Shown: positions 1 to 64,000 of the stretch, piece after piece
Position numbering within the stretch: the first letter of the stretch is position 1
Layout: each line of letters begins with the position of its first letter
Assembly (NCBI GenBank): GCA_977016875.1
Contig: CDRNST010000323.1
Location: 434,001 to 498,000, forward strand
Source: Pavona decussata
Lineage: Eukaryota
Length of the DNA: 64,000 nucleotides
Reading direction: 5' to 3'
Made by a program: the position numbers and the translations under genes
Notes under the pieces: model-generated
The model's database searches: none
What the model was told of the DNA's origin: nothing
Seen by the model: the letters and a program-made list of their open reading frames with translations, nothing else

Positions 1-674
1 TCCAAAGCTTCCCTTGATATCCCACTCAATAACTTCTGTTATTTAATTCGCAGTTAACACATCAGTTATTCGTAGTAAGAGGTGAAGTTCATCAACAATT
101 ATGTGATCTAATTCAATGCCCAGAAGTGGTTCGTTACAGCGGCCATAATTATCGGCTGATGTTTGGGACATTTCTTTCATTTCCAATAAAGACCTTGAAA
201 GTGGCTCAGAATTAAAATTAACTAAAATGTTTATCTGTTTTCCATCTATTATCCTTGTGGATTTTACACCATGCACATGCATAGTTAGTTGTTGCTCCAT
301 TTGTAATCACCACCAAGAAAAAATTCTGTTTCAATTTCAGTGTCCCTAACATTAATCTTGGCTTCAGTAATCATGCTGCTAATTTCACTGAAAATGCTTC
401 CAAATGATTCTTTTAGAGAGCTATAATCTTTTTGTCTATTAAGGATTGCTCGAGTTATGTTCCCTTTTGCTGTCATAACTTGATCGGCTGTTTGTAAAAT
501 GGAAAATGACAATAAGACGAAGCTTGAATTTCGAGTCATGCATGCTCCATCACGATTTATCTTGATTTCAGTTTTTTCAGTTGTGGGGTTTTCTCTCAGG
601 TACTCTTGGACATGTTCCTTGATAAGGTACAGCATTAACTTTTGCCCCAGGTGCCTTTCCTGGTAGGCTGTCAA
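1..674 (-). pseudogene. Transib/RAG1-core-like (or Chapaev-related) DDE transposase fragment
   Basis: ORFs 285-674 and 43-300 join across a frameshift: IKINRDGA...[46 protein letters not shown]. These match the DG, GDYK, CxxC and LH motifs of RAG1/Transib-like cores. Runs toward the left window edge. Confidence 0.65.
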
Positions 675-727
675 TGTGGCATAGCTTGTTCAAATTGGTT
701 CAACATTGCTGAATTAAATAAGACTTT

Positions 728-812
728 GGGCGCTTTGTCTCCCCAATGTTTTGAGAGTGGCACTTCTTGCATTGGATTAAGTAGATGAGGTTTTTGGAAT
801 GGCAAGATATGT
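728..812 (-). mobile_element. Penelope-like element GIY-YIG endonuclease fragment
   Basis: Manual translation: HISCHSKNLIYLIQCKKCHSQNIGETKR. Confidence 0.55.
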
Positions 813-817
813 AGTCA

Positions 818-985
818 GAGCATCATGCCAGACACGGGAATGTTTGACTGTCTGCACTCCCATAATGCATCATTCACATCAGAGTATTTTGCAGGGTGGA
901 CCCTCTTTTGTTGACCAGGCTTCATGCTTGTCTCATACTGGGACAGAATCTCCGTCTTGGTACGCAGAATTTTCTGGGCCTTGCC
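818..985 (-). mobile_element. Tigger/pogo transposase CENP-B-type HTH fragment
   Basis: Manual translation: KTEILSQYETSMKPGQQKRVHPAKYSDVNDALWECRQSNIPVSGMML. Confidence 0.55.
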
Positions 986-1694
986 TTTATTATAAAATAA
1001 AATTTTGTCATCAAACTAAGTTAGGAAATTGACGTAAAGGGGAAATGTGCTTCCATAAATACGTTGACTTCCTGCGCAACCAGATGTTTAATTCCTTAAC
1101 TGTAACTGAAGCAAGTTCAAAATAAAGAAACTTCACGCTCATGTACAATTAGCGCACAAGTTTTTGGCAATAATAATGGTGCACAAAATCATTTTTTACA
1201 ACCTCTCTTTATTAGAACGTGGAGGCTGAAAGATTTAAGAACACAGTAATGCAAAGGTAACGCAATACTCCAAGATAATTACACACTTGCTGACTCGACT
1301 AACGTTGTTTGCGGTAAAAATATAAATTCCTCTTTATGAATAAGAAGATCCTTTTACCAAACAAATATGAAAAAGAGGGAGAGCATTCTTTATTTAAGCT
1401 TTAAAATGAAATCAACACAGTAAAAAATCAGAAGTGTTGTTACTGCTTGGTGGACTCCGATAATAAAATTAATTACAACTTCGGTTGATTCCTAAGGTTG
1501 GTCTCATTAATTTACCAACATTCTGCGTTAAATACAAATACAAGTAAGTAATTAATCGCCTACTAACTTCTTGATGTCAGACGAAGGCATGGCTGGAGAG
1601 GATAAGACGCTCAGATATGCCTCCACTAGAAAACTGTTATGTTTGCAGTGAGCATTTCGTCCCAAGCTGTTTCGAGCTGGATCTCTGAGCACAA

Positions 1695-2237
1695 TTAACT
1701 GGCGAGAAAGGCAAACGGCAATTGAGAGACGACGGTATACCGTCTGTGTTCAAATACAGCCATGATCACAAGGCGAAGAAACCGCGACTGATCTTGGGGA
1801 ATTATATGATAACTTACAGTGTTCCCTCTCCTCTTTGTCTTCTCTGAATGATTGTTACAATCGGGAACACAACAGCTCACCATTTCTAGCTAACCATACA
1901 CAGTTTAAAGCAAGCAAATCAATTGACACCCCAAAACACGCGTTTTAAAATTTGAATACAAGCTATTAATATAGAAGTGTGGTAGCAATATTTGTGAAGG
2001 ATTTGTGAAAGTCCCGCAAAATCTCTTTGACGATTGTACGTCACAACTTACTGCTGACCAGTTAGTCACAGCTCATAATTTTCCAAGATGGCAGAAATCT
2101 ATTTCATTTTTTACTCGTCTTTCCGGTGAAATATCCGAGTTGAAATAAGCCGCCAGGTAAAAAACTTGTCGAAAACTGAAGCTTGGATGAAAGGCCAAAC
2201 AAAGGAAAATTGTTCATTTTTACCCCGGAGTTCCCCT
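1695..2237 (-). mobile_element. 5' end of a THAP-encoding, probably Kolobok-type DNA transposon
   Basis: ORF 1883 starts MVSCCVPDCNN...SYHIIPQD (THAP N-terminus). About 350 bp upstream is a candidate terminus AGGGGAACTCC abutting TTAA (2238-2241), as expected for Kolobok. The other end was not found. Confidence 0.5.
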
Positions 2238-4189
2238 TTAAGGATAAGGTGTTGCTTAAAATTGAATAGCTGTAGTATGCCCCACAAGGATACTACTTCT
2301 TCACTGAATAGAAAATAAATCTGCTCTTGTGAAGAAATCTTTTCCCACTAACAGTGGAATGATCGCATCAAAAAGATACCGTTACAGAGAAGGCCCATTT
2401 GTTTAGTCTGTTCCAATATAAATTAAAGAAATCATTTCTCACTAAGGAAAAAACGATTGCCACGAAAAGATACAGCCACAGAGAATAAGTCAAGATTGTT
2501 TAATGTTCTCCAGTATTAGATGTATCTGCCGGTTTGAAGAAGAAATCTAACTAAACGGCGATAGCGACAATATGACAGCTACAAAGAAGGTTCAAAGAAA
2601 GACCTCTTGTTAAAGGGCTTCTACATTGTAAACATTCCTACACGCAATTATCAGCGACAAGATAATGCCTGACATTAGTGGAGAAATCAAGTTTTGTTGC
2701 ATTGACTGGTCATTTCTGTGACATTTATTTGGAATGAAGAACTAAAAACGGGTAAACTGAGAAGAATATAGTGAGTCTGGCAGAAAAAGATTCCAAATTG
2801 TTGTCTATTTGCAGCAGGATATGCGATTATACCACGTCTTTGTTCTCAAAAATTATCAAATAGTATTGACAGATAAACACCTGAACGTCTAAGCCATCGT
2901 CAGCCAATTAGGATATTGTTAGTCGCTAACAGAATAACAGGTTTTCTGTTAGTGCGTAACCTCAGATCTAATCACCAATATTTAAGCCATAGGACGGAAA
3001 AACATGCTAAATGAAGTGTCTACCCTCCTTTGAATGCTGCAAGTCACGACTCAGTTGCTTGCTTTTAACGGAATATATAATGAAGGGAACGTTACGATTG
3101 AAGGGCCGTCAGACAGCCGAATAAATTTGTGGGATAAACTAACTGAAGATATCAGCAGTATCCAAAAACGAACTTTATTCTGACGGTTCATTTGCTCAAT
3201 TGACATTTAACTGGTTTTCGAATAGAACAAGGAGCGCCAAATGATTTTATTATACAACAGTTGTTTTTCTGAAACACGAGGGGCCGTACAAAATGTTCAA
3301 GCCAGTTCCGTTTGGCACCAAAATGCGATCACTTGCCGCAAATCGTGCTCAAATTTAATAATGGCGGGAATTATTTGTAAGTTTACTTTCAAACAATATG
3401 CTTCTGCTCCTGGCGTTTTCTAAGACTTTTAATTATATAAATTACGTTGGTCTAATCAATATCATCAAATCCATGGTTAAAATTTAAGTTTACAAGCACA
3501 GTAGAGCGTTTAACTTACCCTTGCTGCCGTTTTCCGTGCCCAGAAGCGACGAGTTCTTTCCCCATAAACTACAATGCATCTTCTGCTTTTCACTCAAAAG
3601 CAACTTTGAGAGTCGTACAATATTGTTCGCTTTCGGCGGCGCGCTCTTTCTCATGTTGTGATTGTTAATGATAAATGATTATGGGCAGTGTTGGAATGGA
3701 AGAAAGTACCTGCCGAAGCCAGGCATTGCATTAAAGTGACAAAACTTTCCCTTTACGGGCTGGGTGAAGTTGTGAATTAGGGGCTGGAGGGGGAGAAGGA
3801 GAGGCTTGCACCAGTGACACCGTGACACAAAAATACTGTCTTATCAACGTATAACTCAATTTATTTAGTTTGACGAAACAAATAACAATAATTTTATAGC
3901 TCTACGTCAACGAATTGTTTCTCACTTATTTGACAATCAAAAATTCGTGCTACAATTAAAATGAACAATGTTCAAAATGAACAATGTTTGGTAAAAAAGA
4001 AACAGAGGGCAAAGGATTCCGTAATCGACAATGTGATAACTCAGATAATTCGATTAGAAAAGAGACCACAAGCAGTGATATGATGCGCGGTGGTTTTTGA
4101 GGTCATGGCAAAGTCTTGAATACTTGACTTTTCGTTTTTATACAGTTGTTTATAAGAGAGAGTTAATGATGAGAGTTAAAATATTACAT

Positions 4190-4470
4190 TTAGAGGTACT
4201 TCAGAGAAAAAGCTTTAAACTTAGTTTTCAGCAACTCGAAGTTTTTTACAGAGAATTTCAACCCCCCGTCGTCAGCTCCCGCAACCTCAATGTTCCGGCA
4301 GAAGATGAATTTTGATTGAACATCATTTTTATCTTGTGGCCGCGGCCAGATGAAAAAGCCCTGGTGTTCTATCAAGAAGTTGATACGAGCCTTGTTGGCT
4401 AACATCTTCTTGACTCTCCCAATGTAAAAGGCTTGTTCATATGCCATGGCAACCCACTCTTTCACTGCCA
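4190..4470 (-). pseudogene. Transposon-associated C-terminal beta-rich (Tudor/SH3-like) domain exon
   Basis: WVAMAYEQAFYIGRV...INFL...FIWPRPQDKNDVQSKFIF. Upstream S/D/E-rich spliced remnants lie between 4.6 and 7.0 kb. Possibly an accessory ORF of the Chapaev element. Confidence 0.4.
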
Positions 4471-7400
4471 GTTTCCTTAGGTCATAATCCTACGAAAAGA
4501 AAAAGCAAACATGTCTTTTATGCATCTTTCGTGTGTGTTTCTCTTCTGATTTTCTTGTTTCAGTACATTCTTTTTGCTCTTTTCAGTACTACTGCGGACT
4601 TTTAGCAAGGTCAGGTTACCTACCCATTCGTCTTGAAAGGCTTGTGTCACATGTTCCTGTGATGGTGATGCCTGTGCTGCTTGTGTAACACGTTTTTGTG
4701 GTGCTGAAATTGAAATAGACATGACGTTAACAATCAATTAATCAATCACTTTTTTCTCACTGTGGCATGATATACCTTTTCCTGTTAAAGAGGATCTTGG
4801 CTTTGCGTGGCTGGCGAGAAATGAAAATCGCCAAAAGGGTTAAGATGAGGAGATTAATAAATACTACTCGTTGCTGGATTAATTAAAATGAGATGCTGTT
4901 CTGGATGGTTGGGACATACCTCTTTCCTATATACACTATTCAAGGTCATTTACGTCTCATTCTTGTCATTGTTTTGCACTCCATATTTTTAAATTTCTGA
5001 AAGTCAATGCACAGTTTCTATATGGTGATACCATTCAAGTTCATAACCATTTAAGGTCTAGATTGTTCTTTGATATAATTAGTCGTAAAAACCAATTTGT
5101 AAAGTTATATTGCAAACCATCCCAAATCCCAAAACCCCTTACAGCTACAGGGGCAAATAAATGTCTTATAAAGTAAACAAACACGCCTTTACTGTAGAAC
5201 TTTTCTGTACTTTCGACCGTTTATTTTTCTCTTCGCTCTACAAAACAAAGCTGGGAAACCCATCACCACAGTGGATCACATTCATTGCACCGCAAAGGAG
5301 TACTGTTTCAGATTGGCGCAAAATCAGGCATATTACCTTGTTTTTTTAACCCTTCCCTGTCATCCTTGTCCTTTCCGCCACTGTTGTCGATGTCACACTG
5401 CTGCCGCCTCTTCTTTCCACACTCAGAGACTTAAAATAGTGGGGAAAAAACAATAACCACAACAGTTAAGATTTTCAGGCCATTTATGATAAATAAACAA
5501 ATAAAAATTGTTATTGAGGGCTTTAACTTTCCATGGAATTATTCACCCCTTGCTGTCCAAGATTGTAGAGAATATTACATTATCAGTAAATGAAAATTTT
5601 ATGCTTTCGTTTAAAAATGGAAGTTAAATGCTTGAATGATTAAATTTGCAAAATATATAATTTTTTTCACAGCATCATAGTAACTTAATGGTGGGTTTAA
5701 GATGGCCTACTTCATTGATTTCAACCTCACTCATTGCTCTTCCTCATTCAGCAAAAAATTGTGGAATAGGAAGAAATCTTGTGCAATACCTCTAAAGTAG
5801 ACGACAGCTCATCAGATTCACTTGAATCCTCTGCTCGAGAGGTCTGCTTTTCCTCTGTGATGGATTTAGCCTGAACAACGAAGGCATTGAATTCTGGATG
5901 AGTTTTATTATACACTGTATCGACGTTCATAAATGTTATTTGTCAAACAGTTGGTCTGATTATAGGCAACCTTTGAAAGAGAAAAACGGCCACACTCGAA
6001 CTTAATACTCAGAGGTGAATTACTTTTCGTGATCACATACTCATGTAAGCTCTCGAAAATATTCTGGGTCATTTATTCATTGCCTCTCCTTATAGTTGTT
6101 AACTGGTCATCACAGAACAACTTCTTTTACCTTAGCGAACTCTGACAGAGGGACATCGTCTTCTGATTCAGCAGCACTGGATTCGTCTGAAGCTGATGAA
6201 GCCTGTGGAAAAAAAAGGAAAAAGATATACAACTTGTGGATTAATTAAAAATTTAGTACTAAGAATTCAACCGATAATGTGAGAGGCGTAACCATTTCAT
6301 ATGAACAAACTGCCAGCAATTTATGAAAGTGAAAGTTTAACTTCTTTCCTACTAAACATTTAAACGTTATACATGATGCGAATTGCTTAAGGACGTATCA
6401 TGGTAAGCTTTGAAACTCTCCTCTAGAAAACTCTCGCTTAATGCGTTATTTTCAGCTTGAAGGTCATCGACGTCCGCTCTAAACTGTCTGAATTCCTGAG
6501 GTCAGAAAAGACAGAGTGAAACGAATAAAGAAGATTATTATAATTTAGTTTCAACAATATTATTACTAAAAACTGTAAACAATCTACATTTCAATAATGG
6601 TAGTGGTAGTGAGGTATTAAGTATCCTTTCTTTCATCATACGCTTATGAAAATAGTTTGCCACAAGAAAGGTTCCGACAGTAAGATGACCAAACAAAGTT
6701 TATTGAAGCGAAGCGGTAGAGACTTTAACAATGCTTGGAAGTGAAGTGATGTGTAGCAAAGTGATAAGAAAGTCTTTTCCAAAAACAAGAAGTAGATAAT
6801 GAGATAAAAACTATAAGTAGACTTACAAGTATAAGTAGCTAAACTTACAAACTCAAGAAACAAACGAAAAACTTCATTTATCCCATACAAAAGGCAGTAA
6901 AAACGGTAGCATGCACAAAGTTATGACTTACTTCCGTGTCTACATTGGGGATTTACACTGTTTAACTTGAGCGTTAGTCTGAACTGATTTGATCTTTACA
7001 CGATGACACGTTGACTGAAACTTGGCATTTTCCTTTAACATGTTTGAGGAACGATCTGGAGAACTTTTTCTGTCTCTTGTAGAATCCTTCCATTCTCTTT
7101 TAGAAACTTTGTCAAAGCCTGAATGGTTGCGGCAGCGGTCTCCTAGTAATTCAAGAGCAGTTTTAAAACAGTGTTAGACTTTTTGTCTTAAGTAAGTGCA
7201 TCTTAAAAGTTGTTTAGGGTAGGGGAATGGATTTGTGAACTCTACCTCTTGTTGAGCCTGTTGTCGCAATAGTTTAACTGCTTGCATGAGTTGGACAATC
7301 ATGGGATGTATCTGGGCCTCATCTATGTCCAGTCTTGATGTGGCAATTAAATACATCATATACTCCTGGGTAGCAGTGGCTTGTTCCAAATACTCCTTGG

Positions 7401-7578
7401 CTTGCTTCTCATGTTTATGAGCTTCTCTCAAAGTTTGCAAGTGAGTGTCAATATTTGCATCATTAGGATCTGCCTCAGTTTTAGCAAGCTTGGCAATTAA
7501 TCTTTCATCCATTTCACTACATTCATTTTCGAAAAGGTCATAGAACTTGAGAAACAAGCCAAGGCTTATGTGAAGTCA

Positions 7579-7832
7579 TGTGGAGAACCCAAGAACACCA
7601 CACTTTCACAATTTCACAGTAGAATTTATTTGGAGATTCGAATAAAGATCACACTACCCAAAGTCACAAAAATCGGTCAACTAACTGAGCAGGAATGTAC
7701 ACAACATCTTATCTCTCCCACAGAGCTTGCACAAACAATTATTCATTGGCTAAAATCTAAATCTACGTAATTCGATACACGGTGTTGAAAAGTAATCAGA
7801 CAGTTCGTAACACAATCACTTAGTTTCCGACA
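7579..7832 (-). repeat. 3' LTR of BEL/Pao element 1
   Basis: TGTCGGAAAC...GGTTCTCCACA on the minus strand; near-identical to 12614-12866. Confidence 0.95.
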
Positions 7833-10800
7833 CACACTCCCCCATGTGATTCCTACAAAGGATCACATGCCTAAGGAAACTGATTAATAATACTAGAATG
7901 ATAATGCTAACAATCTCGAACAACAACGAAATAACAAAAGGAAAAACTAGCCACACAGTTCAAGTTCAACTCTAAAGTCACGTTCAGTGTTCAATCGCTC
8001 ATAGGTTGTTGTTAGAGTTCCACTTGTGCCTCGTCCTGAATGCGCAATCGAGCAGCAACTGCAGCGTCACGCCTGGGCCTTTAGGAGGGGGCCTCAGGAT
8101 TTAACTTCGCTGGTTCTGCGGCCCGTCTTTCTCTGTCACAGGATAATTCAAGAGGGTAGAAGTGCTGGATTGGTCTCTCCAAGAAAGCTTTTCCGGCACG
8201 TAACCTTGCACTGCAAACAAGACCGTCACAACCGTTGAACAGCTTAACTACCACTCCCGCCGTCCACTTTCCTCGATTTCGTTCCTCTTACCGAATGAGA
8301 ACAACATCTCCTTCGTTCAAGGATGTTGGCTTGCCTTCCCTGTTACAGCGATGACGCTCCCTAAGAGCAGCCAGGTACTCACGGGTCCAGCGTTTCAATA
8401 ACGCATCTTTACAGGACCTCAGGTACTTAGCTCGCTTCCGCAGGTCCGCGTTTTCCTCTCGCCAATGCTGTTGCTCAGGTAGCCGGTTGGTTCGCTGGAA
8501 CAGGAAAGATGCTGGAGTGAGCATCAAGAACTGGACGTCATCTTCGACGTAAGAAAGGGAACTGCGGTTAAGTTGTGTTTTGACTTCGAGGACCACCTCA
8601 CACAGCTTTGGCCAAGTCAACATTCCTCCTACAATCGTCTTATAGAAAGACTGTTTGAAGAGACCAATCAGTCGCTCAAATTGGCCTCCCCACCAAGGCG
8701 CCCGACTCAGGTTGAATTTCCAGTGGATCTCTTCATCAGCGAGATAGCATTGGATCCGTTCGTTGCTCTGATCTGCTTCAGCCACCATGCTGCACCGATG
8801 AAAGTTCGTCCGTTGTCCGAGTAAATCTGTGAAGGTCGTCCTCTCCGGGCGATAAGGCACTTTAGGCTACACAGGAACGTCACTTTCTCCAGATTAGGTA
8901 GAACTTCCAGATGCAGGGCTCTGGTCAAGCTGCAGGCAAACAGAACCAAATACGCTTTGTCCTCAATACGTGCTGATATGCGGTATTTGATCAGGCCAAT
9001 GAAGTCCACACCGGTGACTTTAAAAGCTGTCGACCCCTCAGTTCTTTCACGGGCAATAAACTAGGAGGTGGAGCAGCATATGCTTGTGCCTGGAAACGTT
9101 TGCACCCCCAACAGCCCTTGATGATTTTCTTCACGACTTGGCGAAGGCGTGGAACCCAATGACGCTCACGGACATCAGCCATAGTGCAAGTTACGTCTCC
9201 ATGTAGAGTGCGGAGGTGTGCTCGCTGGACTAACTTCTCGGTAAACCGACAGTTGTCCGGTAGGTAGATAGGATAGTGTCCTTGGATACGTCCTCGACAC
9301 TCCAGGATGCCCTCCCCATTGCACTGAATATTCAGCTGCAGTTTATCACCGTCAAACTTGGGTGAGTTCATGGCTCTAGACTGCACTCAACGAATCCACC
9401 AGCTGGTACGAGACTCTTGCTCTGCTGCAGAATTAGGCCCGACAAACTTTGGAGTACCACTGTGGCAATTTCGCACAAACCTCACAATCCATGCAGAAAC
9501 GCGAAGGGTTCTGCGAAGGTCACGCCATTCTAGTAGCTGACACCGGGTTAAGTGGCCATGCGTCCCGATCCTGCAGCTATTCCGGTCCGTTCCACCACAG
9601 TCCTGATCCAATTACATCTTCCCCATGACTCTCGATGTCCGCTGGATTTTGGTCGGTCGGCATGTGTCTCCACTCATCAACCTCATGCTCTCTGATTTTC
9701 CGGTTACGGTTCGTGACGAACTGGCGATATTCTCCGTCTCCTTGAACCCAGTAGAGCGCAACGATACTGTCGAGCTAGCAATGAACCGATGTCACAGGAA
9801 ACCCAGTTAAAGCGCAATGTACATTGTTGACCAGGTTTACAGTCATGTGTCCTGCTACCAGCTCCAGCCTTGGAATCGTCAGTCTTTGCTTAGCCAGACG
9901 CGCCTTCGCTGTCACCAGACCTTGTGTCGTTCCAGAAGTCTGTTGTACTACTGCATAACCAGCGGCGGCCACACCACCCCCACTAGGGTCTCCGAATCCG
10001 TGAAGCTCCACAGCTTCAATGGTCTCTCGTTGTGGTGCGAGGGTTCTTCTGGTCGATGCGTTTGAGGGTAGAGTGCCTTCCCATTTCCTTCACTTCGCTG
10101 CAGGGTCATTGGGCAGAGAGGCATCCCACGCTTGCTTCAGCTCGCAGGCATCCCGATAGAGAAACTTTTCTTGCAGAGTCATGGGAGAAACTAGACCCAG
10201 AGGGTCGTAGATTCGAGTTAGCTTCCCCAAAATTCCTCTTTTTGTCGATTCTGCGTTCGCTATAGGAAATGTCACGCTCAGGGTGTCTTCAACCTTATCC
10301 CAGCCCAGTCCAAGTAGTTCGCTCCCCTCCCCTGAGGCAGAGCCCAGCTGAAGCTTGGCATATGTGTCCTTGATGTCAGTAGACTGCTCTTGAGGTTCGA
10401 GATCTAACTCAGGTGCATTAGAGTGGTTCTCGTGAAGCTGTAGATCGCGCCCGTTGTCAGCAGGTAGTTCTTCAGCATCGAACTCCAGTTCGGGTGTGTT
10501 AGAGTGCCTTTTGTAAAGCTAAAAGCCGCCATCTGAGAAGATTGATTTTGCGTCGCTCTTTAGCTCCTTGGCTTTAGGCAGAGTAGGTCCCCCAGAAATT
10601 AGGTGGTCTACATATAGACTTCGTAGAATCTCAGCTACTATGTCAGGAAGGGGATCATTCCAGCTCTCCAGGTGTTGCTCGACCACTCCCCCTAGCAGGA
10701 AAGGAGAGGGCGCTAAGCCAAACAGCGCCCTGGTAAACCTCAGTATTTGGACCTCACCTGAGTCTAAGTCCTTAAGCCAGAAGAAACGAAGTGCATCTCG

Positions 10801-12613
10801 TTTTTCCTCTCTAATCCTCACTTGTAGAAAAGCCTTTCGCATGTCACCAGTTAGAGCCACTGAGTGGAAACGGCCGCAAACTAAGACGTCCCAGAGTTTG
10901 TTCTGGAGGGCTGGTCCGGGTTCCAGGCAGTAGTTTAGAGAAGGTGACCTCTTTTCACCACGCGCAGAAGAGTCATATACCACACGGAGCTTAGTGGTCT
11001 CGGCGCTTTCCTTGATGACTGCAGGATGAGGCATGTAATACTCTCTCCCCGCTGGTTGGGAAGGAGCTAGCTCAACCACGCCCTCCTTCAGTTGATCTTT
11101 GATAATTTGGTCATACTCTTAAAGCTTTTCCACATGACGTAGTTTTGTGACTTGGGTGCGTAGACGTCGCAGACTGCCCTCCCGGTTGTAGTGTAGAGGG
11201 GGGTGATCTCCTTTCCATGGCAACCCAGTCTCATACCATCCTTCTTCCGGGTTGCATGACAGCTGCTCTCAGAACTCTTTTACACTTCTTTTTGATCGCT
11301 AGCGAGTGTGTCTGCCAAACCAAGGACATCCAGGGAGCAAAGCTTTTCATAGTCTTGGATTGCATCAACAACAAGAAATCCAGCGGACACGTCTGTTTCA
11401 ACCCCAGGAGCCATAACGGACCATCCAAAATTAGTGAGCTCTGCTACCGGCTCCTGGCGATGCCCAACACGCAGAGACATGCTTGTACGGATCTGGGCGG
11501 ACTCGTTTGCTCCCAAGATTATGTGTACAGGTAGATGTTCTTCCGCAGATTGGTCGTCTAACCAGACTCCATGTAAGTGCCAGTGCCCCTCGATGCCTTC
11601 GGCACACCGTGGATTATCCATCAACAGCAGCTCTTTGTTTGTTGATTTGCGTGACGCGCATTCAACTCAAAATCACGCTTGACTGACCAGAAGCGGAGGT
11701 CATATTCCAGAAGCTTTGTTGTTGTCACAACCAACAACGTGGCTACACGTCACGTTCCACTCTTGACCGCACGTGCGTGTGTGAGCTCTATTGACGTGGA
11801 CGACACGTAGGAGTGACTTGCCCTGCTGTCGAGAAGCGCTCTGAATTTCTGACCACCAACCTCAAAAATAACCACCGGATGCACAACAGACGATCCAACA
11901 ATGTTCGTTGTCAGACTTGGCTCGGATGACTCAACACACAACGATGTGTGGTGCCTTTTACGGCAGACACGGCATGACACTTTGCTAGGAGAGCTTATAG
12001 CTTTGTGTAGTCCCGCCGCACAGTTAAAACAAAGTTTGTTATTGGCAAGAAACGCTTTGCGCTTATCAGGCGTTGCCACTTTATCGCATTCAGATGAGCG
12101 ATGACGTTCGTCATCACAATAGACACAGATGCTAACATACTGATCTTGCGAGTGAAAGACACGCTCGCTTGTGGCAGATGAGCGTTTCGATGATCCGGAT
12201 TTGCCGCTGGATTCAGCAATGGGATTCGTGGTTGTCCACTTGCGTAGAGCCTCCAGTAATTTCGCGAAGGTCCACGATCTCCAATCGCCAATCACATGAG
12301 TGGCGAGTTCACTGCAGAGAGGATCCAATTTCTTAATGATCACATAGTACGCAACTCCTTGTACTGATTCTGATTTTGCTGAAAATTGACTTTTGAATCG
12401 CACCCAATTAATTGCAGTCCCATTGAATGGCGTTATTGTCAGCTTGGGAAGCTTTACTGCCGCAGTCTTAGCGGATATCTTGTTTTGCTTGATGACCGCT
12501 TCTAGTTTCTGATCTAGCAGCTGTTTCTCTAGCACCATTTCGCCGAGTTGTTTCTTTAGCGACATGATAAGAATATCTCGTTAAACGGTGAGTCCCGTCG
12601 GAGGTGCCAGTAG

Positions 12614-12866
12614 TGTGGAGAACCCAAGAACACCACACTTTCACAATTTCACAGTAGAATTATTCGGAGATTCAAATAAAGATCACACTTCCCAAAGTCA
12701 CAAAAATTGGTCAACTAACTGAGCAGGAATGTACACAACATCTTATCTCTTTGACAGGGCTTGCACAAACAATTATTCATTGGCTAAAATCTAAATCTAC
12801 GTAATTCAATACACGGTGTTGAAAAGTAATCAGACAGTTCGTAACACAATCACGTAGTTTCCGACC
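12614..12866 (-). repeat. 5' LTR of BEL/Pao element 1
   Basis: Direct repeat of 7579-7832 with the terminal T mutated; followed by the PBS. Confidence 0.95.
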
Positions 12867-14414
12867 CCGGGAAAACAAATCTGTAAAAGATCAAAACAAA
12901 TTTAATGACCAGTCTTAATTGAGTAGACAAATTGTAGAGATTTACGCTAGAAAGGAAATGCTTACTTGATTAATTGGGATGTTGAAGAGTGGAGCATGGA
13001 TGACATTGTTGTATTCTTTGGCCTTTTTCAAGTCCCCTCCAGCAGCTTCAAACTCTGCTAGTTTGCTGCGCAGATGCTCCAAGGACCTAATCCCTTCTGG
13101 TCCTTTGGTAAATGCATCTTAACTGCAATCACAGTACACCAAAGGCAGTGATGCCGACCTATAAGTAATCGCACAATTGAGAAGGAAGTTAAGTAGCGCA
13201 TTGTTGCACCTAAGAGTGCTTATTAGAGAGGTCATTTGGCTGAATTTTTGAAGGCTCACCACTTGCTCCTGAGATGCCCATGACTTTACAGAGGAACTTG
13301 TAGTCGCCAAGTATTTGAACAACTAAGAAATTGAATGTAGAATTCTTACTGCCACTTGTTTTGCCACAAGATCATCAAGCTGTTGTTTGTAGGGCGAGGT
13401 TACTGTCAACATGTTGTTTCTATTATCTTTGGCCTCAAACAAAGAGAAAACAACGGTGTTTTTTTCGCTGGAGTTTGGCCTTTCAACATTAGCAAGCTGA
13501 AAGGTAAACTTCATGGATCCCTGGCCATGGTCTCCGCCAATCTTTACATACAGTTCATCCTGTGGGATATTTATTTCATGCCAGGTTCATTTCCCTACCC
13601 TATTAAAGAAAAGAAACAAGAATTAGACTAATTTGGGAGTAATCCATAAAGTAACCTTAAATAGTATAACAGCAAAAGAAAACTAATGGTAGTTACTCTG
13701 AATTGCTGTCAATGAAGCTGATTATTTTTTCCTTGAGATCACCATCATAGGCAGAGGGGGTTTGCGTCATTGTGGTGACCAACTTGTTTTCTCGTCTCTC
13801 TGTGTGCTCCAGTGGAAGCAGCTCAGATTCCAAGTTGTCACCAATTTGTTCTTTTTATTGTTTCCTTTGTTTGTTTGTTTTTTTCACTGTCAATTTTAAC
13901 CCACCTCTTGAACCAACTAGTGAGAAAAGGGGAAATAATTTTGAAATTAAGAAAAAACTGAAGGGATTTTTTAAATTATTTGCTGCCTTGTATAAAGAGT
14001 TACCTTCTTAGTTTGTTCAGTCGTAACCATGGCAGACCAATATCTGTCTTCATTGTAAGGGCCTCTCCTTCAGGAACGTTAAAGGCCAAGTCCTTTCCAA
14101 GTACCTCATTCAGCAGCTGGCGACACTCTTGCTTCTGGGCCTTCAGCTGCTGAATGCGGTGGATGGTGGACTTACAGCTGTGCCCAGACTTACCCGCTTA
14201 CAACTGTGCCCAGGGTCTGCAAGGTCTTGGTCCGGTTTCTAATTTGTTGTGGGGTCACCACATCACTGGGCTTTTAAGGGTTGTGGCACTGCAACTGTAA
14301 GTCTAATGGGCTTGAAAAAATTATGGATATAACATGGATCATAACTTTGCATGAAAAAGATGTTTGAATTAATTACCAGAACAAACTTTTTCAACATTGT
14401 TAATTAAAAAGTAC

Positions 14415-15032
14415 CTTTCCGCGTGTTTTAAATAAAGCTGTTTTGCCATCAGTCTTGAGCTTGGACTTCACAATCAAAGTCCCCATCTTTTCCGCCTCTT
14501 CCCTTGGCGAAGGTCCTCCATAGCTTCCTCCAAGGTGACTGCCATGGGTGGATCTCTTGCAGGTCCAGGAATAGGGTTGAGGAGTTTGGCTTCCACAACA
14601 GGGTTTTGTCTAGGTTGGTCAGGCTTGTCGACTGATTTTGCGCAGAAGTGGTTATTTTGGCCTTCATAGGAGAACTCGCCACCACAATCAGTACTTTAGG
14701 ACCTTTGGGCGGCCCCTTCCTACCCCACCTTTCATTTTCTCCTTCGCAAAACTAAATGTCACACAGTTTTCATCAGTGTGAATGTGCCAAAACACTGGCC
14801 CTTCTACATGGGTCGGGGAGAGGTAGCAAAGATTACAGAAATGAGTTGGGTGTATTTCGGGGTCGTCATTTGAAACATTAAGTCTGAACTTCTTTTTCAA
14901 AAATTCTTTGTTTTCATCACAAGGATGGCTTCTTTCATGTGTATCACTGAACTTTTTCAAAAATTGGGCACATATGCGGCAAAGTTTTCTCAACATCTCG
15001 TGTTGCTCTTGCCCTAGGGTAAAGGTGGCCAT
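14415..15032 (-). pseudogene. Chapaev first exon 1b: second Chapa domain without RING
   Basis: Own ATG at 15032; CRICAQ...IHPTHFCNLC...WHIHTDENC, GRGRPK, ends ...DGKTALFKTRGK|GTACTT. Paralogous to exon 1a; frameshifted. Confidence 0.75.
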
Positions 15033-15123
15033 ATTGAAGTCAATGACAGTTGCAACTAAGCAATGTTAAAATTGGTTGTTATTTGCGTGTACGAATTGTA
15101 AACAATGCAATTGTTATAGTTAC

Positions 15124-16107
15124 CTTGCTTTGTGTCCTGAGAAGAGCAGACTTTCCATCAGCTGACCATTTCATCTTTGATTTAATCAGCACGGTCCCCA
15201 GTTTTTCAACCTCTGGGGACACTTTTCCCTTCCTTAACTGCTCAAAAGCATCCTGTAGTGTTGGAGCTGCATTCTGAGCAGGGGGAACTGCAGTGGAAGC
15301 TGCAGGCTGAAGTGGGGGAGCTGCAGCAGGTGCAAGTACAGGTCATGCAATGACAGGGGGTGTAGAGAGGCAAATGTGGTGACCCGAATCGTCATAATTT
15401 ACTTGACAATTGCACTTATTGCATTCGACTTTCAACTCTCCTATTGAACGTAGGAGTAGTCTTGTTGCTGGTTTAATTTGAAGATCATTAAGATCTGTTT
15501 TGCACACTGGGCATGCAGCCAATTGGCTTGCCTCGAGAGCTCTGGAGAAGCAAGCAGTGCAAAAGTAGTGTTCACATGATGTTTCTCAGGGCATGTCTAG
15601 CATGTCCTTACAAATACGGCAGTAAAGATCAGCCTGAACAGTTTCTTTAAAATGAAAATTAGCCTCAAAATCTGCTGCCCTGTAAGTGCCTACGGATTTA
15701 CTGATCTCCAATAATTTTGTTTTCAGACCTTCCAGATTTGACAGGGTCTTCTCGGCTGTTTGTCCCGATTTCTCGTTCTCAGATTTACGACCCCTTTCTG
15801 CTTTCCGAGGTCTTCCACCCTTGCTTATTTTTTCGACAATGGAGATGCAGGTTTTACAATTCTCGTCGGTGTGAATCTCCCAGTAAACTGGAACACGAGC
15901 GTTCACTGAAGACAAGCAAGCGTTACAAAATCGTGGAGGATGGATTGATATGTCATCCTTTTGCACATTCAACTGGTATTTTTGTGCTAGAAACTCTGCA
16001 CTTTCAATACAGCTGTATCTTGATTCGTATCTCTCTTTTTGTTTTTTTAATCTTCCTCCACAGATACGACAGGGACGACCAGTCAGATCTTCTATAACAT
16101 CTGTCAT
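15124..16107 (-). pseudogene. Chapaev first exon 1a: Chapa domain + basic motif + RING finger + ZFA-like zinc finger
   Basis: CRICKDMLDMP*ETSCEHYFCTAC...CPVC (RING), LKVECNKCNCQVNYDDSGHHIC (ZFA-like), Pro/Ala linker, ends ...DGKSALLRTQSK|GTAACT. Two premature TGA codons. Confidence 0.8.
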
Positions 16108-16623
16108 TGAATGTATGGCGGACTACAAATAACTTGCGTATTAATTTTGGCCTGCACTCGATCAGACAAAGTTCTAGTAAAACAGCGATTGTACTTTTGA
16201 GAGCACATATGCTGGAGGAGTACAGATATACGGGTAGTTACGTTTTAAAACTTCAACTTCACGCTGAAACTGAGATCAAAGTTCCTTTATTTCAACACAC
16301 ACCTTTCCGCCATTGCAAAAGCATTTGGACTTGTGCGGTTTTTCAAAACCGTGATATGACACGCAACATCCAAATTATATCTCTTTATTATTATGATTTA
16401 TACATAAACTATTCAAGATATGCTTATTGCGCATACATTTTTTTCAACACCCTCTACCACGTATCACGTTTTACAAATGCATTTTAATATCCTTCTTACA
16501 CAGCTCTTTGCGAGTTGGGTATTAACCGGGATATTAACTGTGACATATGACCCGTAGTTAATAAAGTGCGGTTACCAACTAAATTTCCGCTCAAAAGCTA
16601 TTTGAAAGCGACGTGTACTACTG

Positions 16624-17220
16624 TCAATCAATCAATCAATCTTTATTCCTCCTAAGATAAAAAGACATATCTTAAGTTACATTTATTGTTAGAAGTAAAC
16701 ATACAGTATATAGATAATAGAAAGATTAAAAATTGTATCTAAAAATAACCCTATTTACGAAAGCATTTTTAAATCTGTCAGTCTTAATCTCCGGGCGATG
16801 TGCTGTTTTGTTTCTAAGTTGATACTTAGTTTCTTTCTTGTTCGGGATAATGTGACTAAGCGGGCAATTGGGATCCACTGAGCAAACCTTGAAAAGTTTC
16901 TTATCTGCCTTTACTAAAAGCTCTCGAATATCCATTCTTTTAGATATATATTTCCTTTTGAAGCATCTATCCAGGACGTTTTGTATGACTGTAAGATCTT
17001 AGTCTACAGCGCCATAAACAGACCATAAGTGAAATTCGGTTAAACTAAGGCGCTAAATAGGCGGTCTACTTCAACTTGACTAAAACCTTCCTTCCTTCCG
17101 TAATGATCTAATACAAATAGACACTTATTTGCCATAATCAGCTTAGCACGTACATGTTCGCTATATTTACAATTCTCCTGAAATGTAACACCTAAAATGG
17201 GGAGCTCCGTGCATTCAGTA
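16624..17220 (-). mobile_element. 5'-truncated LINE (L2/CR1 group) 3' end
   Basis: RT C-terminus ...ADKKLFKVC...PLSHIIP...YQLR...IKTDRFKNAFVNR; AATAAA followed by a (GATT)n tail at 16624-16646. Confidence 0.8.
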
Positions 17221-17329
17221 ATGTCAGTGTCTTGTATTCTTCAAATTGCCGAAGTCTTACAACTACAGTGTAATTATCCCAGGCTCTCCAAAGTGTCTTC
17301 TAGTTAGCAGCAATTTTGTCAAGATTTAG

Positions 17330-17649
17330 CGATCTGGCATCGGTATTCCACCTGGTAAAGAGGACTTTTGCTGCCTTTGTGCATTTCCAACAGGTGCTGT
17401 ATTAGTTGTTGCCGTATTTGTGGCTGTAGTTGTGGCTTTGCCGCTGCTTGACATCTTGAATTTTTGCCTCAATTTATTTCTGACACCATGGTTGAGTCTT
17501 AAATCAATAGCTAACAGGTTGTTCAGCAGACAAGTGAATACTAACAACTAAGTTTGTGTTCAGGTTACCAAACTGCTAACAATGCACATGTAACTATGGA
17601 AATTAGTATGCAAACAATTAGAACTATGTCACATCTACATATCATAACA
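17330..17649 (-). mobile_element. Gypsy-type LTR fragment: short LTR (17489-17649), PBS and gag start
   Basis: TGTTATGATATG...CA immediately followed by TGGTGTCAGAA (tRNA-Leu-type PBS), then MSSSGKATTT...LPGGIPMPD. Confidence 0.7.
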
Positions 17650-18432
17650 GCGGTTTATCAGCGGAAACGAAGGTGTAGTTAGTGAGACTGTCCAAAAAGT
17701 GTGGGCAAGTAGCCCAATTTTTACTGCATCGATAAAAGCTGTAAGGGAGTTGTGGGTGAGGATTAGTCCAGTTAGAAGAAAGTTAAGCTCTAATTAAAAC
17801 CAATAAGTTACGTAGGTTGGGAGATCGTCTAAAGGCCACAACAGGTAAATGGGAAAAACCTGAATTGATGTTTCATTGGTATATAGAGAATAGCTAGAGA
17901 GGTTAATAACAGAAGATTATTATCTAGTTGAATGTTAGCGGGTTGGGGTTTTTGGCGAGAGCGTTAACATTTGGGTGTGACATTAGAAGATTGAGTTGAG
18001 TTAGAGATGTCATGTGTAATGTTAGAAGACGTGTCGTTATTATGTGTAATGCTGTTGACCTGTGGGTTAACAAGGCTGTTATTAGTATTTATGTTGTCAA
18101 TAATATGGTGGATGGGAGCAGTCTTTCTGGTACGTCGGTTGGCAAGAAGAGACTCAAGGGATAAGGCCATAGAATCCAGTTTAGCTGAGTACAACTAAAA
18201 TTTCTCCCCTGTATAGGAATTGCATAACAGTTCCATGTGGTGTGAAAGTTCTTTTGAAAGCGTCTTGATCTTGTGTTTGCATTTGGTGATTAATAGCATC
18301 AGGTGTGAAATGTATCTCCTTTGCGATAATAGTTCATGTATAGAGGCAGTAGCTGTGGGTAAAGTGATGCTGGAATGTAGTTGTTTTCTTTGTAAAAGGA
18401 ATAGTTCAGAAGGTGATGTTTATGTCGTGTTA
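17650..18432 (-). mobile_element. Penelope-like element 5' ORF fragment
   Basis: N/T-rich stretch followed by VINLSSYSLYTNET; 18225-18432 is homologous to 22480-22710. Confidence 0.55.
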
Positions 18433-19245
18433 GCATTGTAAAAGCTGACCAGTAATTAAAACCGAAAAAAAAAGGGCTAAAGTTTGAATCTAAGGTAACT
18501 GTATTTTTATTGGTCAGTATAAACTTTCAGTCCTCTAGACCCCATAATGCTCAAGGTTTTTTAAGAGAATTTCATGGTTTACTGTATCAAAAGCCTTGGA
18601 TAGGTCAAGAAAAAATGGCAACAGTGTATTCTCTGGTGTCAATAGCGGATGAAATTTTGTCATATAACTGGATAAGTGCTAGAGAGGTCGAGTGTTTTTT
18701 CCAAAATCTGAACTGATTTTAAGACAGGATGCTAAGCTTATTTAAAAAGGTAGAAGGCGATTGAATATCACCCGTCCAAACAACTTGGAAATAGGTTGTT
18801 ATGTCAACATGACCTTTTATTTTAGGTTATGTAACCTTTTGATTTTGGTTAAAACAACCATATTTTGTGGTTGTCAAACCATTTAAAATTGTTATAGTAA
18901 CCTCAGTTTTTTGGTTCTGTCAATGAATCTGAGGTAACCAATTAAAAATGGTCAAACAGTGGTCAAATTAACCATTTTATTTCTTACAAGTTACAAATAG
19001 GTTATTTTAATGGATAAGAATAGATTCCAGTGACTACAAAATAAAGCTCAATTTACCCTTTTTAATGGTTATTTTAACAATTCTGTCCACCCAAGAAAAT
19101 GCAAAAGAATTGGGACATACAGTTCTTACAATAATCTTTAGTGGTTATTTTGAAAAAAAAAAATATTTGCTTCAAAACTCTAACAACTAGAAAAAACTAT
19201 TCTTCAAAATTAAAGTAAAAAAAGGGAGTTTGCAATGGTTGTAAA

Positions 19246-19540
19246 TTAAATACAAATTTTTGAAAAATCCAAGCCTGTGGCGCTTGCAAATCCAGGCAAC
19301 ATGTGCTCCAGTAACAGAAGCACATTCTTGTCACTGCCAGCATCACCCTTTGGAAATTCCATGTTCAAACAATAGAAGCTCCCCAAAAGGTTAACAACTG
19401 CAGTGAGAATGTCAGGTGGCCTGAATTTATAAACTACCATTCCTTCTGAGGCCAGGAAGAGTTTATTTAATGACTGCAAAATCCCCGGTGCTGATAAGCC
19501 TTGGGAATGTTGATGACACAACAAGTTCTTCTACAACTTG
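19246..19540 (-). pseudogene. C-terminal exon of a CACTA/EnSpm-type accessory ORF
   Basis: AVVNLLGSFYCLNMEFPKG...NVLLLLEHMLPG motif; further probable exon remnants at 21370-21700. Confidence 0.5.
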
Positions 19541-19652
19541 ATCAATTTTCTTCCTCTGTTAAATTGGAAAAAGGCGAATTAGCTTCCATTCTTTATACAG
19601 AGAAAGATAATGAAAGGTAGTTGCCATTTTCTAGAAGAATTCCGACTTAGTT

Positions 19653-19693
<41 letters not shown>

Positions 19694-19694
19694 C

Positions 19695-19862
19695 AGAATC
19701 AAAATCATTCTTATAGGCTCACATATACTTTCAGCAGGAAGTGATTTGTCTTGACATGTGTTTAGAAAATGGGGGCAGGCTTCAATGCCTTCGTTGTGAG
19801 GAATATTGGTATATAATGAGGAAACATCCAGGGTGACAAGGAGGGCGTTGTCCGGAAGAGTT
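19695..19862 (-). mobile_element. Penelope-like reverse transcriptase fragment
   Basis: [29 protein letters not shown]...ICEPIRMIL. Confidence 0.8.
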
Positions 19863-20074
19863 CTTGAACCACATAAATCCCCGGGGCTGATAAGCCTCAG
19901 GAATGCTGACAACACAATGAGTTCTTCTAGAACTTGATCAATATTTTCACGCTGTAAAAATTAAAAAAAGGTGAATTAACTTCCATTCTTTATACAGAGA
20001 AAGATAATTGGCATTTTCTATAACAATGCCGACTTTGTTTGAATAATAATAATAATAAAATATGATAATCTACC

Positions 20075-20162
20075 ACAGTGAAATCTCTTTAGCTGAACAC
20101 CATGTTGACGAGCTTTATAGCTGACCTTCTTATAAGGGTGTCTGCTTAAAGACAGTACGCTG
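20075..20162. mobile_element. Short degenerate Tc1/mariner-type MITE
   Basis: CAGTGAAATCTCTTTAGCTGAACACC ... GGTGTCTGCTTAAAGACAGTACGCTG|TA imperfect inverted ends. Confidence 0.4.
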
Positions 20163-22025
20163 TACTCCCAACTGGAGATAAACCTGCAACGTTCTGCACG
20201 CTGGTTGGATCATCTAATCACTGGACTATATTCAAGTTAATTTCCCAACTTGCATTAACAAACCAGGCAGTTTACGAGCAAAGGTGAAGGTGGAGGTGAC
20301 CAACTAAACTCTGGACACCTTATTTCTTATGTGTACAAGCATACCGATATTGTTCTTAAATTTGGTGTTTAACTGTTCTATTCACACTGATACCTTGGCT
20401 CTGATCCAAAAGGACTGGGAGCTTGATTGTGCGCCTTTTCGTTTCTCAGTAGAAAAAAAAGGAAGTACTGCCATCATACAATGGTTTTGAAATCAGACAA
20501 AAGAACAACAATTAAAATAATTAAAAGCCATTTGTTATACAATTAGAATGATTTTCAGTGGAGTGTTGTAAAACCAAAACCAAAGTAATTACTCTGACCA
20601 ATCACGACAGACATAAATAACTTTATAAACTAATCAGAATTCGTAGCAAATACATGTAACAGGCACCAAAAAGCAGGAAAACGTTTGCGGCCATGTCACT
20701 TCTCACTGGTTGAGAAAGTGGCGGGAGCTTTATCAACCAATCAAAGAGCATAGTAAAGCAATACTAAAATAAACACAAATTGAACACTGAATTGAAATTG
20801 AAAACCGCTCTAAAGCAACAAAAAGAGAGTATGCACTGTGCTATGTTTGTTGCCCACAGCCTTTTAAGAGTTACAATAATGGCACATCATATGCTAAAAC
20901 CAACCAAAATTGGTTATTCAAATAGTACAATCTAGACATCTGGACAATACATGTACTGTAAGTGTTTGTACTTCATATTAATTTGTAGTGATTTACTAGT
21001 AAGCAGCACACCGCCACTGGTCTTGCTACAGGGTTCCGTTCCTCCAACTGTTTTAGCATCATTGTTATAGTTTGTCAAGGAATTAACAACTATAATATCC
21101 AAATGCACTAAATTACTTTCTATTTAACCCTTTAGACCCCAATATCAACATGCAAGTCCTCCTGAATGCCTATGTTTTCTTATGGCACTAGTTGGAAGAA
21201 ATTTTTTTTCTACATCAAGGCATTTTATCTTAAACGATCAGTTTCTTTAATAAGTTAATTTGAGCCAGCAGTTTTAGCAATAAGTGATATTTTAAGGATA
21301 AATTAGATGCTTGGCATCATTGGGGCTTAAAGGTTTACCATTACATATGGTGTATCTTATGTTCAAGTCAGGGTATAAACAGTAAAAAACCCAACGAAAT
21401 TCCAGACATGGCAAGACTTATTAAGTCCTTTGTCACAGGAAGTGCAATGTTTAATTTTGGGATGTATGTATTTGGAGTTAAATTTAAATTTAAAGTAGCT
21501 CTGTTAAGCTGTTGTCTAAAAGGACATTTTAGAAAAGTAATTATTTCACTACCTTCTTCATTGAGAAACTCCACCCTTGTTGGTATATTTTCCAAGAGCA
21601 GACAGCAACTTCTTCCTCCAGCCTCCAAAAAATCTTTCCTTGACAACCTTGTTAATCTCAGGCTCATCAAGAATTCTTCCGAGCTCTGCTCTAATCTAAA
21701 ATAGAGAGGTCTTATCAGAAATTGAATATTGTATTCACATGTTTACCAAACCACCCTCTCTATATGGTAACATACATCCATAGTAACCATTGACACAGGA
21801 CGTTAAGCGTTTGCATTTTATGTCTCTGTACAGTTAGCAACCAGAACTGTCAAAATCAATACAAGTACAAAATGTGCATACATTTATTTGAATCAATTCA
21901 TTCCTTGCATTTTAGATAAGAATAGTACATTCTTGCTCTATAAAAACACTTAAATTATATGATTGTATGAAATAAACAACTTTACAAGTTAGGATGTAAA
22001 TATTGGCATAATGTTACTTTTGCAG

Positions 22026-22292
22026 CAGCACCAATGTCTGGCGTCTGGGTAGACTTCTCACTTCAATGATAATTGGGAATCTTGTACCATCAGAAGATGA
22101 AAGGTGGCAGTTATTCAATATCCTCCTTGACATCAATGACATCGTGTTTTCACCTGTTGTAAACGAGGACAGCATTGGGGTGCTTGAAGGTTTAATTGAG
22201 GAGGATTATGCCACATTTATTGGCTTGCATCCCGGGAGATCAGTTATTCCATTGATGCATAACGTGATTCATTTCCCATCACAAATGCTTAG
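22026..22292 (+). pseudogene. CACTA/EnSpm-like transposase exon
   Basis: MIIGNLVPSEDERWQLF..LLDI.DIVFSP...LEGLIEE...F..LHPGRSVIPLMHNVIHFPSQMLR; homologous to 51149-51504. Confidence 0.75.
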
Positions 22293-22479
22293 GTCAGACT
22301 CTTATAAGCAGCAATTTCAAAGCTATCCAAATATTGCTCGGGGAGGAGGGTACTTGGTGCATGCAGGCTTAATGTACTGCACGTGAGGTGTATCATCTCA
22401 CACACTTCCAACATGGAGATGTAGCCTAAAAATGGCTTAGTTGAGTACAACAAAAATTCATCCGGTGTATAGGAATTGT

Positions 22480-22990
22480 ATAAGAGTTCCATGTGGTGGG
22501 AAAGTTCTTTTAAAAGCGTCTTGACCTTGTGTTTGCATTCAGAGATTAATAGCTTCAGGTGGCGGTAAGCAGCGGAGTGTTAAATGTATCTCCATCATCA
22601 ATAGTAGTTTAAGTATAGTGGCGGAATCAGTGGGCATAGTGATGCTGGAATGTAGTTGTTTTCTTTGTAAAAGGAATGGTTCAGGAGGTGATGTTTATGT
22701 TGTGTTAGCTTGAGGTAAATTCTTTTCGTGGCATTGGAAAGGCCTGTATATGCGTATGGTGTGGGTGGGTCTGAGGCTGCTGTTGTACATTGTCTGGGCG
22801 TAATAACAGGATAAGGTCCGACGTAGGTTCAATATCCATGCACGTTGTAAATGAGGAAGCAAGGGCCAGTGGAACAAATGACAAGAAAAGAGAAGAACGT
22901 GTGTACGACGACCACTTGACAGCTCAAGTTGACTTGGAAAGGGTATTGGTAGATGCCATAACATGAGTAGAATGGAAAGACCCAATACAA
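22480..22990 (-). mobile_element. Penelope-like element 5' fragment, second copy
   Basis: Nucleotide homology to 18225-18432 (AGTTCCATGTGGTG...GTGATGCTGGAATGTAGTTGTTTTCTTTGTAAAAGGAAT). Confidence 0.5.
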
Positions 22991-23336
22991 ATTATCCATG
23001 AGACGATGTCAATGTCCATGATTAAAAGAAGAAATAGCAGGTAAAATCGGATCTGTCTGAAGATCTACAGTTGAAATCCAAAGTGAGTAATGTCTAAGTA
23101 ACAACTGTGGATGATAATCCTGCTGGTATAAGTCAGTCACCATCCAATAGATAAATAAGAGAACCAAACTTTTATCATAGTAATAATCATCATGCAATGT
23201 GTGCTTCAACGAAACAAGCTGATTGGCCAAGTTACCTAGATAAAAAAAACACGACTTGTACTTGTGACCTGTGAGATATATGACCTGTAAAAACAGCACT
23301 CAGAAAGCACCGTTTTCAACTTGTATTACAGGAACA

Positions 23337-24741
23337 TTACTTGCGTGTAGTGGACAGTGTGTATGACTTAAGTTTAGGCCGTAGCATTTCATCCGCATCA
23401 ACACTGACTTTTGCCGTCCTAATCTTCAGGTCTCTCTCTACTTTAGCATTCACGAATTCGTTGATGCATGCATTCACCAACTTTTGCACCAATGCTTTTT
23501 TAAAGTCCACTGGCAACCTCAGAATTTGAGGCACCCTCGACCGAAGAAGGGGATGCGGTAAGCAATCTAAAATCTATTTCTAGTTCTTCATTATTACGTA
23601 CAGAGGACTGGCGCATCTCGTTAAATTTCGTTGGATACCTTTGTAGGTTTGCATCACAAGGAAACTCTCAAACATTTTCATCTACATTTCTAAGAAAGGG
23701 AATAACTTCAGTCCTAAGGAAAACCAGGTTTCCTTTGTCAAAGTTTTGCAGACTAACTGAAATGGACGATTTTTCTTTCATTGTCAAGTCCTGAAGCAAA
23801 TCATGCTTGAGCTCCATGTTTCCTCTTCTCCTGTGCGACACTTTTCCACCTTTCTTTTGTTGTTAAGTTTATCTTTGCAGTTTAGTCATCCTGTGAAGTG
23901 CCGCTCCACTATACCTGTAGAGAGTGTCCTCAGATTCTGGACATAGTTTTGATTTGATTCTATCTGAAGTCGAAGCATTTGTTTTTCTTCTCTCCACATG
24001 TGCATGCATGCAGGGATAAACCATTTCGTGTATAAGGCTAATAACCCATGGACCACTTCGCAGTTAAACTGTTGTCCTTCTACAAATCTCTACACGATCG
24101 AGCGTCTTGCGAACCCCTTCCAGGTCGAAAATTGTTAAGCATCTTCATCCAAGCCACTGAAAATGCAGCTTTCCTATTCGGCTTATCGGGTAACATGGAA
24201 CATTCACGAGCAAGTGTTGACAACTTGCGGCAAAATTCAGCAATTAGAAGCTGATAATGAGGCTTTTCTGCTTGGCTGAGTACGTGCTTTGTGAAGAGTT
24301 CCCTCTCGGGAAATGCTTTCGCTCGTGAGATTCCACAACTTTTTGCCGAATTTCAGCTGCCACTTGAGCAGCATACTCAGCTGAAAATATCCAAGAGGCT
24401 AGCTCTTCTTTGTCGTCATTTTTTAAATGGGTATCTTTTCTGGTTCGCTTTTTCTTTGTAGTTACTCTCACGGCCACAGTCAAAGTAACAGGCTGGGTTT
24501 TCTTCCTTTTAGAACCCAATGCACGCAAAACAGTGCTCTTCTCTTCGATTTCTGAGTGAACTTCAGTTGTACTTGTTTCTGAACTGGCACTATGGGAAGG
24601 ACTTTCAAACTCTGACTCATTTGAATCTACATTTGAACAGCTTAAACTACTAGAGGATTCCTCGCGTCTGTCCACCATTTGGTTTTCTTTTGTAAGCCGG
24701 CAGAACTTCCGGTGATGCAATGCGTTATTTGGATTGGTCAT
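23337..24741 (-). pseudogene. Degraded intronless transposon-associated ORF of unknown function
   Basis: S/E-rich and basic N-terminus, then DTLYRYSGAALHRMTK...FDKGNLVF...KLVNACINEF...DADEMLRPKLKSY; loosely resembles the P-element/THAP9 C-terminal region; multiple stops and frameshifts. Confidence 0.45.
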
Positions 24742-25531
24742 CGAGGTCCTGCGGGAATCTAATATTCGGGGAAAATTTGAATCTAAAAAGTAAATTGGTC
24801 TGTGAAAACGTCGTGACAGGAATATAGGGCCGCTGCACGCTCCAGGTAATGGGCTCCTGTATATGTTGGATCAATTTTTGATCTGATCAGCTTTACAAAT
24901 ACAAATGATCAGAGAAGCAGAAACCGATACAATGTAGAATTACTTCTCAACGTGTTAGATACCATAAAGGTTTGAATAACATTGGTGACATTTCTTGTTA
25001 CATATTTGAGCAAATAATTACACTTGCCGTATTTGTTGTTTTTATTCAATATATTTTGTACATGGCCATTTTCAATTCTTTTTATTTTTTTACAATGGTG
25101 TCCTTTAAGATCGAGCTAAATGGCTATTCTCTGGTGCATATTTTTCACATATGTTTAAAGTTGTGTAGACTCAAAGAGAGGCATTAAAAGAATTTCGTTT
25201 GTATGGTCAACAAAGGTTGAGAAGTGTTTATTCACTTCACCCCTCTGAGTGAGACTGGTTACTTACTCTACATTCCAGTGGTAAAGTGCTACCTGAACAG
25301 CCTAACCCATAACATTACACAAATAACAAAAAAGGTTATTTAGGTGAATGCCTTTATTACATTACATCCAGCGAACTCTATACAGTACAATTACAAACAA
25401 TAAGAATATTTTATAATACATCAGTACAAAGCTTACAACTTGACACTACATTACCTGGATCACATTAACTATGCCTGGATATGGTACATACCTGTTGTAA
25501 ATTACTTGAATTTTATTGTATCACAGTGAAA

Positions 25532-25622
25532 TACTACCACTGACGGCCTTTTCACCCTCATTAGTGCCTATGCCCCAACACTTCACTCTTCCCAGGACGC
25601 CAAGGATCATTTCTATGACCAA
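25532..25622 (+). mobile_element. RTE-clade LINE apurinic endonuclease fragment
   Basis: TTTDGLFTLISAYAPTLHSSQDAKDHFYDQ. Confidence 0.65.
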
Positions 25623-25646
25623 GATCCTCTGCTGTTGCTCGGCATC

Positions 25647-26120
25647 CCCAGGTAGAAATCTTGGTAAGATCTTGTAAGATCTTGCAAGATCTTGAAAGAA
25701 TCTTAAGATTAAGATCCCTTTAAGATTCCAGATCTTAGAAAGATCTTGTCAAATTTCTTAATAAAATCTGAACCAATGATGAGCATTTTAAGATCTCACA
25801 AGATCTTACAAGATCTTTTTAAGCTTAGTTAAGAATCTTGTAAGAATCTTAATAATATGTTATTAACAAAATCAGTAAGATTTTAAAATGTTCTTAACAA
25901 GATCTTACCACTATCTTAGCAGAAACTATGTAAGATCGTAATAAGATCTTAATGAACTACTATCAGGCTCTTATATCAAGATCTTAAAAACAAGAATCTT
26001 AACAAGATCTTAGTTAATGCTAACATGATAATTAACATGTAATAAATTGAGGGCTTAAAATGAAGATCCCTTAAGATCTTTTAACAGTGTTTTAAAGAAC
26101 CTTTAAGAGGATCTTACATA
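25647..26120. repeat. AAGATCTT palindromic repeat array (non-autonomous element end)
   Basis: Starts CCCAGGTAGAAAT, followed by many AAGATCTT/AAGAATCTT units. Confidence 0.75.
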
Positions 26121-26189
26121 TTGTTGAGCACTATTACATCTTAAGCATTGAAATCTCTTTACAGTGGCCAATTTTTACCTTCAGTTACT

Positions 26190-26321
26190 TGAAAAGAACT
26201 TTAACAAATTTTTTCTTTCTCATTTTATTTAAGAAGTTAAGTTAATACGCAAGCGTATACGCAAGCGTATTTAACTTCTTAAATAAAATGAGAAAGAAAA
26301 AATTTGTTAAAGTTCTTTTCA
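26190..26321. repeat. Perfect 51-bp inverted repeat with a 30-nt double mini-hairpin spacer
   Basis: 26190-26240 is the exact reverse complement of 26271-26321; spacer GTTAATACGCAAGCGTATACGCAAGCGTAT. Confidence 0.95.
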
Positions 26322-26563
26322 TAAATCTTTTTTCAGTTATGAAAAAATCATATTGAATATGAATTACCTGGTATAAATTGTATGCTAATTAATTTAATTG
26401 CTAAAATACATGTAAACTTCTCATTCAGAGTTCTAAAAGGCTGCAAACAATAATATTTAATTCTGTTCGCCAGGATTAAAATGTTAAAATGATTAATGAA
26501 AACTCCAACTGCAAACATCAATGGTAGATTTACACATTTGTCTTAAAAGCTACCTGGTCAAAG

Positions 26564-26882
26564 CCCGTGTAAAATATTTGTTAGGATCCCCAGGTGGGAT
26601 TTTGGAACGGGATCCCAAGTGGGATCCCAGGTGGGATAGGAAGAATCCCAGGTGGGATTTAAATCCCAGATGGGATCCCCAGGTGGGATTTTGGAACGGG
26701 ATCCCAAGTGGGATCCCAGGTGGGATTTAAATCTCCAAACATTTTCTATATATGTTTGGTTCACAGGGGGATCCCAAGTGGGATTAAAATCCCAGCTGGG
26801 ATCCCGAGTGGGATCCCAAAGCAAGCCCTTGCCAGAATTTCAAAGGTGGGATCCCAGGTTAAATCCCGGGTGGTTTTCGCCG
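26564..26882. repeat. GGGATCCC palindromic repeat array / MITE
   Basis: CCCGTGTAAAA...TTTTCGCCG ends enclosing many GGTGGGATCCC/GGTGGGATTT units. Confidence 0.75.
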
Positions 26883-27154
26883 TTACAAGTTACTCAGTCA
26901 GATCTGCAACAGTGTCCTCTGTAAGAGACCGGGGACCTGAATTAATTGCCAAGTGAAGTTCCTGCAAGTATTTTAAAAGATCTTGGTCAGATTACGCAAA
27001 CCAGTCAAATGATCATTCAGATGAGATATCTCAGACATTTATTGCAAAGATCACAATAAATATTTAACAATTTACAAACTTCAACCAAATGTTGACATTA
27101 TATCCACACAAAGTTAACTAAATTATTTTATATTGCATCGTAATGGATACATAA

Positions 27155-27934
27155 AGTGTATATGACACGGAATCTTTTATAAGCTTATTAGGAAGAGCTT
27201 TCAGAATGATGAAGAATGGCATTTATTTTATTGCGATAGCATTCTTGGTTGCCGAGTTATTCAAGATTTAGGCTTATGAAAATTAGACAACTTGTGACGT
27301 CACAAGACTGACACAAAATGAAAAGAAATCACAAAATTTGGAATATCTACGCAAATACTACATCTACAGGGTTGAAATTTTGCAGGGTTGATGTGCTGAC
27401 AGAACTACACATTGTGATAGTGGCTATGATGCCACTATAGCAACGTACTCGTTACCAGACCTCTACCTTCCCAAAATGACAAATGCCTTATTTATTGCTC
27501 CACAGTCAAACAGAATTTCTTATACTTGTGCTGCGTAATGTCCATACTCCCTCACACCCACTGAATAAACATCAAGAGCAAAAAGCGCTTCTTGAGAAGG
27601 GAAACTCTGATTTTATCCTTTGGATGGTGAGGGCCTGGAGCCCATTGTGTTGCCATGGAAATGTCATAGTGGATCATATCATGAAACTTTGTGATGAGTA
27701 TAACAACTCTACAAAGTTTCAGTTCTATACAGAAAAAGGCTTAAGAGATATTCCATTTTTTGTGATTTCCCTTCATTTTGTCAGTCTTGTGATGTCACAA
27801 GCTGTCTAATTTGCATAAGCCTAAATCTTGAATAACTCGGCAACCAAGAATGCTATCGCAATAAAATAAATGCCATTCTTCATCATTTTGAAAGCTCCTA
27901 ATAAGCTAATAAAAGATTTCGTGTCATATACACT
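27155..27934. mobile_element. Non-autonomous Kolobok-type MITE with ~190-bp TIRs
   Basis: AGTGTATATGACACG...CGTGTCATATACACT termini, long imperfect TIRs, flanked by ATAA / TTAA (degenerate TTAA TSD). Confidence 0.85.
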
Positions 27935-28171
27935 TTAAAAAACTTTAATAACACTCAGCATGCATTTGAATCTAATTGGTTAAATATTGCAGAAAGCCAA
28001 TACATGGCTGTAAATCACAAAATTTACACACTCATGAGTAAAACTTAAATACTGATGTATTAGAATGTATAATAGAGCCAAAAATTTTCCCAAAAGTTAA
28101 TGCTCACTTTACTTGTAAAGTACGATTAACTACGAAGATGTCAACCCTGTTGCCTTTAACTATGGCTTAAA

Positions 28172-28575
28172 CCCTTGTGAAAATTTTTCCGAGATCTTGG
28201 TGCGTTTTTGGCCGCCGAGATTTTCATCTCGCCGCGATCTCGGCCACCGAGATTTTTATCTCGCCATGATCTCGGCCGAGAAACCTCTCCACTATTAAAT
28301 CTCGGCGCGTTTTTGGCTGCTGAGATTTTCATCTCGCCGAGATTAGTGGAGAGATCTCGGCGGCCAAAAATGCGCCAAGATTTCGCCAAATCTCGGCGGC
28401 CTAAAACGCATTGAGATTAGTGGCGAGATCTCGGCGAGATGAAAATCACGGCAGCCAAAAACATGCCAAGATCTCGGCAGCCAAAAACGCAGAGAGATTA
28501 GTGGCGAGATCTCGGTGAGATGAGAATTTCGGCGGCCAAAAACGCCGCGAGGAATCCCTGCCGGGATCTTGGCAA
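28172..28575. repeat. GAGATCTC palindromic repeat array / MITE
   Basis: Starts CCCTTGTGAAAA; many CGAGATCTCGG, GGCCGCCGAGA and GCGGCCAAAAA units in both orientations. Confidence 0.75.
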
Positions 28576-30894
28576 GCGAGCATCCGCAGCGGTGTACTGA
28601 AAATTTTATCGTCAGACGTAAAAGTAAAGTTAAGATTTGAAATTTACGCTAGCTTTTTGGTTTGAAGTTCTTAATCAGCGGAATAACATTGGAAGGATAC
28701 TCATAACCAAACTACGTTCTCTAGACTCCCCTAAGCATTTTTTACGAAAAAGTGAATATATAACTTCTGTAAGTAAACAACCACTTACTTTCTACCGTAT
28801 CATTTGAATCATTACGGCTGGGAAATCTGAACAAAAGAGCGAAACTAAGCGGTAAGCTTAGGATGTAAATGAATTATGCCAACTAACTGCTTCAAATTGA
28901 AAATGAATATAGAAGTTGTGAATCACCAACAATTTATTTCAAAAATTTTACCTTCGAGGTTTCGAGTTAAAAAGATAAAATCGTTTGTGTAGCTAATTAC
29001 GCTTTGTGAAAGCTTCTATCGATTTCTAAACAAACTCTTTTACTCAAAGTGTTTCTTTAAGCTACTAAGTAAGATGAAATACGGATAAATAATATAAGAA
29101 ACTAATTATAACCTCTTTCTCAATCAAGACATACAAGGCTGTGGAAGAAAGCCATTAAAATCTCAATTCTCGTGCAAACTTGATGGTCACTTCCACTGAG
29201 TTGATTCTTACCACGCTTATAGCTTAACCAGCTTGGACATCCCTTTAGCAAATTTTAAGTCCTCCTTCTCCAGGACCTGAATTATCCAGGACATTCCGTA
29301 AAAAATGTGCGGTGACTGAGTTCATAAGGTGCAGTTCAGTTCAGTTCAGTTCGGGACCCGTAGTTTGTTAATCAGCATCATTTTAGTTGACCAGTGCCGA
29401 TCATATCCCTTGTGTGCTGTTCTCCGGTTGACCACAGGTTCTTTTATCATGATTTCCAGCCATAAACGAATGGTTAACTTGTCATGAAGCTTAACTTTTC
29501 ATAATTTCTGCGGTTTAAGAGCAGGATTAATTTTTGTGGCCTCGCAAACCACAAATTTCAGTCAAACTTTTTTTTAGCTTATGCGAGCATCGCCGGGTGG
29601 CGTGATTGAATTAACCAATCACATCGCCCAATTCACGTTGTGAGGGATTTTCGCGCCATTTGTCAAGTGGCAAGCCACGGAGACAGCAATTTGAATACGA
29701 GGATTGAGACGGATTGTGAGAGAAAAGAGCACAGTAAAAAAATGTCGACAACTGAAGACAGTGTAAATAATGAAAAGGGAAAGAACGCGTTTTCAAAACT
29801 TGTGCTACCTGTACCGAAAAATCGTTCGCGGCAGGCATTACAACATGACTGAAACGGCCTTTTGAGGGACAAAAATCGCGTAGAAAGGTGAGTTAAAGAT
29901 TTAGACAATAAAACGATAATATTATCAGGTCAATGAATTCATTTTAAATTGATAGTAAATAAATATGTTATCGAGCATCCGATATGAGCAGCGTTCCTCT
30001 CACTTTTATCTTAAGACGCGCACTTAATATATTAATCTGCCGAAGCGCCATCTCGGCCAACAATTTAAATCAATTAGTTGAAGCTCATCGATTTCCAGTT
30101 ATAGCATGAAAAAAATGAAGGCCATTATTTTTACCGAGGGATTAAGCTGAAGTTTTAACTCATTCAACCTCATAACTTAATTCTTACCACTGAAGAGTTC
30201 ACATGTCTTCGTTTCGAATCTGGTGAAGATCACGGTGTCTTGTCGAGATCGTGGTTGTCTCGGCAAGATTTTGGACTTCAATCTTGTAAAACACATATCA
30301 AGAGTACTGTGTTCCAACACATTCACTGTGATTAAATTGGAACAGCTAAATCAGATTTGCATCAAACTAGAAATGTCTGGAACAAGTGATGTTTACATAA
30401 GCAGATTCCCTAACATGGTGGAAAGGAATTAATACTTAGAAGTTCACCATACAAATACTGGAATTTTGGAATGTGCCATTTTTGTGCTGATGAATTCCTT
30501 TAAGAATTAAACATTTTTTTTTGTTTAATTCTTGAAGCATATGGTTAATGTAAAAGTTTTGTCATATAATTTTGATCTTTTGGTTGAAAGGAATTAATCA
30601 TCTGTAAACGCTTACAAAAATTACTATGTGTAATTCTTCGTGTGATGTTTGATTTGTTAATGAGATAATCGCAGGGGAAAGTTGAAAATGACACTTCCTT
30701 ACATGAAAAAATAATCTTTCTAATTAGGGATCAGTGTACAGTGTTGATTTATTGATCTGAACTGTTGTAAATTACGCTGGATAACAGTTCAGCCTGTCCC
30801 ACAAGGAATTCCTGGCAGTATTCTAGGTTGAATGCTTCTTATCCCTTCCTTGGATCTTGCCCAACCCACCCATGATAATGACAACCACACTAAT

Positions 30895-31232
30895 GGAATC
30901 CCATATAGGAGCCCCCTTTTTCCCACCTGGGATCCCACCATTCCTGCCTGGGATCCCAACTATCCTGCCTGGGATTCCACATACCCACCTGGGATCCCAA
31001 CTACCCCAGCTGGGATCCCAACTTTCCCGCCTGGGATCCCACCTACCCTAGTTGGGATCCCAGCTATCCCAGCCGGGATGCCAACTACCTCAGCAGGGAT
31101 CCCAACTCTACTGCATGGGATCCCGAGAACCCCACCTGGGATCCCACCTACCCTAGTTGGGATCCCGGCTATCCCAGTCAGGATCCCAACTATCCCACCA
31201 GGGATCCCGCCAATCCCACCTGGGATCCCGGA
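30895..31232. repeat. GGGATCCCACC repeat array, mostly inverted relative to 26564-26882
   Basis: About 21-bp period units, GGGATCCC(A/G)...CCCACCT. Confidence 0.8.
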
Positions 31233-32084
31233 TATAATTTTTCATTTTCTATACATCTGTCCAGAGATACTTTTTTTGGCAGTAAATAAATGTTTGTGGT
31301 CCCTCTAGGCTAAAATGAAGATTTCAATAGATAGCACCCTTATGATTGAAAACCAATGTATTCTTCATTTGATTAAGTCTCTCTTTAAGCTAACGCTGGA
31401 CAAAATAAGTAAATAAGCTCCAAAGAAAGGAAAAAATTATACAGGAACCCTGAAATCTTTCTGGCTATGTTCAAAATTAAGTTGTATTTGAAAAGACCTT
31501 TCAAATTCCAAAAATAATGGTCACTTGTGGTGAACATCGAATATAATATATACATTTTAATACCATAAAAACTCTATTTTAAGCTACCCTGTTTGATGGT
31601 TTCAGATTTCAAAATAGTGTCTTTCTGTCTTTTCTCCCTGGGACGTGAAGAGGAGAGACCCTGGGAACGAGGTTGATACAAGGAAGAACAAGGCAATTTG
31701 CTAGGAGAATTAAGCAGTCAATCAGATATCACTGAAGGCTTTTTTCCATGCACCCTTTCAATTAACAATATTACTACTAACACAGGGTCATTTTTGGACA
31801 GTTTAGGGTCATTTTTGCACAGTTTAAAACTATGCAGAGAAAGCAGAACTTAGCAAGTGCTCATTTCTATCGATTAATGTTTTTTTATGTAAAAATTGTA
31901 GCATGTTTCTATTGCACTTTTATTATTCTTTACTTTTTTTGCTCTAGTTAGTTGCACATGGCAATGACCAACTCGAGAGCCTAAGCTAAGCACTAAATTT
32001 CTCTTAGAACAGCATCCTGTGGTGCAGAAAGCTCTTGGCATACATTCAAACCAGCAAGGTTGTACTTCAGCAGCAAAGCGTATG

Positions 32085-33595
32085 CTACATTTTGATGACA
32101 AATATAGCATACAACTTTTCCAAAGACTTCTTTTCCATGCAAATGGAACTGCGTGAGATAACTGCAGGAATTGCCCTTCTGGGATACATGGTACTATGGA
32201 AGGTGACATGATCTTTTGTCATCTTGTATGAGATCAGGTGCTCTGTATCAGCTCCACAACCAAATTTTTCACAAATGATATTTTGAAAATGAGCATCAAG
32301 TTTCTTGTAATGTATAGGTTCGTGAAGCAGCATACCTCCATCTGTTTTTCTGGTATTTTGTTTTTCATGCACCAGATGTCGTGCAAATGTAGCAGCTGCA
32401 TTGTTATCCTTGCACTTTTCAGCGACATGTACCTTGTAGGTCTGGCTAATTCCCAGTTTCTCCATCATTTGTTTTGCGATCCCCCTTGTCCCAGAGTACA
32501 GATTCTTAAGATGTGCTATGAAAACTTCAAAGACAAAAGCGGATGTGAAAGAGAGAGAACCATGGTCAAGAACTTGAGATGGAAAATGAAGTAGAGCATG
32601 GCTATTGTAAGTACACTCTGGTGGGCCATACAGACCTGGTAGGAGTCGCACAAAGTTATCCAACAAAACCTGAGATGTATGAACACATGCTTTGGATAAA
32701 GGAACAGAATGCAAATACTGTAAAGCGGTCAAAAGAAGAGCAAAGTGATAGAAATGATCCACAGAGAACTTATCACAAAGAACAGCCTGTCGAGTGCAAG
32801 GTAACCCAACAAAGAGGACAAATAAACGAGATTCTGAAGCTTTCCAGTGTTTGAGTTCACCAAAGCTACAAGGCTTTCTGGTGCAGTCATGGGGTACTTT
32901 AATGGACAAGAAGTCCTCATTTAATACTTCTGCAAATGCCACAAGGCTGTATGTTTCTGTAGAAAAACTTGGATTCATCCATCTGTTGAAGAGCTGTCGC
33001 TTGAGAATACCCTCACACACACAGTACATCCAGTCAATTGGAAGATTATTAGGAATGTCAACAAGTTTTCCAAAGACATGTCCTCCCTTTTTACCAAACA
33101 CCGTAGTACCTGTTCTCTCAGCTACATTCCCAAACCTTCTCGATTCTTCTGTTTTCCTTAGAGACAGTATCAGAGATGGTGTATTCATACAACCTTGCTT
33201 TCATCTCTTTATCGTATCTGCCTGGATGTTTACATGTACTGCATCCAAATTGGCCATTATACTGTTTCAATTTAAATAGAATGGGTTTGGCTGGTAGGTC
33301 TGGTACAACTGACTGAATACGACATACAGAAGGTATTGGTTGACCAGTGTCATCCTCAAATTCAGTACCGTTTGCCAGGTCAGACAGCTCATGAACAAAC
33401 GTTTTTAAGAACAATGGAATATTTGGTTTGCATTTGCCATACCATAGACCAGTCAACATAATGTTATCAAACGTGTATCTTTTTTGAGGGGGTAATTCCA
33501 CAAGAAAGGACATCAAGGGCCAAATACTAAAGCTCTTGGATTTTATTAAAGGAGCACCATCACTACTTATGACTGTCGAGAAGACGCCGACTCCA
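32085..33595 (-). pseudogene. CACTA/EnSpm (Tnp2-like) transposase, 5'-truncated and frameshifted
   Basis: SSDGAPLIKSKSFSIWP...ELPP..RY...GLWYG..KP; DLPAK...QYNGQFGCSTC; IDWMYCVCEG; HWKASE; YNSHALLHFP; SAFVFE. Confidence 0.9.
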
Positions 33596-34062
33596 AAATA
33601 AATTGGAATGTAGGAGTGGTTTTGTTTGTTTGTTTGTTTTAGAAAATTGTGGAGAAGCACGCATGATTTGTTGCAAATATCATTATATTTGATCAATACT
33701 TACGTAGAGGATTGAGTCGAGCTGGCAGATGGCCAACTATTGTCAAATGGACCTGATACTGGAAAAAAGGGAAAAAAAGATTAAATAGAACATTTCTAAA
33801 AGAGAAAAACAAAACAAAACAAACACACACAAAGTTAGCAGAAAGATCGAACAAAGCATAAAGATCTCGCAGATTATTCTTTTATACCGGACATCAGTCC
33901 GAGCAAATATCGTGAGCATCTAAAAACCATGCTTCATGGCATGCAGTACATATTTGATATCCCCAGCAGTTGGAAGACAAAACAGGACATAACATTGAAC
34001 ACTGAAACTGAAGAAGTAGAAAAACAGGGAAATGACCTAAGACTATCTGATGCTGTAAGTAC

Positions 34063-35334
34063 CTTGCATAGTGAGCCAAGCATGCTTGAGGATCTGCTTC
34101 AATGTTGGGCGGTTTATTGGCATAGTGTTCAACATTGAACGTATCTGGTCTTTTGCTTCTGTTAAAAGAAATGACAAAAGATAGCTAAATTATGTCTGAT
34201 CTAATTCTTCATTAGGACAATTATGATAATTTCACAATGCCGATATGAATGAACAATGTTGGTTCATTAAAAGCTTTGGGCTCCATTTCAGTTACGAGAA
34301 CTAGATTCTCAAATTAACTGAGGGGCGAGAACTTCATGTAAAATTTCAAATCTAGATTCGTGGACCATTTGACATCCTTTCTCCTTTTTTATCATTCTCA
34401 TTATTATCGTAGGCTGTTACAAGTTCAACAGTCCGTGTAATCCCCGTGATGCTTAATCCTTCCTTCCCTTTTCCCACTTCTCTTTCAATACCTGTAGTTT
34501 GGTTTAGTGCTAATACCTTCTGAAAGATACTCAGGAACCTAGACTCTCTTGTAAGGGCCAGCTCAGGTCTATTAAAGGCACTATATGGAGACACCATTTC
34601 CAAAAAAAATCTTTCCTTGTGCCCAGACAGTGCTTTGACAGCCGTCATACCTTCCGGACCTGAGAAACTCAGGTGACGCATATGCTCTTGTGCCTGAGGA
34701 ATAAAAGTATTTTAATCAGCGAAATTATGAGTGTTAAAAGGAAGACCAAGGTAGTCATCATAAGAATCGCCCCACAACCCCAACCTCCCCCTTCTCCTCA
34801 CTAAGAGGAGACAAACTTCGACGGTGATTCACATTTGTCCCCTATGGCTTTACAATGTAGCGCAATGGCAGATCAAGGGAATGGGGCATCTTACTCCGCC
34901 CCGGCATAGAGTCTGGGCGGGATTTCTGGTACAGGACTTAGCCTTTTAAGGCTGATGTAATTGTTTTGTTCTTATTTTCTTTCTTGGAGAGATTATCCAA
35001 CGTATTGTTTTTCAGCTTTTCTCGGAAAGATGCTAACATCTGCATAATACAGCCCACAGGCAACCCAAGCCTTATAATAAAAAATACCAATCCGTGTAAT
35101 CCGTGTCTTCTCCTCGCTGTTTTACTTATCATTCCGGCTCGTCTGCGAAACCTTTGCAACAGTGTGAATTCATAAATTCCTGTGCGATCACCAACATATT
35201 TCGCACATTGTTGGTCTTTCCATAATGAAAACATGAAAATCACCGGATGTAAAACATTCATACATCTTTATCATGTGGCGGTGTTGCACCTTGTGCAAAA
35301 AATAAGCCTCGGATGGAATTCGTTGGCCATTAAA
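34063..35334 (-). pseudogene. PIM-like Ser/Thr kinase pseudogene (spliced)
   Basis: Exons 35334-~35200 (FNGQRIPSEAYFLHKVQHRHMIKMYECF..DFHVFIMERP), 34693-34517 (GTRAYASPEFLRSGRYDGCQSTVW) and 34158-34063 (EAKDQIRSML..NRPTLKQILKHAWL), each after an AG acceptor. HRD/DFG segment not recognisable. Confidence 0.75.
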
Positions 35335-35519
35335 CTGTAACGAAGAAAAAGGCCGCAAGTACAAGTCAGAGGCATCGTTGTCAACCTTGAATGAGATTAT
35401 AACGTGTGCGTTTCGTGGACTGACAGAGAAAAACTCGGACGTGAAGCATACATTTTCGTTAAATACATTACATTTGTTAAGTACACAGCAAAAAGAGCAC
35501 TCATTAAAATGAATAAAAA

Positions 35520-37930
35520 CTTACTCAATGTTTGAGTAATTAAAGCATATTACTTGTCATTTTGAGTTAAATTACTCGAAAATTGAGTTACATTTTTCAG
35601 AGGGGAGAGGAACAGGCAGTTAAATTTTTTTCCCTATAATCTCCCTCCGTAATTTTTTCGGCCGTTTCTCCCCCTTCCCTGCTTTTTCACCTTTCTCTCT
35701 GATAAGTCTTTTAAGAGGCTTATTTTATTTGCTACTTCACCGCAGTGCCTAGTTTCCACATGTCTTTAAAGAAGGAAAACATACGAAACACGTTTGTCAT
35801 GTCCTTATATCTCGTCCTTCCCATGCTACCTTTCGGTTTTGCCACGTAAGTTTGAAGCTTTGATGTTTACAACATTTATTTTGACTACGGTGTAAAGATG
35901 GTAAAATAATGATTACATGCCAAACAAGGCTCCTATTGGTTGAGATAGGAAGAACATGACCTTCAAAGCTAATTTGCCTTCAAGAGTACGTCTTTCAAAG
36001 ATCTCCCTTTTCTATATGAAAGTAGGGAAGGGTCTTTGTAGATCTCTCTTAGCAGAGGCTGATTGCCTATCAAGTGCCATTTACTCATCTAAATGGTTTT
36101 TAGATTAGGCACAGAAGGGCGATATTCTGTAACAAACGGCAAAATGTTTTTGCGCCTTTTTTGTCTGTTTTGTAGGGCCGACATCCTTTCGGTGAAAATT
36201 GACTTCTGATATAGTTTTATCTGTAAGGTTATCGGGGTAATCTCTGTTTGAATAGATTAATACTTTCTTCAAATCTTTTTTTTTTTTTGAAGAGTTTGTC
36301 CTAAGAAGTCTTTAGGCTTCGCCTTTCACAAGGCCTGCACTGGAAAGTTTCTGTTGGTTTGAAATGTGCGCGCACGTAAAATATAAAATATAAATAAAAT
36401 AGATTCTTATTTTAAATCTTTCGCCCTAGGGTACACTTGTGTAAAGGAAAGTGATTTGGGTGTTTTAAATTCTTTCCACATGTTCGTTTAGTTTCGGTTC
36501 ATGGCCTGCAGAGAGTGCCTTACTCGTAGTTTTTTTTTTTTTTTACATCAGTGCCTTTTCGCGATTCAAGTCGTTGAATTCTGCGAAGTTTGATTGCAGT
36601 AATGTCCTCTGGAAGCACTGATGTGAATGTAGTGAGTAGTCCTTCATTCATAATATTATTTTCCTCTATGGTATCTATGAAGCAATACTGCAGTTTTGAT
36701 TCTGTCAGTGAATCTCATCAGTTGCTACTGTGTCAAAGTTTTGAGGAATGATTGTGAAGGATGGCCTTATTCCATAGAAATTGAGGCATGCAGCTGTTTA
36801 AGTACTTGTTCGGCGGATCGAGAATTAAGGATTTCTATTCATTAATGAGAATTAGTCAAGGGTGTGGTTGTATTTTCGATCCTGAGTAAAGTTGTGTTTC
36901 TTGAGAAGGTCTTAGAACGTTTTATCCAGCAAGTGAAATTTCTATTTCTGCAGCATGGGCCTCTGGTTCGTTAGCAACTGAATATTCTTCATTCTGTAAA
37001 ACACCATGGCCTTGACCTTGATCGTGACCTCGACAATAGCAATTTAATTTGAACTGTAAGTTTAAATGATCTAAAATCAATTTATGCATCGGGTGTAATT
37101 CACTGAACTTGTAGACTTTATTTCACATTGCTGGGTGTTAATTCTTCTGGTGTTTCAGCGTTAGGTCAATAAGGTCAAACCATGCAGCGTTAATTTAGCC
37201 TTATACCAATAGTAAAAAAAAACAAGGAAGGAGACTTTCGTACTTCAATTTTAAAACACTCTTCAGTAATACCATAAACGGCTTTCACATAAAAATAGCA
37301 TTCACTCACCTTGATACTCAAAAACTCTGAAAACTTCAGATTCGCTAAAACCGACACCAAACAAAAGAATTCACAATAGCCCGGAAATCAGACAGATCAG
37401 TGCGTCACTGCTTGGCCAAGACTGGGTACGGTGTACAAATGATGACCTCACCAGAGTCACAAGGGGAGGGCAAGAAATTGTTGAGACTACCATGCGAGAA
37501 CTCTTACATACACTTTAACTTGCAGTTGAGTAAGTGACTCAGTAAGGTCCTTGAATAAAGAGCTACCAAGGCCTTAAACATTCATGCCACTTTTTTAAAG
37601 AAGATTTTCCGTCCTCCCTTTTTATGCTGGTTCTCCCGTCTTCCTATTTTTTGCTTCCTTTCTCCCTCCTCCCTATCTTTTTTGGCCGTCTCTCCCTCCT
37701 CCCTAAAACATTCCTCTCCCCTCTTTTCACCCAATGTAGTGAGTTGAAGCAACTCATTATTTCAAGGTAAATTGAGTATGATTAATAGTAAGTCAAACGT
37801 GTGAGAACACAAAAAAATGAGTAAATGTTTTAACGCAAGATAGTGCATAAAAGAACGCTTGATTGAGTATGAGTCAAACAAGTGAGTAGAAATACTCAAG
37901 CGGTGAAGAAGAGTATAATCCTCTTAACGA
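35520..37930. repeat. TGAGTAA/TTACTCA repeat tract (CACTA-like subterminal repeats) split by the 35600-37723 insertion
   Basis: Motif is dense at 35520-35599 and resumes at 37724-37930. Confidence 0.5.
35600..37723. mobile_element. Non-autonomous TIR element with 13-bp TIR and 6-bp TSD
   Basis: GAGGGGAGAGGAA...TTCCTCTCCCCTC flanked by TTTTCA on both sides; subterminal CTCCCTCC repeats. Confidence 0.75.
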
Positions 37931-38269
37931 ATTGTGCTCATTAGGATACATATTTCAGTAAAAAAATACAATTAGTTTATTATATAATGACTCCTAAACC
38001 AGTGCAAGTTTAATGTTCCAAAGTTTCATTCTTTTACGTGCATTGTTAAATTTAAATGGCCGATTATGTACAAGTGAAATAACACTAGATTATTTACATT
38101 TTCTTCGTAACCATTTTGAACTACATGTATATTGAAATAAATATGATGGTATATTTCCAGCCTAGTAAATGAATGAGAATGATGTATTATTCCAGAAAGT
38201 GACACAGGCATACTCGGAAAAAAGAAATCCGAGTGAGAGAAGAGTTGAGAGAGAGAGAGAGAGTTGAGA

Positions 38270-38800
38270 AGCACAAAAAAGGCTGGAGTGTTGTACAAAA
38301 TTCCATGCAGCCAATGCGAAAAGATATATATGGGTGAAACAGGGAGACAGCTGTGAACCAGGATCACAGAACACAGAAAGGAAGCAGAAAAGATCTCTAA
38401 CAGAAATTGCACAAGAACCACACGCAGAGCTTCTAGCAATGAACACCATAAATCAGCCATAACAGACCACGTTTGTCAGACTAATCATATTATGAATTGG
38501 GAAGCAAGTGAAATAGTTGAGCAGGAAAGCGACAAGTTTAAGCGATGGATTAAGGAAAGCATATGTATAAGATCGAACACTCCTACTATGAACAGTGACG
38601 ACGGAGCCTATCAGCTTTCTCCCATATGGACACAAGTGATCTCCACTCCCAAACCAGGGGGGAGGGGGTGTCTACAGAGTGACTTTGCGCATTTATCGCA
38701 ATAATTAACACCTTCAGAAGCCTATTTAAGGCTTCTGACACTTTTCATGTTTTTCAAGTTTTGATAAAGATGGCTGACAGTCATCGAAACTGTCATTATT
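38270..38800 (+). mobile_element. Penelope-like element 3' end: GIY-YIG endonuclease and pseudo-LTR
   Basis: GVLYKIPCSQCEKIYMGETGRQL*TRITEH...SAITDHV...MNWE...RWIKESICIR...MNSDDGAYQLSPIW; hairpin around TATTTAA at 38714-38738. Confidence 0.85.
38758..38797 (+). ncRNA. Degenerate minimal hammerhead ribozyme motif of the Penelope pLTR
   Basis: TTGATAA-A-GATGGC-TGACA-GTCATC-GAAA-CTGTC; the core departs from CTGANGA at two positions. Confidence 0.5.
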
Positions 38801-38846
38801 AATAAGACGTTAATATAAGACTGGCTATGTTGTAAGAACATTTAAA

Positions 38847-39655
38847 TCAACTGAAGTGAAGAGACAAGAGCCACCAAACTGTTCGCTGCAGCGAAACTGG
38901 ATTGGAATCACCAAATTCTCCTGTCTCAAAGAGAGCATCTTCTTCATCGTCTTCGAGTACCATGGCAGCTTGTGGTTTGTTACCTTTACCGGGTTCATGA
39001 AAAAGCGACTTGCGTTTCGCAGAGAGAACTTTCCTCGACTTTTCAAAATCCTTGTCCTTCAATATGTTAACTGAAGAACCTTTCTCACTTAAATATCTTT
39101 GGATACTTCGTTGAAAACCAGATATGGTATCTGGTTCGTATTCTTCTCCATTTTTCTTACCGATATTCATGAAAAACTTGCACAAGAGGTGGTCAAGTTC
39201 GGACGCAGGTAAGCTTTCGACATTCCATCTCATGCCAATTTTTTCCATGTAGCGGGAGAGAGTGTTCATGTCCGTCATAGTCTTCTTTGTAGTGTTGGCA
39301 CTTTTCTGCTTCTTAATAAAACCTATTTTTCTGGCTCTCGCTTATGCGGTTTGCCTCGATGCTCGTCTCATCCAACACTTGGCGAGTGTTCGAATTCTTC
39401 GTCGTCTTCCATGTGGTCAGTGAGACTTAATCTTAGGAACAGTTACTTTTTAAAATTATATTTTGCTTTTACCAACGATTTTAACACATTTGGTTTTACT
39501 TTTTGTTTTTTGTGCGGTTTTGAATTTCCCGGGAGAGAAAAAAAATACACAAACGGACCGTTTCCATGGTAATGGTCCGTACTGTAAAATCCGGACCAAA
39601 AACTAGCCAATGGGACCGCACCATTTGACCTAAGAATTGCTTGCCATATAATAAA
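38847..39655 (-). mobile_element. CryptonA-type element fragment (DUF3504/ZMYM-QRICH1-KCTD1-like tyrosine recombinase N-half)
   Basis: SANTTKKT..D...LDHLLCKFF....KKNGEEYEPDTI....RSIQRYL...F..SRKVL.AKRK.L...GKGNKP.AA..L...EE..LF..GEFG..NP.SLQRTVWW; truncated before the catalytic R. Confidence 0.85.
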
Positions 39656-39980
39656 GAATTATCTGAAATAAAAATAAAAAAAATTCAAACAATGATGCTT
39701 AGTATGTTCAAAAAAAGTCATTCTATTTACATTGTCAGCATGAATTCCTCTGTTATTAAGGGATCTAACTCTTGCAACTCATGTTTAATGCCACAGTGTG
39801 CAGCAGTTCACTTCACGCCTAAGAAAATAAGTGTATCAAAAGTGCACATGATCAATAATCCTAATGCATGAACTACCTGTACTGCTCATAATACCTAGGT
39901 AAAACTCACATACTGTACATATCAAAATGAAAGATTGAGTCCTTCAGAAATGAATTATATAAATTGTGGAAGATACCTAT

Positions 39981-40233
39981 TGTCATGTGGGTATAAGGGT
40001 AGTAATAATAGTGTCGGTTTAGTAATGAAAGGCGAAGATAAACGGTACAGACAAGAATCAGAACTCAAACAACAATCAGAAAATGTATTCAATATGGCGA
40101 CCGCATTACAAAGGTTCTTGCCATGTGACTTGCGCGCGCATACATTGTTAACAAAGATCGCATGACAGATTAGGCAACAATAACCAAACAAAAAATAAGA
40201 TTAAAGTTCAAGACAAGTCAAGTCTATTCAACA
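39981..40233 (-). repeat. 3' LTR of BEL/Pao element 2
   Basis: Near-identical to 50421-50675. Confidence 0.97.
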
Positions 40234-43200
40234 TCCTCCGGGGGCGCGCAGATGCATCTCGCCCAATTTGAGATTCTCCTCATAGCCTCAGTAGTTGCAG
40301 CTCGTCTCGGTCTAGTGGGCGGAACTGCGGCAGGTTGCTGTTCAGGACAGTCATGCGACGCAACACTAGGGACAGTGGTAGTTGTGGTGATTTCAAGTGG
40401 GTACAGTTTACTCACTGGTCGGTTGGTGTACGCGGTACTTGTGCAAATGTGCGCTGCCCGGACAAGGCCATCATTTCCCCTAATCAGATTCTCTATAACA
40501 GCTAGCTTCCAGGTTGACCTAGGACCCTCGTTATGGACCAACACAACGTCTCCTGACTTGATCGACTGCTCATTGGTCCCAGTTGTTCTGTGGAATTCAC
40601 GAAGAGAGGTAAGGTACTCGTGTCTCCATCTGCTCCAGAAACGTTCGAGGATACGGGCTTGTGTTGTTACACGTTGCCTCGTGTCAGATGCACTTCCATA
40701 GTTGGGATCAGATGGATCATCGTCAGCAACAGGGTAGGGCAATGAGGTAATTCTTCTCCTGTGTAGAAGATGTGAGGGTGTTAATGGTTCTTCGTCTGCA
40801 GAATCGCTGGATACATAGGTGATAGGGCGATCATTTAGAATGGCTTTCACTTCAACGGTGAGTGTTTGGAGCTCTGTTAGTGTGACAGATGTCTTGCCAA
40901 GTGTCTTCTTTATGGCTCTCTTTGTCAGTCCGATGAGTCGTTCCCAGAAGCCTCCGTACCAGGGGGCACGTTTAGGGATAAACTTCCACTCAACACCTTG
41001 TCGGCTGAACAGTTCCTTTAGTGAAGGAGATTGGAATAGCTCATTGAGTGTTTCTGCAGAAGCGAGGTAGGTAGAGGCATTGTCAGATATCAGTTGATGT
41101 GGAAGAGATCTGCGACTTGAGAATCGCCGGAAGGCTTGAAGAAAACTTTTCTCTGAGAGGTCACTGACTACTTCCAAATGTACTGCCCTGGTGAGAGCGC
41201 AGGTGAAGAGCCAGATGTAGCTCTTGGTAACGCCATTTTCTGATCGCACATAAAGGGGTCCCATGAAGTCTACTCCAGTTACTGAAAACGGTGTCGCTTC
41301 TTGGACTCTCAGTTTGGGTAAGGGCGCAGGATCCGGAGCTCTGAAGGCTGTTCCTTCCACCTTGCGACAAGTCACACAGTGGCGAAGAAGCTTCCTTACA
41401 TACTGGCGTGCTGCAGTTATCCAGAAGTTTTGGCGTAGCGACGTCACTACCGCGTTGACACCAGAGTGGAGTTGCTTCCTGTTGGCTTCGTATACGACCA
41501 GTGCTGTGAAAGGGTGGTTGGGCGGAAGCAGGTAGGGAAATTTTGCTGAATCCGTAAGCGGAGCATTATGTATCCTCCCCCCACAATGAAGAAAGCAGTC
41601 AGCGTTGAGGAACAAGCGAAGCTGTCTCACTAAGGTTAGACGAGTACTTGAATTGGACCGTAGATTAGCAATCTCATCTGCATAAATTAGCGCTTGAGAG
41701 TTCTGGATCCATTTGCATTGGGCTGTTTTCCTCTCTTGGACAGATGGTGGACCCACTGTTTTTGCTGCAGGGTTTTGCAAGTTCTTCACAAACCGTAGAA
41801 CGTATGCTGTCACAGCGAGCAAGCTGGAGAGAGTGCTAAATCTGGACACATCAATGAGATTGTGGATGCCTGGCTGCTTCTCCACTAGATCTGTCTGAGT
41901 AGTACCATCGGTCATGGTTACTGTATTGTTGACTGCGGTGTCAGTGTCTTCCACATGAGTGATATTGGAGAGTTGCAGATGAAGAGTCGTTGAGTAATTC
42001 CAAGATGGCCATTGCTCGACGAATGGTAACCATTAGGGACCATGTAGCCAAAGAGAGGAAGTGCGAAGCTGTGTGGCATTGATCCCACGAGTAAGCATGT
42101 CAGCAGGATTGTCATGAGTTGGACAATGACTCCAGACAGTAACAGGGAACAGCTTCTTGATCTCTTGGGTGCGGTTTGCCGTAAACTGCTTTAGGGGTTT
42201 CGCGCTGTGTAACCAGTGGAGGACTATCTCGCTGTCGGACCACAACTTGACTGTAAGGTTGGGAAATCTTGAATGGGAGGCTCCTGATACAAAGTGGGCT
42301 AGTCTTGCACAGATCGATGCAGCCATGAGTTCTAACTGGGGAAGTGTCAGTTCCTTCAAAGGGGCGACACGCGACTTCGACATGACGAATGAGGAATGGT
42401 GATCATTAGAGATGAAGGCGACTGCTCCATATGCCTTGGGGCTGGCGTCAGCAAACACATGTAGGTAGATGGGTTGTGCTTCGGTCTGCATTTGTGGGAA
42501 GAAGCACCTTGGCAAGACAAGTTTGTTAGCCTCTTGAATATCTCGGGCAATATCATTCCACTTGGCTTCGAGGTCTGCCGGAAGTGGTTCGTCCCATTCA
42601 AGTTTCCTCTGCCATCAGGAGTTTGGCCTTCACGGTTACAGGAGATAAGTGACCCAAAGGATCATAGATTCTTGAGGAGAGTTGTAACACATCACGTTTG
42701 GAGACAGGTCGACTTGATTGAGGGGCTATTTCCTTAGGAGCAAGATAGAGGGTATCATGGAATGGATCCCATCGCAAACCAAGAATGTTTACAACAGTGT
42801 TTGTGTCCGCTGTTTGATCCTTCTTGGTTTGTTCACAAAGTAATGGGCTATTTGATGCCCACGAGCGCAAGTTAAACTTGGCTGCGGACATGATGGATCT
42901 TGACTCTTGGTAATAGTGTAAGATGTCAGTTTCATGGTCACATCCTGAAATGACATTGTCCACATACATATTGTTCTTCATGTCCTTGGCCACAGGTGAG
43001 GTGTAGTTTTCCAGGTGATGATGCAGTGTAGCATGTAACATGAAGGGGGAACTTGTTGAACCAAACAGGACCGTCTTGAAACGAAAGACTTGAAATTCAC
43101 TTTCTGGATTGGTGGTGTCTGACAACCAGAAGAATCTGGTAAAGTCCCGGTCACCTTCGTCAAGACCGACATGGAGAAAGGCCTTCTCGATATCAGTGGA

Positions 43201-43368
43201 CAGGCCATAAGTGAAGGTACGAAATCTGATGATGATGGAGCACATATCAGTTAGGAATAGGGGGCCAACCACAAGACAGTCGTTCAAGCTTGGAGAGTTG
43301 GTTGAGGAACGGTAACTGCAATCGAAAACAACTCTGATGGGTGTGGTAGCTGACTCTTTCTTGACTGC
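40224..43368 (-). pseudogene. BEL/Pao pol (RT, RNase H, integrase, DUF5641-like tail)
   Basis: DIEKAFL, FGSTSSPF, YVDN, HVFADAS, TLPQLEL, H..H..C..C, GVDF.GP, SDNA, APWYGGFWERL, FWSRWRHEYL. Confidence 0.93.
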
Positions 43369-43578
43369 GGGTGCTTTCCATTATGCCAAAATTTCCGGAA
43401 ATTTCGGTCGAGAATTAAATGGAACGCTTCGGTCCTTGTGGAAATTTTCCGGTCAAAGTGGTCCACCTCAAAAGGTGGTCCTCTTTGACCACTGGGTCCG
43501 GTCCGACCGAAAATTGGCGTTCCATTTTCAGAAATTCTTGTTTCCAGTCCCGCTCTTCCTCACCACCCAGAAGCCAAA

Positions 43579-44474
43579 ATGGCAGATGGCAATGAAGTTA
43601 ATATGTACGAGTGCAGTATTTGTAAGTTTAGGACGCCAGATCTGAACAGTCTCCTCATGCATAGTTGCACACAAGGCTCAGGTACAGCACTGCACCTTTA
43701 TTTGTTATGTCTTTTGACTTCTATCAGTTTTTGAAGACAGATATACTACTGACTTTTCCGAATGTTGACATGTTTTCCCGCGTTTTTCTCTTTGCAGTAT
43801 GTGACCCTTACTGTTTTGATAGTCAATGCGAGCTGAATCCAACACCGTCCACTAGTTCGGCCCTGGAAAGATGGGAGGACAAACACGTGCGTTTGCTTAT
43901 TGCAAGCTACATGAAGTTCAAAGACGAATTTGGAAAGTCATCAAAGAAGAAGATTTTCGAAAAAATTGCCCAGGAGTTTAATCTGCACTCCGATCTGATT
44001 GTTACTGTCGATCAATGTTTAAGGAAATGGAAAAAGTTAGAGTCCAAACAGAAAGAAGTAGAGGACAACAACAGTAAAACAGGGAGAGCTAAGAAAACAT
44101 GGAAGTATTACCAAGAAATGGAGGAGTGTGTAGGTGAAAACCCAAACGTAAAGCCCGTATTCATTTATGAAGCCTCTAGTTCCTCGTCAATGAGTGGGTG
44201 TTCGTCACAGGTGAATGAAAATCTCAGCAGTTGTGACTCTGAAGATAGAGAAGGGGACGGAACTAATTCAAAGGGAAAAAGTCAGCAGAAAAGGGTGACA
44301 AGGAAGAGGAAATCCCGCTCCTCAGCAGCTGAAATGATTGAATTTTTAAAAGATTACAGCACGAAAAGGGAAAAGGTGGAGGAAGAAAAAATAAATATCC
44401 TTAAGTCCATGCAACAAGAAAAGAAGCAGTTTTTTGCAGATTATTTCTCCTATCTTAAAGATTCTAAGAAATAG
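43579..44474 (+). CDS. Harbinger Myb/SANT-like (trihelix) DNA-binding protein; exons 43579-43681 and 43798-44474
   Basis: MADGNEVNMYECSICKFRTPDLNSLLMHSC spliced in phase 1 to ...RWEDKHVRLLI...IFEKIA...QCLRKWKKL...NNSKTG...WKYYQEM, with a coiled-coil tail. Confidence 0.88.
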
Positions 44475-45822
44475 GACAATACTTTGTACAGTGACTGTAT
44501 TAAACTTTGTCTAAGTTTGTTTAAGCGAAGTCTTTCACGATCACAGAATCATGATTTAATGGGTTCCTTGGTGATCTCCACAATGTTGTGTTTTTCTTGT
44601 TATTAACCCATTTTTACAAAAATGTTTAAAATTCTGGTATTACAAGTAACCCAACCATTGTAATGAAAGTTTTTTTATAGCATTCAAAGGCAAGTATTTG
44701 AAGACACCTGAAATACATGTAAATGAACAGTCTATTCATATTAGGCCATGCCCATAAAGTGTTTTGTTTCCCTTCAACTCCAATTTAAAAGTGGGTCGGC
44801 TGGTCAAAACAAAACAAAAATAAAATAAATGTCACAACCAGGTGGGAGTCTGGGTCCAAGTAAAGGCTTCAAAAACACACATTAAATCCATATCTACAAT
44901 GATAATTACAGCAGGTAATATTAATCTTTGTTTAAGAAATAAATTTTATTGAAATACATTTGTTTTCGGGGAAGAAAGGATGTTGTGCCATTTAATTAAC
45001 TATTAAAAATGCAATTTTTGTCTTTTTTTTTTGGTCATTTGGGCGATAGGTAACAAAACTCTTTATAGGCCTAGCCTTAACAGTATAAAGAACAAAAATT
45101 TTAAACTAGACAACTGTTTATATTTAAATGGGCAGCCAAGAAGTGTGTGGCAGAAATTCCTAATTGATTTTTGTGAATTTGGCAATAATCAACAGGAAAA
45201 TGACTTACAGCATTTTACACCCTAATTTTACAGAATACTGTCTCCTGATACAGATAAAGCAATGAGACCTCTTAATCAGACAACTCTTTAATATGTTTAA
45301 AACAATAAAAGTCTTTCTAGCAACCTTCAAAAGAAAGGAAAATGGTCATACCAAAATATTCTACTCTGGCGTCACCTTGTGTTTGTCAAAATAAAATGAA
45401 ATTTATAACTGAAATTATGTTGTTTTTTCTGTCTTTTCTTCACTTGGTTTTCAATCTCTTCCTAGGATGCTAATCTGGCACACATCTGAGTATATTGCAA
45501 TCTGACTATACAAATAATAATTATTTGTATATGTATACACCCTGTGAGGGGAGCCTTTCTTTTGCTTACTCAATAAGGCAGAATCAAGTGAGCAAAAGAA
45601 AGGCTCTGCTCAATAAAAGAGGCCTTGGTTGCAAGGTGACATGTATAGTAGACTGAATGAACTCTAATTACACAAGGGACTTTGCTCATGATAGTATTGT
45701 TCTTCACTTCAAACAGCTGCATTTAGGAAACAGCAAAAGCAATATCCACTAAAATAACTTGCTCGTTCAGTAAAATAAAATATAATGTTTTAATGAAAAG
45801 GAAGACAATAGTCTGTTGTTGC

Positions 45823-47831
45823 TTAATGCAACATTCCCATGATGTGCAGCCTCTTTTGTTGAGCTCTCCTTAAGAGTGGGTGTGCCAAACCATGCCCTCC
45901 ATCATCATCATCATCATCATCGTCATCCTCGTCATCATCTTCATCCTGATCACCAAAGTATCCTTCATCAAAGTCATCATGAATCAAACAAAAATTGTGC
46001 AAGACACATGCTGAAATTATCATCAACACCATCAGTTCAATGTCTAAGTGATCAAGAAATGTCAGTTTCCTCCATCTTCCCTTTAGCAGCCGGATACACC
46101 TTTCCACTGTCTGTCGTACAGAGGAAAGTTTGTAATTGAATTGGCGTTGGTCTGCTGTCAAATGGCCATTGTCTCTAAATGGAGTCATTAGCCACCTGGA
46201 GAAAAGAAACTACAAATTTACAAACTAAATGCAGAGTGTTGAAAACTACACAAGATCAATCGATGAATCATTGGTGCATGTAAGAGGAGGGGGAGATGTC
46301 AGATTTTGATCATAAATTTTATAAGATGCCATTTGTTACAACACTGCAGTAAAAGTAGATTTTCCCTATACTGCTTCTTACTTGATATTTATTTTAAATG
46401 CACTGCATGTCTAGACATTTCTAAAATACAAGTCTGTAGGATGGTGAGATGCAAAGGCACAGCACTCTCAGTAGAGGACTACAGCTGTAGCTGTTTCAGT
46501 GGTATTCAATGCCTGCAAAATGGTTCTCCTTTACAAGACCAACTCTTTTCACTGGTTTTCTGTATAATTTAAGACAGAGAGAGGAGTGGTTTCACACATA
46601 CTAAAAGAAGTCTACCAGTCTGACAAACCCATTTGCCATTTGTGCATTTTACTTTTTACAGGGTATATTTTCCTGTTCATCATTAAAAAACATAGCCCAA
46701 CCGATATTTGTGAATAACTAAACTTACACATGCAAGGGATAACCTCCATCCCCTAATAGGTGAGTGTCATGGGGGAAGCGGTTGTCTGCTTCAAGGAAAA
46801 CTGAAGAATTTTGCAACACCCTGGAGTCATGAACAGACCCAGGCCAACCTGCTAGGACATCCAGTAAGACCATATTTTCATCACAAATGACCTGTGAATT
46901 GTTAAAGGAAATCTGGCATTAAGATAGTTCTAACAGCTAATTTGGAGCATTTTGCGGGCTTCTATTTGTTCACTAAGGTTAGAACTAACCTGTACATTTA
47001 GTGAATGAAATTTCTTTCGGCACACATAAACTTCTGGATGTTTTACTGGTGCTCTAATGGAAATGTGGGTACCATCAATCATTCCCATAACATTTGGAAT
47101 TCCACTTGCTTCTTCAACTGCAGCGGATATCTCCTGTCTGCGTTGAGCTTTGGTGTAAAACAATAACAAAGCATAATTGACTGTTTTTCTAAGTCCTCAG
47201 CATGTGAATTGAACCACAACACTTACATTAAAGTTTAAATGTAACGTGAAGGGACTTTAAGGAAAGTTAAAAAGTTAGTGGCAGGGTATTCTAATTTTAG
47301 CTACCAATTTGTTTTTTAAAACACTTTTTCAAAACATGTTCGTAATACTGAGGGTGATGGTCCGTGAACATAAGACTTACCGTCTGGCCATTTGATGTAG
47401 GTACCACATAGGTCAGTCAATCCACGAGAGCAACGTTTCAAAACCCTATGCAAACTGCTCAGGGTTATGTTAAATCTATCAGCTACTGATCGTGACGATT
47501 CTTGGTTTGCCATCATCCAAACGAAGGCGAGAACCTGTTTTTCAGGGGGAATATGTTCTCTCCCTCTATTGGTAATCAGAATGCGGTCCGTATTTATAAC
47601 TTCTCGGCAGAGTTGTTCAAATGAACCGCGTGAGAGTCTAAAATGGCTTTGAAATTCTCCAGGGGAATACATGTTCACTGTTGCTTCAAAATAACCAGCT
47701 ACTCTGTTTAGATTCCTACGCATAAAGCAACAAGCTGCACCCAAAATTGGAAAGTCTTCTTCTTCTTCTAACAAGTCAAGTAAGACTTCAGAGTCCTCAA
47801 ATTCGTGAAGAAGCAACACTTCGTCCGCCAT
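45823..47831 (-). CDS. Harbinger DDE transposase (HARBI1-like); exons 47831-47381, 47147-46990, 46891-46728, 46195-45823
   Basis: All GT-AG junctions are phase-compatible (1, 0, 2) with no stop. Motifs FQSHFRLSR, IDGTHI, RKKFHSLNVQ, GWPGSVHDSRV, LLGDGGYP, LMTPF, VERCI..LKGRWR, CVLHN. Confidence 0.92.
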
Positions 47832-47981
47832 AATGGTCGGAAAGAGAACGCGAGAGAATGGGAACGACATTGCCCAACAATCAATTCGGTCAGACCCTGG
47901 ATCGTTCGGACGCCGTTCCATTTTACCTTAGTCAGTCCCACTGGTCTGGGACCGGTCGGTTTGGTATAATGGAAAGCACCC

Positions 47982-50380
47982 TGCATGATGCGGTAAATAA
48001 TGTGCTCTATCCAGGCTAGTCACATTGTCAACCCTTTCAATAAATCCACACTTCTCGTGCTCTTCGATTATCTCGCCATAGGATCTGACGAGGTTGGGTG
48101 TCTGAGCAATGCGACGTACCATAGCGCGTGTACGGTGAGCGCAGTTACCATAGTTGGATGGTAGTGGGGGAGAATCTACTTTCCATGGAAATTTGGCATT
48201 GTAGCTGCCATCAGACATTCTTGTGATTGATGAACTCTGGAAGTGTTGTAGGAAGGATTCATGTTCATCCGTCTCTGAAGTTGGTGAGATGCCGAAAGAC
48301 TCCAAGGACCAGAAATGCTCAAGGTCATGTTCTACCTCCATTGTGGAAGACAGTGTTTGTAGCAGGTTGACAACGGTATCAGTGTGATTCACAGAGTTAG
48401 TCTGTAGTGGGCCAGAGACAAGGTAACCGAGTTTCGATTCTACAGCAGTTGGGCCTTGACCACGGATGACAGTGTCTTTCACTATGTCCCAATAGTGGTC
48501 CGCACCAATAAGGAGGGAGATCTCAAAGTTCTCGTCTGACGTCACAGGGTGAGTGAGTTGAAGACCCCTTAGGTGGGGTACGGTATGGAGCTGTTGACGG
48601 AAACGGTTCTGAAGTGGTGTGGCGATCTGTTCAAGGACAAGGACACGCAGTGGTATTTGCTCTCCACAAACGCTGACAATATTGATGTTGGCGACAGGTA
48701 AGTGTCTGCTGGATGATGAGTGTGCACCAAAGGCTGACAAGGCAATAGATTCTTTCTCAGTGTAACGTACGCCCAGTTGATTAGGTAGGGTCTGGGTGAT
48801 GAAGGAGCGTTGTGCACCCTCGTCGAAGAGGATGTTAGCCTCACAGTGAGTAAGGTCATGGCCAACAGTTGCTAGGGCGGTTTCCAGGAGTGCAAGTTGA
48901 CCATGGTTAACTGTACTGTTTGCTGGATTAATCGGGGCAAGAGAGGCATGTACTTGAGAGGGTAGTTCTCCTGTAGACGTTTGAGGACTGTGAGCAGGAG
49001 CAGTGCTCCTCATAGTCTGAGGGCTGGTGGGGGGATTGGTGGGACCCAAACAGAGGCTTGTGTGATGTTTTCCCTTACATTTATGGCAACGGAATCTTGA
49101 CTGGCACACGGAAGACTTATGGTTTCCAAGACAGTTGAAACAGTGTCCGAGAATCTTAACCCTTGCCCATCTCTCCCGAGGATCCGTGATTACTTGACAG
49201 TTGTAGGAGGGGTGGGGACCTTTGCAGTAGAGACAATTTTTGGGTGCTGGGTTATTCTGTTTCCCGGGATGTGGGTGTGTCCCTTGTGTTTGAGTGAGGA
49301 AAGAACCAGGAACTGTAGGGGAACCTCCATAGGGTGGGTCATTAAGTTGGACACCTGCTTCAAGGATTGGAATTTCCTTTACAATGGCTTCTCTCAGCTC
49401 CTGGAACTTCCATTCAGGGTTGTCATGTTCACGAGCTAAGTTCCTTCTCAACTCATGTGGTAGGTTTCCTAGGATAATTGGGACAAGGAGATCCCCGAAG
49501 GTTTCGTGTGACCTCCCAAGAGATTCCAGACCTCTGACATGATTCTCCATAGTGTCGTAAAACAGTTGCAGGCTTGATAGTTGATCGGTGGGGTTTGGTA
49601 TGTCTAGGAGAGCTTGCATGTGGGCACTAATTATCTTGCTGGGTTGCCCAAAACGTTCCTTGAGAAGTTTAATAGCCTGTTCATAATTATTGTTGCTAAG
49701 TGGGAAACCAGCTATGGCTCTTGAAGCATCCCCCACTAGTTGGGCCTTTAGGTAACTAAACTTCTGCACTCCCACCAGAGCAGTGTGGGAATGAACTGCT
49801 GCATCAAATGAGTCCCAAAATGTGAACCAGTTGAGGGGGTTGCCTTAGAAAGTAGGTAAATTTAGCTTGGGAAGACGGCTAGTGTGGTTAGCATTCACTT
49901 GAGGGACCAGTGGCGGTGACTGCGTGTTCAGGGGTGGTTGAGGGTTCAGTAGGGTTGTATTAGTTACAGAGGTACTTTCTTGAATCCCTGAAGAGCCAGT
50001 ATTTGTAGGGTCGAGTGGTACGAGTGTTGTTTCGTTGTTCGCCATTTGCGGAGATTCTTGGAGGGTAGCAGGGGAAGGAGACTGATTAGAATTCTTATCA
50101 GTTACCGTCAAGTGAATAAATCTACTTATCTGGCTGGATGTCTCTTGTATCTCATCATGAATTTCCTCCGTCTCAAAAATTTCCTGCTCGAGGTCTTTCG
50201 GTTCATCGATGAGGGCCGCGATTTTTTCATCAAGTGCCTTGAGGATGGAATTCTTCCATGTAAGTTGTTCAATGATGCTATTTAGCGAGGTGACATCCAT
50301 TTCGGTGGGTTTCTCCTTCTTCATAAGATCCTTTGCCTTGTTTAGGGTCTTCGTTAAATGAGCTCGATATCCCGCACGAG
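47982..50380 (-). pseudogene. BEL/Pao gag-protease-RT start
   Basis: LPKLNLPTF*GNPLNW..FWDSF, triple Cys/His knuckles, ILFDEGAQRSF, LLIGAD, HYLPHHA; one in-frame stop at 49845. Confidence 0.93.
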
Positions 50381-50420
50381 AAGAGATAAGTTTTGGTAGA
50401 GTTTGGTCTCGGCACCAAAA

Positions 50421-50675
50421 TGTCATGCGGGTATAAGGGTAGTAATAATAGTGTCGGTTTAGTAACGAAAGGCGAAGATAAACGGTACAGACAAGAATCA
50501 GAACTCCAACAACAATCAGAAAATGTATTCAATATGGCGACCGCATTACAAAGGTTCTTGCCATGTGACTTGCGCGCGCATACATTGTTAACAAAGATCG
50601 CATGACAGATTAGGCAACAATAACAAACAAAACAAAATAAGATGAAAGTTCAAGACAAGTCAAGTCTATTCAACA
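50421..50675 (-). repeat. 5' LTR of BEL/Pao element 2
   Basis: Near-identical to 39981-40233; PBS adjacent. Confidence 0.97.
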
Positions 50676-50825
50676 CCTATAGACATGATATGACCCTAAG
50701 GCCCCAATCCTTGCAGGCTGGGCTTAAGCACATAATTACAGAGAAAATTAAATAATTACTGTTTTCCACATTTGTGAATATAATTTTAATGATAATGAGA
50801 AATACACTGATAATAATTTCCCTAC

Positions 50826-51504
50826 CTGGACCAACTTCAAGTGAATACCTAAAAAAATTTCCAGCTGATGCTTGACGCAAGTATCCCCTGCAGTGCCTGA
50901 TGACGCCTTGCCAAAGAGTAAGTGGTGTTTTTGAAGTTATTGATTTTGTCAACAAGCTTTTTGAAATTATTGTGCTTTGCTTCAAGCCTCATCACCCAGT
51001 TCCTGACCAGTGGTCCTCTTCTGAAACACGAAGGCAAGTTTTACATGTAGTTGTACATAGACTGAAATCAGGTGACATGTCTTAAGGAACTTACTATTAA
51101 CAGTAATCAGAAGAAATCAATCCAAAAGTTAATAGTGTTAATAAGTTATTAAATGAAATTTATATCAAACAAAAAAGTGGGTATAATGGCAATCACCATT
51201 GCACACTTGTGAAAAATCATGTACAAGATGCACGACTGGCAATAAAAAGGCTTCATGTTTGGGTAATGAACCATGTTGTGGTGCTTTGGAATCAATGACC
51301 TAGTATGTAGCTCTTTGAATGCACCAAGGTATTGTTCAACAAGAACTGCCAGGTATGCTGCCAGCTGAGTGCTTGTCACTTGTGCAAATACAACGTCTTC
51401 AATTTTAAGGAGACAGAGAAAATTCTCCCATTGATCATCACCTTCTGGAATCAAGTCACCACTGAGAAGTGGGAACATTCTGGCCAGGCACCACATCTGT
51501 GCAG
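50826..51504 (-). pseudogene. CACTA/EnSpm-like transposase exons
   Basis: AQMWCLARMFPLL.GDLIPEGD..WE.FL.LL.I...IPKHHNMVHYP; GPLVRNWVMRLEAKH..FK.....NFKN...SLA.RHQ. BEL element 2 sits in the following intron. Confidence 0.85.
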
Positions 51505-51634
51505 CTAATATAAATAAGATATAATAAACTTATAGCATACCACACTTGGCTCTCGCAGTGGAAGGGCAATCCATATGAAATTAAAGTTATCACTAAACGA
51601 AAGTTAGGATTCGCACGTGTGGGCACTATAACTA

Positions 51635-52432
51635 TCAACTACATATTAAAGAGGCCAGTGATGCCATTAGTCCTGTTGTTGTTGGTCTCCTTGTGGGGTT
51701 GGCATCCAAGCATTTTTGAGCGTCGGCGAGTAACATTGGAATTTCTTGCTTTGTTGCTACTCCACACAGGATTTTGCCAAGGGAATAAACATCACTGGCT
51801 TTGCTGTAGCAGTGGGAGCCTTTCAAAACTTCAGGAGCAATGTGAGCAAAGTGAAAAGTGTACTTCTTCGCTAGAGGAAATGCACTGTCACAGGCTTTTC
51901 CAAAGTCGATTATGTGGCCATGTTTATCAGTAACAAGAACATTGTTTGATTTTAAATCACAATGAAGAAAGCCTTTGGAGTAGATAAGTGCAAGAGCATC
52001 TGTGATATCACGAGAAATGATCAGCCAGTCTTTTTTTGTTAGTGAACTTTTAAGTTTTTGTAATATTTAATTGGCTTCCTCTCAATACAATAGTTTACAG
52101 ACTGTTACAGATGTATTGTTTTCCCCTTTGAACTCCATGACTAGTGATATAGGCTCTCTTTCAACCTGGATACCTGTTATTGCAGGAATGTTTTTGTGCG
52201 TAAGAGCCTGCATGATATGTGCCTCCTTTACCATCTCCTTAGTGTTTTGCATCAGAGATTGTTTTTCTACCACCTGTATCTTTAATTGTGTGAATGTTTT
52301 TAAAACGCACCTGCCATATGATCCCTGTCCTAGAATTAATTCCTTTTCGTTGATTGGGTGAAGCTCAGATAGATCAATTAAATTGACAGTGGGGAATTTA
52401 GATGGTCCTGATTTTGTATTCTGGTGTCTAAT
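51635..52432 (-). pseudogene. Protein kinase domain (TKL/Ser-Thr-like), single exon, with in-frame stops
   Basis: LGQGSYG, VVEK, KEAHIM..L.H.NIP, LVMEF, FLHCDLKSNNVL, IDFGKAC, HIAPEVL, SDVYSLG, C...P..RP. Confidence 0.9.
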
Positions 52433-54969
52433 CTGGAATAAAGCAATAATTATTTTGTCATAAACAAAGAATCAAGATCACCTTTAAAGTGAAGCAAATC
52501 AGCTTGGTAAAGATGCACTTGCTAGATTTTGTCATAAACAGTTATTGGTGAACTCTATACTCTTCAAATAGTAATAGAGTCAAATCAGTGCCTTCTTCAA
52601 GTCTCTCCTTGATTCTCATGTATCCCAACCGACTCTAAATAGTCTATGCAGTTTCATTTCCCTGGTATTTATTGATGCCCATGGGTGATAATAAAAATAT
52701 TTTTTAGTGTAAAATTGAAAGTCTTACAAAAGATATCAGTAGTCTGAAGTGTTAGACCCTTTGTTGCCCTGCCCCCTGAGGGCACTACTGAGAGAGATGC
52801 CCAAAGAGGGTAGGGCAAGAAAGAATCCAACAATTTACACTGACAAATTATTCACATTCATAACCTTATGAAAGGGGACATGCTCAAAGTCCAAAGACTT
52901 TTCAATTGAAAGCCATGACCTATCTGTCTGGCATATAAAAAAAATGAAGCCATGAAAATATCAGCAAATTGCCCGTTTCTGTGTTTATAATCTCTGTATG
53001 GTCCTTCATAATGGTTTCTGAGCTGTTCTTGTGTCGAAATATATTCAGAATTTGGCAATTTTGATAAAAAAGAGGGGATGTTGTGCATTATGCCTTGAAA
53101 TTCAATAAATTTCGTCATAAAAAGTGGAATTTTTAGGGCCGCATTCCTCGCCCCACTCCGTATCCCATTCCCCCCCCCCCCCCCTCAGCCCCAATAAATG
53201 TTTTGACTCCAACCCCCGGGGAACTTTCTACATAGGGCAGAATGCTGTGACATTCATTAACTATTCATGATCAGCGAAGCGGAAATACGCGCTCTGAAAA
53301 GCCCCGAATAAGAGAAGAAAGGGCGAAAATTGGCCCGGTAGCGTTGATAAACTCGATTTCATACTTTCTTGAACGATTTACCTAAAAACCTACGCGCGGT
53401 ATTTTGAAGACAAATGTTGTAACTATGTTTTAAGACTAAAATAAAGAAGATTGATTAAGTGGAAGGGCTGTCCTTTTGCACTTGAAAATAAGGGAAAATT
53501 GGCCTTCTTTTGTATGGAGGCCGTTTTCAAAAGCAAGTTTCTAAAAAAGCATACTGATTTTAGAAAACCTACGCACGGTTTATGGAAAATTGATCTTTTC
53601 TTGACAAGAATCTGTTTAAAGTTTACAAATTGGTCATCGGGAACCACTGTCCTTTTAAGTTTGAAAACTCTCGTTTGAAAATGGCGCGTCTTGAGCGAGT
53701 GTGCTATTGTTTTAAGCCTTCGACTGAATAACTATGGTTGCCAAGACTAAATAATTACTTATTCATAAAACCATTCAGTCGGAAAATCATTTACAATTGC
53801 CGCGCATTTTAAAACCGAGTTTACCAGCTGGTTCATTCAAACAGCCGATCAGATCGCGCAAAAAATACAAACATGGACAACGTCAGTGATCGGGAGCTCT
53901 TTTCAGACATTTTCATAACTCGATCGATTGCAAACACGTATCCACTACTTTTAAAAGAAAAGCGAACGGACATTACAGTAAATATGGTCTTCAATGCTTC
54001 GCCATCTTGTTTAACAAATATGCACATGATCATAGTCTAACCACACTGGCCTTTGGTGCTGGCTGGCTCAGGTTGTTTTGGCGGGAACACTGGTTGGTGA
54101 ATGAGACAGAAGTGACTACTTTATTTTATGAGTGGTTGAAGTTGGATTGAACAAAATATTAAAACTGGGTGTATAAAACACAGTTTAAAAGATTAACTCC
54201 AACGTTGAGCTTGATAATCGACCGTTCGGTACCGGAAAGATTGGTGTTCGCTTGGGTTCGATTACTGAACAATTCGATTGGATTCGCCGAGATCAAATCG
54301 ACTATCAGGATAACGATCGCTACATAAGCTGACAAATAATGTCTCCAGCGATTGTGAGTTCGTGCATGTCGCAACTGTCGTTAAATTACCAGCTGTTTTG
54401 GTAACAGGTAAGTCACAAAGATCCGAAAACAGAATCGAAAGAGTTCTTTATACTTCTTGGTCGCTTTCCGCGCGCGCAAATTGCATACAGCAAAATAACG
54501 AATTTATTTACAGCACTATAAAATACGCTTTGTTTCTAGTGTTGGGGTCTTAAGTTCACTTTCGACGTAACGAAAGGGAAAACTTATAATTATACATCGG
54601 TGTGCGAATCAGTCGCGGAACAAACGAGAAAACAAAAGTGGGCTGAGTTTATTCAAAGCGGTTTGTGGTCATCGAAACAAAGGGTAACAATAGTGCACTG
54701 GATGCATTGTTTAGTTCGCTTCCTCCATCAGACAAATGAGCATTACCGCGCGTTCATAACAACCAATGAATAAGCTCCTTTTGGGCCGCTATGAATAATA
54801 ACAAGCGTCATGGCAGACCTATATAACTGGAAGTAAATGTCACAAGAACAATGGCCATTCTACGCGATGAGACTACACGATAAACTAGTCATGTTTACGC
54901 ATGTCTTTCTCTTACAAACTGCTCTTCTACGATGCCTATTTTCTTCTATATTTGCACCAAGAGAGCCTT

Positions 54970-55200
54970 ACCCTGTTTTTTGTCCAGGCTCCTGTTATTC
55001 TGTTCGGCAAATGCTTTCCATTTGTCATAGTGAATTCGCGCCAATTCTTTGGCACGAGAATGCGCATCTCTTTCTTTCTGTGTTCGAATTTCTGTGTTCT
55101 CCCTTTCCATAGCAGTCCTTGACAGCCGTTTGCTTTTTCTTCTTTCGTTTCGTATCCTGCGTTTTTCCTCGATTGAATTTTCTCGAGACTTACGTGGCAT
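54970..55200 (-). pseudogene. Basic coiled-coil exon, possible 5' exon of the downstream kinase
   Basis: MPRKSRENSIEEKRRIRNERRK...ARIHYDKWK followed by a GTAAGG donor; phase does not match the kinase acceptor directly. Confidence 0.35.
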
Positions 55201-55614
55201 GATCTGGCTGTTTCGGAAGCGCACGGTTTCTCTCGATCCCGCGATTGCCACCAGATTACCTGTGGCAGTGCGTATCTCCGCGTTTCCATACATCGCTATA
55301 CCAAATGCGAATGGCAGCGGCTTATCGCAAAACATTAAAACGAGAAACATTAACAGGAAAAGCTTTGTTCGCTTTGAATATTAATGTACAACTAGATCTA
55401 CGAAGTTCCTGGTAAGTTTTAAACTATTAGCTTTATTTGGTGCAATTTACCGGCAAAAAACCTCCTAGTGTAAAGTTGTAATATAATTTGTATTTTCCAC
55501 GCGTTCCAATCTTATCCAATGATAATCACGCTTTAATAAGCTCCGGCATGCCGCAGAATTCTTTAGATCTGATTTATTTACTCATTGCTTTGGATTTCCT
55601 TCAGACCCGATTAC

Positions 55615-55819
55615 GTCAGTGGAGGTGGTTCGGATTATGTTTTGTTGCAAAGTTTGAAAAGTGATGACTTGTCACTGATACGTAACATTTCTCCATATGA
55701 AAACTGAGTCAGTGTAGGTGGTTCGGATTTCCTGGTTTCATTCATGTTTTGTTACAAAGTTTGACCAGTAATGACTTGTCGCTGTTACGTAACATTCCTC
55801 CATATGAAAACTGAGTCAG
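55615..55819. repeat. Two-copy ~100-bp tandem duplication
   Basis: GGTGGTTCGGATT...TGACTTGTC...CGTAACATT.CTCCATATGAAAACTGAGTCAG occurs twice. Confidence 0.8.
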
Positions 55820-57276
55820 GTTCATTACGAGTTGATGACATGAAGCGGAAAGCATAGGTGACGAAACCTGGAGCGTAAACAGGTACTCCAGAAAAAGCTC
55901 TCACAAATCCTTAGAAAAGTCTTTTAAGGATTGATGAGAGACACCAGGAGGTACTTACAGTAAGCGTCCTTTCCGTCCTGTCATGTTTTAATGGACGTTT
56001 TATCAGTTGTGAGAACTTGGTGGTCTACACCTAAGGGACCGGTCATTTATTAGAAGGGGTGGGCTAGTGTAAATGGGGTGGGGGTCATACCTTTTTGTGC
56101 ACCTTAAAATGGGGGGCTGCATAAAATTGTGCAACCATTTCTGAGTGGCCATGTATTTTTGTGCATTCCAATTTCCGTTCCACAAAAAAGAAACAACACT
56201 GAACGAATCAACAAGTCAAATATTATTTATTATCAAAATGATGGCGTAACAGACCAACATAACACGGCGTATAGTAGTCCTTTCACATTGGAAAAATAAA
56301 CTTCATGTATTACTCAGTATTACTCAGTATCACTGTCCTCTGATTCATTGTTTGAAGAGCTGATAGAGGGCGAGTGTACAAGCTTGATCACTTATAAGCC
56401 TTCTTTCCATCATTTGCTTTAGCCAGTAAACTTTAAGGATATTAGAGCAGCCCTATTGACTTCCTTAACTGGAATCTCACCATCAGACAGTAGTTTGGAG
56501 ATTAAACCAAAATTATCTTCTTCTCGTCTATCTTTTCCCTTCTGTGCCTTTCTCTTATTTTCCTTTTTTGGACAATTTTTTTATTCAAACTTCAGAATGT
56601 GTTCACGAAACATCCTTAAAGTGCTATACAACTACAGCATCAAATTGTCAGTTCTTTTTCAACAAATCGTATCTTATGAAGTGTGCAAAGATACCACTAC
56701 TTTAAGAAGATATGTTCTCACACACCGCTGGGAGCCATGTCAAGCCGACCACCACAAGCCTGACCTTTATTCACACAATAACAATAACAGGTTCACAAAA
56801 TATACAAGTATACAATTGGAAGGTCAAAGCATGAACTCGCTAAAAATCAAACAAAATCTAAACTCGTTTAGAAGTGAGTTGAACGACTGAAAAACTCTAG
56901 GGTGGGTGGGTGGGAAGGTCAAGCAATGGCGGTCAACAAAAAACAACTGCCTGCCTTACATGTCACATGACCTTAACCCATCCCCAGGCCCCCAGCGGTG
57001 TGTGAGAAAAACATTTTCCACTTTTTTCGTTTCACTCAGCCAGTGGAAAATCACCCTTCTCACACACCGCTGGGAGCCATGTCAAGCCGACCACCGCAAC
57101 AGCATAAAGCATAGAGTAAAAAACCTAATGAAATACTACTCGAAAAAAGAAAATGAAAATTGGCAAACGGAACTTAATGTCCAAAGTCAAACAGTCTCAT
57201 AAGGACACTTGATAATGCAAAAATCAGTTTATAAGGACAAAACAGGTTCTGAGCAGCACGAGCTTAGCTGTATAAT

Positions 57277-58236
57277 TCATGAGGTTTGGTCTTGAATTGT
57301 CTTGGTAACCAGAAGCAGGGAATCCAAAGACTCCGCAATATAGTTATTCCGTGCCTTGACGCTGCGCCAACCGCCCTGCCTCTGGAACAGACGCTCAGGG
57401 ACGCCCAAAGCTGCTGCAGTTGTAGCGCCTCCAGCTCGCAGACTATGAATTCCGTACAAGCCAGGATCTAGCCCCTCCTTCCGCAGCTCGGCCTTAATAA
57501 ACTTAGCTGCCCGACTATATGACATAGGATCTCTCCTAAGCTTCACGCCCTCGTTCGTCGACGACACCCGCCTGAATAGCCACAACTTCCTGTCATGATT
57601 GCCTTCCTTCAGAAACTTCTCAACCACTGCAACCGGGCAAGGTGATGAATCACTGCGAGCTATGAAAACCCATGAGCCTTGGCGAAACTGATCATTCTTC
57701 CTCTGTGTCAGAAACATGGCAAGATGAGGATCCTCAAACTGAAGATTGCCCACAGTCAATCGACTCAGATCGTCCCAGCGAAGGAAGCCAAAGAAACCCA
57801 AAGCAAACAAAACAGCCACCTGTATATCAGACAAAGGACCCTGCTCGAGGCGAAGGATAGCGCTCTTAACATGGCTGGCTTCCAAAGGTCTCCTGCAACT
57901 TGGGGGCCTAGCAAGGATCCTTCGTGCGGCCTCCGCAGCCCCCTGCACGAGAGGATGGTCACTAGGCTGCTGATAGCCGCTCTTCTTGTGGACCCAGCTG
58001 GCTCCATAGATAGCAGAGTTAACACAGGAAACTGATCGGTCCTGCTGAATAAGGTGTACCAAATACAAGGAAAACACTGTAGGATCTGCTGGTAGGGGAG
58101 TGGCCTCACACTGGACAGCCCATGTTCGCCACGCTTCATAAGCACAGACATAAGTGCTCACTGTCTTAGGTGCTCTGTCCTGGATCAGGATTGCTGGTAG
58201 AGGCTTCGCGAGATACTTCAGCCTAGGGTGAGTCAT
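57277..58236 (-). CDS. DIRS tyrosine recombinase (319 aa, open frame)
   Basis: GFLRWDD (R), RKNDQ (K), HSLRAGGAT (HxxR), GGW, NNY (Y). Confidence 0.92.
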   Translation of the reverse strand: MTHPRLKYLAKPLPAILIQDRAPKTVSTYVCAYEAWRTWAVQCEATPLPADPTVFSLYLVHLIQQDRSVSCVNSAIYGASWVHKKSGYQQPSDHPLVQGAAEAARRILARPPSCRRPLEASHVKSAILRLEQGPLSDIQVAVLFALGFFGFLRWDDLSRLTVGNLQFEDPHLAMFLTQRKNDQFRQGSWVFIARSDSSPCPVAVVEKFLKEGNHDRKLWLFRRVSSTNEGVKLRRDPMSYSRAAKFIKAELRKEGLDPGLYGIHSLRAGGATTAAALGVPERLFQRQGGWRSVKARNNYIAESLDSLLLVTKTIQDQTS

Positions 58237-58900
58237 AGTTTCCCCACGTAACCAGTCAGATAAGTAAGCACCCTCTGGGGCAGGGCTAGAAACTGAAAAA
58301 GAAATGTACTGAGTAAAACACCACGTACATTAACACCTCCATAACACTCATTAAAACATGCCCAAACAGCAAGACTAATAAGGCTTACAAACTAGCTAAC
58401 ATATGCACACTGGCAACAAACATTAGAATGATGTTCCCCTTTGGCCAACACGGCTAGGGCTACTTTGCCAAAACAGTAAACAAAGCGCTCAAAAACTGTA
58501 CGCACATCCACATTTAGATACAGCAAGCACACACCGATAACCAGTGCTAGCAGTACCCCTTAGGCCAACACAGCTGGGGTCTACTCTGCCACAACGGCAA
58601 TAAACTGCTAGTCACAGTAGTGTTCAAACGTAGCGGCTGTCAATCCACAGCATAGTCATAAAATCCTGCTGCCTTGTCAAAACAACAAATGACCAGTTAT
58701 GAGCCACCCAATCTATCCAGCTCCCATAACGGCAATGTTGGCTGGCTTACGATCACCAGAGCAGAAAACAAGGTCGAAAACAGATTTCATCATAGTAGTT
58801 CCACCAAGAGGAATGTTCAGCAATTGCCGTCAAAACAAAGTTTGAGTGCCAGAAGGGAGAAGGAGGGAACGCCCGCTGTGAAAATGTCACTAGCTGCAGA

Positions 58901-60830
58901 TCATGATAGGAACATCCCTTCGTATGGTTGAATCTGTATGGACTGGCTAATGAAGGACTTCCAGCTCCCACTCTTCTCCACTAGAAGTGGCCACCAGCTT
59001 GCTGAACGCCACTTCGGAGCAATCAAGGTGCCATTCTCCCTTCCTGCTGACATGTGCCTCAACACGCGTGGAACCAGGTATGGAGGAGGGAAAAGCCAAT
59101 TAACTTCATGAGACCAAGAGACTGTAAAGGCATCTGCTGCCACACAACCTGGGTTATGATACCTGCTGCAGTACCTCTCCAACTGCTTTGTCTTCAGGCT
59201 AGCAAACCTATCAATGGTGTGGGGACCCCACAAGGCGTCAAGGTAATTAAAGCAAGCTGGGTCTAACATGTAGTCATTAGAATCCTCCAACCTCGACAGC
59301 TCGTCTGGTCTCGTATTTTCATCTCTGCTAACCCACTCAACTGTCAAGCGCATGCCAAGTTCCCGGCACAACCTGTAAACCACCACAGCCTCCACGTCCA
59401 GCTCCTTGATGCGGCTTCCCACTGACAAAAAAATTTCTGCATTCTTGTTATCGGTGCGATGGACACGTCTTTACCCCTGACTTCATCTGCAAAAGATTCC
59501 AGCACATGCCTGATGGCAGCCACCTCTCTAAACGTAGAACTTTTTCTACTTTCTTCACCAGACCAGCTGCCTCTGGCTACCTTACCACTCAACTGCACTG
59601 CGAAACCACCCCAGCCTTGCCCACTTGCATCTGAGTAAGTTATAACCTCCACTTTTGGACTAGGGGACCATATTGGGTAACCACCAGTGTCAAAATTTAC
59701 CCTCCAAAACTGGGCCTCAGCTTGACTCTCCTGAGATATCAAGAAAGGCCTGTCCCAGTAAGCTGTTTGACATATGTCCCTGTAGAGTGCCCTAGTCCAG
59801 AGACGCGCTACAGGGCCCAATGCAAGACCCATCGAAACCAGTGAACCAGTGATGCGTGACAAGTGACGTGCTGAAACCACAAACTTCTTAGCTGTAGTAT
59901 CATTCAACAGTTGTTTCAAAGCATCAACTCTCCTTGGCGGAACCTGGAAAGTTCCAGATCACAAATCCATTATAAAGCCCAGGAGTTCACCACATTGTAC
60001 TGGGTCCCCCTGACTCTTCTCTTCGTTGGCAACAAAGCCACTCAACAAAACGTCCCTCCTTACTTCAGCTGACAACCTGACTGCCTCACCTCAGTCCCGG
60101 TCTGCACCCGCTCCATCATCGAGATATGTAAACAATCTGAAACCTTTGCCCCTCCAGTGTTTCACGAGTGCCCTTTTGAATCTTGGTGAAGAGGTAAGGA
60201 CCAGTTGATAAGCCAAACGGAAGGACCGTGAATTTAAAAAACCTTAGCTGCCCCTTGTAGAATGAGGAAAATCCGAGGTATTTGCAATGCGGAGGAAACT
60301 TTTCGATGTGATGATAGCCACTCTTATAATCAAATTTAAAAAAACAATCATCTTTATGAAATAAGTCTGCTGCTGTGCGAATGTCATCGTACTTAAATTT
60401 TCATGACCTCAGGTACTGGTTGACATAACGCAAGTCCATGATTAGGCGGCATTTTTGTGCAGAGTTCCCCACGACACCCAGTGGGTTGCATACTGCCAAG
60501 TCCTCACTTTTTACCTCCACTACAGCGCCAGACAGCAGTAACTTTGAAATCTCAGTGCAAACAAAAACATTATCTTCAACAGCACTAGGATGGTTCCTGA
60601 AAAAGGCCTCCTGAGGAAGGGAAATAAACGGTAACCTATAGCCTTCTTGAAGGACACGCAGAACCCACCTACTAGCCCCAATGTTCTTCCAAAATGAAAT
60701 GTTCTCCCTCAATCTGCCTTTCACGACCGTGGGACAAGCAAAATCAACATTCTCGAACTTGAGATATCCATTATGTACACTCTCTTCTGGTGGGAAGTTC
60801 ACGGCATCACCGTTGACTTCCAGATGATTG
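58901..60830 (-). pseudogene. DIRS RT / RNase H / adenine-methyltransferase-like ORF, frameshifted
   Basis: GRLRENISFW, RLIMDLRYVN, FDYKSGYHH, LPFGL, YLDD, YSDASGQGWG, SSTFRE, WGPHTIDRFAS, NWLFPPP, PKWRSASWWP. Confidence 0.9.
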
Positions 60831-61640
60831 CCCATTGTTCTGGCCCCATCCAGGACCTCCACTTGCGACTGATGCATAGCAATCCCGGGCGTAATGGCCG
60901 TTTCGACCGCAGCGAAAACACAACTGCTTGGGGTTACGCGCCATATTGGACGACATTCCTGCCGTTCGGAAGTTGTGGCTTTTTTCAGCCACCACACGTT
61001 TCGGCCCATCAGTTCCTCGTTGTGGGGGCGACTTCTTCGGTTTCCACTTCGCTGCAGCTGCCTTTCGTCTCTCCTCCCTGAGTTGCTTGCTTTCTTTGAC
61101 AGCCTTTTTTATCCGCTTCTCGTTGCCAGAATCGTTAGCAAGTGGTTCGGCCGCATTACATTCCACCGTGTCCCAACCATACTTATCGGCAAGGCAAATG
61201 TGCTTATTTCATTCTAAAAGAAGTTTCTCACCTTCCTCGAGGAGCTCGGTCCTGGATTCATCATCACTCGTATTCTTAGCCCTGTCAATTTTATCCAAGA
61301 CGTCGCGATTAAGTTTGTACTGCTTCTTGTTTCCCTTGAAACAAAACTCCGGTTCCGGATCGCTCAGTTTTGCCATGTTTTCGAAGCTTCGCATCATCAA
61401 GCTCGTTCTTCAGCTTCTTTAACTCTTTGGAATACAGTTTCTGCTGCTGCAGCGGCTCCTTTGCCCAACTTGGCGGTTCCTCGGCTCAGTTTGGAGGTTC
61501 CTCACGCTCCGGGCTTTCGTGCCTTGAACCCTGACTTCATCGACTATGACCTCGCTGACTAGCGCTTTTGTTGTATGGCTCAAGTTGGCTAACCGCCCGA
61601 GAACTCCTTTTTGAACGTCTCGTGTCCTTTGACATGCTTC
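60807..61640 (-). pseudogene. DIRS gag-like ORF
   Basis: FKGNKKQYKLN...EGEKLL.E...ADKYGWDTV...PLA.DS..EKRIKKA...CFRCGRNGHYARDC. Confidence 0.8.
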
Positions 61641-63455
61641 ACTAACGATTCGTGACTAAGAAATGCAAATATTTTCGCACACTTTCGCAAAAAAGGTCAA
61701 GCAATGGCGGTCAACAAAAAACAACTGCCCGCCTAAAATGTCAAATGACCTAAACCCATCCCCAGGCCCCCAGCGGTGTGTGAGAAAAACATTTTCCACT
61801 TTTTTTGTTTCACTCAGCCAGTGGAAAATCACCCTTCATTTATGGACAGCCACTGTATCATTGGAGAGATGTTCCTTGAATATTAAATATTCAAGGAACA
61901 TCTCTCCAATGATACAGTGCAGCCTGTAAAGAAAATGGTGAAAGTTTTGCACTCTGCGACTTCTGAAGCACGAGAGAACAATGCTGTGAGGAGATTGAAC
62001 ATGTTGTGAGGCCATTTCCTGACAACGAAAGTGATAAGTATCATTATTTTCCTTTGTCTAAAACCCCAGCAAACAACAGGCTTGTCGATGATTGCATGCC
62101 AAGGGTACAGCTGAAAGCAGCATACGCATCAGGGCAGTGCTCCTTGGATGATCCCACCAGTATCTCGAAATTCTCAAGAGAATTTGTTCTGGCTGCGGGA
62201 TGCGTGAAAGACTATCTGGAGCATTTGACATTACTCGATCTTAAGAAAGACAAAAGAAAGTAGGAAAGACTGGCTAAAAGTCAACCAAGGCAAGCAAGAC
62301 ATACCAAGAGTATGATTGGAATCGGACGTTTAAAGATGGCTGCCTCAGAAAGCAGACAATAGCAGTTATCGATAAGTACTTGAAGCATCACGGGCTTCGT
62401 ACTGCATCAAACAAGCATGCAAAGCTAATGGAGGTGTAAAGGCACATTATTCAACAACAGATACAGGGTTTTACACAAGAAGAGGGACATCCACTCTGCA
62501 GTCGTGAAAATGAAGAGGAATACTTATCTTCTGATGATGAAAGTGTTCAAACACACTATGTCCTTGTTGAGGTTGGCTCGAGTTCAGAGGATGATGATGA
62601 GAAAGGGGATGATATTCAAATCACAGTGACAACTACTAGATCTGGGAGGATGGCGTTTCTGTAGTTGAGGGCAGGTCATCTTATTCATGCGCAGACTCCA
62701 AGGGAGGCCACATTATGTTATGCAGTGGCAAGAACAGGCCCACGAGAAATTATGTATAAGAAAATTAACATGCACCAGCCCACCCCCCCCCCCCCCCCTC
62801 CTCTGATAAATGACTGGTCCCTAAACAGGAGCCCAGTACTAGACAAGCATTATGCATACTTAGGAGACCTCATTCCACGAAAAGGCAGAAAGAAACATTC
62901 TCCTATTACGAGAACTGAGAAAGCTGTCTGCAGTCATCATTAGGCTGATTTAGCGTCATTTGAGGACGCGAGAGTGCGCGGAATAGTCTGGACGCGGGTC
63001 TATATCTACTATCTTATGGGGATCTTATGGGTATTCTTGATGCGCGCGCCGTCGTCAACTGACGTTCCCGTTCTGTTGTTAAATCTCATCACCCCGTATT
63101 ATTTGTTTCATTTTAATATTACAGCTGTGTTCTAAAATTGTTACCATTCTTTTCCAGCCAAAGTAATCCTGACCAATCGGAAGGAATCCCTTTAGCCAAT
63201 GGTATCCTTGCTGATTCGTCATCATCGCTAGAACCAATTCGCTCAACGCACGGTTCCGAAATTATTCTCCCCAGGAGCATGCTCCGTGCGCTCTTCACTC
63301 AAGAACCTATGTACATTACGCAAAAACAACGTTTCGCTTCTAAAAGAAACTTGTAGAAACTGAATGATCGATTTTACCAGTCTGCGTTTAATAGAACTGA
63401 GATATTGAAATAGGTAACGCTGAAAAAAGGAATGCCAAAAAGATTCCGAGAATAA

Positions 63456-64000
63456 AGCCTGGGTCACACTTGTAACATAAGCATAAGCATAAGAATGTTC
63501 ACACTTGTGACATAAGCATAAGAAAGGCGACATACGCAGGCGCATTGGGCTTCCAGGACAAGCGGGAAATTCGAAAAACTCTTCATACAGGCTGAGTACT
63601 CAGACAAATCATGTCAACTTACCATTCTCAATGCTGACGGCTTTGGCGACATCTTGCCAGGCTAGGTTTTTTTTCTTGTTGTCTTTAAAATCAGGTGATG
63701 CCTTGTGGTGTAAACAAGGATAAATGCGAACAGCTTCGGCTAATGGGTCGCTATTTTTTCCGAGAAATCTGTAGAAGACGCCATCTTGGAACTGCAGATC
63801 AGCCGGCAGAGATTGGGCACTATTTTCAATTATATTTCCGCTGATATCAAACAGTGCTGCCTCGTTATGCTTATGCTTATGTCGCACCGGTTTACACTTG
63901 TGATAACTTGACATGAGCATAAGGATAAGCATAAGCATAGGAAAACGAAAAAGTTTCCTTTTTCTTATGCTTATGCTTATGCTTATGTCACACCGGTTCA
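63456..64000 (-). mobile_element. Harbinger-type element end with MADF-domain exon (63620-63790) and GCATAA repeats
   Basis: TAA|AGCCTGGGTCACACTT terminus, (GCATAA)n/(TTATGC)n tracts, LAEAVRIYPCL..K....FKD..KK..AW.DVA; runs off the window. Confidence 0.7.

Follow-up and report, generated by a model that had tools for sequence, protein, structure and literature searches.

Does the strand bias of transposable elements (TEs) in this 64-kb stretch of Pavona decussata DNA (hereafter, the window) mark a unistrand piRNA cluster, or is the window an ordinary accumulation of nested insertions? A sequence-only reading had counted 20 insertions on the minus strand and four on the plus strand and had proposed a flamenco-like cluster, or the intron of a large gene, transcribed from the plus strand. 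Here the elements, their coding strand, the flanking DNA and presumed RNA runs are considered together. The minus-strand lean is genuine but is carried by fewer elements than first claimed.

Elements of the window

Poor in genes, the window is an island of transposons nested in one another and inserted at many different times. The following features were found in it.

7579–12865, minus: BEL/Pao element no. 1, a decayed LTR retrotransposon (LTRs, Pfam, tblastn)
14310–16122, minus: remnant of a Chapaev/Transib-like transposase (RAG1_imp_bd)
22012–22383, plus: exon-like piece of a repeated gene family, the sole independent plus-strand coding fragment found (homology)
27152–27938, no strand: 790-bp high-copy MITE (inverted ends of 197 bp, arms 92% alike)
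30921–31229, no strand: tandem array with a period of 21 bp, 14.8 copies (TRF)
32088–33699, minus: remnant of a CACTA (EnSpm) transposase (Transposase_21, E=4.8e-7, and DUF1258, E=1.5e-7, both on 33121–33699)
38850–39341, minus: Crypton-like fragment with a QRICH1 domain (E=1.8e-13)
39981–50675, minus: BEL/Pao element no. 2, a young full-length copy interrupted by a nested insertion (LTRs, target duplication, polyprotein match, Pfam)
43369–47981, minus (transposase): PIF/Harbinger DNA transposon inside BEL/Pao no. 2 (inverted ends, target duplication, Pfam)
51638–52471, minus: protein kinase pseudogene (Pkinase, E=1.5e-19 and 1.1e-5)
56423–61926, minus: single DIRS-like retrotransposon (order of Pfam domains, terminal repeats)
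63612–64000, minus: MADF-domain ORF, extending to 64079 in the flank (MADF_DNA_bdg, borderline at E=8.6e-5)

Terminal repeats, target duplications and elements lying within elements, by which nested TE islands are recognized, are all present. The LTRs of BEL/Pao no. 1 (7579–7831 and 12614–12865) are 95.7% identical. This element matches the BEL polyprotein P0025 in the tblastn search and contains the DUF5641, rve, Integrase_H2C2 and Peptidase_A17 domains. It sits within an older element: the segments 7187–7577 and 12867–13844 adjoin each other in a genomic copy (C49:3771113-3772572). BEL/Pao no. 2 has LTRs of 96.9% identity (39981–40233 and 50421–50675) and a 5-bp target duplication, CCTAT. 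It covers residues 3–1860 of P0025 with 96% identity and contains DUF1759, DUF1758, RVT_1, Peptidase_A17, rve and DUF5641. The coverage breaks at residue 810, between positions 43368 and 47982, where the Harbinger transposon is inserted. The latter has inverted ends of 22 bp, and its target duplication is TGC (3 bp). Its transposase (DDE_Tnp_4, E=9e-14, 45826–46209) is encoded on the minus strand, and its second gene, a Myb-like one (Myb_DNA-bind_4, E=5.6e-10, 43665–44471), on the plus strand.

The DIRS-like element belongs to a low-copy subfamily. Gag (zf-CCHC, 60810–61208), reverse transcriptase (RVT_1, 60119–60400), RNase H (RT_RNaseH, 59347–59958) and tyrosine recombinase (Phage_integrase, 57280–58329) follow each other on the minus strand, and its terminal repeats (56915–57059 and 61693–61837) are 95.9% identical. 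The recombinase was also considered as a separate Crypton; this assignment was rejected given that the four domains stand in the DIRS order between the terminal repeats. At the fragment at 38850–39341, a repeat of approximately 800 bp has copies of 90% identity elsewhere, and we take the QRICH1 domain of the fragment to indicate a Crypton. The Chapaev/Transib-like remnant consists of two N-terminal pieces, paralogous and similar to each other, with RAG1_imp_bd matches at 14691–15065 (E=5.9e-7) and 15589–16122 (E=3.4e-4). Alongside the CACTA remnant there is an ORF of 371 aa, also on the minus strand.

The MITE has dozens of copies of 96–97% identity among 5239 candidates. It is inserted into a 3.8-kb repeat (approximately 26.6–31.2 kb) that is uninterrupted in another genomic copy (C54:1187306-1191059). 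The plus-strand ORF at 30832–31305 (158 aa) was rejected as a gene, since it is generated by the 21-bp tandem array and has no Pfam match. Scans for Rfam families and tRNA genes found nothing in the window.

In agreement with the initial impression, we saw no functional host gene in the window; the kinase has two in-frame stops within its domain. It adjoins unclassified minus-strand ORFs (51152–55380) previously assigned to a second CACTA element. None of the scanned ORFs of the 52.8–55.4 kb region (52861–53184, 53426–53731, 54939–55295 and 54949–55380) has a Pfam match. A protein atlas contained no usable match for the ORFs at 24247–24870 or 54949–55380, and a PDB sequence search with three ORFs lacking a family returned nothing. 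The first ORF of the block (51152–51529) is related to the plus-strand fragment at 22012–22383, with 35% identity over 88 aa (E=2e-14) and no match at the DNA level. It has 37 short coral homologues, several of them on long ENA contigs and one from Pocillopora; none contains a Pfam domain. Proteins encoded in this locus also have exact matches in ENA, in alternative haplotype assemblies (contigs of 1.66 and 1.44 Mb).

Strand of the coding sequence

As initially noticed, the minus strand carries the great majority of the recognizable TE coding sequence. ORFs of at least 120 aa in the window comprise 7267 residues on the minus strand vs 2401 on the plus strand. A Pfam match with E≤0.01 is present in 22 of the 40 minus-strand stop-to-stop ORFs that reach 110 aa and in one of the 20 on the plus strand (Fisher p=1.6e-4, the ORFs being mutually non-independent). 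The sole plus-strand match is the Myb gene of the minus-strand Harbinger transposon itself.

When separate insertions are counted, a coding strand backed by Pfam is available for nine, and all nine are on the minus strand: two BEL/Pao elements, the Chapaev-like, CACTA, Crypton-like, Harbinger and DIRS elements, the kinase pseudogene block and the MADF ORF. One more fragment, that at 22012–22383 on the plus strand, is backed by homology alone. Hence the initial count of 20 to four is reduced to a defensible tally between 9:0 and 10:1. The two-sided p value, originally given as about 0.0015, becomes 0.004 to 0.012, weaker by as much as a factor of ten; the realistic tally is about 10:1 with p of about 0.01, for one window chosen post hoc among thousands.

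The Pfam scans took in ORFs down to 75 aa. On both strands, 62 ORFs of 75–109 aa outside the Pfam-backed elements were free of reverse transcriptase, endonuclease, THAP, Tigger and other TE domains, with the exception of a single DUF1280 match on the minus strand. Because these ORFs gave no such domains, the earlier calls of five Penelope elements and of L2, RTE, Gypsy, Tigger, THAP and Zator elements are unconfirmed.

Flanks, composition and RNA

The flanks are balanced. Of the large ORF blocks there, counted over 100 kb on each side, nine are on the minus strand and ten on the plus strand, and ORF residues in the flanking 64-kb windows are distributed by strand as 8579/8199 and 2241/2027. 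The lean begins at approximately 7 kb and continues to 64 kb, or perhaps as far as 84 kb. For ORFs of at least 95 aa it persists to approximately 84 kb (12 minus vs 3 plus). Ten right-flank ORFs at 64–75 kb have no Pfam match; therefore the extension to 84 kb is a matter of ORF counts alone. No promoter or 5’ boundary feature of the locus was identified.

The plus strand, that of the supposed transcript, is not depleted in poly(A) hexamers in the window: there are 66 AATAAA vs 57 TTTATT, and 53 ATTAAA vs 40 TTTAAT. The observed-to-expected ratio of CpG varies across the window from 0.46 to 0.83. CpG depletion is broad, extending from approximately −44 kb as far as +100 kb without tracking the co-oriented stretch. 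No consistent domain of GC or AT skew was seen. A search of sequencing runs listed none recorded as RNA or small RNA. At most 2% of words of the 16–26 kb region occur in 13 presumed RNA runs, and four presumed RNA runs contain only short repeat-derived contigs on the 32–38 kb region, with no joints and none spanning it; these observations come from Logan contigs, which miss rare transcripts.

Taken together, the RNA runs, the poly(A) hexamers and the balanced flanks do not favour a single plus-strand transcription unit. The same evidence would be compatible with a precursor that is rare or confined to the germline, and with an intron.

Origin of the strand lean

On balance, we favour the explanation that the window is an ordinary nested transposon island whose strand lean is at the chance level; we hold this with modest confidence. 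The co-orientation would then be a sampling extreme picked afterwards and not a trace left by a single plus-strand transcript. For about ten insertions, a 10:1 split has a two-sided probability near 0.01. Since the 602-Mb genome comprises approximately 9400 such windows, about ten would be expected to look like this by chance even if only one tenth were equally TE-dense. Several observations count against this explanation. Zero Pfam-backed insertions on the plus strand is still a striking run; the run mixes unrelated classes and young insertions; and the minus lean of ORFs continues into the right flank.

The next explanation, which we regard as unlikely, is a unistrand piRNA cluster. Transcription by Pol II would begin to the left of approximately 7 kb and yield a plus-strand precursor crossing the island, and antisense insertions would be kept as a source of piRNAs complementary to TE mRNAs. 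In the most far-reaching form of this idea, to which we assign the same low probability, a stony coral would have many such unistrand traps, this island among them, with all TE classes (BEL, DIRS, Crypton, CACTA, Harbinger and Chapaev) kept antisense to the precursor. Co-orientation across unrelated families, including young and probably active ones, would be consistent with this mechanism, BEL/Pao no. 2 being 96% identical to intact 1860-aa copies. The trap-like nested structure and the lack of a functional host gene in the window point in the same direction. On the other side are the absence of RNA contigs over 16–26 kb or 32–38 kb in the presumed RNA runs, the hexamers on the supposed transcript strand, the lack of an identified promoter or boundary, and a statistical signal no stronger than chance would produce in this genome. 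Counting strands by eye in a single window, out of thousands, gives no evidence for a cluster.

Flamenco and flam-like loci of Drosophila (PMC10643416) resemble the window in that they contain tens of kilobases of nested TEs, mostly in one direction, with no functional host gene inside. For flamenco, the bias is borne by Gypsy/env elements, and strand-specific piRNAs are documented together with a promoter and a precursor that is spliced (PMC10643416). Only Gypsy elements carry the bias in the flam-like clusters of Drosophila (PMC10643416), whereas in the window it extends over BEL, DIRS and Crypton elements as well as DNA transposons, and the flanks show no strand preference. Pfam revealed no Gypsy or env domain in the window, whose LTR elements are of the BEL/Pao type and whose RT_RNaseH match comes from DIRS; this counts against the cluster. 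The Gypsy/env-borne bias may be specific to Drosophila.

Anthozoan clusters share with the window the type of host. In Nematostella vectensis unistranded loci make up 402 of the 457 piRNA clusters (PMC5731801), and this dominance speaks for a cluster here. In reef corals the proTRAC clusters reported so far are few (47–107 per genome) and have a lower TE density than expected (PMC13343488), which speaks against it, the window consisting almost entirely of TEs. Both sets were defined by small-RNA reads (PMC5731801, PMC13343488), whereas the window is known from DNA sequence. If the window were a true piRNA source, it would help to show how cnidarians record transposon invasions. Orientation-selected traps would predate bilaterians, and the flamenco-like architecture would exist outside arthropods, not tied to retrovirus-like elements.

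A regional cause other than piRNA, common to many TE islands of this genome and imposing one orientation over tens of kilobases, is somewhat less probable still. Replication-fork direction and a chromatin domain are candidates. Close tyrosine-recombinase copies of the same superfamily are often co-oriented, as are three within 43 kb on one contig (C171) and pairs on two others (C37 and C90); some of these, however, look like duplications. Moreover, a consistent skew domain is lacking, and no mechanism is known that would give a shared orientation to LTR, DIRS, Crypton and cut-and-paste elements.

Antisense TE bias within introns is well established, and introns of at least 70 kb are unusual for corals. 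An intron or other long plus-strand transcription unit, from which sense TEs would be purged since they bring poly(A) and splice signals that disrupt the transcript, matches the spread of the bias over all TE classes, and the CpG ratio would fit a transcribed body that is methylated in the germline; nevertheless, we consider it improbable, given the required length of at least 70 kb, the undiminished sense-strand hexamers, the lack of identified flanking plus-strand exons, the absence of joints or spanning contigs on 32–38 kb in the RNA runs, and CpG depletion reaching well past the biased stretch.

To return to the favoured chance-level explanation, the window as it stands is a well-resolved nested transposon island. 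Like ordinary TE islands, it combines LTR pairs and target duplications, nesting, old fragments together with young copies, and spacers filled with MITEs. It is more one-sided than a typical island (approximately 10:1), yet within the genome-wide look-elsewhere correction.

Coding strand and nested elements

The window (positions 434001–498000 of C323, a 1.82-Mb contig of the 602-Mb assembly G000) contains no N, its GC content is 36–51%, and a consistent skew domain is absent. Protein matches indicate a stony-coral source. All stop-to-stop ORFs of at least 110 aa were collected (n = 66), and 60 of them were scanned with Pfam (E ≤ 0.01). Matches were obtained for 22 of 40 minus-strand vs 1 of 20 plus-strand ORFs (Fisher p = 1.6e-4, the ORFs not being independent, since several come from a single element), and ORFs of at least 120 aa comprise 7267 residues on the minus strand vs 2401 on the plus strand. 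Therefore the coding-sense transposon content is genuinely concentrated on the minus strand, as the sequence-only reading had claimed. The sole plus-strand match is the second (Myb) gene of a minus-strand PIF/Harbinger element. Element boundaries were resolved by aligning the window to itself, by reference to intact copies and from target-site duplications.

Elements of the island (window coordinates)
7579–12865, minus: BEL/Pao no. 1 (BEL1), LTR pair 95.7% identical
14.3–16.1 kb, minus: Chapaev/Transib-like remnant, Pfam match
32.1–33.7 kb, minus: CACTA transposase, Pfam match
38.85–39.34 kb, minus: Crypton-like QRICH1 fragment, Pfam match
39981–50675, minus: BEL/Pao no. 2 (BEL2), LTRs 96.9% identical, CCTAT target duplication
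43369–47981, transposase minus, Myb gene plus: PIF/Harbinger element, 22-bp inverted ends, TGC duplication
51.6–52.5 kb (51638–52471), minus: kinase pseudogene, kinase domain with two in-frame stops
56.4–61.9 kb, minus: single DIRS-like element, domain order gag–RT–RNase H–tyrosine recombinase, enclosed by 95.9% repeats
Right edge of the window, minus: MADF ORF, Pfam match

BEL1 interrupts an older repeat, the halves of which directly adjoin in another contig, C49. BEL2 shows 96% identity to polyproteins of 1831 and 1860 aa from other assemblies of the same organism, the 1860-aa ones being intact; the family is young and probably still active. The PIF/Harbinger element, with intact ends, interrupts BEL2 at residue 810 and thus landed after it. 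A multicopy repeat (~85% identity) occupies 35.6–37.7 kb.

Size and extent of the strand lean

The tally of 20 minus-strand vs 4 plus-strand elements in the sequence-only reading kept its direction and lost its count: all nine insertions with a Pfam-backed strand are on the minus strand, and a single plus-strand fragment (22012–22383) is backed by homology, at the protein level, to a minus-strand fragment (51152–51529). Five Penelope pieces, L2, RTE, Gypsy, Tigger, THAP and Zator were not reproduced, as no RT, endonuclease, THAP or pogo/Tigger domains were found on either strand in 62 ORFs of 75–109 aa outside the resolved elements, scanned strand by strand with ten rescanned singly. These calls may be relics below detectable length or misreadings. 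The "second CACTA" at 52.8–55.4 kb had support from neither Pfam nor the protein atlas. One further plus-strand ORF (30.8–31.3 kb, 158 aa) was rejected as coding, being a 21-bp tandem array.

The value of ~0.0015 in the sequence-only reading is replaced by a two-sided p of 0.004 for a 9:0 tally and 0.012 for 10:1. The nominal p overstates the strand finding, because the lean was picked out after reading. The genome contains ~9400 windows of 64 kb, and if one-tenth of them carry ten orientable insertions, ~10 equally skewed windows are expected by chance. We favor, with slightly better than even confidence, an ordinary nested transposon island with a genuine but modest strand lean.

The flanks were compared over 100 kb per side. 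In both adjacent 64-kb windows the two strands are evenly matched (8579/8199 residues on the left, 2241/2027 on the right), and large ORF blocks number 9 minus and 10 plus outside the window vs 5 of 5 minus inside. Thus the lean is local (~60–75 kb) and does not form a domain of several hundred kb. Among ORFs of at least 95 aa it continues to ~84 kb (12 vs 3); none of the ten right-flank ORFs scanned had a Pfam match.

Plus-strand transcription and known piRNA clusters

The alternative proposed from sequence, a unistrand piRNA cluster, seems to us unlikely, and the sequence-level tests neither support nor exclude it. The plus strand of the window has no shortage of poly(A) hexamers (AATAAA, 66 on plus vs 57 on minus; ATTAAA, 53 vs 40), which argues against selection to preserve the integrity of a long plus-strand Pol II transcript. 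CpG depletion (observed/expected 0.46–0.83 in the window) fails to delimit the biased stretch, since comparable values span approximately −44 kb to +100 kb.

The 16–26 kb region is contained in four sequencing runs of one study, probably of DNA, and 13 runs from this species, presumed to be RNA, contain 0–2% of its words. In four of these 13, the 32–38 kb region yielded only contigs of 31–100 nt, at 35.7–36.5 kb within the multicopy repeat, with no joints or long pieces. This near-absence is weak negative evidence, because the contigs are assembled and the RNA label is guessed.

In Nematostella 402 of 457 piRNA clusters are unistranded (PMC5731801), so such a locus is plausible in an anthozoan, and would not be new. 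Three reef corals have 47–107 clusters per genome with TE density reported below expectation (PMC13343488), which makes a pure TE island a less likely cluster a priori. In Drosophila, flam-like clusters are transcribed from a discrete promoter into a precursor that is spliced; their piRNAs are strand-specific, and their antisense bias is carried by Gypsy elements alone (PMC10643416), whereas in the window the bias extends across DNA transposons, BEL, DIRS and Crypton, and neither Gypsy nor env is present among the Pfam-scanned ORFs.

Other observations in the island and its flanks

A 790-bp MITE (27152–27938, inverted ends of 197 bp) has dozens to thousands of copies (5239 first-look candidates), so numerous at 96–97% identity as to indicate a very recent burst. 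Minus-strand ORFs at 6639–6920, 13326–13586 and 24728–24886, an 18-kb span, match a collinear minus-strand trio packed into 5.5 kb of left-flank sequence (−78.7 to −73.2 kb), which suggests that one old element in the window was stretched by later insertions, e.g. BEL1 and the Chapaev-like remnant. Kinase-domain remnants at 51638–52471 and 35191–35520 (the latter a weak match), both on the minus strand, adjoin transposase-like ORFs.

In the left flank, Polinton/Maverick-type elements encode type-B DNA polymerase and integrase, with genes in both orientations. They lie at −97 to −80 kb, where there is an rve integrase ORF as well, and at −50 to −45 kb; the length of their polymerase ORFs (1429 and 1383 aa) makes some copies look recent. 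A unit of four plus-strand ORFs in a row (373, 376, 187 and 263 aa; −20.5 to −16.1 kb, flank piece L009:1078–3869 plus upstream) lies immediately upstream of the biased stretch. One of these ORFs has a SAP domain, no PDB match was obtained, and the unit may represent either a transposon or a host gene. A plus-strand open frame of 678 aa at 111.6–113.6 kb (L015:7615–9648) has a Mab-21 C-terminal domain, is cGAS/Mab-21-like and may be a host or immune-type gene near the island. Elsewhere in the assembly, tyrosine-recombinase copies within 20–50 kb of one another are mostly co-oriented (contigs C171:1289645–1333254, C37:211334–232413 and C90:3707926–3758637); the C37 and C90 pairs resemble duplicates of one another.
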